A stretch of 64,000 nt of DNA from Gammaproteobacteria bacterium (GTDB lineage Bacteria; Pseudomonadota; Gammaproteobacteria; Eutrophobiales; Eutrophobiaceae): the NCBI GenBank assembly GCA_965222155.1, contig CBDCTH010000012.1:1600001-1664000 (forward strand), in the 5' to 3' direction. Made by a program: the position numbers and the translations under genes. A model generated the notes under the pieces. That model was not told the DNA's origin. It searched no databases and was given only the letters and a program-made list of their open reading frames with translations. This document shows, one piece after another, positions 1 to 64,000 of this stretch (its first letter is position 1; each line of letters begins with the position of its first letter).

Positions 1-142
1 CCTTGTATAGGGTAGGTTATCGCTCTCTCACGCCGGATTAGGACAATATCAGGCAGATTAACATGGCCAGGGCAATAAGACAGGCAGGGGTGACCCGCCC
101 CCATCTGCCGGGGGTGACTGAGAACAGGGGGGGTTAGCAGGA

Positions 143-1473
143 CTACGCTACGCCAGCCAGCGGCGGCGCCCGCGCCGGCGGCGCCAAGGCCGCCAGCAGG
201 GTCTTCACCAAGCCGGCCTGTTCCGGTCGGAACTTCAAATACACCCGGCGGGCATGACACACGACTTTAGCAGCCATCGCATACACACGCCAGCGGAGGG
301 TCGGCGCCCGGCAGGTATGCCACTGTGGCGGCAGCGAGTGACGCAACAGCACAAACAGGTTATACGCCGTCACACACAGGTGAAAGTACAGGGCATTGGC
401 GTCAAACTGACCGCACGGCAAGCGCTCACCTCCGACGTCGCATTTCAACTCCTTGATGCGATTCTCCGAGTCCTCGCCGCGCGGGGTATACCCGTGCACT
501 CTCTCACTGTCAGTCAATGCATCCCGATGGGTGGCCAGCGCCCGGTAGCTATACCCCCCGTCCGTCACGGCGGTGTCATCGTCAACGTCTTCCTCACCCC
601 AATCCAGACACTGCTGCCCCGCTTTGCGCGTGCGCTGCACCACCACTGTGAAGGCCTTGTCATACCCCGTGATGACATGCACGCCCCGACACGTGGCCTG
701 ACCGTCTACCGCCTCCCCGTCCCGCACCCACGGCTGCCAGACCGACTCTGGACGCTCCAGTATCCACGCCTTCAACTCAGCACTACGCTTCGCCCGTAAA
801 TACTTCACTATCACCCCCTCAGGCAGCCCCGCCTCACAGGACGTGATAAAACCCATATTATCCGTCGCCGGCGCCACGTTCCCGTCCCGAAAGTCACAGC
901 CCACCGCCTGACCCGTCTCCGCAAGATGCCCCAGCATCGGCATATAACCCTGACGCTTCAAGTACGTCCATTGCGCCGCCCGCTTCTCAGCAAACACCGG
1001 CGTCGCATCAATGTCCAAAGTCACCCAAAGGGGACAGATTTAAAATATGTCCCCGGTCGGGCGTTGCATCAATGTCCAAGGTCACCTGACGACACCCGCC
1101 GGTTCACCTCCACTAACGCCTTGATACCGACCTCGTCCTTGCCCAGGCGCCGCAACCCGTCCCCCAGCATGTCCGCACTCGGCAGCCGTCGCAACCCTAA
1201 CAACTTCCTCAATGCCTTATCCTGCCGGATAGGCCGCACATCCTCCAGACAACGCGCCCCGTCGTGCAACATCAGCATCCATAACGACACTACGTCCGAG
1301 GGCCGGTAACCCCGATTGCTGCCCGGCGCCGGAAAGTGTGCCGCTACCAGTGACGAAAACCCTATCCGCCGCAGTAACTCGGCCACACACACCAAGCCGC
1401 CGCGCCCGGTCAATAAATCATTGGTATTTGTGATTTTGTACAGTATGATTTGCATAAGCCTTGTCTGTTGCAC
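143..1473 (-). pseudogene. IS1380-family DDE transposase, split into two ORFs (1069-1473 and 143-1024)
   Basis: N-terminal LTGRGGL...G..CLEDV..IRQD, VTLDIDAT (first catalytic Asp), GYMPMLG, RGEDSENRIKELK, F.ANALYF...AYNL and TLRWR motifs typical of IS1380 transposases. Broken at 1026-1060, and the segment carrying the second Asp (RADxA) appears deleted (YLRA|KRSAEL). Confidence 0.88.
1030..1054. repeat. GGGGAC-type palindrome (GGGGACAGATTTAAAATATGTCCCC)
   Basis: Imperfect copy of the palindrome at 11288, 17264 and 60865; lies inside the transposase break. Confidence 0.8.
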
Positions 1474-1531
1474 CCATCGGGTGATAGTCGTTAATCACAC
1501 AACCTATTATACAGACAAGGCTTTTTTGATT

Positions 1532-1551
1532 CCTGCACTTTCTAATGCGGG
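1532..1551 (-). mobile_element. Probable left end of the IS1380 element (CCCGCATTAGAAAG on the minus strand)
   Basis: Lies about 80 bp upstream of the transposase. Its first 8 nt (CCCGCATT) equal the TIR start of the MITE at 12629. A matching right end was not found. Confidence 0.45.
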
Positions 1552-1572
1552 ATTAGGGGATACCGGAAGAGT

Positions 1573-1782
1573 TTAAGATGACCCAGTCAGCCTCCGACCA
1601 TGGGATTTAAACCAGGATAAGATATCGGCATACAACTGTAGTATTACCGGTTGGACAGGAGGCATTTCGACCTTGGCATGACGAAAGAACTCATCATCAA
1701 GTTCAGGAATGTCGCTGGTGTCAATGGTCTCATCTTCCATTTCAGCCAGTCGTTTCCAATCAGTTTTTGATACTTTTCTCAT
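1573..1782 (-). CDS. BrnA-family antitoxin, C-terminus possibly truncated
   Basis: TDWKRL...IDTSDIPELD..FF..A...V.LQL.ADIL.WFKS.G pattern; overlaps the upstream BrnT gene. The usual GYQTRIN tail is missing. Confidence 0.8.
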   Translation of the reverse strand: MRKVSKTDWKRLAEMEDETIDTSDIPELDDEFFRHAKVEMPPVQPVILQLYADILSWFKSHGRRLTGSS

Positions 1783-2038
1783 AGCGGTTTATTTCATAAC
1801 GGGTTGCTTTTCGAGCAGAGATAATTCGTATCATGTCACAGCGACGCTCAGTATAGACTACCACACACACCAGGCCGAGCATTCGGCCAATTGCTACCCA
1901 ACGCTCCTCACTGTAATCTCCACGACTATCCGGTGACGCCAATACCGGATAATTAAACATATTTTCCACATCGGCAAAGTCGATTCCATGTTTGCGAATA
2001 TTGCTCTCGTTCTTTGCCTGATTCCATTCAAAACGCAT
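1760..2038 (-). CDS. BrnT-family toxin
   Basis: MRFEWN.AKNESNIRKHGIDF...EERWVAIG...VVYTER...IRIISARKAT signature. Confidence 0.93.
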   Translation of the reverse strand: MRFEWNQAKNESNIRKHGIDFADVENMFNYPVLASPDSRGDYSEERWVAIGRMLGLVCVVVYTERRCDMIRIISARKATRYEINRYEKSIKN

Positions 2039-2112
2039 ACTTCGTCCTTTAATGACACTTACATGGATATTCTAACCGCGTATCCTCATCAGGTCACGTT
2101 CTTTGTCCTGGT

Positions 2113-4722
2113 TCAATTCATATAGCGGTACCTAGCGCCCCATGCACAGACTAACGGACGGGGACGAAATTCAATTCCATCCCCTTGTACAGTCTCTGAC
2201 GACATCGTCGCTTGTTTCACCAAAGGGTGAAGCGGCATGGTAAACGCGGCCTTGGGATACTGTATTGCACAGTCAACTTCGAAAGTAATAGACAGATGTG
2301 GGTCCCCACCCTTCAGCCAATTTTCCCATTCCCGATAGGTGGTCGTATTCTGTCTAGGGAGTTGCTGAAAATCATGCAACAGGATATTGCGCGCCTCCTG
2401 TGAAAGACGAAGTGTTTTCAGGGGTTTCTCGCCCAGAATAAACTCCTGCTCTTTCCCGCACTTCTGCTTTAGATAAAGTGTGACGAGCCTGTGTATGGAT
2501 GCCGGCGCCAGCCAAAAGCTAGAGGCGTCTTCGACCTCCTGTTTCATCTGATCTTCGGGGAGACGGATGCCGAAAAGCTCCATCTGCCTCAGCTCCAATT
2601 CTTCCTGTTCCTGTATCAGCCGAATCTTGTTGTCCGCCAACTGCTGTAATTTACCTCTTCGGTCGTCTTCGCTCAGGGTATAGTTTTCCGCTATACTTCT
2701 GATCTCCCTGGTGATCTCTCCGAGTATTTCCTCGCTGCCACCAAGGGCGCTCTCGAATACGCCTATGCGCATAAGGCAGCGATCATAAATGTCAGCATCA
2801 ACGGTCCCCGGCGTGATCAGGTTGACGATAGCGATGCTCTCGCTTATTTGCCCCTTGCGATCGATACGGCCGATTCGCTGCTCAACACGCATCGGGTTCC
2901 AGGGTAGATCGTAGTTCACGATGCAGTCACAGAACTGGTAGTCCAGCCCTTCGCAACCGATTTCCGAGAATAACAGGATGTCCAGAGTGTCCTTGTCTTC
3001 GCGTGGTTTCTCGAAACATCCCCGGAGTTCTATGCGTTCTTCATCTGGAGTACCTCCATGTATCAAGCCAACCCGTATACCGTCCGCCTTGAGATGTTTA
3101 TAAAGGTAGTGAAGAGTATGGCGAAAGCTGCTGAACAGTATCACCTTGTTATTAGGTAGGTTTTGCTTATCTTGAATGATATTGCGAAGACGCTCAAGTT
3201 TCGGATCATTGGGATCGAGGGAGCGCGCTTTTTCAAGTATGCTTTGGATCTGCAACCGGATTTGATTGACGGCGTCGCTCCGTAGATCTGGTCTCGCATT
3301 ATCGATTTCCACCCATTCCAAATCGTCGATATGGCGGTTCAGGATGTCCTCAAGGAAAGGGGCCAGCCCGTACAGGCAGCTCGCTGCCTGACGCCTGATC
3401 GTGGTCATCATGAACTTGACGTTAATATCCCCATGAAGCCGACTGAATATCTCTGCCTGGACACTGAGCAGACCGTCGTGAAGTCGTTTCTGTCCAGAAG
3501 TAAACTCAACGGCTGCGGTCTCCGACTTTCTGATGGTGAATGCCCCGATATCACGACGTCGCGTTCTGCTGATGATCCCCGAAAACGTATGCAACGCTTC
3601 AATGTCCGTGATGAGTTGGACTCTTTCATCGGCAGCAACGCAGCCCTCGGCAATATGATGTCTGATCCGATTGAACTCTGGGTTACGGCTGAAAATCGCC
3701 TGCCCCCAAGGCGTTGATGCTGCCTCATCAAGAACATCCGTCGTCCTAACCGTCCAGTCCGGCCCTTGGGCGCGTACGTGGTTCACGGCTTGGTTGATAT
3801 ATGGGTTTGGTTCCGTCATGTGTTGAAAACTCTTTTCATCCTGGATGAGGTCGGGACGAAGCGTATTCAACAATACGAACAGGTCATCGCTGCCAAGCTG
3901 AACAGGGGTAGCGGTCAGAAAGACCGCCGCTTCAGCATGATCGCAGAAATACCTGACTGCCTGATGAGAGTAGGTGTTTGTATTACGGATATGATGGGCT
4001 TCGTCTACGATCACGAGATCGAAACGTGGAGGCGGGTCCAAATCCAAAAGACCTTTTACACGTTTTCGCTTGCCTGTGTTCTCCGGTCCGTATAGAAGTG
4101 CCTCATCGAATAATGAATAGGGAAGAATCACTTTCTGGTATTGGTCAGGCCAAGTTCCGTCCAGGTCCATTTCCTTGATACAGTATCTCAGGGTTCTCCC
4201 GTCCAGGTGGGTGAACCTTTCGTCGAACCGCTTCATTTCGCCCTGCCACTTGCGCTCGGTCACCAATGGGCGGGGACAGATAATGAGGACGGACTTGATA
4301 TCCCGCCGGGACTGTAATTCCCGGAGGATGAGTCCAGCCTCGATAGTCTTGCCGACGCCAACGCCGTCCGCGATCAGTAGTCTCGGTCGGTCTGATCGAA
4401 TGAAGCGTAGAACGGGCCGAAACTGGTAGGGGATAAAGTCGACGCGAGCCGCGTTGAGTGAGTACAACGTAGATAAGCTCGGATGCCGTATCTGAAGCGC
4501 AGTGAGATACGCATGGAACTGATCGCATGATAGGAGTGGATAATCGTTATCGGCCTGGTCCTCGATCTTCAACTGAGAAGCGTAATACGTCTGAACGTTT
4601 CCACTCACGAAAACCCTGATCTGGCTTTCGGGGTGGCCCGGTAACATGCCAACAACCGCTCCTTTCACGGACGGGTCTGACTTCAAAACAACGATTTAGC
4701 CCGGTGAAAACTCTGTATTCAT
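2113..4722 (-). pseudogene. SNF2/RapA-like helicase, probably damaged at both ends
   Basis: Motifs LIADGVGVGKTIEA, DEAHH, LTATP, EGLDYQ and DLPWNPMRVEQRIGRIDR. A natural-looking ATG at 4722 is followed by an in-frame TAA (4696-4698; MNTEFSPG*IVVLKSDP); a TTG start at 4686 gives 857 aa. The C-terminus runs into a palindromic repeat at 2160-2184. Confidence 0.8.
2160..2184. repeat. GGGGAC-type palindrome variant (GGGGACGAAATTCAATTCCATCCCC)
   Basis: Imperfect inverted repeat with GGGGA...TCCCC arms, similar to 27675-27699. Confidence 0.65.
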
Positions 4723-4908
4723 CTTTACTGTCTGTAGTACTTCATTGTTTTTGTTGAGTGTTTTTTCTACGTTTCATTGCCATCATTCGTAGCGAACAGC
4801 TGCAGATGGCTTCGCGTTCAACACTTAACTCATCGGAATTATGACTGGATTGGCAATTTCTTGATAATCCAAAGCCCGGAACACTCCGATTGTTCCCGAC
4901 AGCGCCTG

Positions 4909-6201
<1,293 letters not shown>

Positions 6202-7383
6202 TTATATTTTCTTGACCTTCCATTGCCCGCGTTCAAGCTTTATTTCCCGATCACAGCCAATTTCCTTTGCCCCCCCCGACTGGCCGGGCAGGTCACAAAT
6301 GACGATTTCACCCTGTTGCCTTAATTTTTCAATCAATTCATACAAACCGGGGACTTCGGAGTTCGGGGCATAAATCCTTTTTTTCGGCTTATATGTATGA
6401 GGGGTCAACTGAAACAGCTTGTTTACATCGGTGCTGAAGCCGGTTGCCGGCCGCGGTTGACCGAAGGACTGTCCGATTTCATCGTAGCGACCGCCGAAGG
6501 CTACCCCCTCGCTTTCTCCCGGTATGTATGCGACGAATGTCATGCCCGTATGATAGTGGTAACCCTGAAATTCAGTGACGTCAAAATATAGCGGCGCGTT
6601 CCTTACCTGGCGGCCGGCCAGTTCCGCAATTTTTTTCAAATCATCCACATAGCTACATAACCTGTCATCACAGGATCCCAGGATAGCCCTGAACTTGTCC
6701 AATATTGCTGCGTCACCCTCCATATCCATGAGCTTGAGCAACGCCATGCTATGATCAGAAACAATTGACCACTGCGCCAGTATTTTTGCCAGTTCATCAA
6801 TTGCTTTTCTTTGCACGCAACTGAAAACCCGGTTTTTCTGCTCAGGGGAGAGCTTCAGCGGTTCAATTAAACCCTGCAGGATACCTACATGACCTATGTC
6901 TACGTGGATATCTTTCAACCCCGCCAGTTGCAACGTTTTCAACATAAGTGCAAGGATTTCCGCGTCACTTTCACATCCCGTGTGACCATAAAGCTCAGCG
7001 CCTGTCTGCAAGGGTGCGCGCGTGCCCCCTGGCTCACCCGGCAATGTGTGCAGTACCGTGCCGATGTAGCAGAGCCGGTTCGGCCTGTTACGTTTGAGAT
7101 TATGCGCGTCAATACGCGCCACCTGCGGTGTGGTATCTGCTCGTATACCCATCAATTTGCCATTCAATTGATCGGTAATCTTGAAGGTCTGAAGCTCCAG
7201 GTCCTGGTCGGTGCCCGTCAATAATGTATCCAGGTATTCAATTAACGGGGGCATCACCAACTCATATCCCCAGGTGGAAAATTGATCCATTATCCGGCGA
7301 CACAGACTGTCGAGTTGCCCGGCCTGAGGAGGCAGCGTCTCTTCAATCCCTTCAGGCAACAGCCATTTGTTCCTGATTACCAT
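6202..7383 (-). CDS. hisZ: ATP phosphoribosyltransferase regulatory subunit
   Basis: WLLPEGIEE, RADTTPQVARIDAH, YHYHTG and GGRYD motifs; sits in the usual position upstream of purA. Likely start is MVIRNK at 7383. Confidence 0.96.
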   Translation of the reverse strand: MVIRNKWLLPEGIEETLPPQAGQLDSLCRRIMDQFSTWGYELVMPPLIEYLDTLLTGTDQDLELQTFKITDQLNGKLMGIRADTTPQVARIDAHNLKRNRPNRLCYIGTVLHTLPGEPGGTRAPLQTGAELYGHTGCESDAEILALMLKTLQLAGLKDIHVDIGHVGILQGLIEPLKLSPEQKNRVFSCVQRKAIDELAKILAQWSIVSDHSMALLKLMDMEGDAAILDKFRAILGSCDDRLCSYVDDLKKIAELAGRQVRNAPLYFDVTEFQGYHYHTGMTFVAYIPGESEGVAFGGRYDEIGQSFGQPRPATGFSTDVNKLFQLTPHTYKPKKRIYAPNSEVPGLYELIEKLRQQGEIVICDLPGQSGGAKEIGCDREIKLERGQWKVKKI

Positions 7384-7384
7384 A

Positions 7385-7570
7385 TTAGCGCACGATATAT
7401 AATAGAAGTACACCGAACAACATACTGCTCACACCGATAAACCGCAGGCTGCTATTGTCCATCTGTGATGCAGCGAGAAACACTCGTTTTATCCACTCAG
7501 GGTTCACGAAGGGTAAAATTCCTTCCAGGATGAAAACCAGCGCGAGGGCGCTCAGTAGTTCTGTCCACAT
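7385..7570 (-). CDS. yjeT: DUF2065 (YjeT-like) small membrane protein
   Basis: ALALVFILEGILPF.NP..W...LRFIG motif; conserved position after hflC. Confidence 0.92.
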   Translation of the reverse strand: MWTELLSALALVFILEGILPFVNPEWIKRVFLAASQMDNSSLRFIGVSSMLFGVLLLYIVR

Positions 7571-7703
7571 AGATTCAATGACAGGTTACGAGATTTAAAA
7601 CCAGACGAAAACAGGACGTTACCAGTATCGCTCCTGTCTATACGAGTCGTCCTGTCGTAAAAAAAACCGGATTCTCCAGGGCGATAATAGCAATCCCGGC
7701 GCT

Positions 7704-8564
7704 TTATTCACCGAGGGAATTACTGAAGTATTTAAAAAAGTCGGAGTCCGGTTGAAGTAACAGTATATCGCTGCTGCCAAAACTGCTCCGGTAAGCGCTC
7801 AAGCTACGATAAAGCGTATAAAATTCCTGATTTTTACCGAATGCCCCGGCATAAATTTCAGTCGCCCGGGCATCACCCTCACCCCGGACTGTTTCCGCAT
7901 CGCGATAGGCATTGGCCAGGATAATCTCCCGTTCACGATCCGCATTCGCCCTGATCCGCTCTGCCGCCTCTCCGCCGCGCGCTCGAAAATCTTTCGCTAC
8001 CCGGGTCCTCTCGGCCCGCATCCTGGCATAGACCGAATTGCTGACTTCCTCCGGCAGGTCAATTCGCTTGGTCCTGACGTCAACCACGGTAATCCCCAAT
8101 TCATCGCGTAACTGATCCGTCGTTGCCTCAACGACGTCCAGTATTTCACCGCGCTCACCGGCAACCACTTCCTGGACCGTGCGTTTACCGAATTCATCAC
8201 GCAGGGCGCGGTTGATTCTTTGCCCGAGCAGTCCGGTTGCATATTGGACGTCGCCCCCGCGTGTTGCCACGTAGAACTTTTCAACGTCCGAGATAACCCA
8301 TTTTGCGTAATAGTCAACAATCACGTCCTTTTTTTCCAAAGTTAAAAACCGCTGTGGTTCCTGATCCAGGTTCAGCAACCGCGTTTCAAATTTCTGTGCG
8401 GTATTGACGACGGGAATCATGAAATGCAGGCCGGGCTCATAATCGGACCGCTGGATCTCCTTAAACTGGAAAACTATCGCCTGTTCGTATTCCTGCACCC
8501 TGAAAAGCGAAAAATAAGCACCGACTGATGCAATGATGAATAGAAATAAAATTCGCAACAACAT
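7704..8564 (-). CDS. hflC: FtsH protease modulator HflC
   Basis: SPFH domain, FLTLEKK, RMRAER and FY..YRSL.AY motifs. Confidence 0.97.
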   Translation of the reverse strand: MLLRILFLFIIASVGAYFSLFRVQEYEQAIVFQFKEIQRSDYEPGLHFMIPVVNTAQKFETRLLNLDQEPQRFLTLEKKDVIVDYYAKWVISDVEKFYVATRGGDVQYATGLLGQRINRALRDEFGKRTVQEVVAGERGEILDVVEATTDQLRDELGITVVDVRTKRIDLPEEVSNSVYARMRAERTRVAKDFRARGGEAAERIRANADREREIILANAYRDAETVRGEGDARATEIYAGAFGKNQEFYTLYRSLSAYRSSFGSSDILLLQPDSDFFKYFSNSLGE

Positions 8565-8566
8565 GA

Positions 8567-9709
8567 TTATCTTTCTCCTCTTATTCTGCTATCCATACGC
8601 TCCGTCAAGTTGCTTCCGGGCTGGGAAGCGGAGGCGTCAGGATCCAGGGCCCGGGACAAGTTCTGTGAAGACGAGTTCCGGGGTTGTATCAACTTGTCCA
8701 GTGGCAGGTACATCAGGCTGTTGCCACCCTCTACGTCAAGCAATACCTTATTTGTACTGGACAGGACTGACTCCATCGATTCCAGGTACAGGCGTTTACG
8801 GGTAATTTCCGGCGCCAGTTCATACTCCGTCAGTAACTGATCAAACCGCGCCGCGTCACCTTCTGATTTTGCGATGACTGAAGCCTTATAGCCATTGGCC
8901 TCTTCCCTGACCCGCGCGGCGCCGCCGCGAGCCCGGGGCAGGATATCATTCCGATAGGCCTCTGCCTCATTGACCAGGCGTTGTTCGTCTTCTCTTGCCT
9001 TGATGGCGTCATCAAACGCGGCCTTGACGTCCTCGGGGGGTTTTGCCGGTTGCATTTCTACGGTAACAATAAGTATCCCCGACTTGTAATCATCAGCCAG
9101 TATCTCCTGCATAAGCTGTTGCTGCTCTTGCGCAATCTCACTCCGCCCCTCAGTGAGGACGTAATCCAGCTCACTCTGTCCTATCACCGCGCGCACGGCG
9201 CTTTCCGTTACCTGCCTCAGCGTCAATGCCGGGTCTTTCACGTTAAAAATAAAATCCGCCGGCTCGTTAATTCGCCACTGCACGGCAACCTCAACGTCGA
9301 CAATGTTTTCATCCTGGGTCAACATCGATGCTTTATGGGTGATGGAACGCACCTGGCCGACGTTAACGGTTACGACCTTGTCGATAAGACTTGGAAAGAC
9401 AAAATTCAAGCCCGGCTGCAAGGTCTTCTCATAGCGCCCAAAGCGCATGACGACGCCGCGCTCCTGCTGGTCAACCAGGTAGGTGATGTCTACCAGCAAC
9501 AACAGGACCAGGACTACGACTACAATCAGCCAGGAAAAAGGAAACCCTTTCCTGTCATTTTTGGGGCCGGACGGTTTCTTGCCGAATATCCCGCCAAAGC
9601 CCTCCCGCATCTTGCGGATAATGTCATCCAGATCAGGCGGACCTTCTCCCCTGCCCCGGTTGCCCCAGGGGTCCTGCCCTTTATTTTCCGGTGGTTCATT
9701 CCAACCCAT
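8567..9709 (-). CDS. hflK: FtsH protease modulator HflK
   Basis: MGWNEP...DPWG...GPPDLD N-terminus, MLTQDENIV and AFDDAIKAREDE motifs. Confidence 0.98.
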   Translation of the reverse strand: MGWNEPPENKGQDPWGNRGRGEGPPDLDDIIRKMREGFGGIFGKKPSGPKNDRKGFPFSWLIVVVVLVLLLLVDITYLVDQQERGVVMRFGRYEKTLQPGLNFVFPSLIDKVVTVNVGQVRSITHKASMLTQDENIVDVEVAVQWRINEPADFIFNVKDPALTLRQVTESAVRAVIGQSELDYVLTEGRSEIAQEQQQLMQEILADDYKSGILIVTVEMQPAKPPEDVKAAFDDAIKAREDEQRLVNEAEAYRNDILPRARGGAARVREEANGYKASVIAKSEGDAARFDQLLTEYELAPEITRKRLYLESMESVLSSTNKVLLDVEGGNSLMYLPLDKLIQPRNSSSQNLSRALDPDASASQPGSNLTERMDSRIRGER

Positions 9710-9942
9710 TTGCTTTACCTCATATCGTCATTTTTGATTAAACAAATCAAGCCTGTTCATAGCGCAGATTTTTAATGCCCGGGGATTCTATCATAATCCG
9801 AACCCGTTACCTTAATCTTCTTATCGTATTGAGCAGGGTAAGATCATACTTTTTGTCATAAGGAAGAGGTTTTTTATTCCAAGGGGTTATACATAAGCGG
9901 GGAACTCCTGGATTTTGTGCGGTGTGGGCGGACAGCGCCTAG

Positions 9943-10278
9943 CCCGGATATCTCACCAATTGATGCGATGATCGCACAGGATTTTGGCTGCCAGTGGGCG
10001 CCGGAGCCTGCCCCGTACTTGATACGGGGACCGAAAGCATAGCCGTAGCTATGGTTGAGGAAGCATGTGCCCACTGGCAGCCAAAAGACAAGCGAGACAA
10101 ATCGGCAGGACAGCCGATTTGCACGGCGACAGCCGCCCACAGGGTTGCGTCCAAGGACGGACACAATGAACGCATCAAGCGCAGTGTGTGATGATGCCAT
10201 GACCCGAATTAACCAGGTAACTATTTGATAGCACACAAGTTTCAGTCTACCTCCAAGCGGATTGATGAGATATGCGGG
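9943..10278 (-). mobile_element. MITE family A (IS1380-like ends), copy 1
   Basis: TIRs CCCGGATATCTCACCAAT / ATTGATGAGATATGCGGG flanked by CTAG on both sides (9939-9942, 10279-10282). Hairpin-rich interior with no real ORF. Confidence 0.85.
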
Positions 10279-10282
10279 CTAG

Positions 10283-10441
10283 CGTTCGGCAGAACAGGCG
10301 GGGCGCTTACGGGCCAAGGGGTATCGCAGTCACATCCAGCGTAAGGGGACGCGCAACCGGCCGTTGACGGCCCGGGAGAAACAAGGCAAGCGCACCCGGG
10401 CGAAGGTGCGCGCTCGGGTTGAACATGTGTTTGGCGCGCAG
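10283..10441 (+). pseudogene. IS5-family transposase fragment
   Basis: Translates RSAEQAGRLRAKGYRSHIQRKGTRNRPLT...KVRARVEHVFGAQ (IS5 C-terminal R.RVEHVFG motif); begins right at the MITE TSD. Confidence 0.85.
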
Positions 10442-10508
10442 TGCAGGTTACGGGCGAAGGCGCTACGACTGGTAGCACGTTACCAGCGGCATTTTGACCT
10501 TCTACCCT

Positions 10509-10841
10509 TTATCGGGATACGCTCTTCTCCAGCGCTTGCATAATCCAACTATTCAGGCTCATGCCGCTTTCTACCGCCGAGTATGCAACGCGTTGATGCA
10601 GGTCCGGACCAAGCCGGACGTTGAGCTTGCCCGAGAAAGGCTTCCGGGGCTCGACGCCGTCCTCCTTACAGGAAGTGAGGTATTCGTCGACGGAACTGTG
10701 GAACTCGTTTTGAATCTCATCCACGTCGGTAGCTTCAAAGGTGGCAATCGGATAGGCACCGCTGTTTATGGTCCTACCGTGAAGACGGCCCACGGAATCG
10801 TCGAACTCCACCACGGCGACGTATCCCTTGTACTCTATCAT
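10509..10841 (-). CDS. hicB: HicB-family antitoxin
   Basis: MIEYKGY...F..SVDEYL..C...G.EPRKPFSGKLNVRL...SLNSWI. Confidence 0.93.
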   Translation of the reverse strand: MIEYKGYVAVVEFDDSVGRLHGRTINSGAYPIATFEATDVDEIQNEFHSSVDEYLTSCKEDGVEPRKPFSGKLNVRLGPDLHQRVAYSAVESGMSLNSWIMQALEKSVSR

Positions 10842-11092
10842 GGCTTTACTCCTATGGCATTGAGGAACGCGACGATGTCACGTATCGTCGCTCTCCCGGT
10901 CTCCGGTTCAGGATGCGTCCGGTGAACCACCATCCGCTCCGCTTCCTTCTTCAGAAGCACACGCGACCCAGAGCGCTGAGAGACCTCCACGTCCGTTGCC
11001 TTCAGCATGGCGATGATGTCCGCCCACCGGATGCCTGTCGGCGTCGGTGTTTTGAACATATTCTCCAAGCTGCGCTGGTGCTTCGCTCGCAT
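10838..11092 (-). CDS. hicA: HicA-family toxin
   Basis: KHQRSL..MF..P....IRWADI...GSRV...VHRTHP; 4-bp overlap with hicB. Confidence 0.9.
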   Translation of the reverse strand: MRAKHQRSLENMFKTPTPTGIRWADIIAMLKATDVEVSQRSGSRVLLKKEAERMVVHRTHPEPETGRATIRDIVAFLNAIGVKP

Positions 11093-11174
11093 GAAACCCG
11101 CATAGTATCAAGAACAGTACCATTCAACAAGCAGTTTGTTGACAACAGCAGTTTGTTGACAACTGTTGACAACA

Positions 11175-11354
11175 CAGCAGTTCCCGCTAACTCCGGGACC
11201 GAGGGCATCCTGCACTCGTGGAGGGCAAGACGCCCTCCCTCCCAGGGAAACATGCCCCGTTATGGTCAGAGTATGCCCGGGACTCCTGGGGGACAGATTT
11301 AAATCTGTCCCCCCCCTGTCTTCTGTATTCACCTCGAGTTAGCGGGAGCACCTG
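11175..11354 (+). mobile_element. MITE family B, copy 1
   Basis: Ends CAGCAGTTCCCGCTAACTC / GAGTTAGCGGGAGCACCTG. A 9-bp direct repeat TTGACAACA lies on both sides (11166-11174, 11355-11363). Contains GAGGGCATCCTGC../GAGGGCAAGACGCCCTC hairpins and the GGGGACAGATTTAAATCTGTCCCC palindrome. Confidence 0.85.
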
Positions 11355-11458
11355 TTGACAACACATCCCCGCTGCTCCCCTATGAATTTATGCAGTCGGC
11401 GCTGGCGTGTACGTGCCCCCACAACCGTAGAGACTCATCACGTCTTCCAATACATCGC

Positions 11459-11481
11459 GAGACGCAATTGTGCGTCTCTAC
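11459..11481 (-). repeat. GTAG-type REP-like hairpin (GTAGAGACGCACAATTGCGTCTC)
   Basis: GTAG tetranucleotide followed by a palindrome; overlaps the hflX stop codon. A degenerate partner GTAGAGAC is at about 11426. Confidence 0.6.
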
Positions 11482-12635
11482 ATTTCAGCAGCAGGGCTCC
11501 CCCACGTCCTGTCTCCTGTTCTCAGTTCTTCGTGAATGAGCAGTTTCAGTTCCGCCAGGCCGGCTCCGGTCCGGGCTGAAACCCAGGCGCGCGCACTGGC
11601 GCCGTTGATACTACTGCTCACAACCGTCTGCAGATCGCCATTTCCGGATTCAAACCCGGACTGGTCGATTTTATTAAAGACAAGGATCTGTGGAATAGAC
11701 ATGGCCCCCAACTCGTCTATCACCTTATTCACCTCCTCAATGCGCATCTGCTGGTCATCGTTGATGTCAACGATGTGCAATAATAAATTAGCGCTTTTAA
11801 TTTCATCCAGTGTGGCATGGAAAGACTCCACCAGGTCATGGGGGATATGCCGGATAAAACCTACCGTATCGCTGAGAAGTACCGATAGATCATCAGCCAG
11901 GCGGGCCTTCCTGATAGTCGGGTCCAGTGTGGCGAACAGCTTGTCGGCACAATAAACGTCGGCGCCGGTCAAGCGGTTAAAGAGCGTGGACTTGCCGGCG
12001 TTGGTATACCCTACCAGTGAAATGACAGCGGTATTATTGCGCCGGCGTAATCGTCTCCCTTGCTCTCTCCGGCTTTTCACTTTCTCAAGTCGCCCGCGGA
12101 TAGTTTTAATCCGCTTACCGATTAAACGTCTGTCAGTCTCCAACTGGGTTTCGCCGGGTCCCCTCAGGCCGATACCGCCTTTTTGTCTTTCCAGGTGCGA
12201 CCAACCGCGCACCAGCCGCGTAGACAAATGTCGCAACTGCGCCAGTTCGACCTGCAGCTTACCCTCGTAAGTTCTGGCCCGCTGGGAGAAAATATCGAGA
12301 ATCAATCCGACCCGATCAACAACCCGGCAATTTATTTTCTGCTCAAGATTGCGTTCCTGCGCCGGCGATAAACCATGATTGAAGATCACTACATCAGCAT
12401 CGTGTTCCAGGGCAGCTTGTCTGATCTCCTCCATCTTGCCTGAACCGATGAAAAACCTGGCATCGGGTTTTGCCCGGCTGCCGGTAATCGTACCTGAAGG
12501 GACCAGGCCGGAGGATTCGGTAAGTCGCACGAATTCGTGCAACTCTTCGTTGTAACGCGGGTTTTGAAAATTGATATGGACAAGGACGGCGCGTGGGTCG
12601 TTCGGGGAAACTGTGTTCAGGGTATTAACCCGCAT
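11478..12635 (-). CDS. hflX: Ribosome-splitting GTPase HflX
   Basis: HLERQKGGIGLRGPGETQLETDRR, GYTNAGKST, LFATLDPT, DTVGF and NKID motifs; 385 aa, lacks the distal C-terminal domain. Confidence 0.97.
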   Translation of the reverse strand: MRVNTLNTVSPNDPRAVLVHINFQNPRYNEELHEFVRLTESSGLVPSGTITGSRAKPDARFFIGSGKMEEIRQAALEHDADVVIFNHGLSPAQERNLEQKINCRVVDRVGLILDIFSQRARTYEGKLQVELAQLRHLSTRLVRGWSHLERQKGGIGLRGPGETQLETDRRLIGKRIKTIRGRLEKVKSRREQGRRLRRRNNTAVISLVGYTNAGKSTLFNRLTGADVYCADKLFATLDPTIRKARLADDLSVLLSDTVGFIRHIPHDLVESFHATLDEIKSANLLLHIVDINDDQQMRIEEVNKVIDELGAMSIPQILVFNKIDQSGFESGNGDLQTVVSSSINGASARAWVSARTGAGLAELKLLIHEELRTGDRTWGSPAAEM

Positions 12636-13033
12636 TTCTCACCAGTTCGCTTGTTGTCATCGGCTAGTTGTTTGCTGTCAATACGTTATAATAGTCTGCT
12701 CACTATATTAACACAACAGACTGTGCTTGATGCGCCCTCGCTTGTCTTTTAGATGCGCTCCATCCTTGGAGCGCCCCCTTCGGGCACTCTTCGAGTGTCC
12801 AAATCCATTCCAGATGGATTTGTGCCGCCAGCGGGCACGTGTTCATTGCGCCCCTCCCCCTGCTCAACTCCATACAGAGCTTGCCCCTGCGGTTGTAAGC
12901 AGGGGGGCAGGCTCTGGGCGCAACCCTGCGGGCGGCTGTCGCCGTGCAAATCGTCAGTCCTAGGGTGTGCGCCATGGAAGGCGCACATCTAAAATCCGGC
13001 GCGATCATCGCATCAACTGGTGAGAAATGCGGG
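12629..13033 (+). mobile_element. MITE family A, copy 2
   Basis: Perfect 19-bp TIR CCCGCATTTCTCACCAGTT / AACTGGTGAGAAATGCGGG; TTAA on both sides (12625-12628, 13034-13037). Confidence 0.9.
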
Positions 13034-13089
13034 TTAATAATTATTCGCTCTCCACTGTGAGAAATAATGGCGATTCTGTCCAGGTTATT

Positions 13090-13896
13090 TCAGGCATCAC
13101 GCATCCCATTCCTGATTTCAGCCACTCGCGGCCACGCTTGCGCGCCGGCCTGGTCCATCAACGGCAGGTATTTCTGATTAAACCAGTTCGTCAGACCTTC
13201 CCGGTATCCCCTGGTTTGAGCTAATCGCTCATACCAGCCGGCAAAATGGGGCTTATCATCCCACATCCCGCGCAGTCCGATCTGGTCCAGGCGGGTAACG
13301 TAAGGAGAATAAGCTATATCGGCCAATGTCAGGCTATCCCCAACCAGCCACGGATGCGCCGCCAGCGCCTCATTCATATCGAACAGCAACTTCTCGAATT
13401 GGCGGATGGATTGTGCAAAGCGCGGCGCTTCTGTCCCTTCCGGCACCACTCGGCGCTGTACCTCCTGGATATACGGGTCGCGGATACCTGCAAAATGCTT
13501 TTCCAATGCTTCGTCCGATCCGCAGGCCTTGATTAACTGGTGGCGAAAGGCAATGGCAAAACTCAGTACGACCACTTCCAGGTGAATGCCGTCATCAAGT
13601 TTTTTCATCCACCAGCGGGTTTTGGCGCGACTGGCCGGATCTGCCGGCAGCAACGGTGGACCAGGATATACCTCGTTGAGGTATTCAATGATTATATTTG
13701 ATTCGGTCAGGATATTACCGTCATGAATCAGCACCGGCACCAATCCCTTCGGGTTGAATTTAAGGAATTCAGGTTGTAATTGATCCCCGCGTCGCAGGTC
13801 CAGTTCCACTCCTTCCCATTCAACTCCTTTTTCCACCAGCAGAAAGCGCACTTTCTGGGAACAGCTTGACATGTCATTATGGTAAAGTTTCAGCAT
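13090..13896 (-). CDS. Glutathione S-transferase family protein
   Basis: SSCSQKVR, NPKGLVPVL, ESNIIIEYL and LTLADI motifs. Confidence 0.93.
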   Translation of the reverse strand: MLKLYHNDMSSCSQKVRFLLVEKGVEWEGVELDLRRGDQLQPEFLKFNPKGLVPVLIHDGNILTESNIIIEYLNEVYPGPPLLPADPASRAKTRWWMKKLDDGIHLEVVVLSFAIAFRHQLIKACGSDEALEKHFAGIRDPYIQEVQRRVVPEGTEAPRFAQSIRQFEKLLFDMNEALAAHPWLVGDSLTLADIAYSPYVTRLDQIGLRGMWDDKPHFAGWYERLAQTRGYREGLTNWFNQKYLPLMDQAGAQAWPRVAEIRNGMRDA

Positions 13897-13936
13897 ATAT
13901 TATTTCCAGGTTTGCCCTCTATGGTCTCAATCGCAT

Positions 13937-15142
13937 TTATATTATCGGCGAATTTGATTCTTTACCCAACAAAATCCGCCCAAATATCTCGGCGCTGGCA
14001 TCATACATCAGCAGGGCGTGCATATTGGTTGCATGCAAATCCCGTGATGCTCTTTGCAATATGCTTTTAATTGAAAGCGCGGACGCACCGGCATACAGGA
14101 ATAACTTATCCACCGCATCCAGCAGCATCTTCACCGACAGACAGCAATCCATACGAATACGCCCGCGCATCTCCATGGGCATTGCCTCATTCAGCTTTGC
14201 ATAGTGATCGATGTCATCGGCCATTTTATACATGACCAGTTCCGCCGCGTGTATTTCCGCCGCTGCAGAACCCAGCGCGACTTGTACGGGAATCCAATCA
14301 TCGGCGCTGTGGGCCGTATACGCCACCCGTTTTCCGGGAACTGATTTTTTAAATTCTTTCAGCGCGGCCCGCGCAACCCCCAGGGCACCGCCTACAAGGC
14401 AAATGGCCAGTACCGGCACAGCTTGTGACAGGGTGACCCAACCGGTATCTTCGGCTTTGTAAGCCGGCGCTTCCCGTTCTATTAACTGCGGTAATGAAAG
14501 GTAGCGATGTCGCGGGACTTTAACGTCCCTGGCAACCAGGGAATTACTGCCGGTTCCCTGTAAACCTGCGACGTACCAGTCATCCTGAATATTGATATCA
14601 GTGGTGGGCATTAACAGGTCGGCCTCATCGATCTTTTCCCCTGCCCCGTCGAATACCTCGGTGCCCAGGATCAGCCATTGTGAATGTTCGCAGCCTGAGC
14701 CAAACGGCCAGAAGCCATTCAATACATAAGAACCGTCATCCTGTTTTACCGCCTTGCCACGGGGCCCTATGACGGCAGAGACAAATGTATCGGGATTATC
14801 GCCGTAAACGTCTTGTTGTGCCTGTCTGGGGAAATGACCCATCAGCCAACTGTGTGCGTGCCAGACGCCCAGCACCCAGGCGCTTGCGCCACAACCCTCA
14901 CCTACTGCCGACAGCACATCAATATAGGAACGAAAAGGCAATTCATGGCCACCACAGGATTTGGGTTGTACGGTACGCAACAAACCGTTATTTTTTATTA
15001 ATTCGACGCTTTCTTTACATAACCGCCGGTTTGTTTCAGCCTGGTCTGCGTATTTTTTCAGGCCCCCTATGATAGACTCGGCCCTGGCCTTAATTTCATC
15101 TGCATTAAGCGTTACGAACGAATCAACAAATTGTGTCGGCAT
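13937..15142 (-). CDS. Flavin-dependent monooxygenase, oxygenase component (acyl-CoA dehydrogenase fold, HsaA/C2-HpaH-like)
   Basis: G.WPFGSGC.HSQW, DDWYVAGLQGTGSNS and LQRASRDLHA...HA motifs. Confidence 0.88.
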   Translation of the reverse strand: MPTQFVDSFVTLNADEIKARAESIIGGLKKYADQAETNRRLCKESVELIKNNGLLRTVQPKSCGGHELPFRSYIDVLSAVGEGCGASAWVLGVWHAHSWLMGHFPRQAQQDVYGDNPDTFVSAVIGPRGKAVKQDDGSYVLNGFWPFGSGCEHSQWLILGTEVFDGAGEKIDEADLLMPTTDINIQDDWYVAGLQGTGSNSLVARDVKVPRHRYLSLPQLIEREAPAYKAEDTGWVTLSQAVPVLAICLVGGALGVARAALKEFKKSVPGKRVAYTAHSADDWIPVQVALGSAAAEIHAAELVMYKMADDIDHYAKLNEAMPMEMRGRIRMDCCLSVKMLLDAVDKLFLYAGASALSIKSILQRASRDLHATNMHALLMYDASAEIFGRILLGKESNSPII

Positions 15143-15235
15143 AGCCTCTCCCTGTTAAGGTCAGACGAAATCAGATGATATACGTGATCACTCATCATAT
15201 GCTACAGTAAGCGTACGAAATACGGGGAATATTAA

Positions 15236-16132
15236 ATGGGAATAAAGCACTGCGCCAATGTAATTGGAATGTTTCTGCTGTGGCTGTCAACCTGCACTCT
15301 TGCAGCTCAGCCGGATATAATGACGGTTGATGACCTGTTGGCCGAGCTATCCTCCGCTGCCGCGGGAACAAAAATCGCTTACGGAACCGATCCCCTGCAA
15401 TTCGGCGAACTCCACGTTCCTGCCGGTGAGGGGCCTTTCCCGGTAGTTGTATTCATTCATGGCGGCTGCTGGCTGGCCGAATATGACATCACCACGACAC
15501 GCCCCCTGGCATGGGCGCTCCGGGATCAGGGAATTGCCGTGTGGAACCTTGAGTATCGCCGCGTCGGTAACCCGGGAGGCAATTATCCCGGCCTCCTGCT
15601 TGATATCGGCTCGGGTACCGACTACTTGAGGCAGTTGGCCTCCGACTACCCACTGGACCTCTCGCGGGTCGTCGTCATGGGCCATTCAGCCGGCGGACAC
15701 CTGGCGCTCTGGACCGGCGCGCGCAGGGGAATCCCGGCCGACCATGAACTGTATCAACCCGACCCGCTCGCGCTGGTTGGCGTTGTCGCGCTGGCGCCGG
15801 CCGCGGCGCTCACACTGCTCCACCAGCAAGGGAACTGCGACAACGTGATAGACAGACTCATGGGCGGGTCGCCGGCGGCACAACCAGACCGCTACCACTA
15901 CATCGAGCCCGCGCGCATGGCGCCTATCGGCATTCGGCAAATCGCGATAATGGGTGTACACGACACGGTTTGGACGCCCTTCGGCGAGGCCTACGTCACG
16001 GCTGCACGAGCGCTGGGAGACACCATGATAGAACGCGTAATGGCGCCCGACTCAGGACACTTTGAGATGATCACGCCGGGCACATCCACCTGGAAGCTGG
16101 TGCTTGAGGCAGTGCATGCGTTCCTGCAATGA
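15236..16132 (+). CDS. Exported alpha/beta hydrolase (esterase/lipase, HSL-like)
   Basis: Signal-peptide-like N-terminus, IHGGCW oxyanion motif, GHSAGG nucleophile elbow and GHF. Confidence 0.88.
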   Translation: MGIKHCANVIGMFLLWLSTCTLAAQPDIMTVDDLLAELSSAAAGTKIAYGTDPLQFGELHVPAGEGPFPVVVFIHGGCWLAEYDITTTRPLAWALRDQGIAVWNLEYRRVGNPGGNYPGLLLDIGSGTDYLRQLASDYPLDLSRVVVMGHSAGGHLALWTGARRGIPADHELYQPDPLALVGVVALAPAAALTLLHQQGNCDNVIDRLMGGSPAAQPDRYHYIEPARMAPIGIRQIAIMGVHDTVWTPFGEAYVTAARALGDTMIERVMAPDSGHFEMITPGTSTWKLVLEAVHAFLQ

Positions 16133-17053
16133 TTACAGGCCTGATCCGGCCCGGCGTAGGCGAGACTCGAGCTTAGCCCGAGCGTCGAGCAGTTCGCTAT
16201 GAGTTTGAAGAATTTCTGCTACAGCAACAGGATCAACCATGCCCTCTTCTGCAGCCCGCACAAAGTTGCCAATCAAACCGGAGAACTCTGCTTCCTCGCG
16301 TAAACCCGGACGCTCTCCACTCAGTGTGACAGTATGGACCTTCCTGTCATCCGGCCATTCCGCAATAACCCGTAAGTGATAGTCCGCACTCCCTCTTAAA
16401 TCAACCGAGATGCCAAGCTGTGTCTCTCCGAGCCGGCCCGTAAGCGAGACCTGGAGCGGAAAATCATCTGGCAAATCGTCATGCACAACGAGTTCAGTCA
16501 GCGCTCTGCCCTGAGTCCGGCAAAGCCAGCGAACCAGGTCATGGCAATGGATCCCCAGCACGAAAAAGGCTCCTCCACTGCGAGACGGATCACGGATCCA
16601 GTTTTTTCCGGAAGCCAATCGGTCAATCCCCAATTGATAGCTGCAATACACTTTAGACGGAACTCCGTAAACATTCCCGCGCCGTCGCAATCGTTGAATA
16701 TCATCGTTAAAACGAAGGCGATAGCCGAGATGAACCGGGACACCGGCAGCTGGAAGAACAAGCTCGAGTTGCCTCAATTCAGCGCGAGTGATGCAGAGCG
16801 GCTTTTCGACCATGATTGCCTTGCCCGCAGCTACTGCCGCCAACACCATCCCTGCATGAAGATCATTGGGTGTAGTGATCGAGATGGCATCAACCTCGGG
16901 CAAGAGGTCTTCCAGGCTGTGAAACCAGGGGATGGTCCTGCCCGGCCGCCTGCGCGAGACTACACCGGTCAATCGCGCACCGTGCGCTGCCAGGTGTTTT
17001 GCGTGAATCTTACCGGCATCTCCCCAGCCGACGACACCCACCCGCAAGCTCAT
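16133..17053 (-). CDS. Gfo/Idh/MocA-family oxidoreductase
   Basis: GVVGWG..G..H, TPNDLH, VEKPL, RFN and GG....GIH..D motifs. Confidence 0.9.
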   Translation of the reverse strand: MSLRVGVVGWGDAGKIHAKHLAAHGARLTGVVSRRRPGRTIPWFHSLEDLLPEVDAISITTPNDLHAGMVLAAVAAGKAIMVEKPLCITRAELRQLELVLPAAGVPVHLGYRLRFNDDIQRLRRRGNVYGVPSKVYCSYQLGIDRLASGKNWIRDPSRSGGAFFVLGIHCHDLVRWLCRTQGRALTELVVHDDLPDDFPLQVSLTGRLGETQLGISVDLRGSADYHLRVIAEWPDDRKVHTVTLSGERPGLREEAEFSGLIGNFVRAAEEGMVDPVAVAEILQTHSELLDARAKLESRLRRAGSGL

Positions 17054-17168
17054 TGCAACAGACCTTTGTCCATCTCTACTTCATCCCTGCCGGCCCTCAG
17101 CCAGCCCGGCCAAAGTATGGCACCAGGCTGTCAGTTCCTCCGCCATCACTCATATGCCACACTATTTC

Positions 17169-17345
17169 CAGCAAGTTCCCGCTAACTCCCTGGAGCGAGG
17201 GCATCCTGCCCTTGTGGAGGGCGAGACGCCCTCGCTCCCAAGGGAAAATGCCCGTGACTCCCGGGGGACAGATTTAAATCTGTCCCCTGTGTCTTCTAAT
17301 CCGGCAAAAATCACTGTATTGACCTCGATTTAGCGAGAGCACCTG
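17169..17345 (+). mobile_element. MITE family B, copy 2
   Basis: CAGCAAGTTCCCGCTAACTC ... GATTTAGCGAGAGCACCTG with the same internal hairpins and palindrome (17264-17287). Degenerate flanking repeat ACACTATTTC / ACACTACTC. Confidence 0.82.
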
Positions 17346-17443
17346 ACACTACTCTTGCTTTCTTGCACCGTCTAAAGCATACGCATAAACTGCCGACAAT
17401 CACAATGTCTTTTTCTGTTGGCATAACGTAACACAATCACTCC

Positions 17444-18769
17444 ATGCAGAAACGCCTGTCATATTTCACAAAGATTACCGGTCCCGCCGCGGTAATGGCG
17501 GCCGCGGCCATGGGCGCAGGCTCTGTTTCAACATTGATTCTTGCCGGGGCATGGTTTCGTTATGAGTTGCTCTGGATGGTCTTGCTGACGCTGCCGCTCC
17601 TGGTGATCGCGGTCGATTCTGCCTCGCGCATCGGCCTGCTCAATAAAGACAAGGGCATGTTTTCACTCATTTCCGAACACATCCATCCCGGCGTTGCCTG
17701 GGTGATCCTGGCGATTAATGTTCCCGTCCACCTTTTCATCGGTATGGGCCAGATGTCAGTCGTAACCTCGTCGGCGCTGTCCCTGTTTGGCTTCCACCCG
17801 CCTGCCACGTCTGCGGCTTTCGAGAACAGTTATTTCCAGACTTTGGATATGATCGTATCCCTGGTATTTGCGTCCGGTATCATATGGTTGCTGACCTCGG
17901 AAGGTTACCAGCGTATGCAGAAGTTCATGACGGCATTCATGCTGCTGATATTCATCTGTTTTCTCATTGTTGCACTACGTGGCTTTCAGGAAATCAGCGC
18001 CATATTGTCCGGTTTCGCGCTGAGTGTTCCCGCTGATTTACCGGTCCCTTCCCGGGACATTGTCCGCAGCAGCGGGATTACCGTCCTTGCCATTGTCGGC
18101 AGCGCCCTGGCGCCGGCGTCCATGCTTGGCATTTCCTACATGAGCGCGGACAACCGGCAGGCGGGCATCATGGATTTTAACCAGGAATTTCGGAAATCCG
18201 TCATTAACCTGGGTTTTATTTACGGCAGCAGTTCGCTGTTCATCATTATTGCCGGTGGGTTTGCCCTGTTCCCTCTGGCTAACCACGCTGAAATCGATTC
18301 CGTCCATGAGGCCAGTCTAATATTAGTACGGGTTTTCCCCCGCGGACTTGAATTTCTTGGACCTACCATATTTACCTTCGGCATGCTCATCGCCGGCCTG
18401 ACCACCTTTATCGTGGCCGTAGAAGTGATCAGTTATTTCATACTCGATATGTTCGGTTTCGACTGGCACCACTCAAAGGAAAATAAACGCTTCAGGAGGA
18501 CAGTGACGATATGTATTATTGTCCCGGCACTGCTGGCGCCTTTGTGGACTTTTCCCGCTTTGTTCAAACTCCTGTTGTTAATGGGAGTCAACGCCATAGT
18601 CGTACCGATGGTGTTTTTGGCAGTAATCATCATGGTGAACAGAAAGTCTGTCATGGGAGAATATACCAGCAGCATCTACAGAAATATTATACTGGTGGCA
18701 GCGTTCCTGCTATCAGTTACCATATCGTTCATCAAGTTGCCTGAGTTTATTCAAATATTGACCGGTTGA
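17444..18769 (+). CDS. NRAMP-related (divalent metal transporter-like) membrane protein, paralogue 1
   Basis: GPAAVMAAAAMGAGS....AGAWFRYELLW start, many TM segments and NRKSVMGEY C-terminal motif; the DPGN motif is replaced by GAGS. Confidence 0.8.
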   Translation: MQKRLSYFTKITGPAAVMAAAAMGAGSVSTLILAGAWFRYELLWMVLLTLPLLVIAVDSASRIGLLNKDKGMFSLISEHIHPGVAWVILAINVPVHLFIGMGQMSVVTSSALSLFGFHPPATSAAFENSYFQTLDMIVSLVFASGIIWLLTSEGYQRMQKFMTAFMLLIFICFLIVALRGFQEISAILSGFALSVPADLPVPSRDIVRSSGITVLAIVGSALAPASMLGISYMSADNRQAGIMDFNQEFRKSVINLGFIYGSSSLFIIIAGGFALFPLANHAEIDSVHEASLILVRVFPRGLEFLGPTIFTFGMLIAGLTTFIVAVEVISYFILDMFGFDWHHSKENKRFRRTVTICIIVPALLAPLWTFPALFKLLLLMGVNAIVVPMVFLAVIIMVNRKSVMGEYTSSIYRNIILVAAFLLSVTISFIKLPEFIQILTG

Positions 18770-18891
18770 CGTCAGTGGGCAAAAAGAGAGAACATGAACG
18801 TATTGATAGTTATAGCTACCTGAGGTGTGGAGGAAACAGACCCACCAGTCGTCTTTCATTCAGATAACGGCACTGCCCATAACAGGGGCTA

Positions 18892-21672
18892 ATGACTAAA
18901 CGGATAATCCAGGTAATGAAAAAACAGACATTAAACTTCACTGTAAACGACCAAACAGAAACAATTGAAATCACCCCGCGCACCCGTCTGCTTGATGCTT
19001 TGCGCGTCGACCTGGGGCTGACCGGCACGAAGGAAGGCTGTGGCACCGGGGATTGTGGTAGTTGTACAGTGCTGCTGGACGGAAAAGCCGTCAACTCGTG
19101 CATGCTGCTGGCACTACAGACCGAGGGACGTGAAGTGACCACCATCGAGGGACTGGGCAAGCCGGGAACGCTGGATCCGGTGCAACAGGCTATGGTCCAG
19201 AGCGGCGGCATCCAGTGTGGATTTTGTACCCCGGGCATGGTGCTTTCACTGAAAAGCCTGTTCGACCAAAACCCCCATCCGGACGAAGAAACAGTGCGGG
19301 TCGCCATCTCCAGCAACCTGTGCCGCTGCACTGGCTACAGCAAGATTTTTGACGCTGCAAAAGCGTTAGGCAATGGGAGTGTCTATTCGGTAACCGCCAA
19401 CGCTGATGACGACGCAATCGGTGCGCGCATGGTGCGCACCGATGCCGTGGAAAAAGTAACTGGACACGCCGTCTATGCCGAAGACATCCAGCTGCCGCGC
19501 ATGATCTATGGCGCTCTTGTGCGCAGCACGCAGGCACACGCTAAGATACTGTCTATTGATACCTCTGCGGCGATGAGTCTGGCGGGAGTCAAAGCGGTGG
19601 TTACGGGACCTGAGATTGAGATGGGTTACTACGGTTATGAACTACACGACCTACGGGTGTTCGCGTTGGAAAAAGTGCGTTACCTGGGAGAGCCCGTTGC
19701 CGCGGTTGCGGCCGTGACGCCCGATATCGCGCGGGAAGCGGCCATGAAAGTGAAGGTCGAGTACGAGGAACTGCCGGGGATCTTCGACCCTGAGGACGCA
19801 ATCGCTCCAGGCGCCCCCCTGGTGCATGATGACCCGAATTCTTACCAGTTCGACTGGGAATCGGAACGGACGGGCAACCTGTGCTACAAGCTCGAATTCG
19901 GTGAAGGTGACGTGGAGCGGGGATTCGCCGAATCGGACCGGGTGATCGAAGGGACCTACCACACGCCGGTTGCCCATGCCGGCGCTATCGAACCGCACAG
20001 TGCAACGGCCATGACGGATCCCTCCGGCCGCATCACGGTATGGACCACAACACAAAAGCCCTTCGGCGTGCGCAGTTACCTGGCCCGCGCCTTGAAACGC
20101 TCAATCAGCTCGTTCAGGATTGTACCTACTCACATCGGCGGCGGTTTCGGCGGCAAGCTGTTTCCCGTTCTTGAACCTTACGCGGTGTTGCTTGCGGAGC
20201 GATCGGGACTGCCGGTTCAGATGACCCTGACCCGGGAAGAAGAGATGACGTCGGCAGAACTGTTGCGCCATCCGTCAAAGATAAAGATCAAGACCGGCGT
20301 CAGGAACGACGGCGCCCTGGTTGCCCAACAAGTGCGCATGCTGTTCAACACCGGCGCGTATGGGCCATACGGACCTAATACGGCAGCCCTGGGAAGCCTC
20401 ATGGCCGGCGGTCCCTACCGCATCCCGAACCTGGACATTACCGGCCTGGTTACGTATACCAACAACGTGCCGAATGGCTCCATCCGTTGCCCGTCGGGAC
20501 CGCAGATGGCGTTTGCGGTGGAGACCCATATGGAGAAGGTCGCGCGCGCAGTCGGGATGGATGGCCTGGCGTTCCGCCTGAAGAATGCGTGGGAAAACGG
20601 TGACACGACCTGTACCGGGCAGCCGCTGGACGCGGTCAGTATCAAGGAATGTCTGCAAAAGGCGGCGGACGCGGTGGAATGGGATAAACCACGCCCTCCC
20701 GGCACCGGCAAAGGTCTGGCCTGTAACTGGTGGGTCAGCGGTACCTGGGGTACCCAGACGCTGATTGAAACCAATGAAGACGCCACCTTTCGACTCATAT
20801 CAGGCTGTGTCGACATGGGCACCGGTGGGTTAACCTCAAGTGTGCTGCAAATGGCGGCCGCAGGCCTCGGCGTCCCGGTCAAATCAATCCAGCTGGTGCG
20901 CGGCGATACCGATACCCTGCCTTGGGACCACGGTCATGGTGGCAGTCGCATGACGTTCACTATCGGACGTTCGGCCCGGGAGGCAGCGCAGGACCTGAAG
21001 CGGCAATTGCTTGAAGAAGCTGCAATGCGGCTTGAGGCTTCGGTGGACGATATGGTGCTCGAAGACGGACAGGTCTTTGTCCGTGGTGACCGGACAAACT
21101 CAGTATCATTATCCAGCATCTGTTACGACCGGCACAAGAAACACGGCGGACCGATGATCGGTGTCTCGTCCGTCCTGGACGATGCGCCGCCAACGACGAG
21201 GCCGCATCCCATTGGCGGTTTTCCCGCACCGAGTTTCTGCGCCCACGCGCTGGAGTTGAACGTAGACGACGCTACCGGCGAAATTGCCGTGACGCGTTAT
21301 GCTGCAGCCCATGACGTCGGCAAAGCGGTCAACCCCACGGGCTGTGAAGGGCAGATCGAGGGCGGTGTTGCCATGGGTCTCGGTCTGGCCATGATGGAAG
21401 AACTGCGCGAAGTCAACGGAAAGGTCTTGAACCCCAGCTTCGCCGACTACCTGCTGCTTACCGCCGAAGACATGCCGCCGATGCAGACTATACTGGTGGA
21501 ACAACCGGCGATTGAGGGGCCGATCGGTGTCAAAGGCGTTGGCGAACCGCCCATTGCGCCTCCCACGGGCGCCTTGGCCAACGCACTGGCCGATGCTCTG
21601 GACGTCGACGTCCAGCGTCTGCCCCTGACCCCGGAACAGGTGTCGGCACTCATTGCAGCCAGAAAATCATGA
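18892..21672 (+). CDS. Xanthine oxidase-family Mo-hydroxylase: fused 2x[2Fe-2S] and molybdopterin subunit
   Basis: GTKEGCGTGDCGSCTV, QCGFCTPG, NLCRCTGY, GGGFGGK, GQIEGG and KGVGEPP motifs. Start is 18892 or 18916. Confidence 0.95.
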   Translation: MTKRIIQVMKKQTLNFTVNDQTETIEITPRTRLLDALRVDLGLTGTKEGCGTGDCGSCTVLLDGKAVNSCMLLALQTEGREVTTIEGLGKPGTLDPVQQAMVQSGGIQCGFCTPGMVLSLKSLFDQNPHPDEETVRVAISSNLCRCTGYSKIFDAAKALGNGSVYSVTANADDDAIGARMVRTDAVEKVTGHAVYAEDIQLPRMIYGALVRSTQAHAKILSIDTSAAMSLAGVKAVVTGPEIEMGYYGYELHDLRVFALEKVRYLGEPVAAVAAVTPDIAREAAMKVKVEYEELPGIFDPEDAIAPGAPLVHDDPNSYQFDWESERTGNLCYKLEFGEGDVERGFAESDRVIEGTYHTPVAHAGAIEPHSATAMTDPSGRITVWTTTQKPFGVRSYLARALKRSISSFRIVPTHIGGGFGGKLFPVLEPYAVLLAERSGLPVQMTLTREEEMTSAELLRHPSKIKIKTGVRNDGALVAQQVRMLFNTGAYGPYGPNTAALGSLMAGGPYRIPNLDITGLVTYTNNVPNGSIRCPSGPQMAFAVETHMEKVARAVGMDGLAFRLKNAWENGDTTCTGQPLDAVSIKECLQKAADAVEWDKPRPPGTGKGLACNWWVSGTWGTQTLIETNEDATFRLISGCVDMGTGGLTSSVLQMAAAGLGVPVKSIQLVRGDTDTLPWDHGHGGSRMTFTIGRSAREAAQDLKRQLLEEAAMRLEASVDDMVLEDGQVFVRGDRTNSVSLSSICYDRHKKHGGPMIGVSSVLDDAPPTTRPHPIGGFPAPSFCAHALELNVDDATGEIAVTRYAAAHDVGKAVNPTGCEGQIEGGVAMGLGLAMMEELREVNGKVLNPSFADYLLLTAEDMPPMQTILVEQPAIEGPIGVKGVGEPPIAPPTGALANALADALDVDVQRLPLTPEQVSALIAARKS

Positions 21673-22532
21673 TCAACGGTTTCGAGTTCATACAACCTCG
21701 TGACATTCCGGAGGCCCTCAAAGCGCTTACGGAATCTGGCCGAGTCCTGCCGGTAGCCGGCGGCACCAACGTTCTGGTGAACATGAAACATGCACCGCTG
21801 GAAGCCGACCTGGTCGTTGACCTGACCCGACTTGAAGCCCTGACGCCTATCTCGAACAGCAATGGCTCCATCCACCTGGGGGCAGGCGTGACCTTTGCCC
21901 GTCTGCTTGAATGGCAACCAGGAGGGGCGGTTGAAGGACTCATGCAGCCCATGTGCGTTGCCTTTGCCGGCCCGCTCATCCGTAACCTGGCCACTGTTGG
22001 CGGAAATATCTGCGATGCATCTGCGGCCGCCGATGTGTCGCCTCCCCTGCTCGCGCTTGATGCCGTCGTTAAGCTGGAAAGCGCTTCGGACGGTCCTCGA
22101 TCCATACCGCTGCCGGAGTTCTTCAAGGGTGTCCGCAAAACTGCCCGGCGCTCCCACGAACTGGTTACAGGTATCGAATTCGCCAGGCCGGATGATGACG
22201 AACACTGGTTTTATTACAAGCTCGGCAAGCGCAAAGCGGATGCAATTTCCATCGTCAGCGTCGCCATGACGGTCAAGCTCAACCGGGGCAAAGTGGAGCG
22301 AGCCCGAATCGCCCTGGGCGCAGTAGCGCCGGTAGCCATGCGCACCCCCGAGGTGGAAGCACTACTCCACGGGGAATCCCTGAACGAGGTCACGATTGCG
22401 GCCGCTGCCGCTACGGCAGCCAGAGAATCCCGGCCTATTGATGATTTCCGCGCCACCGGCGACTACCGGCGGCAGATGGTGGAAGTGCTGGTTAAACGGG
22501 GCCTGAATACTATTGCCGAACAGGCTAAATGA
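21669..22532 (+). CDS. Mo-hydroxylase FAD-binding (medium) subunit
   Basis: AGGTN, IRNLATVGGNI, ALGAVAP and PIDDFRAT..YRR motifs; ATGA overlap with the upstream gene. Confidence 0.95.
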   Translation: MINGFEFIQPRDIPEALKALTESGRVLPVAGGTNVLVNMKHAPLEADLVVDLTRLEALTPISNSNGSIHLGAGVTFARLLEWQPGGAVEGLMQPMCVAFAGPLIRNLATVGGNICDASAAADVSPPLLALDAVVKLESASDGPRSIPLPEFFKGVRKTARRSHELVTGIEFARPDDDEHWFYYKLGKRKADAISIVSVAMTVKLNRGKVERARIALGAVAPVAMRTPEVEALLHGESLNEVTIAAAAATAARESRPIDDFRATGDYRRQMVEVLVKRGLNTIAEQAK

Positions 22533-23287
22533 ACCTTAAGGCTAAACTCGAAGCCGGCCGGTCCGTTGTCGGTGCATTCCTGGGTCTGAGATCGCCCGAT
22601 GCTGCGGAGTTAATGTCGCAGTCCGGGTTTGACTTCCTGTTGGTGGATGCCGAACATTCAAACATCGGCCCGGACAGCGTATTGGAAATGCTTCGGGCCA
22701 TCGACCGGGGTCGCTCCGCTCCCCTGGTGCGGTTGTCCGAGACCAGCGCGTCCCATGTACAGTGGGCACTGGACGGCGGCGCCGAGGGTATCCTGTTTCC
22801 GCGCATACGTTCGGTGGAGGATGTCAAACTGGCGGTTTCACTGTGCCGCTATCCACCGGACGGCATCCGTGGACTGGGGCCAGGCCGCGCGAGCGGTTAC
22901 GGCGCAAACATGCTTGATTATGCCGCTACTGCCAATAATGAGATTTTGGTCATGATCCAGGTTGAAACCGAGGAGGCAGTAGATTGCATCGATGACATCG
23001 CCGCCGTACCCGGGGTAGACCTGATCTTTATCGGACCGGGCGACCTGTCCCAGGTCCTGGGGATACCGGGGGAAATGCACCACCCGCGCATCCGCGAGAT
23101 AGGCAAGCGGACGTTGTCGGTGTGCCGGGAGAATTCGGTACACTTCGGTATCCTCACCCTGCAGGAGGAACCCCTGGCCTACTGGAAGGAACAGGGCGCC
23201 CAGTTCTTCGCGGTGGGGACCGACGCGCTCTTTCTGACCAAATCCTGCCGCAGATCGCTGGGTCTGTGGGATAAATATTCCGGCTGA
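22529..23287 (+). CDS. HpcH/HpaI class II aldolase
   Basis: DAEHS, LVR, LDGGA, RYPP.GIRG, QVET and FIGPGDLS motifs. Confidence 0.93.
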   Translation: MNLKAKLEAGRSVVGAFLGLRSPDAAELMSQSGFDFLLVDAEHSNIGPDSVLEMLRAIDRGRSAPLVRLSETSASHVQWALDGGAEGILFPRIRSVEDVKLAVSLCRYPPDGIRGLGPGRASGYGANMLDYAATANNEILVMIQVETEEAVDCIDDIAAVPGVDLIFIGPGDLSQVLGIPGEMHHPRIREIGKRTLSVCRENSVHFGILTLQEEPLAYWKEQGAQFFAVGTDALFLTKSCRRSLGLWDKYSG

Positions 23288-23320
23288 CTGCCCATCAAGC
23301 GGACATCAGGTGGGGGACGG

Positions 23321-24580
23321 TTAATCGATTATCTTCTCGCCCGTGGCATACAACAACCATAGAATACCTCCCAGTACCTGCACGGCCGCGGCTATCATAA
23401 AGACGCCGGCATAACTGCCGGTCTGGTCCAGCAACCAACCTGCCAGGACAACGCCGACGACACCGGGAATGGTGCCAAAAGTATTGGAAATGCCCACCAG
23501 CACGTCGGCATAGCGCGGCGCGATATCAAGGAAGTTCGGCACATATCCCGAGAAGGTAAGTGCAATGCTGGCAAGCGCGCCACACATCACTGCCAAAGCG
23601 ATCAAGGGGGTGTGCGCATACGGCACAAGCAGGAAAAACACGGCCGAGCCGAACATGCCGCCGGTTTGCATGAGTTTGCGAACAAAGGTGATACTGTTGC
23701 CCCGCTTTACGAGTCTGTCCGCTGCCCAGCCTCCGACATTGGTCATCACAAACATGGTCAGCCATGGTGCAGCAGAATAGAGCCCGGCACTTGTGACGCT
23801 GAGCGATTGTATATCACGGAAATAGCTGGGTAGCCAGGCAAGCATCAGGTAGAGCCCCCAGTTGGTACAGAAATGATTAATGAATAGAACCAGGACGGCT
23901 CTGTGTGACAGTAATTTTTTCCAGGGTATGCCTGCGGTCTCCTGTTTGCTCTCGGATAAAGTGGCCAGCAACTTAAGTTCCGCTGCGGATATCCCGGGAT
24001 GCTCAGCAGGAGAATTGGTTGCTTTGAAATACCAGACGACAGCCCAGACCACACCAAGCAAGCCAAAAATATAAAAGGCATAGGGCCAGCCATACCGTGT
24101 CACTATCCAGCCTGTGGTGGTCAACGCAAACAAGGTGCCCAAAGGTATTCCGCTGGTTAATAATCCCATGGAACGTGAGCGCTCAGCCTCAGGAACCCAG
24201 TGTGAGAAGAGGTTATAAGAGGCCGGGAACATCGCCGCCTCGCCCAGCCCCATGGCGATGCGAACGGCGATCAATAAGGGCAGCGATATCAAGGCCGCGA
24301 CGGGGGTCAGTATGGTAAAGACGGACCAGGACAACACGGCAAAACCGAGAACAAGCTTGCCGCCAATTTTATTTGCCAGCCAGCCACTGGGCGCCTGCAG
24401 GATCATGTAACCGATAAAAAAGGAAGACAGCACCAACCCCTTGGTAGTGTCCGACCAGCCGAAGGCCTCCTGCATGGGAATGATGGCGACTGATATATTT
24501 ACCCGATCGATATAACAGATAAACGCGGCGCAGAAACAGAGAAAGACGATGTTATGACGCTTTTGCACTGTCAGCGGCAA
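23321..24580 (-). CDS. MFS transporter, anion:cation symporter (ACS/SLC17-like)
   Basis: CYIDRVNISVAIIPM, SSFFIGY, WLPSYF and DIAPRYA motifs. Confidence 0.92.
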   Translation of the reverse strand: MPLTVQKRHNIVFLCFCAAFICYIDRVNISVAIIPMQEAFGWSDTTKGLVLSSFFIGYMILQAPSGWLANKIGGKLVLGFAVLSWSVFTILTPVAALISLPLLIAVRIAMGLGEAAMFPASYNLFSHWVPEAERSRSMGLLTSGIPLGTLFALTTTGWIVTRYGWPYAFYIFGLLGVVWAVVWYFKATNSPAEHPGISAAELKLLATLSESKQETAGIPWKKLLSHRAVLVLFINHFCTNWGLYLMLAWLPSYFRDIQSLSVTSAGLYSAAPWLTMFVMTNVGGWAADRLVKRGNSITFVRKLMQTGGMFGSAVFFLLVPYAHTPLIALAVMCGALASIALTFSGYVPNFLDIAPRYADVLVGISNTFGTIPGVVGVVLAGWLLDQTGSYAGVFMIAAAVQVLGGILWLLYATGEKIID

Positions 24581-25266
24581 AGTGGCACAGACTCCTGGGG
24601 CACGCCCTCGAGGGCTGCATCCAGGGCATGTCTCGCGGCGGACTTCGCGTTGATGTAGCCCGTAAGCAGTTCCAACCCGGCAGTCGCTGTTTCAATCCTG
24701 GTGAGTCGCAATTTGGGGTTATCAAAAAAGTTCTGGATGAACCCGGTTTGCGTAAGCCGCAGTTCGGCCAACTCGCCAGTACCCGGATTACGCTTCACCT
24801 CCTTGACCATGTACTCCCGCCGCTGCATAAAAATATATTCATCATTGACCACCAGGTAGCTCTTGAGCGTCACTGAGCGCCAGTCCGATTTCAGGGAATG
24901 TTCTTCATCCCAGCCACCATGGATCAACACGAGTCCGGCGCGGGCGCTGGATCCCGGGCGGTACATCTGGTTAAAGACATCTTCTATATCGCACCTGTGC
25001 TGCCGGGAGGTAAGCAGCGCATCGGTCAGACGCCTGAGACGATCCGTCTGCACTTGACGCTCCGTAGATGGAAAGAACATCAGTGCTATCACCTTTTCCT
25101 CCCCCGGACCGGTAACCGGTGTCGCCCAGAGTGTCATTTCCACTTTCTTGACAGTTCCGCGGTACTCACCTTCGATTCCGGTGAAATAGCTTTCATTATC
25201 AGTAGCCGGAACCCCGTTGCTGAAAATAAAGATGAATAATAAATATACGATCGGTTGTACTTTCAT
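24571..25266 (-). CDS. Hypothetical exported protein
   Basis: 231-aa ORF with a hydrophobic N-terminus, overlapping the MFS start; no recognisable motif. Confidence 0.6.
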   Translation of the reverse strand: MKVQPIVYLLFIFIFSNGVPATDNESYFTGIEGEYRGTVKKVEMTLWATPVTGPGEEKVIALMFFPSTERQVQTDRLRRLTDALLTSRQHRCDIEDVFNQMYRPGSSARAGLVLIHGGWDEEHSLKSDWRSVTLKSYLVVNDEYIFMQRREYMVKEVKRNPGTGELAELRLTQTGFIQNFFDNPKLRLTRIETATAGLELLTGYINAKSAARHALDAALEGVPQESVPLCR

Positions 25267-25399
25267 ATTGGACCCGGTAACTATTTATAAGCAGGTTTAT
25301 GATAACAAACAATTGAGATATGACATGATTGTTTGAGACAGGTTCCGTTATCCTGCTTCGCACACAACCAGTATAGAAATAGCATTATATCTGTTATCG

Positions 25400-25438
25400 T
25401 TGACTCTCGTGCCTTACTTATATATAATTTTTGTAAGG
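25400..25438 (+). promoter_or_regulatory. Sigma70 promoter with CCTTAC/GTAAGG operator for the abrB-vapC pair
   Basis: TTGACT-17-TATAAT (25400-25428); inverted repeat 25412-25417 / 25433-25438; AAGGAG RBS. Confidence 0.7.
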
Positions 25439-25447
25439 AGAACTATT

Positions 25448-25690
25448 ATGATAGTCAAAATTACATCTAAACGACAGGTCACATTCCCGGCTAGAGTGTT
25501 GGACGCGCTTGGAGTGGGTCCCGGTGATCAAATCGAGTTGAAAGAGGCGCCTGACGGGTTCATTCTGCGGCCCAGGCGCATCGACTATTCCAAACTGGGC
25601 TTTCTCAAAGACAAGATCGATCCCCGTATCGAACCGTTCGATATCGAGAAGTTCCGGAGTGAGCCTTATGGCCCGTCGCTACGGGATTGA
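25448..25690 (+). CDS. AbrB/MazE/SpoVT-family antitoxin
   Basis: MIVKITSKRQVTFP..V.DALGV.PGD.I; ATG at 25448 follows the RBS. Confidence 0.9.
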   Translation: MIVKITSKRQVTFPARVLDALGVGPGDQIELKEAPDGFILRPRRIDYSKLGFLKDKIDPRIEPFDIEKFRSEPYGPSLRD

Positions 25691-26063
25691 CACATCCGTC
25701 CTCCTGCGACTGATTACCGCACAGCCTCCTTCTTCATATACGTACTGCGTCGAGCAACTTTCCTTGTTAATCGAGAATGGCGCAGAAGTATTTGCCTCGA
25801 ACCAGGTTATTGGGGAAGCATATATCGCCGCCCAACACCACTATAATGTATCTAAGTCCGATGCTTCTATGGCAATCTCAAGTGCGCTGAGTAGCGGTCT
25901 GGTAGCGCCGCTGAACGGGAGCACAATCATTGATGCTCTTGCGGCGCCCGGGAAACCAGGCCTGTTTGACCGCTTGATCGCCAACGACTACACGCGCGCT
26001 GGCCTGGAAGTCCTTACACTAGATCGTAAAATGGCGACCTTGCCTGACACACAGTACCTATAG
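25668..26063 (+). CDS. PIN-domain (VapC-like) toxin
   Basis: IDTSVLLRL, E at VIGEAY, FDRLI and TLDRK acidic PIN residues. Confidence 0.88.
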   Translation: MARRYGIDTSVLLRLITAQPPSSYTYCVEQLSLLIENGAEVFASNQVIGEAYIAAQHHYNVSKSDASMAISSALSSGLVAPLNGSTIIDALAAPGKPGLFDRLIANDYTRAGLEVLTLDRKMATLPDTQYL

Positions 26064-26198
26064 ACCAGGGATTACAGACTACAGGGAGGGTTTTGAGTTT
26101 GCTTTAATCTCTTCTGTCTGAAAATTCAATTATCCGCATTTTCATGGCAAGACGATCACCCACGAAACTTTCTGATATCTAATTAATCACAGTAATAT

Positions 26199-26233
26199 TG
26201 TGCTAATCGTAAACATGATTTACAATTAGCACA
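26199..26233. promoter_or_regulatory. 35-bp palindrome abutting the ATPase start codon
   Basis: TGTGCTAATCGTAAA-CATGA-TTTACAATTAGCACA, 14 of 15 arm positions complementary. Confidence 0.7.
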
Positions 26234-27396
26234 TGATAATTCCAAGAGAAATCACACAAACAGTCATCGACGATCTTGAACACTTTCCGGCCGTAGCCAT
26301 TCTCGGACCCAGGCAGGCAGGTAAAACAACGTTAGCAAAGTCAGTGACCGGAACGCGTCCTGATACCTTGTATCTCGATCTCGAACGCCACTCTCACCTG
26401 GCACAATTACAGGATGCCGAGGCGTTTCTCTCTCTGCATCAGGATAAACTGGTTTGTATCGACGAGGTACAATTAAGACCGGATCTGTTCCCGTTGTTGC
26501 GCGCGTTAATTGACGACCACCCGAAACCGGGACGATTTCTGATCCTGGGGTCATCATCTCCGGATTTACTGCGGCAATCATCCGAAACACTGGCAGGCAG
26601 GTTATCTTATGTGTACATCACGCCGTTCCACCAGCGCGAGCTGCTACGAGCGGAAGATAAATTGAAGGACTGGAGCGAGATGTTATGGCGTGGTGGCTTT
26701 CCGAAAAGTTATCTGGCAGACACTAATGCGCGCAGCTTCCGCTGGCGTGAGAACTATATACAAAGTTTCGTTGAGCGGGACCTGCGTCAGTTCGGCATTG
26801 AACTGAACCCTCAATACATGCGCAGACTCTGGTTGATGTGTTGCCACCTGCATGGGCAGACGGTCAACTACTCCGGACTGGGACAATCACTGGATGTAAC
26901 CCATCCCACCTTGAAACGCCATATCGATGTTTTTGAAGCCACCTTCATGATGCGCCGGCTTCCTCCTTTTGCAGTGAATACAAAAAAACGTCTGGTGAAA
27001 TCTCCCAAGCTATACATCCGGGACTCCGGACTGGTGATTTGTCTGCTCGACCTGGACAGCTTTGACAAATTGTATGGGCACCCTGCCTATGGCGCTTGCT
27101 GGGAAGGCTTTGCTGTGGAGAATATCCTGAGCATGTTAAAGCCGCGGGGAATATACGGCTTTTTCAGGACTCTCACCGGCCAAGAGATTGATCTTGTCAT
27201 AGAGCATCAAGGAAAGCGGCTTGGTTTTGAATTCAAAACATCATCAAGTCCACAACTCAACAGTGGCAACAAAGTTGCCGCCAACCTATTGAACCTGGAT
27301 AAACTCTTCGTAGTCGTTCCACAGGGAAATGCTTACCCCATCGCAGCTGACAAAGTCTGGGTGTGCCCGCTTGAACAACTTGAGCAATACCTCTAG
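26233..27396 (+). CDS. AAA+ ATPase (AAA_14) with DUF4143 and a C-terminal PD-(D/E)xK-like motif
   Basis: GPRQAGKTT, IDEVQ, ESLAGR-like SETLAGR, RGGFP, KSPKLYIRDSG and EIDL...FEFK motifs. Confidence 0.92.
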   Translation: MIIPREITQTVIDDLEHFPAVAILGPRQAGKTTLAKSVTGTRPDTLYLDLERHSHLAQLQDAEAFLSLHQDKLVCIDEVQLRPDLFPLLRALIDDHPKPGRFLILGSSSPDLLRQSSETLAGRLSYVYITPFHQRELLRAEDKLKDWSEMLWRGGFPKSYLADTNARSFRWRENYIQSFVERDLRQFGIELNPQYMRRLWLMCCHLHGQTVNYSGLGQSLDVTHPTLKRHIDVFEATFMMRRLPPFAVNTKKRLVKSPKLYIRDSGLVICLLDLDSFDKLYGHPAYGACWEGFAVENILSMLKPRGIYGFFRTLTGQEIDLVIEHQGKRLGFEFKTSSSPQLNSGNKVAANLLNLDKLFVVVPQGNAYPIAADKVWVCPLEQLEQYL

Positions 27397-27740
27397 CCCG
27401 GATTTCTCACCAGGTCGCTTGTCGTCATCGGCTATTTGTTTGCTGTCAATACGTTATGACGACCTGCTCACTATATCGACATAACAGACTGCGCTTGATG
27501 CGCTGACAAATCGTCAGGATAGACGATTTGCACGGCGACAGCCGCCAGTAAGGTTGCGCCCAGAGCCTGCCCCCCTGCTTACAACCGCAGGGGCAAGCTC
27601 TGTATGGAGTTGAGCAGGGGGATGGGCGCAATGAGCGCGCCGGATTTTTGATGTGCGCCCTCCATTGACTCTCCGGGGACGGATTTCAAATCCGTCCCCT
27701 TATGTACTGCGGGCGTCCAAATCTGCTCCGGGCAGATTTA
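27397..27740 (+). mobile_element. MITE family A, copy 3 (left end intact, interior inverted, right TIR missing)
   Basis: CTAG followed by CCCGGATTTCTCACCAG; left about 105 bp closely match copy 2. Inverted 75-bp and 56-bp modules; palindrome GGGGACGGATTTCAAATCCGTCCCC at 27675-27699. Confidence 0.8.
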
Positions 27741-27881
27741 TTTTTTCGGTTTACCGGTTTTGCCATATGCAAAAAAGAACAGAATACGTATCATTTTGCA
27801 GTTCTATTTGGTAGACGACAGGCCTAACGGTTAAAATGCAGACTGTCTTCTATTGTGTTGTCTCCTATTATGATGATGTGA

Positions 27882-27910
27882 TTGACAAAGTAGCTATAAG
27901 TTGCTACTTT
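27882..27910 (+). promoter_or_regulatory. Promoter/operator of the phd-vapC pair
   Basis: TTGACA-17-TACTTT with palindrome AAAGTAGC-N8-GCTACTTT; the ATG is 7 nt downstream, so the transcript may be leaderless. Confidence 0.7.
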
Positions 27911-27917
27911 GTGATAC

Positions 27918-28211
27918 ATGAGATCAGTCGGCATCAAAGTGTTAAACAATCGGTTGAGCGAATACGTGCGGCTGGCAGCTTCCGGCGAAACGGTACTGGT
28001 GACAGATCGTGACCGGGTGGTGGCAGAAATCAGTCCGCCACGGGAAACACGGAGTCCGATCCTGGCTGATGCCTTTCTGGCCGAGGCAGTACGTAGCGGC
28101 TGGTTGACGCCGCCAGCGCTGCCTGCCACAAGGGAGCCCCAGCCGGCAACGCCGGTTGCCCGTTTGACTGAGATTCTGGACGAACTGGACGCGGACAGAA
28201 GTGACCGGTGA
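27918..28211 (+). CDS. Phd/YefM-family antitoxin
   Basis: MRSVGIK.L.NRLSEYVR....GE.VLVTDR.RVVAEI.P. Confidence 0.9.
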   Translation: MRSVGIKVLNNRLSEYVRLAASGETVLVTDRDRVVAEISPPRETRSPILADAFLAEAVRSGWLTPPALPATREPQPATPVARLTEILDELDADRSDR

Positions 28212-28609
28212 TCTATCTTGATACGTCCGTTGCTCTTGCGTATCTCCTGGTCGAAGATCGCCGCCCACCTGACTCGCTCTGGCGAGAGACCCTGGTGTCC
28301 AGCCGCTTGCTGGAATACGAAGTATGGACTCGGCTGCATGGCCGTGGACTTGCCGAATCCCACGGAGAGGCCGCTCGCTACCTGATCGGACGGCTTGCGT
28401 TGTTGGAGCTTGCTCCTCCTGTGCTTGCGCGAGCGCTGGACGCCTTTCCTGGCCCTGTTTCGGTGCGTACGCTTGATGCACTACATCTGGCATCATGCGT
28501 GTACCTGCGTGAGCATAGTCAAGCCGTAACGCTCGCAAGTTATGACCGCAGAATGACCGATGTCGCCCGCGTCATGGATATACCTGTATTTGACCTGAAA
28601 GGTTCTTGA
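28208..28609 (+). CDS. VapC-family PIN toxin
   Basis: MIYLDTS, LLEYE, RTLDALHLAS and SYDRRM; GTGA overlap with the antitoxin. Confidence 0.92.
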   Translation: MIYLDTSVALAYLLVEDRRPPDSLWRETLVSSRLLEYEVWTRLHGRGLAESHGEAARYLIGRLALLELAPPVLARALDAFPGPVSVRTLDALHLASCVYLREHSQAVTLASYDRRMTDVARVMDIPVFDLKGS

Positions 28610-28652
28610 GAAATGGCGTATTTCTTGCCTATATGCCCGATGACGGCAACAG

Positions 28653-28955
28653 TTGGGTCTGGACGAGTCACTGAGCCGGGTGCCTGGTATCTTCTTCCAG
28701 AACCGCTACAACTTCACCCAGGACCTGCGGGTTGCGATTCGGGGCTTCGGCGCGCAGGCCAATTTCGGCATCCGCGGCATCAAGGTATTCGTTGATGATC
28801 TGCCAGCGACACTGGCCGACGGTCAGAGCAGGGTTGACGACCTCGATATTGGTTTTGTGGGCCGGATCGAAGTCATCCGCGGGGGCCGTCTTCCGCACTG
28901 TTCGGCAGTTTATCCTGCGGCGTCATGAGCCTGTACACGGAGGACGGCGCCGACA
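28653..28955 (+). pseudogene. TonB-dependent receptor plug-domain fragment
   Basis: [27 protein letters not shown]...FGIRGIK...IEVIRG; frameshifted, and no barrel follows. Confidence 0.85.
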
Positions 28956-28998
28956 CTGAACATGTACGGGGGGTGTCGATGCACTTGAATTACTGACT

Positions 28999-29097
28999 TC
29001 AGGGCCAAAGACTGCCTGTTTGCAAGGTCTGAAGAAACCGGTCCACCGGCCACACATCAATGCCGTCCTCAGTGCAGAAGGCGCGGTCGCCGGCGCA
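28999..29097 (-). pseudogene. Possible C-terminal stub of a DUF4143 ATPase
   Basis: Translates GDRAFCTEDGIDVWPVDRFLQTLQTGSLWP*, resembling the tails of this family. Confidence 0.45.
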
Positions 29098-29178
29098 TCC
29101 GGCGCAGTCTGTCATGGCAGCAAACTAACGTAAATCCGGTAACTTATTGACAACAGGTAACTTTTCGTTGATGACAAG

Positions 29179-29367
29179 CTAATTGGTAATGGATATGCGG
29201 GTACTTAGAATATCGGCAACCGGCTGCCTTTTCTCATCCGTCAGTTGCAATTTGTTGATCAGCTTGTCTGTATGTTTTCCTGCACGTCTGCCGCCTGTAT
29301 GATGGTCGGCCAGGGCGATGGAGGTCAACAGCAGCGTGCTGAATGCAGCGATGTATAGTTTATTCAT
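29179..29367 (-). pseudogene. Stub of an exported protein (signal peptide plus LTDE helix, Spy/CpxP-like)
   Basis: MNKLYIAAFSTLLLTSIALA signal and KLQLTDEKR; the upstream region is replaced by a half MITE B. Confidence 0.5.
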
Positions 29368-29371
29368 CAAA

Positions 29372-29452
29372 GGGGCATGTTTCCCAGGGAGGGCGTCTCG
29401 CCCTCCACGAGGGCAGGATGCCCTCGATCCCGGGAGTTAGCAGGAACTACTG
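29372..29452 (-). mobile_element. MITE family B, half copy
   Basis: Reverse complement of the first about 80 bp of copy 1, ending GAGTTAGCAGGAACTACTG. Confidence 0.8.
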
Positions 29453-29606
29453 CAAAATTGGCAAACATTATGGAAAAAAATTGTCCACATAATGCCGTAT
29501 CGGGATATTATTCATTCAGTATATGGGGCTGGCTCCAAGTTTGAGATTTATCAGTAATAATTATTTTTATATTAATCATATAGTTGAAATATTAATTTAA
29601 AGTATT

Positions 29607-31268
29607 GTGCAAGGATTAAACGACTTCCTGAGTTTTTTAGACGGGTTGCTGGGCGCTGCCTGGTACTTTCCCTGGCTGTTACTTGGTGTCGGCGTGTTCT
29701 TCACCTTCTACCTGGGCTTTCCCCAGGTACGTTACTTCAAACGCGCCTGGGGCACCCTGACGGGACGTTATACCAGTCATGATGCCGAAGGTGATACGAC
29801 ACATTTTCAAGCCTTGTCCACGGCGCTGTCCGGGACCGTGGGTACCGGCAACATCGGCGGTGTTGCCCTTGCCCTGCATCTCGGCGGTCCGGCTGCATTG
29901 TTCTGGATGTGGGCTACGGCCTTCGTCGGCATGACGACAAAGTTCGTTGAGGTCACAATTTCACACAAATACCGTATCAAGGATGAAAAAGGCGAGATGG
30001 CCGGCGGCCCGATGTATTACATGGAACGCGCCCTGAACATGAAGTGGCTGGCTGTGTTCTTCGCCGTCGCCACCATTTTCAGTACGCTGGGTTCCGGCAA
30101 TATGCCGCAAAGTAATAACATGGCGGCCGGACTGCATACTTCATTCGGCATACCGACCTGGATAACCGGCGCGCTGTTCGCAGTGCTGCTCGCCCTGGTC
30201 ATACTCGGCGGTATCCGCCGTATTGCCCGGGTGACTTCGGCGATTGTGCCGATCATGGGCCTGCTCTATTTCTTCGGCGCAATGGCGGTCATCGTTGCCA
30301 ATATCGACGCGGTGGTCCCTGCTTTTCTCAGCGTATTCAGCAGCGCATTCACCGATACTGCTGCCACCGGAGGCTTTCTCGGCGCCACATTTGCCTACGC
30401 TTTCAACAGGGGCGTTGCCCGGGGCCTGTTCTCAAACGAGGCGGGACAGGGATCCGCACCTATCGCCCATGCCTCGGCGCGAGGTGACGAGCCGGTGTCC
30501 GAAGGTATGGTCTCATTGCTTGAGCCGTTTCTCGATACCCTGGTGATCTGCACGTTGACGGGCCTGGTAATCCTGTCCTCCGGGGTGTGGAAGGAAAAAT
30601 TCGACAACGACTTCCAGGCGTTCGATACGCAGTTCATCAACGGAGTCTACACCGATACCGACCCGGCGCACGTGGAAGCGTTATTCCATCATCTCAATGC
30701 CGGGGCTCCTGCTATTGAACCGATCACTCGGGCAAACGGCCGTTTCAGTGTAGTGGACGGACGTCTTGCGGATGCTGAAATCACCATCCTGCACAACCGC
30801 TCCATTGCCGAGGACGTATACTTCCACGTCAACGGAGCACCGTACAACGGCGCTATAGTAATCGACAACGGTTCGCTTTCCGGTGACGTCTCGTTACGCG
30901 GCAAGTCCCTGTTGCACTCCGTACCATTGACGGTTGAAGCATTCAAGCGCAGCTTCCTGGGTGACTATGGCCAGTACGCGGTCACTCTGGGCCTGATGTT
31001 GTTCGCGTTCAGTACTGCCATTGCCTGGTCCTACTACGGCGATCGCGCCATTACCTACCTGTTCGGGCTGCGCTGGGTACTGCCCTACCGACTGTTCTAT
31101 TGCGCAGTCTTCTTCATAGCTGCGGTGGTCGACACATCGATGGTATGGCTGTTCTCAGCCGTCACCCTGGCACTGATGGCGTTGCCGAACCTGTTCGGTA
31201 TCATGCTCCTGCGCCAGGACATGAAGCAGACCGTGCGCGACTACTGGCGGCGCTTCGAACAAGGTTAA
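29607..31268 (+). CDS. Alanine/glycine:cation symporter (AgcS/AlsT family) with an inserted extracellular domain
   Basis: [40 protein letters not shown] and AWSYYG motifs. Confidence 0.95.
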
Positions 31269-31279
31269 TATAATGCGCG

Positions 31280-32605
31280 ATGTGGAAATTCTCAGATAAT
31301 TTCAAGAAGATCGCCGGTCCTGCAGCCGTGATGGCAGCGGCGTCCATGGGAGCCGGTTCCGCTTCGTCGCTGATACTGACCGGCGCCTGGTTCCGTTACG
31401 AGCTGCTCTGGGTAGTCCTGTTAATCCTGCCCCTGCTGGTGATAACAGTCGATACCGCCTCCCGCATTGGCTTGCTGAATAAAAACAAGGGAATGTTTTC
31501 ACTCATCTGTGAACACATTCATCCGGGCGTGGGCTGGCTGCTCCTGGCGATTAATATTCCTGTCCACCTGCTCATCGGTATGGGTCAGATGTCGGTCATG
31601 ACCTCTGCGACTCTGTCCCTGTTCGAATATAATCCTCCCGCCACCGCAGCGGGTTTCGCCGACAGCAACTACCAGGTCGTTGAACTCATTGTGTCCCTGG
31701 TATTTGCGGCCGGCATTGTCTGGCTGCTTACATCAGAAGGTTATCAGCGCATGCAGAAGTACATGACCGCATTCATGCTGCTGATGTTTATGTGTTTTCT
31801 TATCGTCGCGCTGCGCGGCTTTCAGGAGGTGTCTGCCATATTGTCCGGGTTGGTCCCCGGCGTGCCTGCGGACTTGCCGGTTCCGGGCCAAGGCATGGTC
31901 CGCAGCAGCGGTATCGCCATACTCGGCATTGTCGGCAGTGCCCTGGCGCCGGCGGCGATGCTTGGCGTTCCCTACATGAGTGCGGACAACCGGCGAACAG
32001 GCGCAGTTGATCTGAAGCATGAGTTTCGTAATTCCGTCATCAACCTGGGCTTCTTTTACGGCGGCTGTGCGTTATTCATCATCATTGCCGGGGGATTTGC
32101 CCTGTATCCCCTTGCCCATCATGCAGAGATCGATTCAGTCCATGAAGCCGGCAGAATATTGCTGCGGGCCTTTCCCCAGGGATTTGAATTTCTTGGCCCG
32201 GTAATATTTTCTGCCGGAATGGTTATAGCAGGCCTCACCACGTTTGTCGTCACGGTAGAAGTCATCAGCTATTTCATTCTCGATATGTTCGGCTTTGCCT
32301 GGCACCATACCAGGGAAAACAGGCGCTTCAGGAGGACGGTGACGGTCTGTATTATCCTGCCCGCACTGCTGGCGCCGCTATGGACCTTCCCTGCCCTGTT
32401 CAAACTGCTGCTGCTGATGTGCATCAATGCAATCGTGGTGCCACTGGTTTACATTGCAGTGCTCATACTGGTGAACAAGAAATCCGTCATGGGAGAACAT
32501 ACCAGTAGTTTGCCGAGGAATATTATACTGCTGGCGGCCCTCATACTGTCGGTTACCTTATCGGCGCTCAAACTGCCTGAGTTCGTACAGGCATTGCTTG
32601 GGTAA
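31280..32605 (+). CDS. NRAMP-related membrane protein, paralogue 2
   Basis: Same length (441 aa) and colinear with 17444-18769. Confidence 0.8.
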   Translation: MWKFSDNFKKIAGPAAVMAAASMGAGSASSLILTGAWFRYELLWVVLLILPLLVITVDTASRIGLLNKNKGMFSLICEHIHPGVGWLLLAINIPVHLLIGMGQMSVMTSATLSLFEYNPPATAAGFADSNYQVVELIVSLVFAAGIVWLLTSEGYQRMQKYMTAFMLLMFMCFLIVALRGFQEVSAILSGLVPGVPADLPVPGQGMVRSSGIAILGIVGSALAPAAMLGVPYMSADNRRTGAVDLKHEFRNSVINLGFFYGGCALFIIIAGGFALYPLAHHAEIDSVHEAGRILLRAFPQGFEFLGPVIFSAGMVIAGLTTFVVTVEVISYFILDMFGFAWHHTRENRRFRRTVTVCIILPALLAPLWTFPALFKLLLLMCINAIVVPLVYIAVLILVNKKSVMGEHTSSLPRNIILLAALILSVTLSALKLPEFVQALLG

Positions 32606-32732
32606 TCTTCCAATTACATTGGATGAGGCCCCCGGCTTGTCTCGCAGATGCTCCGACTACCGGGGCCTGTGGCATTAATGGTAAGATACATGCTTGTGAT
32701 TAATACTTAATAGAAACATTACACCGAAGAAT

Positions 32733-33917
32733 ATGACGCTGAATTTGAGTAAAAACGTAGAAGCATTCGATAGCTGGATACGCTCTTCATTCGTTGAGAT
32801 GAATACCGAACTGGAGGAAATTTATTTCGCCCGGGAAGATCGTCAGGCCGTAACCGGTGTCGGTGACTCTATCAAGGTAAAACTGGTAGAAGAAGGACGG
32901 AGTTGCATCATCCCATTATTAAAAGAAGGCAATACGGATGAAGGGTTTGACAGGCAATATAACCTGCTTGGTTGCGTCGGTTTTTATATGGCGGCCTGCC
33001 GCCGGCACGATATTACCGAACCATCACGGGAGACCAGTTCTCCCCTGGTTGAGGCGTCAGCGCTTTCCTTGCACCTGGCAACCACGCTGGGCGTTACCCC
33101 GCGCTTTGCCACCAGTCACATGGCGACCTTCAATCCGGCAAAAGATGGTGTTTACCGCTCGTTTACTTCTTTGAACGATGAGTTCCTGTTTCTGGATTAC
33201 AACACGCTGGGGATCTTTGCTTACCAGCGCGCGGCAGATGCGTTGAGGCGTATCTTGCCTATGGGGATATCCCATCCCCTGGCAGGCCATTTGTTTCATC
33301 TTGCAAAAACGGCTTTGGAAGACGTTATCAGGTTTAACGATTGCCTGTTTTCAGAATTGGATACCGATCGTTTTTTCAATTGCGTGCGTCCATATTACAA
33401 ACCCTATCGGGTCGGGCCCAACGTCTATCGCGGCGCAAACGCAGGCGACTTTGCCGGTATAAACGTAATTGACCTGTTGCTGGGTTTGTGCAGTGCGGAT
33501 AATCCGTCCTATTCACAGGTACTGGTCGACAAGTTTCTGTTTATGCTGCCTGAGGAGCAGGCGTTATTACGGGATTGCATGCGGCGCAAGAGCTTTATGG
33601 ACCAGTTCCTGGAAGAACCGGATGGGAACCGTGAAAAGGACTGGTTTCAAAACAATGTGAAAGCGTATCTGGAGGTTGTCGGCCTGCACGGTAAAGGCGC
33701 GGCTTCTCATCATGACAAGCTGGTAAAGAAGTTTATCGAGAAACCCGCTTCCCTGTTACCTGAGGAAGGATTGAGCAATATTACCGCCAGTGGGCCGCCC
33801 TTGCCTGTCCTGCTGGATGCGCTGGAGAAATTACGCGATCTCAGACTGGCTGCAAACCGTGATGACATCCCTAGCCGCTATCATGACCTGCAGAAACTGA
33901 AATCCTGCCTGGAATAA
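32733..33917 (+). CDS. PrnB-family (DUF1864) heme-dependent tryptophan dioxygenase-like protein
   Basis: FDSWIR..FVEMNTELE, EGNTDEGFD, VRPYYKPYRVG...YRGANAGD and TASGPPL motifs. Confidence 0.82.
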   Translation: MTLNLSKNVEAFDSWIRSSFVEMNTELEEIYFAREDRQAVTGVGDSIKVKLVEEGRSCIIPLLKEGNTDEGFDRQYNLLGCVGFYMAACRRHDITEPSRETSSPLVEASALSLHLATTLGVTPRFATSHMATFNPAKDGVYRSFTSLNDEFLFLDYNTLGIFAYQRAADALRRILPMGISHPLAGHLFHLAKTALEDVIRFNDCLFSELDTDRFFNCVRPYYKPYRVGPNVYRGANAGDFAGINVIDLLLGLCSADNPSYSQVLVDKFLFMLPEEQALLRDCMRRKSFMDQFLEEPDGNREKDWFQNNVKAYLEVVGLHGKGAASHHDKLVKKFIEKPASLLPEEGLSNITASGPPLPVLLDALEKLRDLRLAANRDDIPSRYHDLQKLKSCLE

Positions 33918-33958
33918 ATTAGCTGTTCATGCCGTTATTCCGGCACTGGCCGGGTAAG

Positions 33959-35458
33959 CTATAGCGCAGGGTTCTTGTATTCGGTCCTGTGCAACAACAG
34001 AGAACCGCCAACCGCAATGCCGAGGTTAATCACCAGTCCGTAGAGTCCGGGATGGAACCCCCATACCTTGCCGGCGTGGACAAATTCAAACGGTCCGAAT
34101 GCGAGCGCCAGTGAAATAACCAGCCCTGCAACAAGACCGATGACTACCGGACCTGCCCGTAACTTACTCCAGCGGATACTTAACATGAATGCAGGCGCCA
34201 ACTGGACAAGCAGGTCGAATTTCCTATCGATCAGGCTGATTAGCGAGGCCTTATCCTTCAGCATGATGGCCAGCCAGGTCAGGAACACGATCAGCGCCCA
34301 CGAACAGAGTTTCCCGATCCTGGTCAATTCAGCCTGGGATGCGTTGCTGCGAAAATACCCGGCATAAATATCCTTGGTTATCATGGATGAGATGGTGAGC
34401 AGGGCTGAATCGGCCGTGGACATCATGGCGGAAATGATTGCCGCGAACAATATGACCACCAGCCAGTAACCGAAGACCGAGTCCTCCTGAAGCAGGCGGA
34501 AAATACGCGTCAGGACTTGATCGGTCTGGACCCCGTCCAACCCCGGTACGTGGGCGATAGCATAAATACCTGCTATCAAGGCAATCAGGGTTGCAAAAAC
34601 CTGCAGGATGGCCATGCCGGCCAGGCTGTGTCGCAATACCTTGCCTGACCTGGATGCATAGATCCGTTGTATCGCCTGTGGATACAATGCGCCTCCCATG
34701 CCGACGAGCAGGGTATAACTCAACCATTCCCTCATCCTGTTGGCATCGGGCAGGATCACTTTATTGACATCGGGCGAGTTCAATATGCTGTTTGTGGTAA
34801 CTGACAAGGGGCCGAACATAATGAGCAAAGACGCTATCAATAATAAAAAACCGATGAATAACACGGTCCCCTGTACCACGTCCGTCCATGCCACGGCGCG
34901 CAGACCGCCGAGGGTCCCGTATACCACCATGATCAGGGCCAGTACGATTACGCCGCTCGTGTATGCAATATCAGGATTTCCTCCTGCCATCCCCTGCAAT
35001 GCCCGTCCCATGGCCATTAACTGCGCCAGGAGAAAATTGCTGAGGGATACAATCATGACGAGCGCGGCCAGAAGGTTTAGTGTGTTTGACCGGAATCGGT
35101 GTGAGAGATAATCCACCGGTGTAATAAACCCGTGGCGTCTGGATAATGTGCGCAAGCGCAAGGCATAAACGAGATAAAATACAACGATGGCCAGCATGAA
35201 ATAAGTGGACATGATCCAGGAAAAACCAATCCTATAGGCCATACCTGTGAAGGCAAAGAACACATTGCCGCTGTATTGTGTCGCGTACAGCGTTAATAAC
35301 AGGACAAGAAACCCAAACCCGGGTCCGGCCAGGTAAAAGTCATTGAGTGTATTCTCTGTGCGGGAACGGTATCCATACCAGCCGAACAACAACAGTGAAC
35401 CGATATAGAGAAAGATAACCGTCCAGGCGCCGGCGCCGAACGGAAGCAGTTCAAACAT
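33959..35458 (-). CDS. Sodium:solute symporter family protein
   Basis: DFYLAG, ATQYSG, GGLRAVAWTDVVQG, P.AIQR.YA and SAMMSTADS motifs. Confidence 0.93.
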   Translation of the reverse strand: MFELLPFGAGAWTVIFLYIGSLLLFGWYGYRSRTENTLNDFYLAGPGFGFLVLLLTLYATQYSGNVFFAFTGMAYRIGFSWIMSTYFMLAIVVFYLVYALRLRTLSRRHGFITPVDYLSHRFRSNTLNLLAALVMIVSLSNFLLAQLMAMGRALQGMAGGNPDIAYTSGVIVLALIMVVYGTLGGLRAVAWTDVVQGTVLFIGFLLLIASLLIMFGPLSVTTNSILNSPDVNKVILPDANRMREWLSYTLLVGMGGALYPQAIQRIYASRSGKVLRHSLAGMAILQVFATLIALIAGIYAIAHVPGLDGVQTDQVLTRIFRLLQEDSVFGYWLVVILFAAIISAMMSTADSALLTISSMITKDIYAGYFRSNASQAELTRIGKLCSWALIVFLTWLAIMLKDKASLISLIDRKFDLLVQLAPAFMLSIRWSKLRAGPVVIGLVAGLVISLALAFGPFEFVHAGKVWGFHPGLYGLVINLGIAVGGSLLLHRTEYKNPAL

Positions 35459-35676
35459 CAGGGATCATCATCCGAAAATTCAAACAAATACAGCCACGCG
35501 GTAAACAATGCCCCGATGAGTGCTGCGAGAAGGGAGATGAATGCCCACAGCGGAAATCCATAGATTATCATTGTGAGATCCGGGGGGAGATACCAGGGAA
35601 TACCGACAGCTGTCAGTAGTACATAAACAGCCGGGATCAGGTACGGGTTGTTTTTCAATGGACTCTTGTTTTTCAA
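35458..35676 (-). CDS. Small 2-TM SSS-associated protein (DUF3311/DUF997-like)
   Basis: IPWY...IYGFPLW; translationally coupled to the symporter. Confidence 0.75.
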   Translation of the reverse strand: MKNKSPLKNNPYLIPAVYVLLTAVGIPWYLPPDLTMIIYGFPLWAFISLLAALIGALFTAWLYLFEFSDDDP

Positions 35677-35735
35677 CTGGCGGAGACTTGCCGTTTTCAG
35701 GTCATGCTATGAACTGGCCAAAAGATTGGAAATGC

Positions 35736-36002
35736 TTATCTCAGTTGACTGCCCTTGCTGCCCCGGCGATTATAACCACTGAACTGCTCCTGTGCCTGGT
35801 CCTGCTCGGACTGGCAGATGACGCACAAACGCACGCCCGGGATGGTGGCCCGGCGCGCCTCAGGTATATCGTTCCCGCACTCTTCACATTCACTGAGGCT
35901 TACCCCCTGCGGTAAGCGGCTCCGGGCGCTCGCTACCGCATCCTCGATTGTCGCATCGATCTGGTCCTGGACTGCCCCGTCTTTGGTAAAACCGCCGGCC
36001 AT
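35736..36002 (-). CDS. DksA/TraR C4 zinc-finger protein (YbiI-like)
   Basis: GAVQDQID, CEECG..IPEARR..IPGVRLCVICQ and NRRGSK.SQLR. Confidence 0.93.
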   Translation of the reverse strand: MAGGFTKDGAVQDQIDATIEDAVASARSRLPQGVSLSECEECGNDIPEARRATIPGVRLCVICQSEQDQAQEQFSGYNRRGSKGSQLR

Positions 36003-36130
36003 AGGGTTAACCTCGAGATTGACTGTTGCCGATGAGCATTATTTAACCATGAAACAGCGAATTTGTCCTTCCGGGAACGGCTCATATAGTGAGTCGTTTC
36101 ATATAATCCGTTCGAATTCATCAAGCGCCA

Positions 36131-36175
36131 GTAGCCTGAGGTAATGCCCTTGGCCAGACACATCAGATCTACCTG
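36131..36175 (-). pseudogene. 15-codon stub of a class III aminotransferase
   Basis: QVDLMCLAKGITSGY is the PLP-lysine motif; the flanks do not continue the gene. Confidence 0.6.
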
Positions 36176-36176
36176 A

Positions 36177-38282
36177 TCAATTCCAAAGATGTCGACTTTG
36201 GGCAGTACTTACCTGGCTGCTAGGGGTAAGAGTTACCAGAGTGCTATGTACACTGGTGCTCTCTGCCATATCCGTTTTTTGTCCGATGTGCAGTACATTC
36301 ACGTTTTTGTGATCCTTTTCGTTCTTTGGCCACCTGCCCTTGTAAGACACCAGTACGCCCGGTACTGAAATTTCATCTATGGTTGCAGTCAGGTTCAGAT
36401 CGCCGTTTTCATTGCTCAAATTAACCGTAGCGCCGTTCCCGATATTAAGCCGCTTGGCGTCTTCAGGATGGATATATACCCCGGCTTCACCGGCATTGCG
36501 GGCGAGTTTGGGATCATTGGCATAGGAATCGTTCAACCTGTAGTCAGACGCCGGCGTGATCAGACGCAACTGTCCTCCATTTTGACCCTTGTCCACTATT
36601 GCCTGTGGAATCCGGGGCAACCCCTGGCTTTCCGCGGCGTCAGAGGCCAGTTCTATTTTGCCGCTTACCGTCGGAAACTGCAGATCAGTCCAGGGAATGA
36701 TCGGCTCGGCGCTGATCGACTGCCAGCCTCTCTGTTGAAATTCCCTAAAGCCATCACTCACTCCCATTTGCTCCAGCATGCCGGCAAGCAACTCTTCGTC
36801 GGTTTCAAACAATTCTTTTTCCGTGTAACCCATGCCTTTAGCCAGACGCCGGAAGATTTCCTGGTTGGGCAATGATTCTCCCATGGGCTCCCTGGCCTTG
36901 GACTGTACGCCGATATTCAGGTGGAAATAACTGAACGTCAGGTCGTCAAATTCCAGAAAACCGGCAGCCGGTAACACAATATCGGCATAATCCGCCGAAT
37001 CTGTCTGGAAGCAGTCAATCACCACCGTAAACAGCTCCGCCCTCTCCAGGGCCTTGCGCAACCTGGTCTGGTTGGGGGCTGATGCAACCGGATTGGTGTT
37101 CCACACAAGCAGGGACTTGAACCGGTCCGGGTCCGACAGTTGCTCCGCAAAATCCATGTGGCTGATTGATACCGGCTCGGCAGTGGCAAGCTGCGCGCCG
37201 GCCATCGCATCAAAGTCCAGGCCGGCAATGGCCGGGGTGTAGGTGACATAGCTGAAACCCGCGCCGGCTTTACCAATATTTCCCGTGAATGCCGGTAACA
37301 ACCCTACTGCGCGCATGCAGTTGCCGCCGTTTAACTGGCGCTGAAACCCCTGTCCCAGCCATAACAGCGAGGGCCCCGTGGCGTAACATCTTGCCGCTTC
37401 TTCTATCAGCACAGCCGGGACACCGGCTACCTGCTCTCCCCATTCCGGCGTACAGTTTTTGATTACGGGCAACAGCTCATCACTTCCCACCGTGTGCTGC
37501 CTGATAAATTCGTCAGCGAACAAGCCTTCCCGTTGCATCACGTGCAGCAGGCTGTAAGCCAGGGCTGCATCCGTGCCGGGATAAAGCTGCAAATGAATAT
37601 CAGCGGCCCGGGCGGTATTCGTGCGCAACGGGTCCACCACAATCTTTTTGGCGCCGGCTGCGGCAAACCAGTGTTTATGGCTGTGGGGACCCGAATGGGA
37701 CGGATTGGCGCCCCAGATAAGAACACAGTTTGAATCCTTGATGGTGCGGGGATCAAAACCCACGTGTGATTCCCCGTATAACAGCGACAATGCGGCATGG
37801 CCCGCCGCATTACATATACTGTCCGGGGCGACTTCAGCTGCGCCCAGTTTCAGAAAAAACCGCATTGGGAACAACAGTGCGATCAGTGACAAGGTCCCGG
37901 AATAATGCGTATGCAGGATCGATTCGCGACCGTGATTGGCAACATCGTATTTTAACCTGTGGCTAATGGTATCGATTGCCTCTTCCCAACTGATGCGTTC
38001 AAACTGCCCCCTACCCTTTTTACCAATACGCCTCAGCGGGTACAGCAGCCGTTCAGTTTCGTCCTGCCAGACACCGTTATAGGCAATAGCGCACTTGTTG
38101 CATAGCCGGCCGCGGGAAACCGGGTGCGCTTCATCTCCCATTACCCTACTGATTCGGCCGTTTATCTTCTCAATACTGATCCCGCAACCGTCGTAACAGT
38201 CACGGGGGCAATTGCTTTTTATGATTTCAATATTTTCAGCCATGGTTTTTCCTGTACCTCCCGATATCATTGTGCCAGCCAC
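36177..38282 (-). CDS. Bis-MGD molybdopterin oxidoreductase (DMSO reductase family, uncharacterised clade)
   Basis: CPRDCYDGC...GRLC.K Fe-S motif, ERISWEEA, PGTDAALA, ADIVLPA and IHPEDA; no Tat signal seen. Confidence 0.9.
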   Translation of the reverse strand: MAGTMISGGTGKTMAENIEIIKSNCPRDCYDGCGISIEKINGRISRVMGDEAHPVSRGRLCNKCAIAYNGVWQDETERLLYPLRRIGKKGRGQFERISWEEAIDTISHRLKYDVANHGRESILHTHYSGTLSLIALLFPMRFFLKLGAAEVAPDSICNAAGHAALSLLYGESHVGFDPRTIKDSNCVLIWGANPSHSGPHSHKHWFAAAGAKKIVVDPLRTNTARAADIHLQLYPGTDAALAYSLLHVMQREGLFADEFIRQHTVGSDELLPVIKNCTPEWGEQVAGVPAVLIEEAARCYATGPSLLWLGQGFQRQLNGGNCMRAVGLLPAFTGNIGKAGAGFSYVTYTPAIAGLDFDAMAGAQLATAEPVSISHMDFAEQLSDPDRFKSLLVWNTNPVASAPNQTRLRKALERAELFTVVIDCFQTDSADYADIVLPAAGFLEFDDLTFSYFHLNIGVQSKAREPMGESLPNQEIFRRLAKGMGYTEKELFETDEELLAGMLEQMGVSDGFREFQQRGWQSISAEPIIPWTDLQFPTVSGKIELASDAAESQGLPRIPQAIVDKGQNGGQLRLITPASDYRLNDSYANDPKLARNAGEAGVYIHPEDAKRLNIGNGATVNLSNENGDLNLTATIDEISVPGVLVSYKGRWPKNEKDHKNVNVLHIGQKTDMAESTSVHSTLVTLTPSSQVSTAQSRHLWN

Positions 38283-38294
38283 AACCCCAGTATA

Positions 38295-38440
38295 AACGGA
38301 AACGCCGCCGCCAGTACCTCCACCCTGCCCTACTTCAAAGTGATCACCCGTTCGTTTACGCGCCAGCGCGGCCTGGCTCTGGGCATTGCCAACTCCGGGA
38401 CCGGCGTGGCCAGTTCGTGCTACCCTATCTTGCCTTCATG
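38295..38440 (+). pseudogene. MFS transporter internal fragment
   Basis: LPYFKVITRSFTRQRGLALGIANSGTGVA matches the MFS TM4-TM5 motif. Confidence 0.6.
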
Positions 38441-38488
38441 ATCCCCATTACCCGCCTGGTCCATGCCGGCGAACTGAACGACAGACTC

Positions 38489-38516
38489 TTGACGCTGTAA
38501 CACGACATGTTACAAT
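38489..38516 (+). promoter_or_regulatory. higBA promoter/operator
   Basis: TTGACG-16-TACAAT overlapping the palindrome TGTAACA-N5-TGTTACA (38496-38514). Confidence 0.72.
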
Positions 38517-38533
38517 ATGATTAGGGATGCGTA

Positions 38534-38810
38534 ATGATTAAGAGCTTTCGGCACAAAGGTCTTGCTGAATTGTTTGAGCGGGGTCGTAGCCGCCATATAC
38601 AACGGAGCTTGCAGGGCGCGCTGTTTACGACGGTTGGAAGTTCTCGATCAAGCTGAATCTTTGGTTGAAATGAATGTTCCAGGATTCAATTTCCATGGTC
38701 TTCGTGGAACCGAGACGCGTTACAGCATTCATGTTAATGGTCCTTGGTGCATTACATTTGCGTGGCAAGCAGGTGAGGTATTGCGAGTCGACCTTGAACA
38801 ATATCATTAA
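38534..38810 (+). pseudogene. higB: HigB/RelE-family toxin with a +1 frameshift
   Basis: MIKSFRHKGLAELF from ATG 38534, then ARCLRRL...PGFNFHGLRG...YSIHVNGPWCITF...LEQYH in another frame. The span is 277 nt (3n+1); the shift is near GGG 38614-38616. Confidence 0.85.
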
Positions 38811-38819
38811 GGAGGAGAA

Positions 38820-39131
38820 ATGACTGAATACACTGTCAAACGTCCGTTAAAGCGCCAGTCGATTCATCCGGGTGAAATCCTGCGTGAAGATGTTCTGCCA
38901 GCGCTTGGTTTATCGGTCAGTGAGATGTCCCGGCGGTTGGGCGTTTCGCGCCAGCAGGTGCATCGGGTCCTGGCTTGTACCCATCCCATCACGGTAGAAA
39001 TGGCGCTGAGGGTCGGCAAACTGGTTGGCAATGGCCCGGGGCTCTGGTTGAGGCTGCAACAGAATTACGACCTGTTGCGCGTGGAGCAGGGCTTAAGTAG
39101 CGAACTGGAAAAAATAAAGCCGATGCGCTGA
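38820..39131 (+). CDS. higA: HigA-family antitoxin
   Basis: HPGEILREDVL, LGVSRQ, ITVEMALR and WLRLQ..YDL motifs; AGGAGG RBS. Confidence 0.93.
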   Translation: MTEYTVKRPLKRQSIHPGEILREDVLPALGLSVSEMSRRLGVSRQQVHRVLACTHPITVEMALRVGKLVGNGPGLWLRLQQNYDLLRVEQGLSSELEKIKPMR

Positions 39132-39201
39132 CTGTGCTTCCTCTATTGATTGCAACACCGGGTTCGGTTATCTACAAGCAGTCCACCAGCGCCAGTAATG
39201 A

Positions 39202-39579
39202 TCACCATTTACAAGCAGTCCACCAGCGATAGTAATGGCTACTGTTAGCGGAACCAAGGGCCCCACTACTCCATTGTCCAGGCGTGAATGTAGAGATCAC
39301 GTCATCGCCATGATTGACAACGATTCTCACCTTCACCGGGTGCTCACACTCGTTGTTGACCGTGAACACACGGGGCTTATAGCAGTTCGTGACACGCGGA
39401 TGAGCGCAATGTCTGGCGTCACCAGTGAATTCGCCACCATCCAACTCAAGGTTAAAACAATCGGGGGCGGCATAGAACTGCGCCCTGGAACATTCGGCGA
39501 GACTCGCCTGTGTTAACAGGCACGACACGACGAACGCGGTCGCTATTGCAACGAGACGGGAGGGTTGAATCATAGCCAT
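39202..39579 (-). CDS. Small cysteine-rich secreted protein of unknown function
   Basis: AGGAGG RBS, signal peptide ending ASLA, six Cys in the mature part. Confidence 0.65.
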   Translation of the reverse strand: MAMIQPSRLVAIATAFVVSCLLTQASLAECSRAQFYAAPDCFNLELDGGEFTGDARHCAHPRVTNCYKPRVFTVNNECEHPVKVRIVVNHGDDVISTFTPGQWSSGALGSANSSHYYRWWTACKW

Positions 39580-39681
39580 CGTAATTACCTCCTGGCAGTT
39601 ATCTTGAACACGAATTGTCTAATAAAATCAAGTACATTATAACCCATCCTGCACAGCTTGTCAAAGACAAGGCCAGTGACT

Positions 39682-39888
39682 TTATGCAATAGCTTCGACG
39701 CCGAAGGTCATCTCGAGTTCGCGCAACCAGCGGCGATAGGCGACCACAGTCTTGTCAGGACGCATACTCAATTCGGCACTCGGGTCCAGCGGCAGGCATT
39801 TTGGCCGTTGGGATTCCACAATGGGTTTATCGTGGGCAAAGATCGAATCCTGCCAGTCAATCAGAACTTGCTCCGCTGTGACTCCTGA
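39682..39888 (-). pseudogene. C-terminal fragment of a Rieske oxygenase alpha subunit (VanA-like)
   Basis: Translates DWQDSIFAHDKPIVESQRPKCLPLDPSAELSMRPDKTVVAYRRWLREL..TFG. Confidence 0.75.
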
Positions 39889-39915
39889 CTATTGACGCCG
39901 GCAAAATATGTACGA

Positions 39916-41565
39916 TCACCTCGCATCGTCTGCTGCATAAACGCTCCGTCCTTCGAAAACCGTTCTCAACACACGCACCTCACTGATATCCTCTGTGGGA
40001 ATGCCAAACAGGTTGCGGTCCAATACAATGAAATTCGCGTATTTACCCGCTTGCAATGATCCGCTTGACCCTTCCCAGCCCGCGGCGAAAGCGCCATTGA
40101 GGGTCATGGCCCGTAAGGCCACCGGCAAATCAATCGATTCATCTCCCCGGTCCAGCATACCCTCCAGGGCCGGGAACAGGTTCGGTGTCGGTGTAACCAC
40201 CCAGTCAGTACCGACCGTCAAGCGCGCTCCGTGCTCGTGCAACGTCCTGAATTCCCAGGCATCACGCGGTGGATCGCCGAGCAGGCGGCCGTATAAATGC
40301 CACACCGACGGCGACATCTCAGCTATGGTGTTGAGTTCGACAAACCTGGGCATATCCGCCGGCGTCACGAGATTCGTGTGTCCCAGTTCGTGCCTGATTT
40401 TTGAATCCGGGTTGGCTTTTCGAGCCGCCCCGATGGCATCCAGCGCGGCGCGGGCTGCCCCGTCACCAGCGACGTGCAGCTTTACCTTCAAACCCATACG
40501 ATCGAAGCGCACGACCGTATCGTTCAACACTGCAGGTGGAAAAAGCAGGCGTCCGGCCTCGATTTGATCGTTGCCGGCAATCACATCGGACTGTGTGAAG
40601 TATGGCGGCGTGGGCGATCCGTCCACCCAGATTTTGATGAAATCCACGTCAACGTGCTCGGACGCATAGCCTTTGCGCTGCTCAATAAGTTCTTCAAGCC
40701 CGCTATTACTCATTCCCCCGAACTTGGGACTGCCCCAGATCAGGTGGGCCGCGACCCGCAACGTTAATGCGCCTTCAGCTTCCAGGGCGGCGAGCGTCTG
40801 CAACGTGGGCAGGTGTGCGGATGCGTCCTGAACCGACGTAATGCCGTATTGATTGTTGACGGCGACCGCCCAGCGTAACGCGGCCAGGTTTTGCTCTGCC
40901 TGCATTACAGGCAGATAAGGTTCCGCCAGTTCCGTCGCGGTTTCGACCAGTTCTCCCGTGAGGTCGCCTGCTTCATCTCTGGGGATCTCCCCGCCGTAGG
41001 GCGCCACCGTGTTCCTGTCGATACCGGCCATTGCCAACGCTTTGGAGTTCAATAACGCATGGTGGAACGTTCCCTCCCGCAGGTAGACCGGCGTATCGGG
41101 AAAGACTTTATCAAGGTGCGATCTATGGGGTTTATTATCCGGGAACTGGTCAAAGCGAAACAGGCCGGCGACCAGCCATTCATCTTTCGAACGTCCCGCC
41201 GCACATCCCTGGAGTGTCGCCAGTATATCGTCCAGGCTTACATCCGGGGAGAACTGGCAGCCGTAATTCAGTTGCAGACCGGCCCACAACAAGTGTGTAT
41301 GCGCATCATGAATACCCGGCATAACCATGCGTCCCTGCAAGTCGATGACCCGGGTCATGGCGCCGACATATTCTGTTACTGTGTCATCACCACCGACGTA
41401 AATCAGCCGACTGCCCTTTATGGCCAGGGCCTGCGCCCAGGGCTTGCTGTGGTCCACGGTATAAATCCGACCATTGTGGAACACGCTATCGGCTGTTTCC
41501 GCGGAAACCTGGATTAACGATAGTGACCAGACCGCTGCAATTGTGAAATACAATATTCTATTCAT
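39916..41565 (-). CDS. Exported amidohydrolase (Amidohydro_3/YtcJ-like)
   Basis: Signal peptide, PGIHDAHTH, K.WVDG, HVAGD, GTDW and GK.ANFIVLDRN motifs. Confidence 0.92.
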   Translation of the reverse strand: MNRILYFTIAAVWSLSLIQVSAETADSVFHNGRIYTVDHSKPWAQALAIKGSRLIYVGGDDTVTEYVGAMTRVIDLQGRMVMPGIHDAHTHLLWAGLQLNYGCQFSPDVSLDDILATLQGCAAGRSKDEWLVAGLFRFDQFPDNKPHRSHLDKVFPDTPVYLREGTFHHALLNSKALAMAGIDRNTVAPYGGEIPRDEAGDLTGELVETATELAEPYLPVMQAEQNLAALRWAVAVNNQYGITSVQDASAHLPTLQTLAALEAEGALTLRVAAHLIWGSPKFGGMSNSGLEELIEQRKGYASEHVDVDFIKIWVDGSPTPPYFTQSDVIAGNDQIEAGRLLFPPAVLNDTVVRFDRMGLKVKLHVAGDGAARAALDAIGAARKANPDSKIRHELGHTNLVTPADMPRFVELNTIAEMSPSVWHLYGRLLGDPPRDAWEFRTLHEHGARLTVGTDWVVTPTPNLFPALEGMLDRGDESIDLPVALRAMTLNGAFAAGWEGSSGSLQAGKYANFIVLDRNLFGIPTEDISEVRVLRTVFEGRSVYAADDAR

Positions 41566-41847
41566 CGATAGTCTCCCACACTATCCAAACGTGACAATTT
41601 CGGATTTCCTGACTGTTACTCATGGGTTTTTTATAAAATGCTGCGCCTGCAAGCCTGTTCTTTCTGGCCCGCGTCCACTACAGTATAGTACCAGGCTTGC
41701 AAATATCGAGGTTCACTCGTAAATTTAACAGGTGGCAGAAGATCTCCAATGGTCTGAAGCTGTCAGAAATAGTATTGGCCAGGCGAGAGAATAAATAAAA
41801 TACCCCAAAATTCCTATATTCATTGCGTACACCCTGTACGCCACCCT

Positions 41848-42897
41848 TCATACTTCGCCCACGAGTCCACCCAGTACGGCACTCCACGCCTGCGCCAGGT
41901 TAGACCGATTGTAGCCGCCGCCTCCGAACGCCATGATACGTCCCCGGGCGAACTTATCCGCCAGCCTCACCATGTGTTGCGCCGCATGCGCGTGCACGGC
42001 GGAAGAGTATTCGAGTTGCGCCAGCGGATCACCCTTGAGGCCGTCGGCGCCGCACTGAAAGATGAAGAACTCAGGTTGGAATACTGTGAAATGCGCCTCT
42101 ATCAGCGGCCAGGCTTCCATGAACTCGGCATCGCCCGAAAACGGCGCAAGCTCAATGTTGAGTTTGGTGCCTTCAGCACTGCCCTTGCCGGTTTCGTGCG
42201 CCCGACCCGTGCCGGGATAAAGCGTGCGTCCATCCTGGTGGATATCCGCAAAGATGAGATCGGGGTCCTCTTCGAATGCATAGAACACCCCATCGCCGTG
42301 ATGCACGTCGATATCGAGATAGCCGACGCGCCGGATGCCATACACGCGGCGCAGCGTTTCGATCACCACGCCAAGGTCGTTGAACACGCAGAACCCGGCA
42401 GCATGACCGCGTGCCGCGTGATGGAGACCGCCAATCGGTTGCAGGCTGCGCAGGCAATGCCCATCCATTATTTGTGCGAGCCCATCAAGGGCCGCGCCGA
42501 CCACGTGCGCAGAGGTGCGATACACACCGGGAAAGACCGGGGTATCACCATCATCGAGCAGGCGCACACCGTTCTCCTCAGCTGTCAATACCAGATCAAC
42601 GTATTCGTCGCTATGAAAACGAACCAACTCCTCGCGTAAAGCCTCGCGTGAATTGCGCTTGGTTATACGAACGATCAGACCCCGCTTAACTGCTTCACGC
42701 AGGAACGCGCCCTGGCGGTCGATACCCAGTGGATGATCGTCAGGAAAACCGTAAGCGGCCAGTTCGTCGTCGGTATACAGATTCACGTTCGTATTACCCG
42801 CCCGCACGGACAGGAACGCGTGAGGGTGTGTAACAAGCAGCGCGGTCGCTGCCGATACCTGTATGATCGCGCGCCGGGTACAGTTCATCGTATCCAT
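41848..42897 (-). CDS. Histone deacetylase/AcuC-family zinc deacylase with a Tat-like leader
   Basis: GGLHHA, GFCVFND, DIDVHHGDG, YPGTG, GADG..GDPL and GGGGY motifs; N-terminal TRRAII plus hydrophobic stretch. The start is uncertain (42888-42993). Confidence 0.9.
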   Translation of the reverse strand: MDTMNCTRRAIIQVSAATALLVTHPHAFLSVRAGNTNVNLYTDDELAAYGFPDDHPLGIDRQGAFLREAVKRGLIVRITKRNSREALREELVRFHSDEYVDLVLTAEENGVRLLDDGDTPVFPGVYRTSAHVVGAALDGLAQIMDGHCLRSLQPIGGLHHAARGHAAGFCVFNDLGVVIETLRRVYGIRRVGYLDIDVHHGDGVFYAFEEDPDLIFADIHQDGRTLYPGTGRAHETGKGSAEGTKLNIELAPFSGDAEFMEAWPLIEAHFTVFQPEFFIFQCGADGLKGDPLAQLEYSSAVHAHAAQHMVRLADKFARGRIMAFGGGGYNRSNLAQAWSAVLGGLVGEV

Positions 42898-42987
42898 CCA
42901 TTTTAACCATTTTGTGCCACGGTATTTATTCAGTCTGACTTCTAAATGGTATTCTGAAAACCGCCTTACCCTATTTGGAGAAATATT

Positions 42988-43068
42988 ATGCACGCAGTAA
43001 TTATCGGCGGCGGCATGGGCGGATTGTTTTCGGCCCTGGCGCTGCGCGAATCAGGATGTTCTGCTTGA
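42988..43068 (+). pseudogene. N-terminal stub of an FAD-dependent monooxygenase
   Basis: GGAGA RBS followed by MHAVIIGGGMGGLFSALALRESG (GxGxxG), then a stop. Confidence 0.7.
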
Positions 43069-43144
43069 GCGGCAGGATAACGACTCCGATCGCTTCAACT
43101 CAGCGCAAAGTACCCTTCAATCAGCTGTCAGAAATAACAAGGCG

Positions 43145-43519
43145 CTAAGCGTGGAGATGAAATACTTTATTCATGATCTTCCATTCACCATCCACCTTTA
43201 GCAATGTAAATAAATCAGTAAATTTATGCCCGGTCCAGTTATCGGTCTCAAGACGAACGGTTGCAATCGTACCGACTATATCAATGTCAGCTATTCTTGC
43301 TTCAAGTTCGGTTGCCGGACCATTCCCGTCATTCCAGTCAAACAGCCCCTGTATTGGTCCGGCAAACAAGTCAGCCCCAATATACCCAAAGATAGTCGCG
43401 TCTGTGTGAAACGCCGGCTTCATATCATCACCCTTCCCGGATTTTGCTCCATCGATATAGAACTGGACAGTCCTTCCAATCATTTCATTGTCACTTGGAT
43501 TTGTAGTTGTGTTGTTCAT
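43145..43519 (-). CDS. NTF2-like (putative lumazine-binding) protein
   Basis: Y.DG..SG....MKPAFH..A, FTDLFTLLK.DGEWKIMNKVF; CAGGAG RBS before 43519. Confidence 0.88.
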   Translation of the reverse strand: MNNTTTNPSDNEMIGRTVQFYIDGAKSGKGDDMKPAFHTDATIFGYIGADLFAGPIQGLFDWNDGNGPATELEARIADIDIVGTIATVRLETDNWTGHKFTDLFTLLKVDGEWKIMNKVFHLHA

Positions 43520-43547
43520 GAATGTAACTCCTGATTTGGTAATAAAG

Positions 43548-45548
43548 TTAATCAACGCCTGTGGTGGTGGTCTGTCGCGCCATCTGCATCCAGAAGGGTC
43601 CTGACTCTTCCCATTTATTGTGTGTCAGTCGAATATGCAGGCCGTCGCTCAAACGATAGGCGTAGATTTCACCGTACATCTGTGGGCCGAATACGACCTC
43701 CTGCACCAGCGGTTCTTCATCGCTCAGGCCGGCCCGCTCCGAGGTGTAAACAATCCATTTGCCATCCGGTGAGAAATTCGGATGGGCGTCGTGTCCGGGG
43801 TCGTCCGTGATGCGAACAAGCTCCCCGGGTGTGCCATCCGGATTGAGTTTCATTATGTAGTTGTCGAAACTTTTGAAGCCCAGCGGATCAGGTTTACTGT
43901 CGCGGTCGGAAGAGAAGACAACGGCAGCGCCGGATCGCGAGAAAACCGGGAAGTTGTCTTTCGCTGCGTCATCGGTCAGTTGTATCAGGTTTCCACCGTC
44001 GGCATCCATCAGATACAGATCGAAGTTACCCGTTCGGGCGCTTCGGAACACGATTCTTTTTGCGTCGGGGGAGAACGCCGGCATTCCGTTATTGGTATCT
44101 GAACCTGCCGTCAAGTTTACCCGCCCGCTGCCGTCGCTGCGGATTTTCCATACATCCGCTTTTTTAGTCTGGTCGCCGAAAAACCAGCCTTGTGTGTAGG
44201 TGATCCAGTCGGCGTCAGCAGACCATTTCAGCCCAAAGATGCGGTCCAGTGTGCCACTGACGATCCCGATCCCGTTCACCGCGAACAATTCGTTCTGATT
44301 TTCACCGTCATAATCCTCGATGACGAAGCGCGTGCCGGTATTGTTTTCAATAGTGACGGCGAGTTTGCGTTCGTTAGGATGCGCAGCGAGCCCGCTCGTG
44401 TGCCGCATGGTATACATGGTGACGGTTTTATCCAGAAACCCGATCTTGGCCGGATAGTCCGTCGCCAGTATGCCGCCGGGTCCGAGGATGTCCTGAACGG
44501 CAACCTTGTCCGTGGTCAGCGGCCCAACGCCATGGCACACCATTGCGCCGCTGGCGTGGTGATAGTCCGGGTTCCAATACTCGCCGGCTGCATCACTTTC
44601 CAGCCGTGGATCGGTACCGTCCAATCGGGTCGATTGCAGATACCAGCCGATGAACGAGCGCCGGGTCTGATAGGCGATCCGTCCATCATGGGTTAATGCA
44701 GGGGCCAGCGCTTCGACTCCCACGGCAGTGATTGCCCTGGGATGCGAACCGTCGCTGTCCATCGCCCAGATACGGAATCCACCTTCTTGTCCAAGGATGT
44801 GGCTTTTTGGCGGACCGGGGAGTTCGCGTGGCCTGCCCGAGTAGTAGTAAATTGTTTCTCCGTCCAGAGACCATTCCGGCGCTCCGTCCCAGCTGCGGGC
44901 ATCGGTGAGACGCTTCGTGTTCGTTCCGTCAGCATCCATGACATAGACCTCACCTTCCCGCTGCCGCATAAAGCTCAGCGCCGGATGTCCATAGACCTCG
45001 GTGTCACGATCCGTTGAGAAAGCGATACGTTGGCCGTCGGGGGAGAATGCAGGCCGGAAATCACCTCCCGGGTGTCGGGTCAGGTTGACCGCATTGTCCA
45101 TACCTTGAGTTATTTCCGGTTCGAAGGGCATTGTGTAAATGTCTGCGTTGCCGCTCTCGGTACTGACAAACGCGAGCATCTTGCCATTCGGAGAGATGGC
45201 AGCCTGGTCCTCCATGGCATTGTTATCGATCAATAACCTTGGCGCAGGATCGCTTTTGAGATCGATGATGTAAAGATCCGGGTGGCCGCGGCGCTCGGAA
45301 GTGAACACCACCCACCTGCCGTCTGGGGAAAAGGCAGCTTCATAGTCGAGGCCTGGGTGGTCGGTAAGTCGTTTCGGGCTTGTGCCGGGTTGATTAAAAT
45401 AGAATATATCCCAGTTGCCCGGACGTAGCGAGGAGAAAACGATCTGGCCGGGGTCGGTTGCCATATCGGCGGCCGACGCATCGCTGAGCACCCCTATTCC
45501 CAAGCCCATTGATATCAGGACGGCAAAGATCCGGTTTTTGATTTTCAT
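43548..45548 (-). CDS. Exported TolB-like PD40/WD40 beta-propeller protein
   Basis: Repeated P.FSPDG..IVF.S.R units and a signal peptide from MKIKNR; the start could be 45614. Confidence 0.88.
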   Translation of the reverse strand: MKIKNRIFAVLISMGLGIGVLSDASAADMATDPGQIVFSSLRPGNWDIFYFNQPGTSPKRLTDHPGLDYEAAFSPDGRWVVFTSERRGHPDLYIIDLKSDPAPRLLIDNNAMEDQAAISPNGKMLAFVSTESGNADIYTMPFEPEITQGMDNAVNLTRHPGGDFRPAFSPDGQRIAFSTDRDTEVYGHPALSFMRQREGEVYVMDADGTNTKRLTDARSWDGAPEWSLDGETIYYYSGRPRELPGPPKSHILGQEGGFRIWAMDSDGSHPRAITAVGVEALAPALTHDGRIAYQTRRSFIGWYLQSTRLDGTDPRLESDAAGEYWNPDYHHASGAMVCHGVGPLTTDKVAVQDILGPGGILATDYPAKIGFLDKTVTMYTMRHTSGLAAHPNERKLAVTIENNTGTRFVIEDYDGENQNELFAVNGIGIVSGTLDRIFGLKWSADADWITYTQGWFFGDQTKKADVWKIRSDGSGRVNLTAGSDTNNGMPAFSPDAKRIVFRSARTGNFDLYLMDADGGNLIQLTDDAAKDNFPVFSRSGAAVVFSSDRDSKPDPLGFKSFDNYIMKLNPDGTPGELVRITDDPGHDAHPNFSPDGKWIVYTSERAGLSDEEPLVQEVVFGPQMYGEIYAYRLSDGLHIRLTHNKWEESGPFWMQMARQTTTTGVD

Positions 45549-45676
45549 AACTGTCTCGATGGAACCCGCGACGTTACCTGCATGCAATATAACAGGTTGT
45601 ATGTATAATACCATTCATCTCTCCCAAAAGACGCCCCGACTGAGGGGGGCAACTTCATTAACAACAGGAGGACATC

Positions 45677-46078
45677 ATGAAAAAACATTTTTGTTCAGCA
45701 CTGTTCACAGCGTTACTAGTCAGTTTCGCCATGCTACCATTCCCTGCCCTGAGCACGGAAGTAGCTGTGCTGTTTAAACAGGAATTGCCGGATATACCGG
45801 GCAAGACCGGTCTGATGCTGACCGTGGAATATGAACCGGGGGAATCATCCGCCGCGCATCGCCACAATTCCCATACGTTCGTCTATGTGCTGGAAGGCGC
45901 TGTCGTAATGCAGGTGCAAGGGGGTGAAGAAAAAACCCTGACGGCAGGACAAACCTTTTACGAAAACCCGAACGATATCCACAGTGTATCAAAAAACGCC
46001 AGTGCTACGGAACCGGTAAAAATCCTGGTATTCTTTATCAAGGAAAGCGGCGCCCCGGCCAGCATGCCGGTCGAGTAG
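45677..46078 (+). CDS. Exported cupin-domain protein
   Basis: HRH....VYVLEG and GQTFYE.P.DIH motifs; AGGAGG RBS. Confidence 0.9.
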   Translation: MKKHFCSALFTALLVSFAMLPFPALSTEVAVLFKQELPDIPGKTGLMLTVEYEPGESSAAHRHNSHTFVYVLEGAVVMQVQGGEEKTLTAGQTFYENPNDIHSVSKNASATEPVKILVFFIKESGAPASMPVE

Positions 46079-46198
46079 CGGGGGAACCTACAACAAACGG
46101 TCTGTCATCCCAGCTAACGGCACAGGTTGACCACGAAAAATATTTTTCACATAAATGGCCCGCCCCGTTTTGCCAGAACTATTTCGACTTGGCAGGAG

Positions 46199-47422
46199 TC
46201 ATGCTATTAAAGCAAAATGCGCGGGGGGGTTACGCGAGATCATTTGACAAACCATGAATATGAATACCCCTGCCAGCGTAGATGCAATCGCAAACAGTAT
46301 CAGCGAACCATCATAATCGCCCCTGCTTGTCACCAGATATCCGCCCAGGTAGGTCGCCAGGATAGCCCCCGCGTAGCCCAGGGTAAAAACAATACCTATT
46401 GCTTTCCCGGCACTATGCTTCGGCACAATAATTGATGCCATACTCGTAACGGTCACAATCGCTTGTGTTTGCCCCCATGTTAATATGCTGATGACCAGTG
46501 CTGTTTCCCACGGGGATAACTGCACCATGATTAGCACCAGAATCCCGATGCTTGCGACAACTCCGCCTGATAACGTAAGCCAGAGAATTCTCACCATATT
46601 CGTAGCGAAATATCCCGTCACTATAGCTGCCGGTATCATGACTAATCCAAGCATCATGGAAGACAAGCCCACTTCCGATGGAGAAAACTGATATACATCA
46701 GTCAGGTATGGAGGGATCCAGGTAGTCACCCCATAGACTTCGATAAACAGGCTGCCCATTGAAACTGCTATCAGTATCAGCATAGGATTGGATAACAGTT
46801 TCCCGAATGAATAAGGCGCCTCAGAATCCGGCAGGATCGCATTGCCGATTGGTTGTAAAGCCTGTTCCTCTTTTATCAACAGCAGGGAGTATAAAAAAAG
46901 CATGCCGCATGCCAGGGACGTGAAGAGAAAATTAACACGCCAGCCAATCTTGTCTGAAATAATCGGTGTTACCAGTAATGCGATAGTGATCCCAATGCCG
47001 ATAGTTGCATTAATCAGCCCCATACCAAATCCTACTTTTTCGGGAGGTAACGTTTTCGAAACTGCATCCGTCCCGGCAACAAAAATGATTGCGAGCAATA
47101 CCGAACCCAAAAATCTCCATAACAGCAGTAATTTGAAACTCTCGCCTATTGTTCCCAGAATGCCAAAAATACAAATCCCCAGAAGGCTCACTGACATAAT
47201 GGGTACAGCCCCCCATTTATCCGAAATATACCCTGCAGGAGAACTGGCCAGGCATTTCATTACAGCATAAACAGACATAAAAAGGCCGGCTTGCGCGTAG
47301 TTGATGTGAAGATCTGATACCAGCGTCGGTATTACGGGGGGGATTTCAAAAACCTTGATAAAGGAAATCAGTATCGACAGGATAACCAGCCGGATTACCT
47401 TGTTTTTCGAGGCCGATGGCAT
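46199..47422 (-). CDS. MFS transporter
   Basis: About 12 TM segments and motif A G.ISDKWG. Confidence 0.88.
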   Translation of the reverse strand: MPSASKNKVIRLVILSILISFIKVFEIPPVIPTLVSDLHINYAQAGLFMSVYAVMKCLASSPAGYISDKWGAVPIMSVSLLGICIFGILGTIGESFKLLLLWRFLGSVLLAIIFVAGTDAVSKTLPPEKVGFGMGLINATIGIGITIALLVTPIISDKIGWRVNFLFTSLACGMLFLYSLLLIKEEQALQPIGNAILPDSEAPYSFGKLLSNPMLILIAVSMGSLFIEVYGVTTWIPPYLTDVYQFSPSEVGLSSMMLGLVMIPAAIVTGYFATNMVRILWLTLSGGVVASIGILVLIMVQLSPWETALVISILTWGQTQAIVTVTSMASIIVPKHSAGKAIGIVFTLGYAGAILATYLGGYLVTSRGDYDGSLILFAIASTLAGVFIFMVCQMISRNPPAHFALIA

Positions 47423-47492
47423 AGTTTCTACTCAAACAGGATATCGACCCTGCGCGGGTTCATTTTCTCATCCTTCCCTTGCATCTGGTTAA

Positions 47493-48257
47493 TCAGGATT
47501 TATCATGTGAGTCTCGCCCCTTAAAAGGCACAAACTGCGCCCCCCCATAGGTCTGCTCCGTGGGCACTATCTCCATCTGACTCACATTCACCCGCCAGGG
47601 CGCGTTCACGCAGTACAGGATTGCATCCGCGATGTCGGCTGCTACCAAATCTTCGCAGTGAGTTTCGGTGATTTTTCGCAGTTGTTCGTCATCGTCGACC
47701 GCCACATTGTAAAACTCGCTGAGCACCCTCCCCGGATTGATCTCGGTGACACGTATTCCGGTGCCTTGCAGTTCCTGGCGCAGGTCCCGGGAAAGCTTAT
47801 GAATCGCCCCCTTGGTCGAGCCATAAAGTGCGGCAGGCAGTGGATATAGTGCAGTAACCGAACTCATGTTCACGATATGCCCCCGGCCCCGTTCAATCAT
47901 ACCGGGTAAGACCGCCTTGATCATCAGGATAGCGGCGGTGACATTGGTGTCGACAGTCATCTCGATATCCTTGATCTCCGCATTCCAGATCGACCCCAGG
48001 GCGCGGCCTAACCCCGCATTGTTGACCAGGATGTCTACCGGGTATTGCTCGCCAAAGGCCATGACCGCAGTGCGATCGCGCACGTCCAGTTCGATGGCAA
48101 TGCTTCCGATCTCTTGGGCCAGTTGTTCAAGACGCTCCAGGCGCCGTGCAGCCGCGTATACCTTCACGCCCCTGGAGCGCAATGCGCGAGCAGTGGCCTC
48201 GCCGATACCGCTTGAGGCGCCGGTCACCAATGCCGTTGTGTTTTCATCAAGTGCCAT
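47493..48257 (-). CDS. Short-chain dehydrogenase/reductase (YdfG-like)
   Basis: TGASSGIG, NNAG, YGSTK and EINPG motifs; likely start MALDEN. Confidence 0.93.
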   Translation of the reverse strand: MALDENTTALVTGASSGIGEATARALRSRGVKVYAAARRLERLEQLAQEIGSIAIELDVRDRTAVMAFGEQYPVDILVNNAGLGRALGSIWNAEIKDIEMTVDTNVTAAILMIKAVLPGMIERGRGHIVNMSSVTALYPLPAALYGSTKGAIHKLSRDLRQELQGTGIRVTEINPGRVLSEFYNVAVDDDEQLRKITETHCEDLVAADIADAILYCVNAPWRVNVSQMEIVPTEQTYGGAQFVPFKGRDSHDKS

Positions 48258-48364
48258 CGTATGCCCTATTTTAATATTGCCTGTTATGTGTCTCATAAAG
48301 CAAGGAGCATGTAAATAATACAAATATTTCTAAGCTTAGAACTATTAGTTATAATGCTTCACAT

Positions 48365-49080
48365 GTGAATCAATCCTACCAAACTCAGTCGACATTCCCT
48401 GGAAACCCGGATCAAGTCAAGACTTCAACCTGTTATATGTGTGCTTGCCGATGCGGCATCCGGGTTTATCTAAAGGGTGGAACGGTCCGTTATATAGAAG
48501 GCAATCCCGACCACCCGGTAAACAAAGGGGCGCTGTGCGCAAAAGGCGCGGCCGGCATTATGCAACACTACTCCCCTGCTCGATTAACCAACCCTCTGTT
48601 GAGAGTGGGTGAACGCGGTACTGGTGAATTCAAGGAAATCAGCTGGGATGAGGCCTTGACTATTGCCACTGGCTGATTGTCAAACATCCGCTCAACTGAT
48701 CCCAGGCAACTGGCGTTTTTTACCGGCCGTGATCAAAGTCAATCCCTGAACGGATTGCTGCAGAACTGGCCGAGGCTGCATTTGAACAACAGATAGAACT
48801 GGACATCCCCTGGACAGACTGGACTGGTCGCAAGCACAACAAAATGATCGGCAGACCGGTTTCCATGCATGCAATGCGTGGTATTTCTACCCACTCAAAC
48901 GGCTTTCATACCTGCCATGCACTGCACAATCTGCAGATTTTGCCGGGTTCGATAGATGTGCCCGGTGGTTTTCGTTATAAAGCGCCCTTTCCCAAACACA
49001 TTCCAGCGCCCGATATACCGGCTAATGATCCGGACAAACCGAATACGCCGTTAGGCGGGATGCCCCTTGGTTTTCCAACC
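48365..49080 (+). pseudogene. soeA: SoeA-like (sulfite:quinone dehydrogenase) molybdopterin subunit remnant
   Basis: TCYMCACRCGI, GNPDHPVNKG.LCAKG, FFTGRDQSQS, GRPVSMHAMRGIS.HSNGFHTC and PGGFRYK.PFP motifs. TGA at a usual Trp (48674), a large internal deletion near 48750, and no 3' half. Confidence 0.85.
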
Positions 49081-49095
49081 ACACTGACAACAGTC

Positions 49096-50709
49096 TCACT
49101 TGTTTCTGAACCCGGAGGCAGGCGCAACCGGAGTGGCCTGTCTGAGCTTATGCATCACTTTAAAAAAGCCATAGCGGCCGTTGACAACGGCAGCGGCAGC
49201 GACCCCGCCCATTAATGCGCCGACAATGCCCAGAGAGCAGATGTCCGACCCGCTGAGGTACAAATTGGCCACCGGTGTTTCAGGTGTCAGCCAATCCAAC
49301 CGATAACGCGCCGGCACAGCCGGCAGACCGTACATCATGCCCTGTTCCCTGCTGGTGAAGTTTTGCATAGTCAACGGCGTCGACAACTCCTGGCAGGCAA
49401 TCAATTGACAAAACCCCGGATAATGGCTTTCGACCAGCTGCAACATGCCATCGGCAATAGTCTGCTTCAACCCCTCATAAGCTTCCCCCCGCTTCTTCCA
49501 GGATTTATCCTGCCATTGCGTAAAATGGTCATAATCCACGAAGCAGATAATTTCAGCCGTCGCGCCCTTCGCAGTCGGGTTTTTCAGTGAGGGAAACGAG
49601 AGATAACAGACCCGGCAGCGCCCTTCCAGGAGCGCCTCGGTATCATTGAGCAAACCATCGTGATCGTAACTTGTAAAAATCCAGTGATTTTCTCCCTTGA
49701 AACCCAACGTGCGCGGGTCGCCCCGAAACCCGATATACAGGGTCGCGGCGCTACAGGCGCGCTCGAAACGCTGCAACTCCTGCATGAATGGGAGGGTGAC
49801 GGATTTCGGCAACAGCTTTTTATACGTCAGGTCGGCGCCGACGTTGGAAATCACGACGGGGGCGTAGAACCTTAGCGCCTGTCGCTTTGTCCCTTTGATT
49901 TTTTCCACCTCCACACCCACTGCCTGGTTGTCGCGCACAAGAATCCTGAGCACCTCATGGTTGACCAGACAACGCCCGCCCCAGGCTTCAATAGCAGGCA
50001 GGATGGCACGCGCCATGCGTTTACCACCACCCGTTGGAAACCAGGCGCCGTTCAGATAATGACGGACGATCAACGCATGGATGGCGAACGCGCTGTGTGC
50101 CGGCGTCAGACCGTAATCACCCCACTGTGAAGCCAGGAGCGCTTTTAATTTCGGATCGGTAAAATACCTGTCCAGGACCGTTCTGGTTGTCGACAAGGCC
50201 AGTTGTTCGCCTGACAGGTTGCGCAATCGTATAAAAGGTTGTAACCAGGATGGTACAAGGGGCTTCAGGTAATGTCTCTGCGACCATGCCGCCGCACGAT
50301 GAATTGCCTTGAAATAGGCATGAATATGTGCTTCCTCGTCCGGGAACCGCCGCGCCAGGGCCGCCTTATAGGCCGCTTCACTGTCCGATACCTCAAAGGC
50401 AAAATCAGGGTAGATGAAACGCTCGAATACCTCGGGCATTTTTGTCCAGCCAAGTCGGCCATCAGAGATAAAGTCGAACACCTGCCTTGGCAGATCGCCG
50501 GGCTGCATCTCGCCCACATAGTGCAACCCGACGTCAAAGTGATAATCACCCCGCCTGAATTCATGGGTCAGCCCGCCCATCGTCCAGTGCTTTTCCAGGA
50601 TCAGCACCTTTTTATGGTTGATCTTTGCCAGCAGGGCGGCGCTCGCCAGCCCGCCGATGCCGGAGCCAATAACGATGACGTCGTAGGTATGCTCAGATTG
50701 CAGCGCCAT
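49096..50709 (-). CDS. Phytoene dehydrogenase/retinol saturase-like FAD oxidoreductase
   Basis: IGSGIGGL, FDVGLHYVG, SQWGDYG, ELSTPLT and G.VGALMGG motifs. Confidence 0.9.
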   Translation of the reverse strand: MALQSEHTYDVIVIGSGIGGLASAALLAKINHKKVLILEKHWTMGGLTHEFRRGDYHFDVGLHYVGEMQPGDLPRQVFDFISDGRLGWTKMPEVFERFIYPDFAFEVSDSEAAYKAALARRFPDEEAHIHAYFKAIHRAAAWSQRHYLKPLVPSWLQPFIRLRNLSGEQLALSTTRTVLDRYFTDPKLKALLASQWGDYGLTPAHSAFAIHALIVRHYLNGAWFPTGGGKRMARAILPAIEAWGGRCLVNHEVLRILVRDNQAVGVEVEKIKGTKRQALRFYAPVVISNVGADLTYKKLLPKSVTLPFMQELQRFERACSAATLYIGFRGDPRTLGFKGENHWIFTSYDHDGLLNDTEALLEGRCRVCYLSFPSLKNPTAKGATAEIICFVDYDHFTQWQDKSWKKRGEAYEGLKQTIADGMLQLVESHYPGFCQLIACQELSTPLTMQNFTSREQGMMYGLPAVPARYRLDWLTPETPVANLYLSGSDICSLGIVGALMGGVAAAAVVNGRYGFFKVMHKLRQATPVAPASGFRNK

Positions 50710-50715
50710 TTCAGC

Positions 50716-51192
50716 TCAGCCGACCGGTTTATAGACCATCCAATAGATCGCGATGACGGGCAGGAGAATCGCGAGCATACCGAAGATGTTCCAGATCAGG
50801 CTCAAACGCCAGTATTGTGCCGGGATGGCACAGCCATCGGTAAAATCCCTCGCCAGCCGGGCCTGTTTTATCTGCACCGGCACCAGGATGCTGATCCAGA
50901 TAATCCCGGATGCGATAATCAGCAACCGACCATTCATTATCCAGGTAATACCCGACGAATTTTCCATAAAAGTCTGCGCCAGGTATTCCCCGGATGCGAC
51001 CAACAGGCCGACTCCTAAGGCAGTGAAAACATAATCTGTCAAGGTCACCTGGCGCTGGGCGAACGTGATGATCTTCACATCACGGGTTCGGTTGGCCATG
51101 TTCTTCCACCACGCAGTGACGATAATGTTACCGAGAAACAGAATAACGCCTAGAATGTGCAGGGTTTTAAATAGTAGATAGGGATCGTTCAT
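50716..51192 (-). CDS. DUF2269-family membrane protein
   Basis: K.LHILG.ILFLGNI..TAWWK, D..FT and WMVYKP motifs; start is 51192 or 51213. Confidence 0.82.
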   Translation of the reverse strand: MNDPYLLFKTLHILGVILFLGNIIVTAWWKNMANRTRDVKIITFAQRQVTLTDYVFTALGVGLLVASGEYLAQTFMENSSGITWIMNGRLLIIASGIIWISILVPVQIKQARLARDFTDGCAIPAQYWRLSLIWNIFGMLAILLPVIAIYWMVYKPVG

Positions 51193-51222
51193 AGTTAACG
51201 GGGCCTCCTTCAAGTGTGGGTC

Positions 51223-51687
51223 TTACCAGCCTTTTAAATGGATGGTGACGGTTTTTTCAGGTGCATTGAACTCAAACAGCGCATCCCGGTAACTTGCCGG
51301 GCCGAAGAAGGTCCGGGGGTTATTTGAAAAACCATAGTCCTCGCTCGGAATACCGATAAAGTTTTTATCCAGTTCCCCATTGTTATTTTCATCGTGGTAG
51401 AGCTTGATCGCGTAGTCCCCATAGGGCAGTCGTTCAAACACATAATCAGCCTGTCCGTCATGCACCTCGGCAGTCACGGACTGATAGGCCTGTTCACGCC
51501 CTGCTTCCCCCTGTCCTTGATCCGCGTCATAGGTCTCTTCAGAAGTAAACAGACCTATCATCAAGATGCCGTTGTCCGCATCAACGTCCTCAACATGTAC
51601 TGTCAGAGCGCCACTCGACGTTTCAGCTATAGTCGAACAAATAAAACCGAGCGCCAGCCAGAGAAAAAATAATATTTTATGAATCAT
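51223..51687 (-). CDS. DUF2141-family exported protein
   Basis: LPYGDYAI..YHDEN.NG.LD.NF.GIP.E.YGFSNN. Confidence 0.9.
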   Translation of the reverse strand: MIHKILFFLWLALGFICSTIAETSSGALTVHVEDVDADNGILMIGLFTSEETYDADQGQGEAGREQAYQSVTAEVHDGQADYVFERLPYGDYAIKLYHDENNNGELDKNFIGIPSEDYGFSNNPRTFFGPASYRDALFEFNAPEKTVTIHLKGW

Positions 51688-51712
51688 GAAGTTGTCCTCC
51701 TTTTTATAATGT

Positions 51713-51732
51713 ATATGAATATATTTGCATAT
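51713..51732. promoter_or_regulatory. AphA-box-like operator between the divergent genes
   Basis: ATATGAA-N6-TGCATAT, one mismatch from the Vibrio AphA consensus ATATGCA-N6-TGCATAT. Confidence 0.7.
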
Positions 51733-51788
51733 GCCTCAAAGGAAGTATAGAATCGTATTCTGGCTGAGTCAAGCGCGGAGGTACATCC

Positions 51789-52328
51789 ATGTCGCTACGT
51801 CATGCCTTATTGGTATCCTTAAGCAGAAAACAAGGTACGGGTTATGAAATCACCTATGAATTTGACCGGGGGTTGGGGTTTTTCTGGCCGGCCAGTCACC
51901 AGCAAATCTATCAAGAACTCGGTAAAATGGCGACAGAGGGGCTGGTCGCGTTCAAACGGGTACAGCAGACCGATAAACCCCCTAAAAAAATTTACCGTTT
52001 AACCGAGAACGGGAAACAATCCCTGGTTGAATGGCTGGCCTCACCGGTAGACATGCCAGCGGTAAAAGACCCCCTGTTGATCAAACTATTTGCCGGGCAC
52101 CTGATACCAACACAAACACTGCTTGATGAAATTGACCGTCATATCGCTGACAACACTGAAATACTGTCACGATACCGCTCAATAGAGCAACAATATTTCA
52201 GCAACCCCGATGAACTGCCGGTCGCCAGCCAGTTCATGTACCTGACCCTGTTAAGGGGAATCTCGGCAAAAAAAGCGTGGCATACCTGGGCATTGCGAGT
52301 CAGGCGGTTTTTGGAAAACCGACCATAG
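51789..52328 (+). CDS. PadR/AphA-family transcriptional regulator
   Basis: MSLRHALL...TGYEI...F...LGFFW.ASHQQIY.EL and KKIY.LT..G, with an AphA-type C-terminal domain. Confidence 0.93.
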   Translation: MSLRHALLVSLSRKQGTGYEITYEFDRGLGFFWPASHQQIYQELGKMATEGLVAFKRVQQTDKPPKKIYRLTENGKQSLVEWLASPVDMPAVKDPLLIKLFAGHLIPTQTLLDEIDRHIADNTEILSRYRSIEQQYFSNPDELPVASQFMYLTLLRGISAKKAWHTWALRVRRFLENRP

Positions 52329-52742
52329 CCCGTATATCTCACCAATTCGCTTGTCATTAGCGGAAAGTTCCTTGCTGTCAATGAGATATCAGGATTATAG
52401 CATTCTGTTGCCATCACCCACTGCGCTGGATGCGCCCTCGCTTGTCTTTTTGATGCGCTCCATCCCTGGAGCGCCCCCTTCGGGCACTCTTCGAGTGTCC
52501 AAATCCATTCCAGATGGATTTGTGTCGCCAGCGGGCACGTGTTCATTGCGCCCATCCCTGGGCGCAACCCTGCGGGCGGCTGTCGCCGTGCAAATTGTCT
52601 ATCCTGACAATTTGTCCCTCAACCAGACAAATCTGCCTGGAGCAGATTTGGACATCCGAAGGATGCCCGCAGGGTGTGCGCCATGGAAGGCGCACATCAA
52701 AAATCCGGCGCGATCATCGCATCCATTGGTGAGATATACGGG
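52329..52742 (+). mobile_element. MITE family A, copy 4
   Basis: Perfect 18-bp TIR CCCGTATATCTCACCAAT / ATTGGTGAGATATACGGG; flanks ATAG and CTAG. Confidence 0.9.
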
Positions 52743-52826
52743 CTAGCAGGTTATTACCTGCCATCCCTGGCGCAGCGTCAATGGTTTCGATAACCCCCAG
52801 CCACAGCCTCCTTGTTGTGTCGTTCG

Positions 52827-52860
52827 CCGGGGAAAAGACACATTAAGTGTCCTTTTCCGG
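52827..52860. repeat. Palindromic hairpin CCGGGGAAAAGACACATTAAGTGTCCTTTTCCGG
   Basis: Imperfect inverted repeat downstream of the adhesin; terminator or REP-like. Confidence 0.5.
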
Positions 52861-53014
52861 CTCACCCCTAAACCAGACAAATCTACTGAGAAATAATGGA
52901 ATAGTCTGTCCCGAAGTCAATCCTGAAATGACCGTCGGTGGGGATGGAATGTCCTGTTCCCAACCGGAGCCGCGTCCCAGAGTGTGCGGCCCGTGTAAGC
53001 CACCCACCGGGGTC

Positions 53015-56000
53015 TCAAATCCCCGCACCCCCCAGCCCGTAGCGCAGCCTCAGCATGAGGCCATGGTCCGGCGACTCGAACATACGCTCCCGGCGCGCAC
53101 TCTCCAGACTCAGAGTCAGCGCGCGGCCCAGCTCGAACACCCCGCCCAACCGGTAACGCCGCCCGCCCCCGTCCACTACCAGGCCCCCATAAGGCGTGAG
53201 CAGACCGCCCCCGGTCGCCAGCCCATACCCCAACTCGGTCTCCCACCGCACCCCGCGGGACGGTGACCCAGGCCCACTGCCCCCAACGTCCGCAGCCCCC
53301 TCCCAGAGCCGCTCAACACCACCGGCCCCGGCCTGCCCGGCAGCCAGGCCGTCCACCACGCCCCACCCCGGGCGCACACGGAACGACAGCCCACGCCCGT
53401 CCGGCCCCGGCGTCAGCACCACCAGTCCCCCGACGCCCCATTCCTCGATGTCCCCCGCGTGCGCCAGCAGCGCCCGGCCATAGCCTTCTACCCGCAGCCC
53501 CCGGGCCGGATCAAACCAGACCAGCCCGCCGCCCCACTCCAGCCCGCCGCCGGTCACGCCATCGCCGCCGTCATGGCGCAGCCCCAACGCCACCGAAGGC
53601 GTCACGGTCCCGCCCCCGGCCAGGCGCTGTGCATGCGAGCCCTCCAGCGCCAGGCGCAGCCGCCACACGTCCGTCGCCAGCCCCTCAATCAACCCCGCCG
53701 CCTCCACCTCATAGCGCGAGCCCCACCACGCACCCTTGAGATTCAACACCGTCGCCCCGCCGGCAACCAGACTGTTGCCTGCAAACAGCCGCACCCGACC
53801 GCCCAGCGCCGCCGTGGCCTGCTCGCTGTCCGCGGCCTGCCGGCCGGCCTCAGCGTCCCGGAGCCGCACCTCGCCTACGCCATAACCCAGGGCGCCCCAC
53901 AGACCTAACTCGGCCCGGGGGTGCCAGCCCACGTAGGGGTAGACACTCAGCAGCCGGCTTTCATGGGCGCCCTCTATGGGCCGGTAGCCGGCCGCACCCC
54001 GGTCGGTGTAGTCAAACTCGCCCTTGGCCCAGGACAGCGCCAGACCCGCCAGCAGGTCGTCCCGGAGCCGGGCGTCCAGCCCCAGGCGGGCGCTCAACAC
54101 GGCGCCGTCCCAGTGCATCGGGTCAGCGGCCCCTGCCCGGTCGTCATCCCCCCCGGACAGGCGCCGGTAATCGCCCCCGCCCCACAGGGTGATAGTGTTC
54201 AGCCCCCCGGCGGCGGGGCCCTCGTCCAGGCGCAGGGCAAAGGACGAGCGCCCCAGCACCTCTGCCCAGCGCCCCGCACGCAGGGACTCAGCCTGCCCCC
54301 ACAGCAGCCCCGCCAGAGTCTCGGCCGGTGTGGCTGCGCCCGGCGCCGCATCGGCACTGTCAATGCGCCGCTCTACGGCGTCCAGGGTACCGGCCACCAG
54401 GGCCCGGGACAATGCCGGCAGAATGGCCCGGTTGACCCGCTTAAGCCGCGCCCGGGCCACTGCCTCGGTCTCACCGGATACCGCCAGGACTACCTTTGTG
54501 CTGACACTCAGGCCCGCCGTGTCGCTGGCCACGACCGTAAAGGGGTAGGCCGGGTGGGTCTCACGGTCCAGCACAACACCCTGCCTGAGAGACAGGGCGT
54601 GGCCGGCCACCTCGAACACCGCCGCCTGCTCACCCTCCAGGGTGAAGCGGTGTTGGTCCCCGGCGTCCGGATCAGTGGCGGACAGCGTTGCCACCTGCAC
54701 CGGGCCGGCGCGGGTGTCGAGGTTCTCGGCGATAGCGCCGTCCGTGACCGGGGCTACCCAGGTGACAATCACTTCGGTCGGTGCCTCGTTGGCATCGGTC
54801 ACGGCAAGGGTCTGCGCAGCGCCGGTGACGCTGAGGCCGCCGCCATCCGTTGCAGTGAGCGTGAAGCCATAGCTTGACTGTGTCTCGTAATCCAGCCCCA
54901 CACCCTGCTTCAGGTAGAGCGCGGCGCCGGTAATCTCGAAGATGTCCGCGCCACTGAGGCTGAAGACGTGGCTGTCGTCGGCATCGGGGTCGACCGCGGA
55001 CAGCTCGGCCAGCTGCACCGGCCCGGCACTTGTGTCCACGTCCTCAGCGATGGCGCCGTCCGTGGCCGGGGGCACCCAGGTGACAATCACTTCGGTCGGC
55101 GCCTCGTTGGCATCGGTCACGGCAAGGGTCTGCTCAGTACCGGTGACGCTGAGACCACCGCTGTCGGTCGCAGTGAGCGTGAAACCATAGCTTGACTGTG
55201 TCTCGTAATCCAGCCCCACACCCTGCTTCAGGTAGAGCGCGGCGCCGGTAATCTCGAAGAGTGTCGTATCACTGAGGCTGAAGACGTGACTGTCGTCGGC
55301 ATCGGGGTCGACCGCGGACAGGTCGGCCAGATGCACCGGCCCGGCGCTCGTGTCCACGTCCTCGGTGATGGCGCCGTCCGTGGCCGGAGGCACCCAGGTG
55401 ACAATCACTTCGGTCGGCGCCTCGTTGGCATCGGTGACGGCAAGGGTCTGCGCAGCGCCGGTGACGCTGAGACCGCCACCATCCGTTGCAGTGAGTGTGA
55501 CGCCATGGCGTGGCTGCGTCTCGTAATCCAGTATCACACCCTGCTTCAGGTAGAGCGCCGTGCCGGTAATCTCGAAGAGTGTCGTATCACTGAGGCTGAA
55601 GACATGACTGTCGTCGGCATCCGGGTCGACCGCGGACAGCTCGGCCAACTGCACCGGCCCGGCGCTCGTGTCCACGTCCTCGGCAATGGCGCCGTCCGTG
55701 ACCGGGGGCACCCAGGTGACAATCACTTCGGTCGGCGCCTCGTTGGCATCGGTCACGGCAAGGGTCTGCTCAGTACCGGTGACGCTGAGACCACCGCTGT
55801 CGGTCGCAGTGAGTGTGACGCCATGGCGTGGTTGCGTCTCGTAATCCAGTATCACACCCTGCTTCAGGTAGAGCACCGCGCCGGTAATCTCGAAGAGGGC
55901 CGTATCACTGACGCTGAAGGTATGGCGACTGTCGTCCGGGTCGACCGCGGACAGCTCGGCCAGCTTCACCGGCCCGGCGTTTGTGTCCACGTCCTCGGCG

Positions 56001-59000
56001 ATGGCGCCGTCCGTGACCGGGGGCACCCAGGCGATAATCACTTCGGTGGGCGCCTCGTTGGCATCGGTCACGGCAAGGGTCTGCTCAGTGCCGGTGACGC
56101 TGAGACCGCCGCCATCCGTTGCAGTGAGGGTGACGCCATGGCGTGGCTGCGTCTCATAATCCAGCCCTACGCCCTGCTTCAGGTAGAGCGCGGCGCCGGT
56201 AATCTCGAAAATGTCCGCACCGCGGACGCTGAAGGTATGGTGACTGTCGTCCGGGTCGGTGGCGGACAGGTTCGCCAGCTTCACCGGCCCGGCGCGTGTG
56301 TCCACGTCCTCGGCGATGGCGCCGTCCGTGACCGGGGGCACCCAGGCGATAATCACTTCGGTGGGCGCCTCGTTGGCATCGGTCACGGCAAGGGTCTGCT
56401 CAGTGCCGGTGACGCTGAGACCGCCGCCATCCGTTGCAGTGAGGGTGAAGCCATGGCGTGGCTGCGTCTCGTAATCCAGTATCACACCCTGCTTCAGGTA
56501 GAGCACCGCGCCGGTAATCTCGAAGACAGTCGTATCACTGAGGCTGAAAACGTGACTGTCGTCGGCATCGGGGTCGACCGCGGACAGCTCGGCCAGCTTC
56601 ACCGGCCCGGCGTTTGTGTCCACGTCCTCGGCGATGGCGCCGTCCGTGACCGGGGGCACCCAGGCGATAATCACTTCGGTGGGCGCCTCGTTGGCATCGG
56701 TCACGGCAAGGGTCTGCTCAGTGCCGGTGACGCTGAGACCGCCGCCATCCGTTGCAGTGAGGGTGAAGCCATGGCGTGGCTGCGTCTCATAATCCAGCCC
56801 TACGCCCTGCTTCAGGTAGAGCGCGGCGCCGGTAATCTCGAAAATGTCCGCACCGCGGACGCTGAAGGTATGGTGACTGTCGTCCGGGTCGGTGGCGGAC
56901 AGGTTCGCCAGCTTCACCGGCCCGGCGCTCGTGTCCACGTCCTCGGCCATGGCGCCGTCCGTGGCCGGGGGGACCCAACTGACAATTACCCCGGTCGGCG
57001 CAGCATTGACGGGCTCAGGGGGAGTAACAGGGGCCGGGGGTTTGACTGTGAGCCTGATCGTGACGGTCTTGGGCTCGCTGCTGAGGCCACTCTCGCTGTT
57101 GGCGGCAATCAGGGTGTAGACGGTGCCCACACGGGTCTCGACCTTCAGCTGGCTGCCAGCGGGTAGTTTATCGCCCGGATCGATGAGGACGTTGTCCTGG
57201 TTATCGCGCAGAGACAGCACGTCCGTGTTCTTGCTCACCGTCCAACTCAGGGTCGACTTGCCGTCCTTGAGCGGCGTGGCCTCGAAGCGGATGATGTCAG
57301 GCGCACCGACAGTGGCCGTGGCGCTAGCCGACCAGGTGCTTAGTCCCTGAGCGTTCACGGCCTGCACCTGCACCTGGTAGGGCTGGCCGTTATCCAGACT
57401 CGTGATAGTGGTACTGGTACCCGTGCCGGTGAAGGGGTGGTCGGTCCATGAGTTGCCCGCATCGGCACTGTAGCGGACGTTGTAGCCCGTGATGGCCGAG
57501 CCGCCGTTGCTGCCGGGCGCTTTCCATGACACCTCAAGCTGACCGTTGCCGGGGGTGAGGGTCGGGGCCGCGGGCGCAGCAGGAGGGCCGACAGGGGTTG
57601 GGGGCACGACCGGCTCCGGCTCCGGTTCCCTGATCGTGACGGTGGCCGGCTCACTCTCCAGGAGGCTGTCGCCGTTGTAGGCGACAAGGGTGTAAACCGC
57701 GCCCGCGCGGGTCTCGACCTCCAACTCGTTGTCGGCGGGCAGCCCGTCGCCCCCCGGGTCGATCAGGACGTTGCCCTGGCCGTCGGCCAGACTCAGCACA
57801 TCCGTGTTGTCGCTCACCGTCCAGCTCAGGGTCGACTTGCCGTCCTTCAGCGGCGTGGCCTCGAAACGGATGATTTCCGGCGCCTTGTAGGGGAGGCTGG
57901 CCGCAGCTTCCTCCGACTCGGTGCCGGGGCCGTCGCCGTTCACCGCCCTGATCTGGAATACATAGGCCCTACCGTTGACGAGGTTCATTACCTTGTAGGT
58001 TGTGGTGGAGGGAGCGCTGCCCGGCATGTCGACCCAGGGCCCCCAGCCAGCGCCGCCACTGTACGGGGAGCGTCGGTACTGCCACTTGATGATGGAACCA
58101 TCGCTCGGGTCGCTCCACGACAAGGACACTTCCGCGTCGCTGGCGCTGGCGCTGAAGCCCGTGGGCTTGGCCGGGGCCGAGACCGAGACCGGCGTGGCCC
58201 GGACAATGTCCGACTCGGCGCCGGGGCCGTAGCGGTTCTTCGCCCTGACCCAAAAACCATATTCTGCGCCGTTTTCGAGGTTCTCCACCGTATCGGTCGT
58301 AGTTAAGGCATCGCTGTTCGGTATATCGACCCAGCTCTCCTGTTCGCCACCGGCTTTCCCCTTGCGCACCTGCCACCCGGTGATGGTGGCATCGCCCAGG
58401 TCGTCCCACGACAGGATGACCTCGCCGTCTCCGGGCTGCGCCCGCAAACCCGTGGGCCGGGCCGGGGCGCTGCCCTGAACCGGCGTGCCGGTGACTTCCG
58501 AATTATCACCGTTACCGTGAGCGTTCACGGCCCTGACACGAAAGGCATAGTCCACGCCGTTGTTGAGGTTCTCCACCCTATAGGTCGTAGTTGAGGCAAC
58601 AACGCTGTTCGGTATATCGACCCAATTATCCCAATCACCATTGACTGCCCCCTTGCGATACTGCCACTTGGTGATGGAAGTATCGCTTGGGTTATCCCAC
58701 GACAGGGTAACTTCGCCGTCTCCGGGCGCCGCCCGCAAACCCGTGGGCCGGGCCGGCGCATCAGCCGAAACCGGTTCAGTGAAGACGATAATCGAAGGCC
58801 TCCCGGGGCCGTGGATGTTGACCGCCCGCACCCGGAAAATATACTCCATACCGTTCTGGAGGCCGCTTATCCTGAAGGTCATGGTCTGATAAGAGCTGTC
58901 CGGCACGTCGGCCCAGTTCTCCCATTGGATGGTGCCTTGCTCCGTCGGCGTACCGCGCCGGTATTGCCAGTTGGTGATCGAGGGGTCGTTCACGGCGCTC

Positions 59001-60580
59001 CAGGACAGGACGACCAGACCGTCGCCGGCCACGGCGCTGAAGTCCAATGGCTCGGCCGGGGCCGAGGACGCGACAGGGGTGGCGGAAACGTCGGGCGAAT
59101 GCTGGCCGGCGCCGTGGCTGTTCACCGCCCTGACATGAAAGCTGTGCTCCACGCCGTTGTCGAGGCCGGTCACGCTGTGCGTCGTGGTTAAAGCGACGCT
59201 GACCGGTATGTTGACCCACCCCCCCCAAACGCCGTGGGTTACCCCCTGCCGGTACTGCCACCGGGTAATGGAGGGGTCGCCCGGGTTGTCCCACGACAAC
59301 CTGACCTCAGTATCGCCCGGCGTGGCGCTGACACCGGTGGGCTGAGCCGGCGCCAGGGCCGAGATCGGCGTGGCGAACACCCTCGCTGCCGTACTCTCGC
59401 CGTCTGCGTTCACCGCCCTGATCTCGAAGACATATATTCGATCGTTGGTCAGGCCGGTTATCGTGTACGATGAATTGGCGGCGTCGCCTGGCGGTATGGC
59501 TTGCCAACTTCCGAAAGACTGGCCGGCTTCGGCCCTCCGCATCTGCCACTCGGTAATGGTGGCGTCGCCCGGGTCGTCCCACGACAATAGAACCTGGGCG
59601 TCGCCCGGCGTGGCGCTGAAACCGGTGGGCTCGGCCGGCGCCGAGGGCGAGACCGGCGTAGCCCGCACGGTGTTCGACTTGGCGCCGAAGCCGTGGGCGT
59701 TCACCGCCCTGACCTGGAAGTAATAGGGCGTACCGTTGGGGAAGCCCGTAAGCCCGACGCCTGTCCAATCGTTGCCGGGTAAATCTATCCAGGCCTGCCA
59801 TGTGCTGCCGGCGCGATATCGGATCTGCCACTTGGTGATGGTGGCATCGCCCGGGTTGTCCCAGGACAGGGTAACTTCGCCGTCTCCGGGCGTCACTCGA
59901 AAACTCGTGGGCCGGGCCGGCGCCAAGGGCGAGTGCGGCCCCTGGAAGACTGTCGAATAGTTGCCGGGGCCGTGGGTGTTGAACGCCCGCACCCGGAAAG
60001 CATAATCCTTTGTATTGTCGAGGCCCCCTACCCTGTGGCTCGTGGTGGCGGCGCCGCTGGGCACGATATCGGTCCAACTTCCCCAAGCCTCACTCGATAC
60101 TCCCATGCGGAACTGCCACTTGGTGATGGTGGTATCGCCCGGGTTATCCCAGGACAGGGTAACTTCGCCGTCTCCGGGCGCCGCCCGCAAACCCGTGGGC
60201 CGGGCCGGCGCCCGGACCGAGATCGGCGTGGCGAAAACCATCGCTGCTGTACTCTCGCCGTCTACGTTCACCGCCCTGATCTCGAAGGCGTATCGTTGAC
60301 CGTTGGTCAGGCCCGTCACCGTGTACGATGAATTGGCGGCGTCGCTTGATGGTATGGTTTGCCAATTTTCCCAAACTCCACCGACTGCCGCCTTCCGGAC
60401 CTGCCATTCGGTAATGGAGGGGTCGCTCGGGTCTTGCCATGACAGGACAACCTCGGCGTCCCCGAGCGCCGCCTGTAAACCCGTGGGCTGGGCCGGAACG
60501 GCGGCATCCGCTATTCCCGGCGCCATCAGCAACCACGCGAAGAGAAGCGCAAGCGCCTGACCGCAAACCCGCGATCTCAT
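53015..60580 (-). CDS. Giant adhesin/autotransporter: 10 FN3 domains, 2 unnamed beta-rich repeats, 8 cadherin-like repeats and a C-terminal beta-barrel
   Basis: Signal peptide; repeated PARPTG..A.PGD.EV.LSW...GL.NG..Y.F.VRAVN; repeated NEAPT...I.ED...LSA.DPD...LDYET...ATD.GGLS; C-terminal W.GGDY..LSG, YPY.GW, GLRHDGGD and ELGYG barrel strands. Confidence 0.92.
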   Translation of the reverse strand: MRSRVCGQALALLFAWLLMAPGIADAAVPAQPTGLQAALGDAEVVLSWQDPSDPSITEWQVRKAAVGGVWENWQTIPSSDAANSSYTVTGLTNGQRYAFEIRAVNVDGESTAAMVFATPISVRAPARPTGLRAAPGDGEVTLSWDNPGDTTITKWQFRMGVSSEAWGSWTDIVPSGAATTSHRVGGLDNTKDYAFRVRAFNTHGPGNYSTVFQGPHSPLAPARPTSFRVTPGDGEVTLSWDNPGDATITKWQIRYRAGSTWQAWIDLPGNDWTGVGLTGFPNGTPYYFQVRAVNAHGFGAKSNTVRATPVSPSAPAEPTGFSATPGDAQVLLSWDDPGDATITEWQMRRAEAGQSFGSWQAIPPGDAANSSYTITGLTNDRIYVFEIRAVNADGESTAARVFATPISALAPAQPTGVSATPGDTEVRLSWDNPGDPSITRWQYRQGVTHGVWGGWVNIPVSVALTTTHSVTGLDNGVEHSFHVRAVNSHGAGQHSPDVSATPVASSAPAEPLDFSAVAGDGLVVLSWSAVNDPSITNWQYRRGTPTEQGTIQWENWADVPDSSYQTMTFRISGLQNGMEYIFRVRAVNIHGPGRPSIIVFTEPVSADAPARPTGLRAAPGDGEVTLSWDNPSDTSITKWQYRKGAVNGDWDNWVDIPNSVVASTTTYRVENLNNGVDYAFRVRAVNAHGNGDNSEVTGTPVQGSAPARPTGLRAQPGDGEVILSWDDLGDATITGWQVRKGKAGGEQESWVDIPNSDALTTTDTVENLENGAEYGFWVRAKNRYGPGAESDIVRATPVSVSAPAKPTGFSASASDAEVSLSWSDPSDGSIIKWQYRRSPYSGGAGWGPWVDMPGSAPSTTTYKVMNLVNGRAYVFQIRAVNGDGPGTESEEAAASLPYKAPEIIRFEATPLKDGKSTLSWTVSDNTDVLSLADGQGNVLIDPGGDGLPADNELEVETRAGAVYTLVAYNGDSLLESEPATVTIREPEPEPVVPPTPVGPPAAPAAPTLTPGNGQLEVSWKAPGSNGGSAITGYNVRYSADAGNSWTDHPFTGTGTSTTITSLDNGQPYQVQVQAVNAQGLSTWSASATATVGAPDIIRFEATPLKDGKSTLSWTVSKNTDVLSLRDNQDNVLIDPGDKLPAGSQLKVETRVGTVYTLIAANSESGLSSEPKTVTIRLTVKPPAPVTPPEPVNAAPTGVIVSWVPPATDGAMAEDVDTSAGPVKLANLSATDPDDSHHTFSVRGADIFEITGAALYLKQGVGLDYETQPRHGFTLTATDGGGLSVTGTEQTLAVTDANEAPTEVIIAWVPPVTDGAIAEDVDTNAGPVKLAELSAVDPDADDSHVFSLSDTTVFEITGAVLYLKQGVILDYETQPRHGFTLTATDGGGLSVTGTEQTLAVTDANEAPTEVIIAWVPPVTDGAIAEDVDTRAGPVKLANLSATDPDDSHHTFSVRGADIFEITGAALYLKQGVGLDYETQPRHGVTLTATDGGGLSVTGTEQTLAVTDANEAPTEVIIAWVPPVTDGAIAEDVDTNAGPVKLAELSAVDPDDSRHTFSVSDTALFEITGAVLYLKQGVILDYETQPRHGVTLTATDSGGLSVTGTEQTLAVTDANEAPTEVIVTWVPPVTDGAIAEDVDTSAGPVQLAELSAVDPDADDSHVFSLSDTTLFEITGTALYLKQGVILDYETQPRHGVTLTATDGGGLSVTGAAQTLAVTDANEAPTEVIVTWVPPATDGAITEDVDTSAGPVHLADLSAVDPDADDSHVFSLSDTTLFEITGAALYLKQGVGLDYETQSSYGFTLTATDSGGLSVTGTEQTLAVTDANEAPTEVIVTWVPPATDGAIAEDVDTSAGPVQLAELSAVDPDADDSHVFSLSGADIFEITGAALYLKQGVGLDYETQSSYGFTLTATDGGGLSVTGAAQTLAVTDANEAPTEVIVTWVAPVTDGAIAENLDTRAGPVQVATLSATDPDAGDQHRFTLEGEQAAVFEVAGHALSLRQGVVLDRETHPAYPFTVVASDTAGLSVSTKVVLAVSGETEAVARARLKRVNRAILPALSRALVAGTLDAVERRIDSADAAPGAATPAETLAGLLWGQAESLRAGRWAEVLGRSSFALRLDEGPAAGGLNTITLWGGGDYRRLSGGDDDRAGAADPMHWDGAVLSARLGLDARLRDDLLAGLALSWAKGEFDYTDRGAAGYRPIEGAHESRLLSVYPYVGWHPRAELGLWGALGYGVGEVRLRDAEAGRQAADSEQATAALGGRVRLFAGNSLVAGGATVLNLKGAWWGSRYEVEAAGLIEGLATDVWRLRLALEGSHAQRLAGGGTVTPSVALGLRHDGGDGVTGGGLEWGGGLVWFDPARGLRVEGYGRALLAHAGDIEEWGVGGLVVLTPGPDGRGLSFRVRPGWGVVDGLAAGQAGAGGVERLWEGAADVGGSGPGSPSRGVRWETELGYGLATGGGLLTPYGGLVVDGGGRRYRLGGVFELGRALTLSLESARRERMFESPDHGLMLRLRYGLGGAGI
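54490..57008 (-). repeat. Intragenic tandem array of 8 near-identical 315-318 bp cadherin-coding units
   Basis: GCCTCGTTGGCATCGG recurs at about 54783, 55100, 55418, 55737, 56052, 56367 and 56686. Confidence 0.95.
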
Positions 60581-60783
60581 TGGGGGGGGGGGGGGGGGGG
60601 GGTGAAAGAGGATTGACGCGGGAATCCGCGCAGCCGACGCGTCAGCGAGTCAGCACTGGCGCGGGTGGAGTTGGCCACTCCGAACCCTCCTCCGTAACAA
60701 AGGTCGCTACACGCCAAGCGACCGGTTATGTGCATTGCGATCCATCGGTTAATCATGGTTGCGAACGTTACCTGTTGCTTCAT
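60577..60783 (-). other. Out-of-frame leader ORF joined to the adhesin by a C21 tract (G21 on +, 60582-60602)
   Basis: The ORF ends FTPPPPPPQ* overlapping the adhesin ATG; the start-to-start distance is 203 nt. Confidence 0.55.
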
Positions 60784-60825
60784 ACCCTGTCAACCCCGGT
60801 TGTCCGGGTTCTGTTGTCCGGGTTC

Positions 60826-60980
60826 CAGGTGCTCCCGCTAAATCGAGGTCAATACAGAAGACGGGGGGGACAGATTTAAATCTGTCCCCCAGGAGTCACG
60901 GGGCCTGTTTCCCTGGGAGGGAGGGCGTCTCGCCCTCCACGAGGGCAGGATGCCCTCGAGCCCGGGAGTTAGCGGGAGCA
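60826..60980 (-). mobile_element. MITE family B, copy 3, fused to a family A remnant
   Basis: CAGGTGCTCCCGCTAAATC ... GAGTTAGCGGGAGCAC; perfect palindrome at 60865-60890. Confidence 0.85.
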
Positions 60981-61303
60981 CGTGCCCGCTGGCGGCACAA
61001 ATCCATCTGGAATGGATTTGGACACTCGAAGAGTGCCCGAAGGGGGCGCTCCAAAGCCTGCCCCCCTGCTTACAACCGCAGGGGGGCAGGCTCTGTATGG
61101 AGTTGAGCAGGGGGATGGAGCGCATCAAAAAGACAAGCGAGACAAATCGGCAGGATAGCCGATTTGCACGGCAACAGCCGCCCGCAGGGTTGCGTACATG
61201 GATGTGCGCAATGAACGCATCAAGCGCAGTATATAATAGCAACAAAGTGATATTATCCTGATACTCGTTGACAGCAAAGAGTTTTCCGCTAACGGCAAGC
61301 GAA
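60981..61303 (-). mobile_element. MITE family A, copy 5 (both TIRs lost)
   Basis: Reverse-complement match to the interiors of copies 2 and 4 and to the left sub-terminal sequence of copy 4 (TTGACAGCAA..TTTCCGCTAA..CAAGCGAA). Confidence 0.82.
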
Positions 61304-61563
61304 ACGAACGGATCGATCTGCTTGCCCTTGGCTGGCTCGGTGATGACAGCCGCCTCTCTCATTACCACCGGCGCCTCGATCACCACGACGCTGACTGGCA
61401 ACGATACTTCGAGCACGCCGGTAAGATGATCGACTCATATACCGACCATCGCTACGAGATCGGCCTTGCTGCCCACTGGTAGGCTGGGCTTGGTTGTTTG
61501 GAAGTCAGCCGCCGGGCTTTGTCGTAAGGTAAAACTTTCTATTCAAACGTTGCGCGCATTCTA

Positions 61564-61890
61564 ATGAGTATAAAAGAATCAGATTGGAAGAAATTCCGGA
61601 AATTGAGAGAAGTGACGCTGGACCGGCTGTGCCTGAAAATACTCGACGAAGTTCGGGAATTGTGTGACCAAGCCGGCCCTACCAACCATGAGAAGTATGG
61701 GGATATTTACCAGCATATCAGGCGGCGTGACAAGGACATCGTCCGGGCATTCGATGGCCCGAGCCGGTCTGTCGCGTGGTTACAACTGCTGGCGATGATT
61801 GATTTGGACCTTGTTACCGATGAGGAACTATCAGTCTTCAGCGAGGATTTACAGGCTACTATTGCAGAATTCCTTATTTTCCGGCAATAA
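61564..61890 (+). CDS. Hypothetical protein (IKESDWK-type)
   Basis: MSIKESDWKKF..LRE..LDR.C..IL...HE.Y..I...I..RDK.I...FD..SRS pattern, recalled as a widespread small-protein family; function unknown. Confidence 0.7.
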   Translation: MSIKESDWKKFRKLREVTLDRLCLKILDEVRELCDQAGPTNHEKYGDIYQHIRRRDKDIVRAFDGPSRSVAWLQLLAMIDLDLVTDEELSVFSEDLQATIAEFLIFRQ

Positions 61891-62069
61891 AGATGGCCGC
61901 GAGAAATACTGAGTTCAACAATCTCCATAAAAGCAGTAATTCAAAATTGCCTGGCGTTCCCAGGACGCCAAAAATACATATCGCCAAAAGGCTCACCGAC
62001 ATAATGGGTACAGCCCCCCATTTATCGGAAATAACCCCTGCAGGAGAACCGGCCAGACATTTCATTACA
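61880..62069 (-). pseudogene. Fragment of an MFS paralogue of 46199-47422
   Basis: MKCLAGSPAGVISDKWGAVPIMSVSLL; nucleotide-level similarity to about 47075-47265. Confidence 0.88.
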
Positions 62070-62151
62070 GGCTGGCATCATCCGGTAACAGGATTTATCA
62101 TGTGGCTATTCAGGCAAATATGCTGCAACAACCACGGCACAGGAGACTACT

Positions 62152-62658
62152 ATGGATTCAACAGAGTTAAAACAGTTACAGGCGCCATTAAAAGAAAAAT
62201 ACACCCACAATCCCGCTACGGCTGTCATTACGATGCGGGCAGAAAGCCATGTCAGCGAAGGGATAGCCTGTAAAGTTGAAACCGGAAGAAAACTTGCGGA
62301 AGCAGGCCTGCATCCTGCTGCCGGCGGCGACGGTTCGCAGTTATGCTCGGGAGATATGCTGCTTGAAGCATTGGTCGCCTGTGCCGGCGTGACTCTGAAA
62401 GCAGTCGCCACGGCAATGGGCATCAATTTAACCGGGGCAAGCGTTAGCGCTGAAGGAGACCTGGATTTTCGTGGTACCCTGGCAGTAAGTCGCGAGGCAA
62501 AGGTGGGTTTCAGGGATATTCGCCTGCAGTTTTCTTTACAATCCGATGCACAGGCTGATGTCCTGGACAAATTGGTTCAGTTAACTGAACGCTATTGTGT
62601 CGTATTACAAACCCTCAAAGACAGTCCTAATTTTTCTGTGACGGTCAGTATTACCTGA
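62152..62658 (+). CDS. OsmC-family protein
   Basis: GLHPAAGGDG...CSGDMLLEALVACAGVT, G.LDFRGTL and TERYCVV motifs; AGGAG RBS. Confidence 0.92.
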   Translation: MDSTELKQLQAPLKEKYTHNPATAVITMRAESHVSEGIACKVETGRKLAEAGLHPAAGGDGSQLCSGDMLLEALVACAGVTLKAVATAMGINLTGASVSAEGDLDFRGTLAVSREAKVGFRDIRLQFSLQSDAQADVLDKLVQLTERYCVVLQTLKDSPNFSVTVSIT

Positions 62659-62697
62659 TTACTGTTTATCAGTCTTGGTCGTTTGTTTTCCGGCTAC

Positions 62698-62855
62698 TGT
62701 GAGTCTCGCCCCTTAAAAGGCACAAACTGCGCCCCCATAGGTCTGCTCCGTACCCGGATTCATCTCGGTGACACGTTCCCCGGCGCCCTGCAACTCTTGG
62801 CGCAGGTCCCGAGAGAGCTTATGAATCGCCCCCTTGGTCGAGCCATAGAGTGCGG
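62698..62855 (-). pseudogene. Deleted remnant of an SDR paralogue of 47493-48257
   Basis: 62698-62751 matches 47506-47561 and 62753-62855 matches 47731-47833. Confidence 0.88.
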
Positions 62856-62894
62856 CCGGCAGCGGGTATGGTTTTGAGGAGACTGGTCAGACTC

Positions 62895-63998
62895 TCAAAA
62901 CCTTTCTTGTATCAAATGCAGAAGATTGGTGACCCGGATATTTTCCAAAAGCGAATACGTATTGTTGCCAGGGTAGACAATCGTGATCGCATCCAGCTCC
63001 AGGTTTTCCAGAGCAGAGTGCATGGAACGTGTGACTTTCGGCGTTGAGGTATACTTGAATTCAAACGCAGTTTTTTTATCGCCCTGCATGATCAAGAGAT
63101 CAAGTTCTGCATTGGCATAGGTACCCCAAAAAAAACATTCCGCCATTTCAGCCTGATAGATCTGTATCACTTGCTCTAACGCGAATCCTTCCCATGATGC
63201 GCCCAGCTTGGGGTGTCCCTGCACACTGGCCTGGTCAGGTAGATTAAGCAGTGCATGCATGATGCCCATGTCACGGAAATAGATCTTCGGAGATTTTACT
63301 TGCCGCTTGTGGATATTGGCATGCCAGGGCTGCAGTGTTCGGATTATAAACGTGCCGGCAAGGATATCCAGGTAACGTTTAATCGTCGGTGAGGTGACAT
63401 CCAGTGATCGGGCAAACTCGGACGCATTAAGTACATTGCCGTTCCAGTGGGCTAGCATCATCCAGAAGCGTCGCATGGTGTTGGCGGCAAAGTCGATACC
63501 CAGAGTCGGCAGATCACGCTCCAGGAACGCCGTAATGTAGGCCTTGCGCCAGGTCAGGCTATCGGTATTGGTTTTCGCCAGATACGCTGGCGGAAAACCG
63601 CCCCGCAGCCACAGTTGTTGCGGATTGTCCGCTTCAAAAACGGTAAAGGGAGGTAATTCCAGATAGATAATCCGGCCAGCCAGGGATTCAGAGGTCTGGC
63701 GCAACAGTTCGCGGGAAGCACTGCCCAGGATCAGGTACTGCTGTTTGCGCGATCGGCGATCAATCAATACCCGCAGTAGTGGAAACAATTCCGGCAAACG
63801 TTGCACTTCATCGATGACAATCAAACCTTCAAGCGGACCCAGGGCCAACCTGGGATCCGACAAGCGGTTCAGGTGTTCCGGATCTTCCAGGTCAAAATAG
63901 TGCACCTGTTTATCAGTAAGGGAATCGATATAGTCACGGGCCAATGTGGTCTTGCCACACTGACGCGGGCCCAGGATTCCGACCATGGGATGGCTCTG
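62895..63998 (-). CDS. AAA+ ATPase (AAA_14/DUF4143), 5' end beyond the window
   Basis: GPRQCGKTT, IDEVQ, ESLAGR, RGGFP, KSPKIYFRD.G and ELDL...FEFK motifs; the frame is open to the window edge. Confidence 0.92.
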   Translation of the reverse strand, partial: QSHPMVGILGPRQCGKTTLARDYIDSLTDKQVHYFDLEDPEHLNRLSDPRLALGPLEGLIVIDEVQRLPELFPLLRVLIDRRSRKQQYLILGSASRELLRQTSESLAGRIIYLELPPFTVFEADNPQQLWLRGGFPPAYLAKTNTDSLTWRKAYITAFLERDLPTLGIDFAANTMRRFWMMLAHWNGNVLNASEFARSLDVTSPTIKRYLDILAGTFIIRTLQPWHANIHKRQVKSPKIYFRDMGIMHALLNLPDQASVQGHPKLGASWEGFALEQVIQIYQAEMAECFFWGTYANAELDLLIMQGDKKTAFEFKYTSTPKVTRSMHSALENLELDAITIVYPGNNTYSLLENIRVTNLLHLIQERF

Positions 63999-64000
63999 AA

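Follow-up and report, generated by a model that had tools for sequence, protein, structure and literature searches.

IS1380-type MITEs of a gammaproteobacterium carry copies of one three-hairpin unit at fixed sites of a palindromic interior

The window analysed here, a stretch of 64,000 nt (64 kb) of the Gammaproteobacteria bacterium contig CBDCTH010000012.1 (positions 1,600,001 to 1,664,000), contains a family of repeats, family A, which are lineage-specific non-autonomous IS1380-type transposons (MITEs). Their interiors consist of one 72–75-nt three-hairpin unit (subtypes U, U', and B), present in varying number together with smaller nested hairpins, and this unit family occupies about six fixed internal sites, in both orientations and in a subset that differs among copies. 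The units probably originated as duplications within the palindrome and were spread by recombination, which is the best explanation of the family as a whole.

Six family-A copies, a fragment included, were located in the window (Table 1), and the complete copies span 336–414 bp. The end pattern CCCGNATNTCTCACCA, with two mismatches at most, matched the window eight times compared to 0.43 expected, a count that none of 100 shuffles reached. Seven of the eight matches are element ends; the eighth (43767, two mismatches) is intragenic and chance-like and was not counted as an end. All five copies listed in the original prediction were present, with IS1380-type ends where these are retained and with the 4-bp target duplications that it described. 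The 4-bp flanks of the window copies and their relatives read YTAR, the duplications of the relatives being CTAG or TTAA. The sixth copy, c6, was absent from the earlier list. The only copy-overlapping open reading frame (ORF) that was scanned against Pfam (60838-61416, over c5) matched no family.

Table 1. Coordinates of the family-A copies, their parts, and associated features in the window.
Feature	Position	Strand	Remarks
Copy c1	9943-10278	minus (read L to R on minus strand)	complete, both ends
c1 R arm	9943-9989
c1 ancestral long stem and core	9990-10081
c1 linker x	10082-10095
c1 unit B	10096-10170		at site 1
c1 L arm	10171-10278
c1 duplication	9939-9942 and 10279-10282		CTAG
Copy c2	12629-13033	plus	complete, both ends; TTAA/TTAA duplication
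c2 L arm	12629-12736
c2 linker x	12737-12750
c2 unit U	12751-12822
c2 stem	12823-12841
c2 unit B	12842-12961		at site 2; 3' end truncated
c2 M3	12858-12913		in first hairpin loop of B
c2 inverted U' remnant	12962-12990
c2 R arm	12991-13033
Copy c3	27397-27740	plus	rearranged; left end only; CTAG on left only
c3 L arm	27397-27504
c3 inverted unit B with M3	27505-27638		M3 27563-27618
c3 inverted R-arm sub-terminal piece	27639-27652
c3 unit U'	27653-27740		interrupted by hairpin G (27666-27706)
Copy c4	52329-52742	plus	complete, both ends; most regular copy; flanks ATAG/CTAG (3/4 match)
c4 L arm	52329-52436
c4 linker x	52437-52450
c4 unit U	52451-52522
c4 stem	52523-52541
c4 unit B	52542-52616		at site 2
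c4 core remnant	52617-52627
c4 inverted U'	52628-52699
c4 R arm	52700-52742
Copy c5	60978-61303	minus (read L to R on minus strand)	truncated on both sides, neither end kept
c5 L arm	61216-61303		outer ~20 nt missing (88/108 nt left)
c5 unit B	61141-61215		at site 1
c5 linker x	61128-61140
c5 unit U	60998-61127		M3 (61054-61111) in first hairpin loop
c5 stem	60978-60997
Copy c6	29092-29201	minus	lone degenerate L arm; stops exactly at the L-arm/site-1 junction
Family-F repeat F4	60826-60977		second small inverted-repeat element; G at 60865-60890; joined to c5 at site-2 junction
Other family-F copies	11182-11354, 17177-17345, 29372-29445		the last partial
Degenerate IS1380-family element	32-1551	minus	only IS1380-like element in the window
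Insert in its transposase gene	1026-1059		34 nt; holds hairpin G (1030-1054)
Imperfect direct repeats beside the insert	1060-1086 and 999-1025		27 nt

A scan of a genome collection (one genome per species) with the end pattern returned at least 117 loci, 80 of them with flanks; the genome of the window is not among the loci listed, the best match being 87.5% over 48 nt. The same 16-nt end forms short pairs of 73–360 bp in at least nine loci and also bounds elements of 1.70–1.77 kb in at least four genomes (L002, L034/35, L045/46, and L053/54). Both ORFs of these longer elements that were tested encode IS1380-family transposases (PF13701 at 1e-155 and 3e-147; NF033539 at 1e-118 and 4e-116). Because the 16-nt end thus bounds ~1.7-kb elements encoding IS1380-family transposases elsewhere, the reading of family A as MITEs is supported, and the predicted IS1380-type shell is likewise supported by full-length relatives with shared ends, transposase matches, and 4-bp duplications. 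We infer that family A is moved in trans by an IS1380-family transposase recognising the 16-nt ends. The IS1380-family element within the window matches the MITE ends in its first 8 nt only, and the insert listed in Table 1 interrupts its transposase gene at the DDE motif.

Family A resembles the IS1380 family (IS1247 and the ISPme1/ISEcp1 modules) in its 16-nt ends starting with CC, in its short target duplication, which measures 4–5 bp in that family, and in having ~1.7-kb autonomous relatives that carry its ends. IS1247 is given as 1672 bp, with an IR of 16/13 and a 5-bp DR, in the available text of its description (PMC3281130). Unlike these insertion sequences, family A lacks a transposase gene, has a 4-bp rather than a 5-bp duplication, and holds a palindrome of repeated hairpin units as its interior. 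The non-coding parts of the four full-length IS1380 elements examined are without a family-A-like core, and a derivation of the core hairpin from the non-coding 3' region of such elements was rejected, as no resemblance was seen by eye in L002, L034, L045, and L053.

An alignment of U, B, and U' spans 76 columns, 32 of them invariant, with a mean identity of 76%. Three helices are common to them, in which 11 of the 22 pairs have changed on both sides, a covariation that was reached by none of 500 shuffles. These units are mutual paralogues and have therefore multiplied at some stage. In addition, the three-hairpin unit resembles the sub-terminal segment of the shell itself, and its motif lies next to both ends. 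The likeness of the unit ends to this segment points to an internal origin, and the view of the units as foreign cargo was not supported. The single strand of c4 folds at -111 kcal/mol (z = -10.0) and the long hairpin of c1 at z = -7.3; among the 18 perfect hairpins in the window, 11 lie in family A, three in family F, and four elsewhere.

As had been predicted, the interiors differ in the order, orientation, and presence of discrete blocks. The order differences in the window consist of B at site 1, before U, in c1 and c5 versus B at site 2, after U, in c2 and c4, together with one inversion of B in c3. M3 is found in c2, c3, and c5 and is missing from c4, and the core of c1 holds only a diverged relative of M3. 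At every site, the unit boundaries are sharp to 1–3 nt. No motif is common to the left flanks of the six sites, and no duplication was evident at the units. IS200/IS605-derived palindrome-associated elements, by comparison, have a sub-terminal hairpin at each end and insert without duplication beside a constant tetra- or pentanucleotide. At site 2, the ends of B and its flanks are without sequence homology, so that simple homology-driven conversion cannot explain the first placement of B.

For c3, a simple inversion of c2 or c4 does not account for the block order and was rejected; a left arm fused to an inverted right-hand part, in which B lies within the R arm, is the better reading of this copy. 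The terminus of c3 is the 3' terminus of U' itself, and its B/R-arm junction is also found in two translated copies from public databases (P0068 and P0094). The IS1380 family mis-recognises ends and mobilises neighbouring DNA, according to the available text of PMC9330008, and this behaviour could explain the single end of c3.

Protein searches yielded 110 public translated ORFs related to family A (91 + 3 + 15 + 1), a survey that favours colinear, in-frame copies and whose rows are mutually related. P0104 and P0106 are only distant relatives, and P0103 (847 aa), without a module match, was regarded as a repeat protein matched by chance. The block order was colinear in 88 of 94 translated copies, the difference being which sites are filled: site 1 in 22/61, alpha in 14/59, site 2 in 53/63, beta in 26/82, and gamma in 25/51. 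These results indicate variable occupancy along a constant order and not the free reshuffling of modules that had been proposed. The mirror sites alpha and gamma co-occur (two-by-two counts 8, 1 and 9, 13; Fisher p = 0.02), a test that overstates independence because the rows are related. Nesting reaches up to three levels. A 'longer' protein search using the U-B-U' region gave three matches among 991 candidates, all of which keep both arms.

The direction of change is given by related MITEs of other Gammaproteobacteria (L050, L016, L063, and L072), which agree with family A in arms, long stem, and core and have no units. Since these MITEs carry the stem and core without units, the c1 hairpin represents the ancestral core, to which units were added later. 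The long c1 hairpin of the original prediction is real, and it is neither unique to c1 nor special cargo; the architecture of c1 is common to these outgroup MITEs. The empty-site junctions of c1, c2, and c4 are identical to the outgroup empty state, and emptiness is therefore ancestral. None of the 117 loci listed by the scan contained the units, M3, G, or family-F ends, and a distant blastn search of a plasmid collection with c4 gave no match.

Units and arms have diverged unevenly. U with its stem is 99–100% identical (74–75/75) among c2, c4, and c5, whereas the left arms of these copies are only 64–80% identical, a contrast that shared ancestry with a single rate of change cannot produce. 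All copies have the same linker x, and c2 and c5 also have the same stem, which in c4 differs by 1 nt; this identity around U resembles a conversion-tract pattern. The claim that the shell has gained discrete smaller units is partly supported, by the unit-free outgroups, the matching empty junctions, an identity of U far above that of the arms, and the shell-free units in a few translated ORFs described below.

In the explanation favoured here, a long imperfect palindrome would have grown from the shorter ancestral form seen in the centre of c1 and in the related MITEs. Growth would have proceeded through copies of the one unit resembling the sub-terminal segment, which now occupy the six or so sites. 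The presumed route of copying is by rare duplicative events within the palindrome, such as template switching or hairpin-templated repair, and a templated event of this kind could place a copy of a unit from one arm at the mirror site in the opposite arm. The units may have spread among copies through ectopic recombination or gene conversion, together with the amplification of different master copies, and hairpin-provoked breakage may have produced the truncated c3, c5, and c6, with their breakpoints at unit junctions.

A possible but doubtful alternative is a two-tier system, in which the units, M3, and G are REP-like mobile elements that a second enzyme, encoded elsewhere, moves preferentially into sites in IS1380-type shells, which serve as carriers. 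The gain of units relative to the outgroups, their sharp boundaries at recurring sites, and the near identity of U within divergent shells are all consistent with such insertion. M3 sits at matching loop positions in two distinct hairpins, one in B (c2 and c3) and one in U (c5), which looks like a site-specific insertion. Hairpin G occurs in three unrelated contexts, namely one family-A copy, three of the four family-F copies, one of which adjoins the stem side of c5, and the transposase gene of the degenerate IS1380-family element. The compensatory changes preserve all three hairpins, as expected for hairpin recognition. Moreover, 4 of the 110 translated ORFs from other genomes contain units without recognisable shell parts (three tandem U' in P0095 and solo B in P0097, P0107, and P0109), which fits independent dispersal. 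A protein search aimed at solo units gave a single new ORF among 25 candidates, all of which passed; because the word index evidently retrieves few short ORFs, the scarcity of solo units carries little weight. Precedent exists in REP dimers confined to particular palindromes, as described in the available part of PMC3733652.

Conversely, several observations speak against a second enzyme. Outside family-A shells, no U, B, or M3 was found in the 64 kb, although G does occur outside family A (only in family F and the IS1380-family element). No HUH/Y1 (RAYT) domain was detected in 50 + 17 ORF queries (65 distinct window ORFs), nor was a TnpA of the IS200/IS605 type or another candidate gene among the ORFs scanned, and no hairpin of U, B, U', M3, or G bears a GTAG or CGTC tag at its foot. 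The HUH/RAYT enzyme suggested as the mover is thus not supported in this window. The lack of a common target motif at the six sites, the likeness of the units to the shell, and the conversion-like tract around U also argue against this alternative. A related proposal, that the unit, perhaps along with M3 and G, constitutes a mobile element of very small size copied by an enzyme from outside the window into MITE sites and occasionally elsewhere, with the MITE as its vehicle, seems to us rather unlikely.

Recombinational spread from an internal duplication is also preferred over pure decay, in which copies of one long colinear master holding every unit would differ by deletions and an inversion only, without any insertion. 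One master order does accommodate c1, c2, c4, and c5 and the 88 colinear translated copies; c4 resembles the product of core loss by deletion between two U' copies in direct orientation, part of the interior of c2 is deleted, and some empty alpha sites of translated copies resemble deletion footprints. However, the MITEs of four outgroup loci hold no unit at all and the empty junctions of c1, c2, and c4 match them, the contrast between U and the left arms is incompatible with single-rate descent, and the paralogy of the units requires their multiplication, which together make pure decay improbable.

It is similarly very unlikely that selection by the host, rather than copying, explains the conservation, with the units kept as RNA or DNA structures (a terminator or an mRNA stabiliser) or as protein-binding sites, for example for the transposase. 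The 11 of 22 pairs with compensatory changes, the very stable folds, the repetition in the units of the motif beside both ends, and the position of c3 and c4 next to stop codons and of c2 next to the hflX start would fit such a role. However, palindrome arms can co-vary through templated repair without selection, and the variable occupancy of all sites contrasts with a fixed functional architecture. The whole window gave no Rfam match at the gathering threshold, and terminator-like sites are at chance level. The idea of an inward promoter in the left arm, with the element as an sRNA gene, was dropped because c1, c2, and c4 contain no sigma-70-like site.

In pneumococcal BOX elements, in enterobacterial ERIC sequences (with internal insertions of ~70 bp), and in the BIMEs of E. 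coli, modules vary in number and presence, with some insertions at fixed sites, and the small dispersed repeats of cyanobacteria are hairpins of very small size that lie within other mobile elements. Family A differs from all of these in having one unit family at about six sites, in both orientations, within an IS1380-type shell, with up to three levels of nesting. RAYT-mobilised REPs typically flank the RAYT gene and are dispersed outside genes, independently of other repeats. REPs are palindromes of 20–40 nt, one foot of which bears an unpaired, conserved GTAG or CGTC tag, and REP dimers lie in larger palindromes that occur nowhere else and were not found empty, according to the available text of PMC3733652; REPINs have been proposed as building blocks of more complex repeats in that of PMC3116915. 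As far as these accounts go, such systems and family A both place small hairpin repeats inside larger palindromes, and the claim that no element of such architecture had been described does not stand, since modular and nested small repeats such as the REP dimers (PMC3733652) are known. Family A nevertheless differs from REPs in its larger units with three hairpins instead of one, and from REPIN/RAYT systems in having neither the tag nor a RAYT gene in the window and in its carrier, a DDE-type MITE with target duplications. The Tn3-derived TIMEs are likewise non-autonomous, with conserved ends and varied, acquired internal content (PMC4133298, available text); in so far as that text describes them, they capture genes and res sites and make 5–6-bp duplications, whereas family A contains hairpin units that are non-coding and related to their own element. 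The available portions of the literature on IS1380 MITEs and on nested or modular MITEs held no description of family A, and one elsewhere is possible.

The usual view of MITEs is that of simple, decaying deletion derivatives. In family A, the MITE interior instead grows and diversifies, one structured unit having multiplied at fixed sites, and the units stay homogeneous while the arms diverge. Elements of this type yield at least ~100 spurious "hypothetical proteins" in public databases, and because the copies lie at gene boundaries, with c2 supplying a possible hflX start codon and c3 and c4 adjoining two stop codons, they matter for annotation. If the units were independently mobile, they would clearly exemplify, in bacteria, the parasitism of one non-coding element by another and would point to a novel hairpin-recognising enzyme, and the two-tier system would be a nested, wholly non-coding, two-enzyme mobile system with up to three hairpin-in-hairpin levels. 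If the units spread by recombination, family A would be a compact, naturally occurring model in which to study gene conversion and palindrome-driven duplication.

All five copies of family A, the non-coding IS1380-type MITEs (c1–c5), proved real at the places given in the original prediction, and self-comparison added a sixth piece (c6). The end pattern CCCGNATNTCTCACCA matched 8 times in the window at up to two mismatches, compared with 0.43 expected, a number reached by none of 100 shuffles. Seven of these matches are element ends, and the eighth, with 2 mismatches within a gene, looks like chance. The arms are dissimilar (L arm, ~108 nt; R arm, ~43–47 nt), and c1 and c5 are inverted relative to c2, c3, and c4. 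TAG stop codons of the neighboring ORFs directly precede c3 and c4, and the target tetranucleotide duplicated there includes them. At its left end, c2 contains the sole in-frame ATG/GTG/TTG before the conserved N-terminus of an HflX-like ORF. This codon follows a purine-rich stretch, and the frame without the MITE has a stop three codons upstream, suggesting that c2 may supply the start of this gene.

Positions and make-up of the features (L, R, shell arms; x, linker; stem, core, central palindrome; U, U', B, subtypes of one 72–75-nt three-hairpin unit; M3, G, smaller nested hairpins)
Feature	Position	Strand	Details
c1	9943–10278		two ends; flanks CTAG/CTAG; L, B, x, stem, core, stem, R
c2	12629–13033		two ends; flanks TTAA/TTAA; L, x, U, stem, B (M3 in first hairpin loop, 3' end deleted), inverted-U' remnant, R
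c3	27397–27740		left end only; flank CTAG, left only; L, inverted B + M3, inverted R-arm piece, U' broken by hairpin G; stops at unit terminus
c4	52329–52742		two ends; flanks ATAG/CTAG; L, x, U, stem, B, core remnant, inverted U', R
c5	60978–61303		without either end; L (without outer ~20 nt), B, x, U (M3 in first hairpin loop), stem, then F4
c6	29092–29201		lone degenerate L arm
Eighth end-pattern match	43767		
Family F copies	11182–11354, 17177–17345, 29372–29445 (partial), 60826–60977 (F4)		
Degenerate IS1380-family element	~32–1551	minus	PF13701: C-terminal ORF 4.6e-22, N-terminal ORF 1e-3
Hairpin G in this element	1030–1054		
Direct repeats around it	1060–1086, 999–1025 (window 999–1086)	minus	27 nt
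BrnT-family toxin ORF	1760–2071	minus	PF04365 2.4e-26
Small downstream ORF	1573–1788	minus	
PIN-domain ORF	28208–28609		
HflX-like ORF	11478–12635	minus	candidate start 12633–12635
DUF4143 ATPase ORF	26233–27396		before c3; TAG 27394–27396
PadR-like ORF	51789–52328		before c4; TAG 52326–52328
Nramp-family paralogues	17444–18769, 31280–32605		441 aa each
Fibronectin-III/cadherin-repeat ORF	53015–60580	minus	2521 aa; tandem arrays 54639–57008, 57344–60529
21-G run	60582–60602		
Matched parts of MFS and short-chain dehydrogenase genes	47073–47850		
Three gene fragments	61881–62872		next to c5

Scanned for the end pattern, a collection of species-representative genomes gave at least 117 loci; the window's own genome is not among them, and the best match among those listed was 87.5% over 48 nt. 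Among the loci listed, inverted pairs of the pattern lie 1.70–1.77 kb apart in four genomes, and both ORFs tested from these elements are IS1380-family transposases (PF13701, 1e-155 and 3e-147; NF033539, 1e-118 and 4e-116). Nine of the listed loci hold short inverted pairs, 73–360 bp apart, and the flanks of related elements elsewhere are CTAG, TTAA, or close variants. For comparison, IS1247 of the same family is entered with 1672 bp, IR 16/13, and DR 5 bp in Table 2 of PMC3281130. These results bear out the predicted IS1380-type shell, and on every feature tested, family A falls by its sequence among the MITEs with relatives in the IS1380 family. The exact 16-nt end is common to elements of many phyla among the listed loci, including Acidobacteriota, Verrucomicrobiota, Planctomycetota, Cyanobacteria, and Myxococcota.

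The degenerate IS1380-family element in the window shares the first 8 nt of its ends with the MITEs and no more, and is therefore not an obvious partner. A 34-nt insert with hairpin G interrupts its transposase gene at the DDE motif, between direct repeats with two differing positions, both synonymous as judged by eye from the codons. A 27-nt duplication is unusually long for a transposon, and two IS copies may meet here instead. Beside this element, the BrnT-family ORF is overlapped by the small downstream ORF; this pair and the PIN-domain ORF are likely toxin–antitoxin modules. Elsewhere in the window, the Nramp-family paralogues share 79% identity over a 300-nt 5' stretch. The two long in-frame tandem arrays of the giant ORF (periods ~315–318 nt and ~288–303 nt) match its repeated Fn3/cadherin-like domains, and the 21-G run two bases upstream of its start codon may serve phase variation or be an artefact of assembly.

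In other Gammaproteobacteria, MITEs at L050, L016, L063, and L072 match c1 in the two arms, long stem, and core, and none of the four contains U, U', or B. It follows that the long hairpin of c1 is the ancestral center of the element and not the special cargo it was originally taken for. The unfilled junctions (alpha, site 2, beta, and gamma in c1; site 1 in c2 and c4) match the outgroup form, indicating that the units are gains.

U, U', and B form one family, with 76% mean identity and 32 invariant columns for six units over 76 aligned columns. In these six sequences, 89.9% of the cells in the three common helices pair, compared with 74.9% in shuffles. Two-sided changes occur in 11 of the 22 helix pairs, and the covariation score was reached by none of 500 shuffles, in a test on only six sequences from which the structure itself was derived. 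The single-strand folds of c4 and c1 reach -111 kcal/mol (z = -10.0) and -76.8 kcal/mol (z = -7.3), respectively, and of the window's 18 perfect hairpins (stem of at least 9, loop of at most 10), family A holds 11, family F holds 3, and the other 4 lie outside both.

A search with a spurious 131-aa ORF running through c4 gave 91 related "proteins", and further searches brought the number to 110: 3 from a longer-protein search, 15 new among 37 from a representative library, and one from a third search. None is encoded in the window (best, 92.9% over 98 aa). Window blocks, defined by coordinates, were mapped onto them by tblastn. The first 94 gave 53 different block strings, and yet 88 of the 94 sequences keep to a single order (L, B, U, B, inverted U', core, inverted U', R); four of the six exceptions read as classification artefacts. 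Thus, the predicted reshuffling holds in that discrete blocks differ in place, orientation, and presence, but it is not free permutation: the orders in the window reflect B at site 1 versus site 2. The internal positions were filled in 22/61 (site 1), 14/59 (alpha), 53/63 (site 2), 26/82 (beta), and 25/51 (gamma) observable cases. A filled site is sharply bounded and lengthens the sequence by 24 residues (72 nt). A sixth site, within the R arm (P0068, P0094, and P0015), corresponds to one side of c3. The first hairpin loop of 124 B units was empty in 78, held a ~27-nt insert in 20, and was unclassified in 2; the other 24 match in the 3' part alone, reflecting a larger insert or truncation. By reading of the sequences, inserts nest within inserts at up to three levels.

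As read by eye, the unit is similar at both of its termini to the shell segment beside each end, which suggests that the unit may have derived from the element itself. We consider it probable that family A is an IS1380-type MITE whose palindromic interior would have grown by duplication of its own three-hairpin unit, with recombination homogenizing and reassorting the unit copies and hairpin-provoked breakage producing fragments. U with the stem is identical at 74–75 of 75 positions among c2, c4, and c5, and their L arms are 64%, 67%, and 80% identical; between copies, M3 is 93–100% and B 83–94% identical. The linker beside U is identical in every copy; c2 and c5 also have the same stem, from which that of c4 departs at 1 nt. 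Alpha and gamma, which are mirror sites, are often filled jointly (8, 1; 9, 13; p = 0.02), an association only suggestive because the copies are not independent. The breakpoints of c3, c5, and c6 coincide with unit junctions. The IS1380 family is described as mis-recognizing ends (PMC9330008), which could explain the one-ended c3.

Movement of the units by a second enzyme, the original two-tier proposal, is a less likely alternative. Three observations count against a purely internal origin: B at site 2 has ends without homology to its flanks, M3 is found in two different hairpins at equivalent places in the loop, and 4 of the 110 ORFs of other genomes carry units without recognizable shell parts (three tandem U' in P0095; solo B in P0097, P0107, and P0109). 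Such solo units may be under-counted, since their scores are near the detection limit. Within the window, U, B, and M3 are confined to shells. No HUH/Y1 domain was found in the window ORFs (50 + 17 ORF queries, 65 distinct ORFs), and no hairpin of the units, M3, or G, as read, carries the GTAG/CGTC tag by which most REPs are defined (PMC3733652). By tag and by dispersal in the window, family A does not qualify as a REP/RAYT element.

Pure decay of one long master, by deletions and inversions of a colinear ancestor, could account for the shared order and is improbable given the outgroup MITEs and the uneven divergence. A structural role selected by the host, possible but unsupported, seems equally remote.

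Family F is a second set of small repeats (~150–175 nt) with inverted ends different from those of family A and with several hairpins rich in GC; 3 of 4 copies have hairpin G. The point where F4 adjoins c5 is precisely an internal junction between units. The fragments next to c5 share 83–96% identity with stretches of the MFS and dehydrogenase genes, as though left over from a partial duplication.

No published description of family A was found in the parts consulted of the literature on IS1380-family, nested, or modular MITEs. In how it works, family A has partial likenesses to small repeats of modular build and to REPs that sit within dedicated palindromes (PMC3733652, section 7). At L072, the homologous core holds additional inserted hairpins, indicating that nested growth is not limited to this lineage. 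Possible parallels are BOX, ERIC, BIME, and the cyanobacterial small dispersed repeats.
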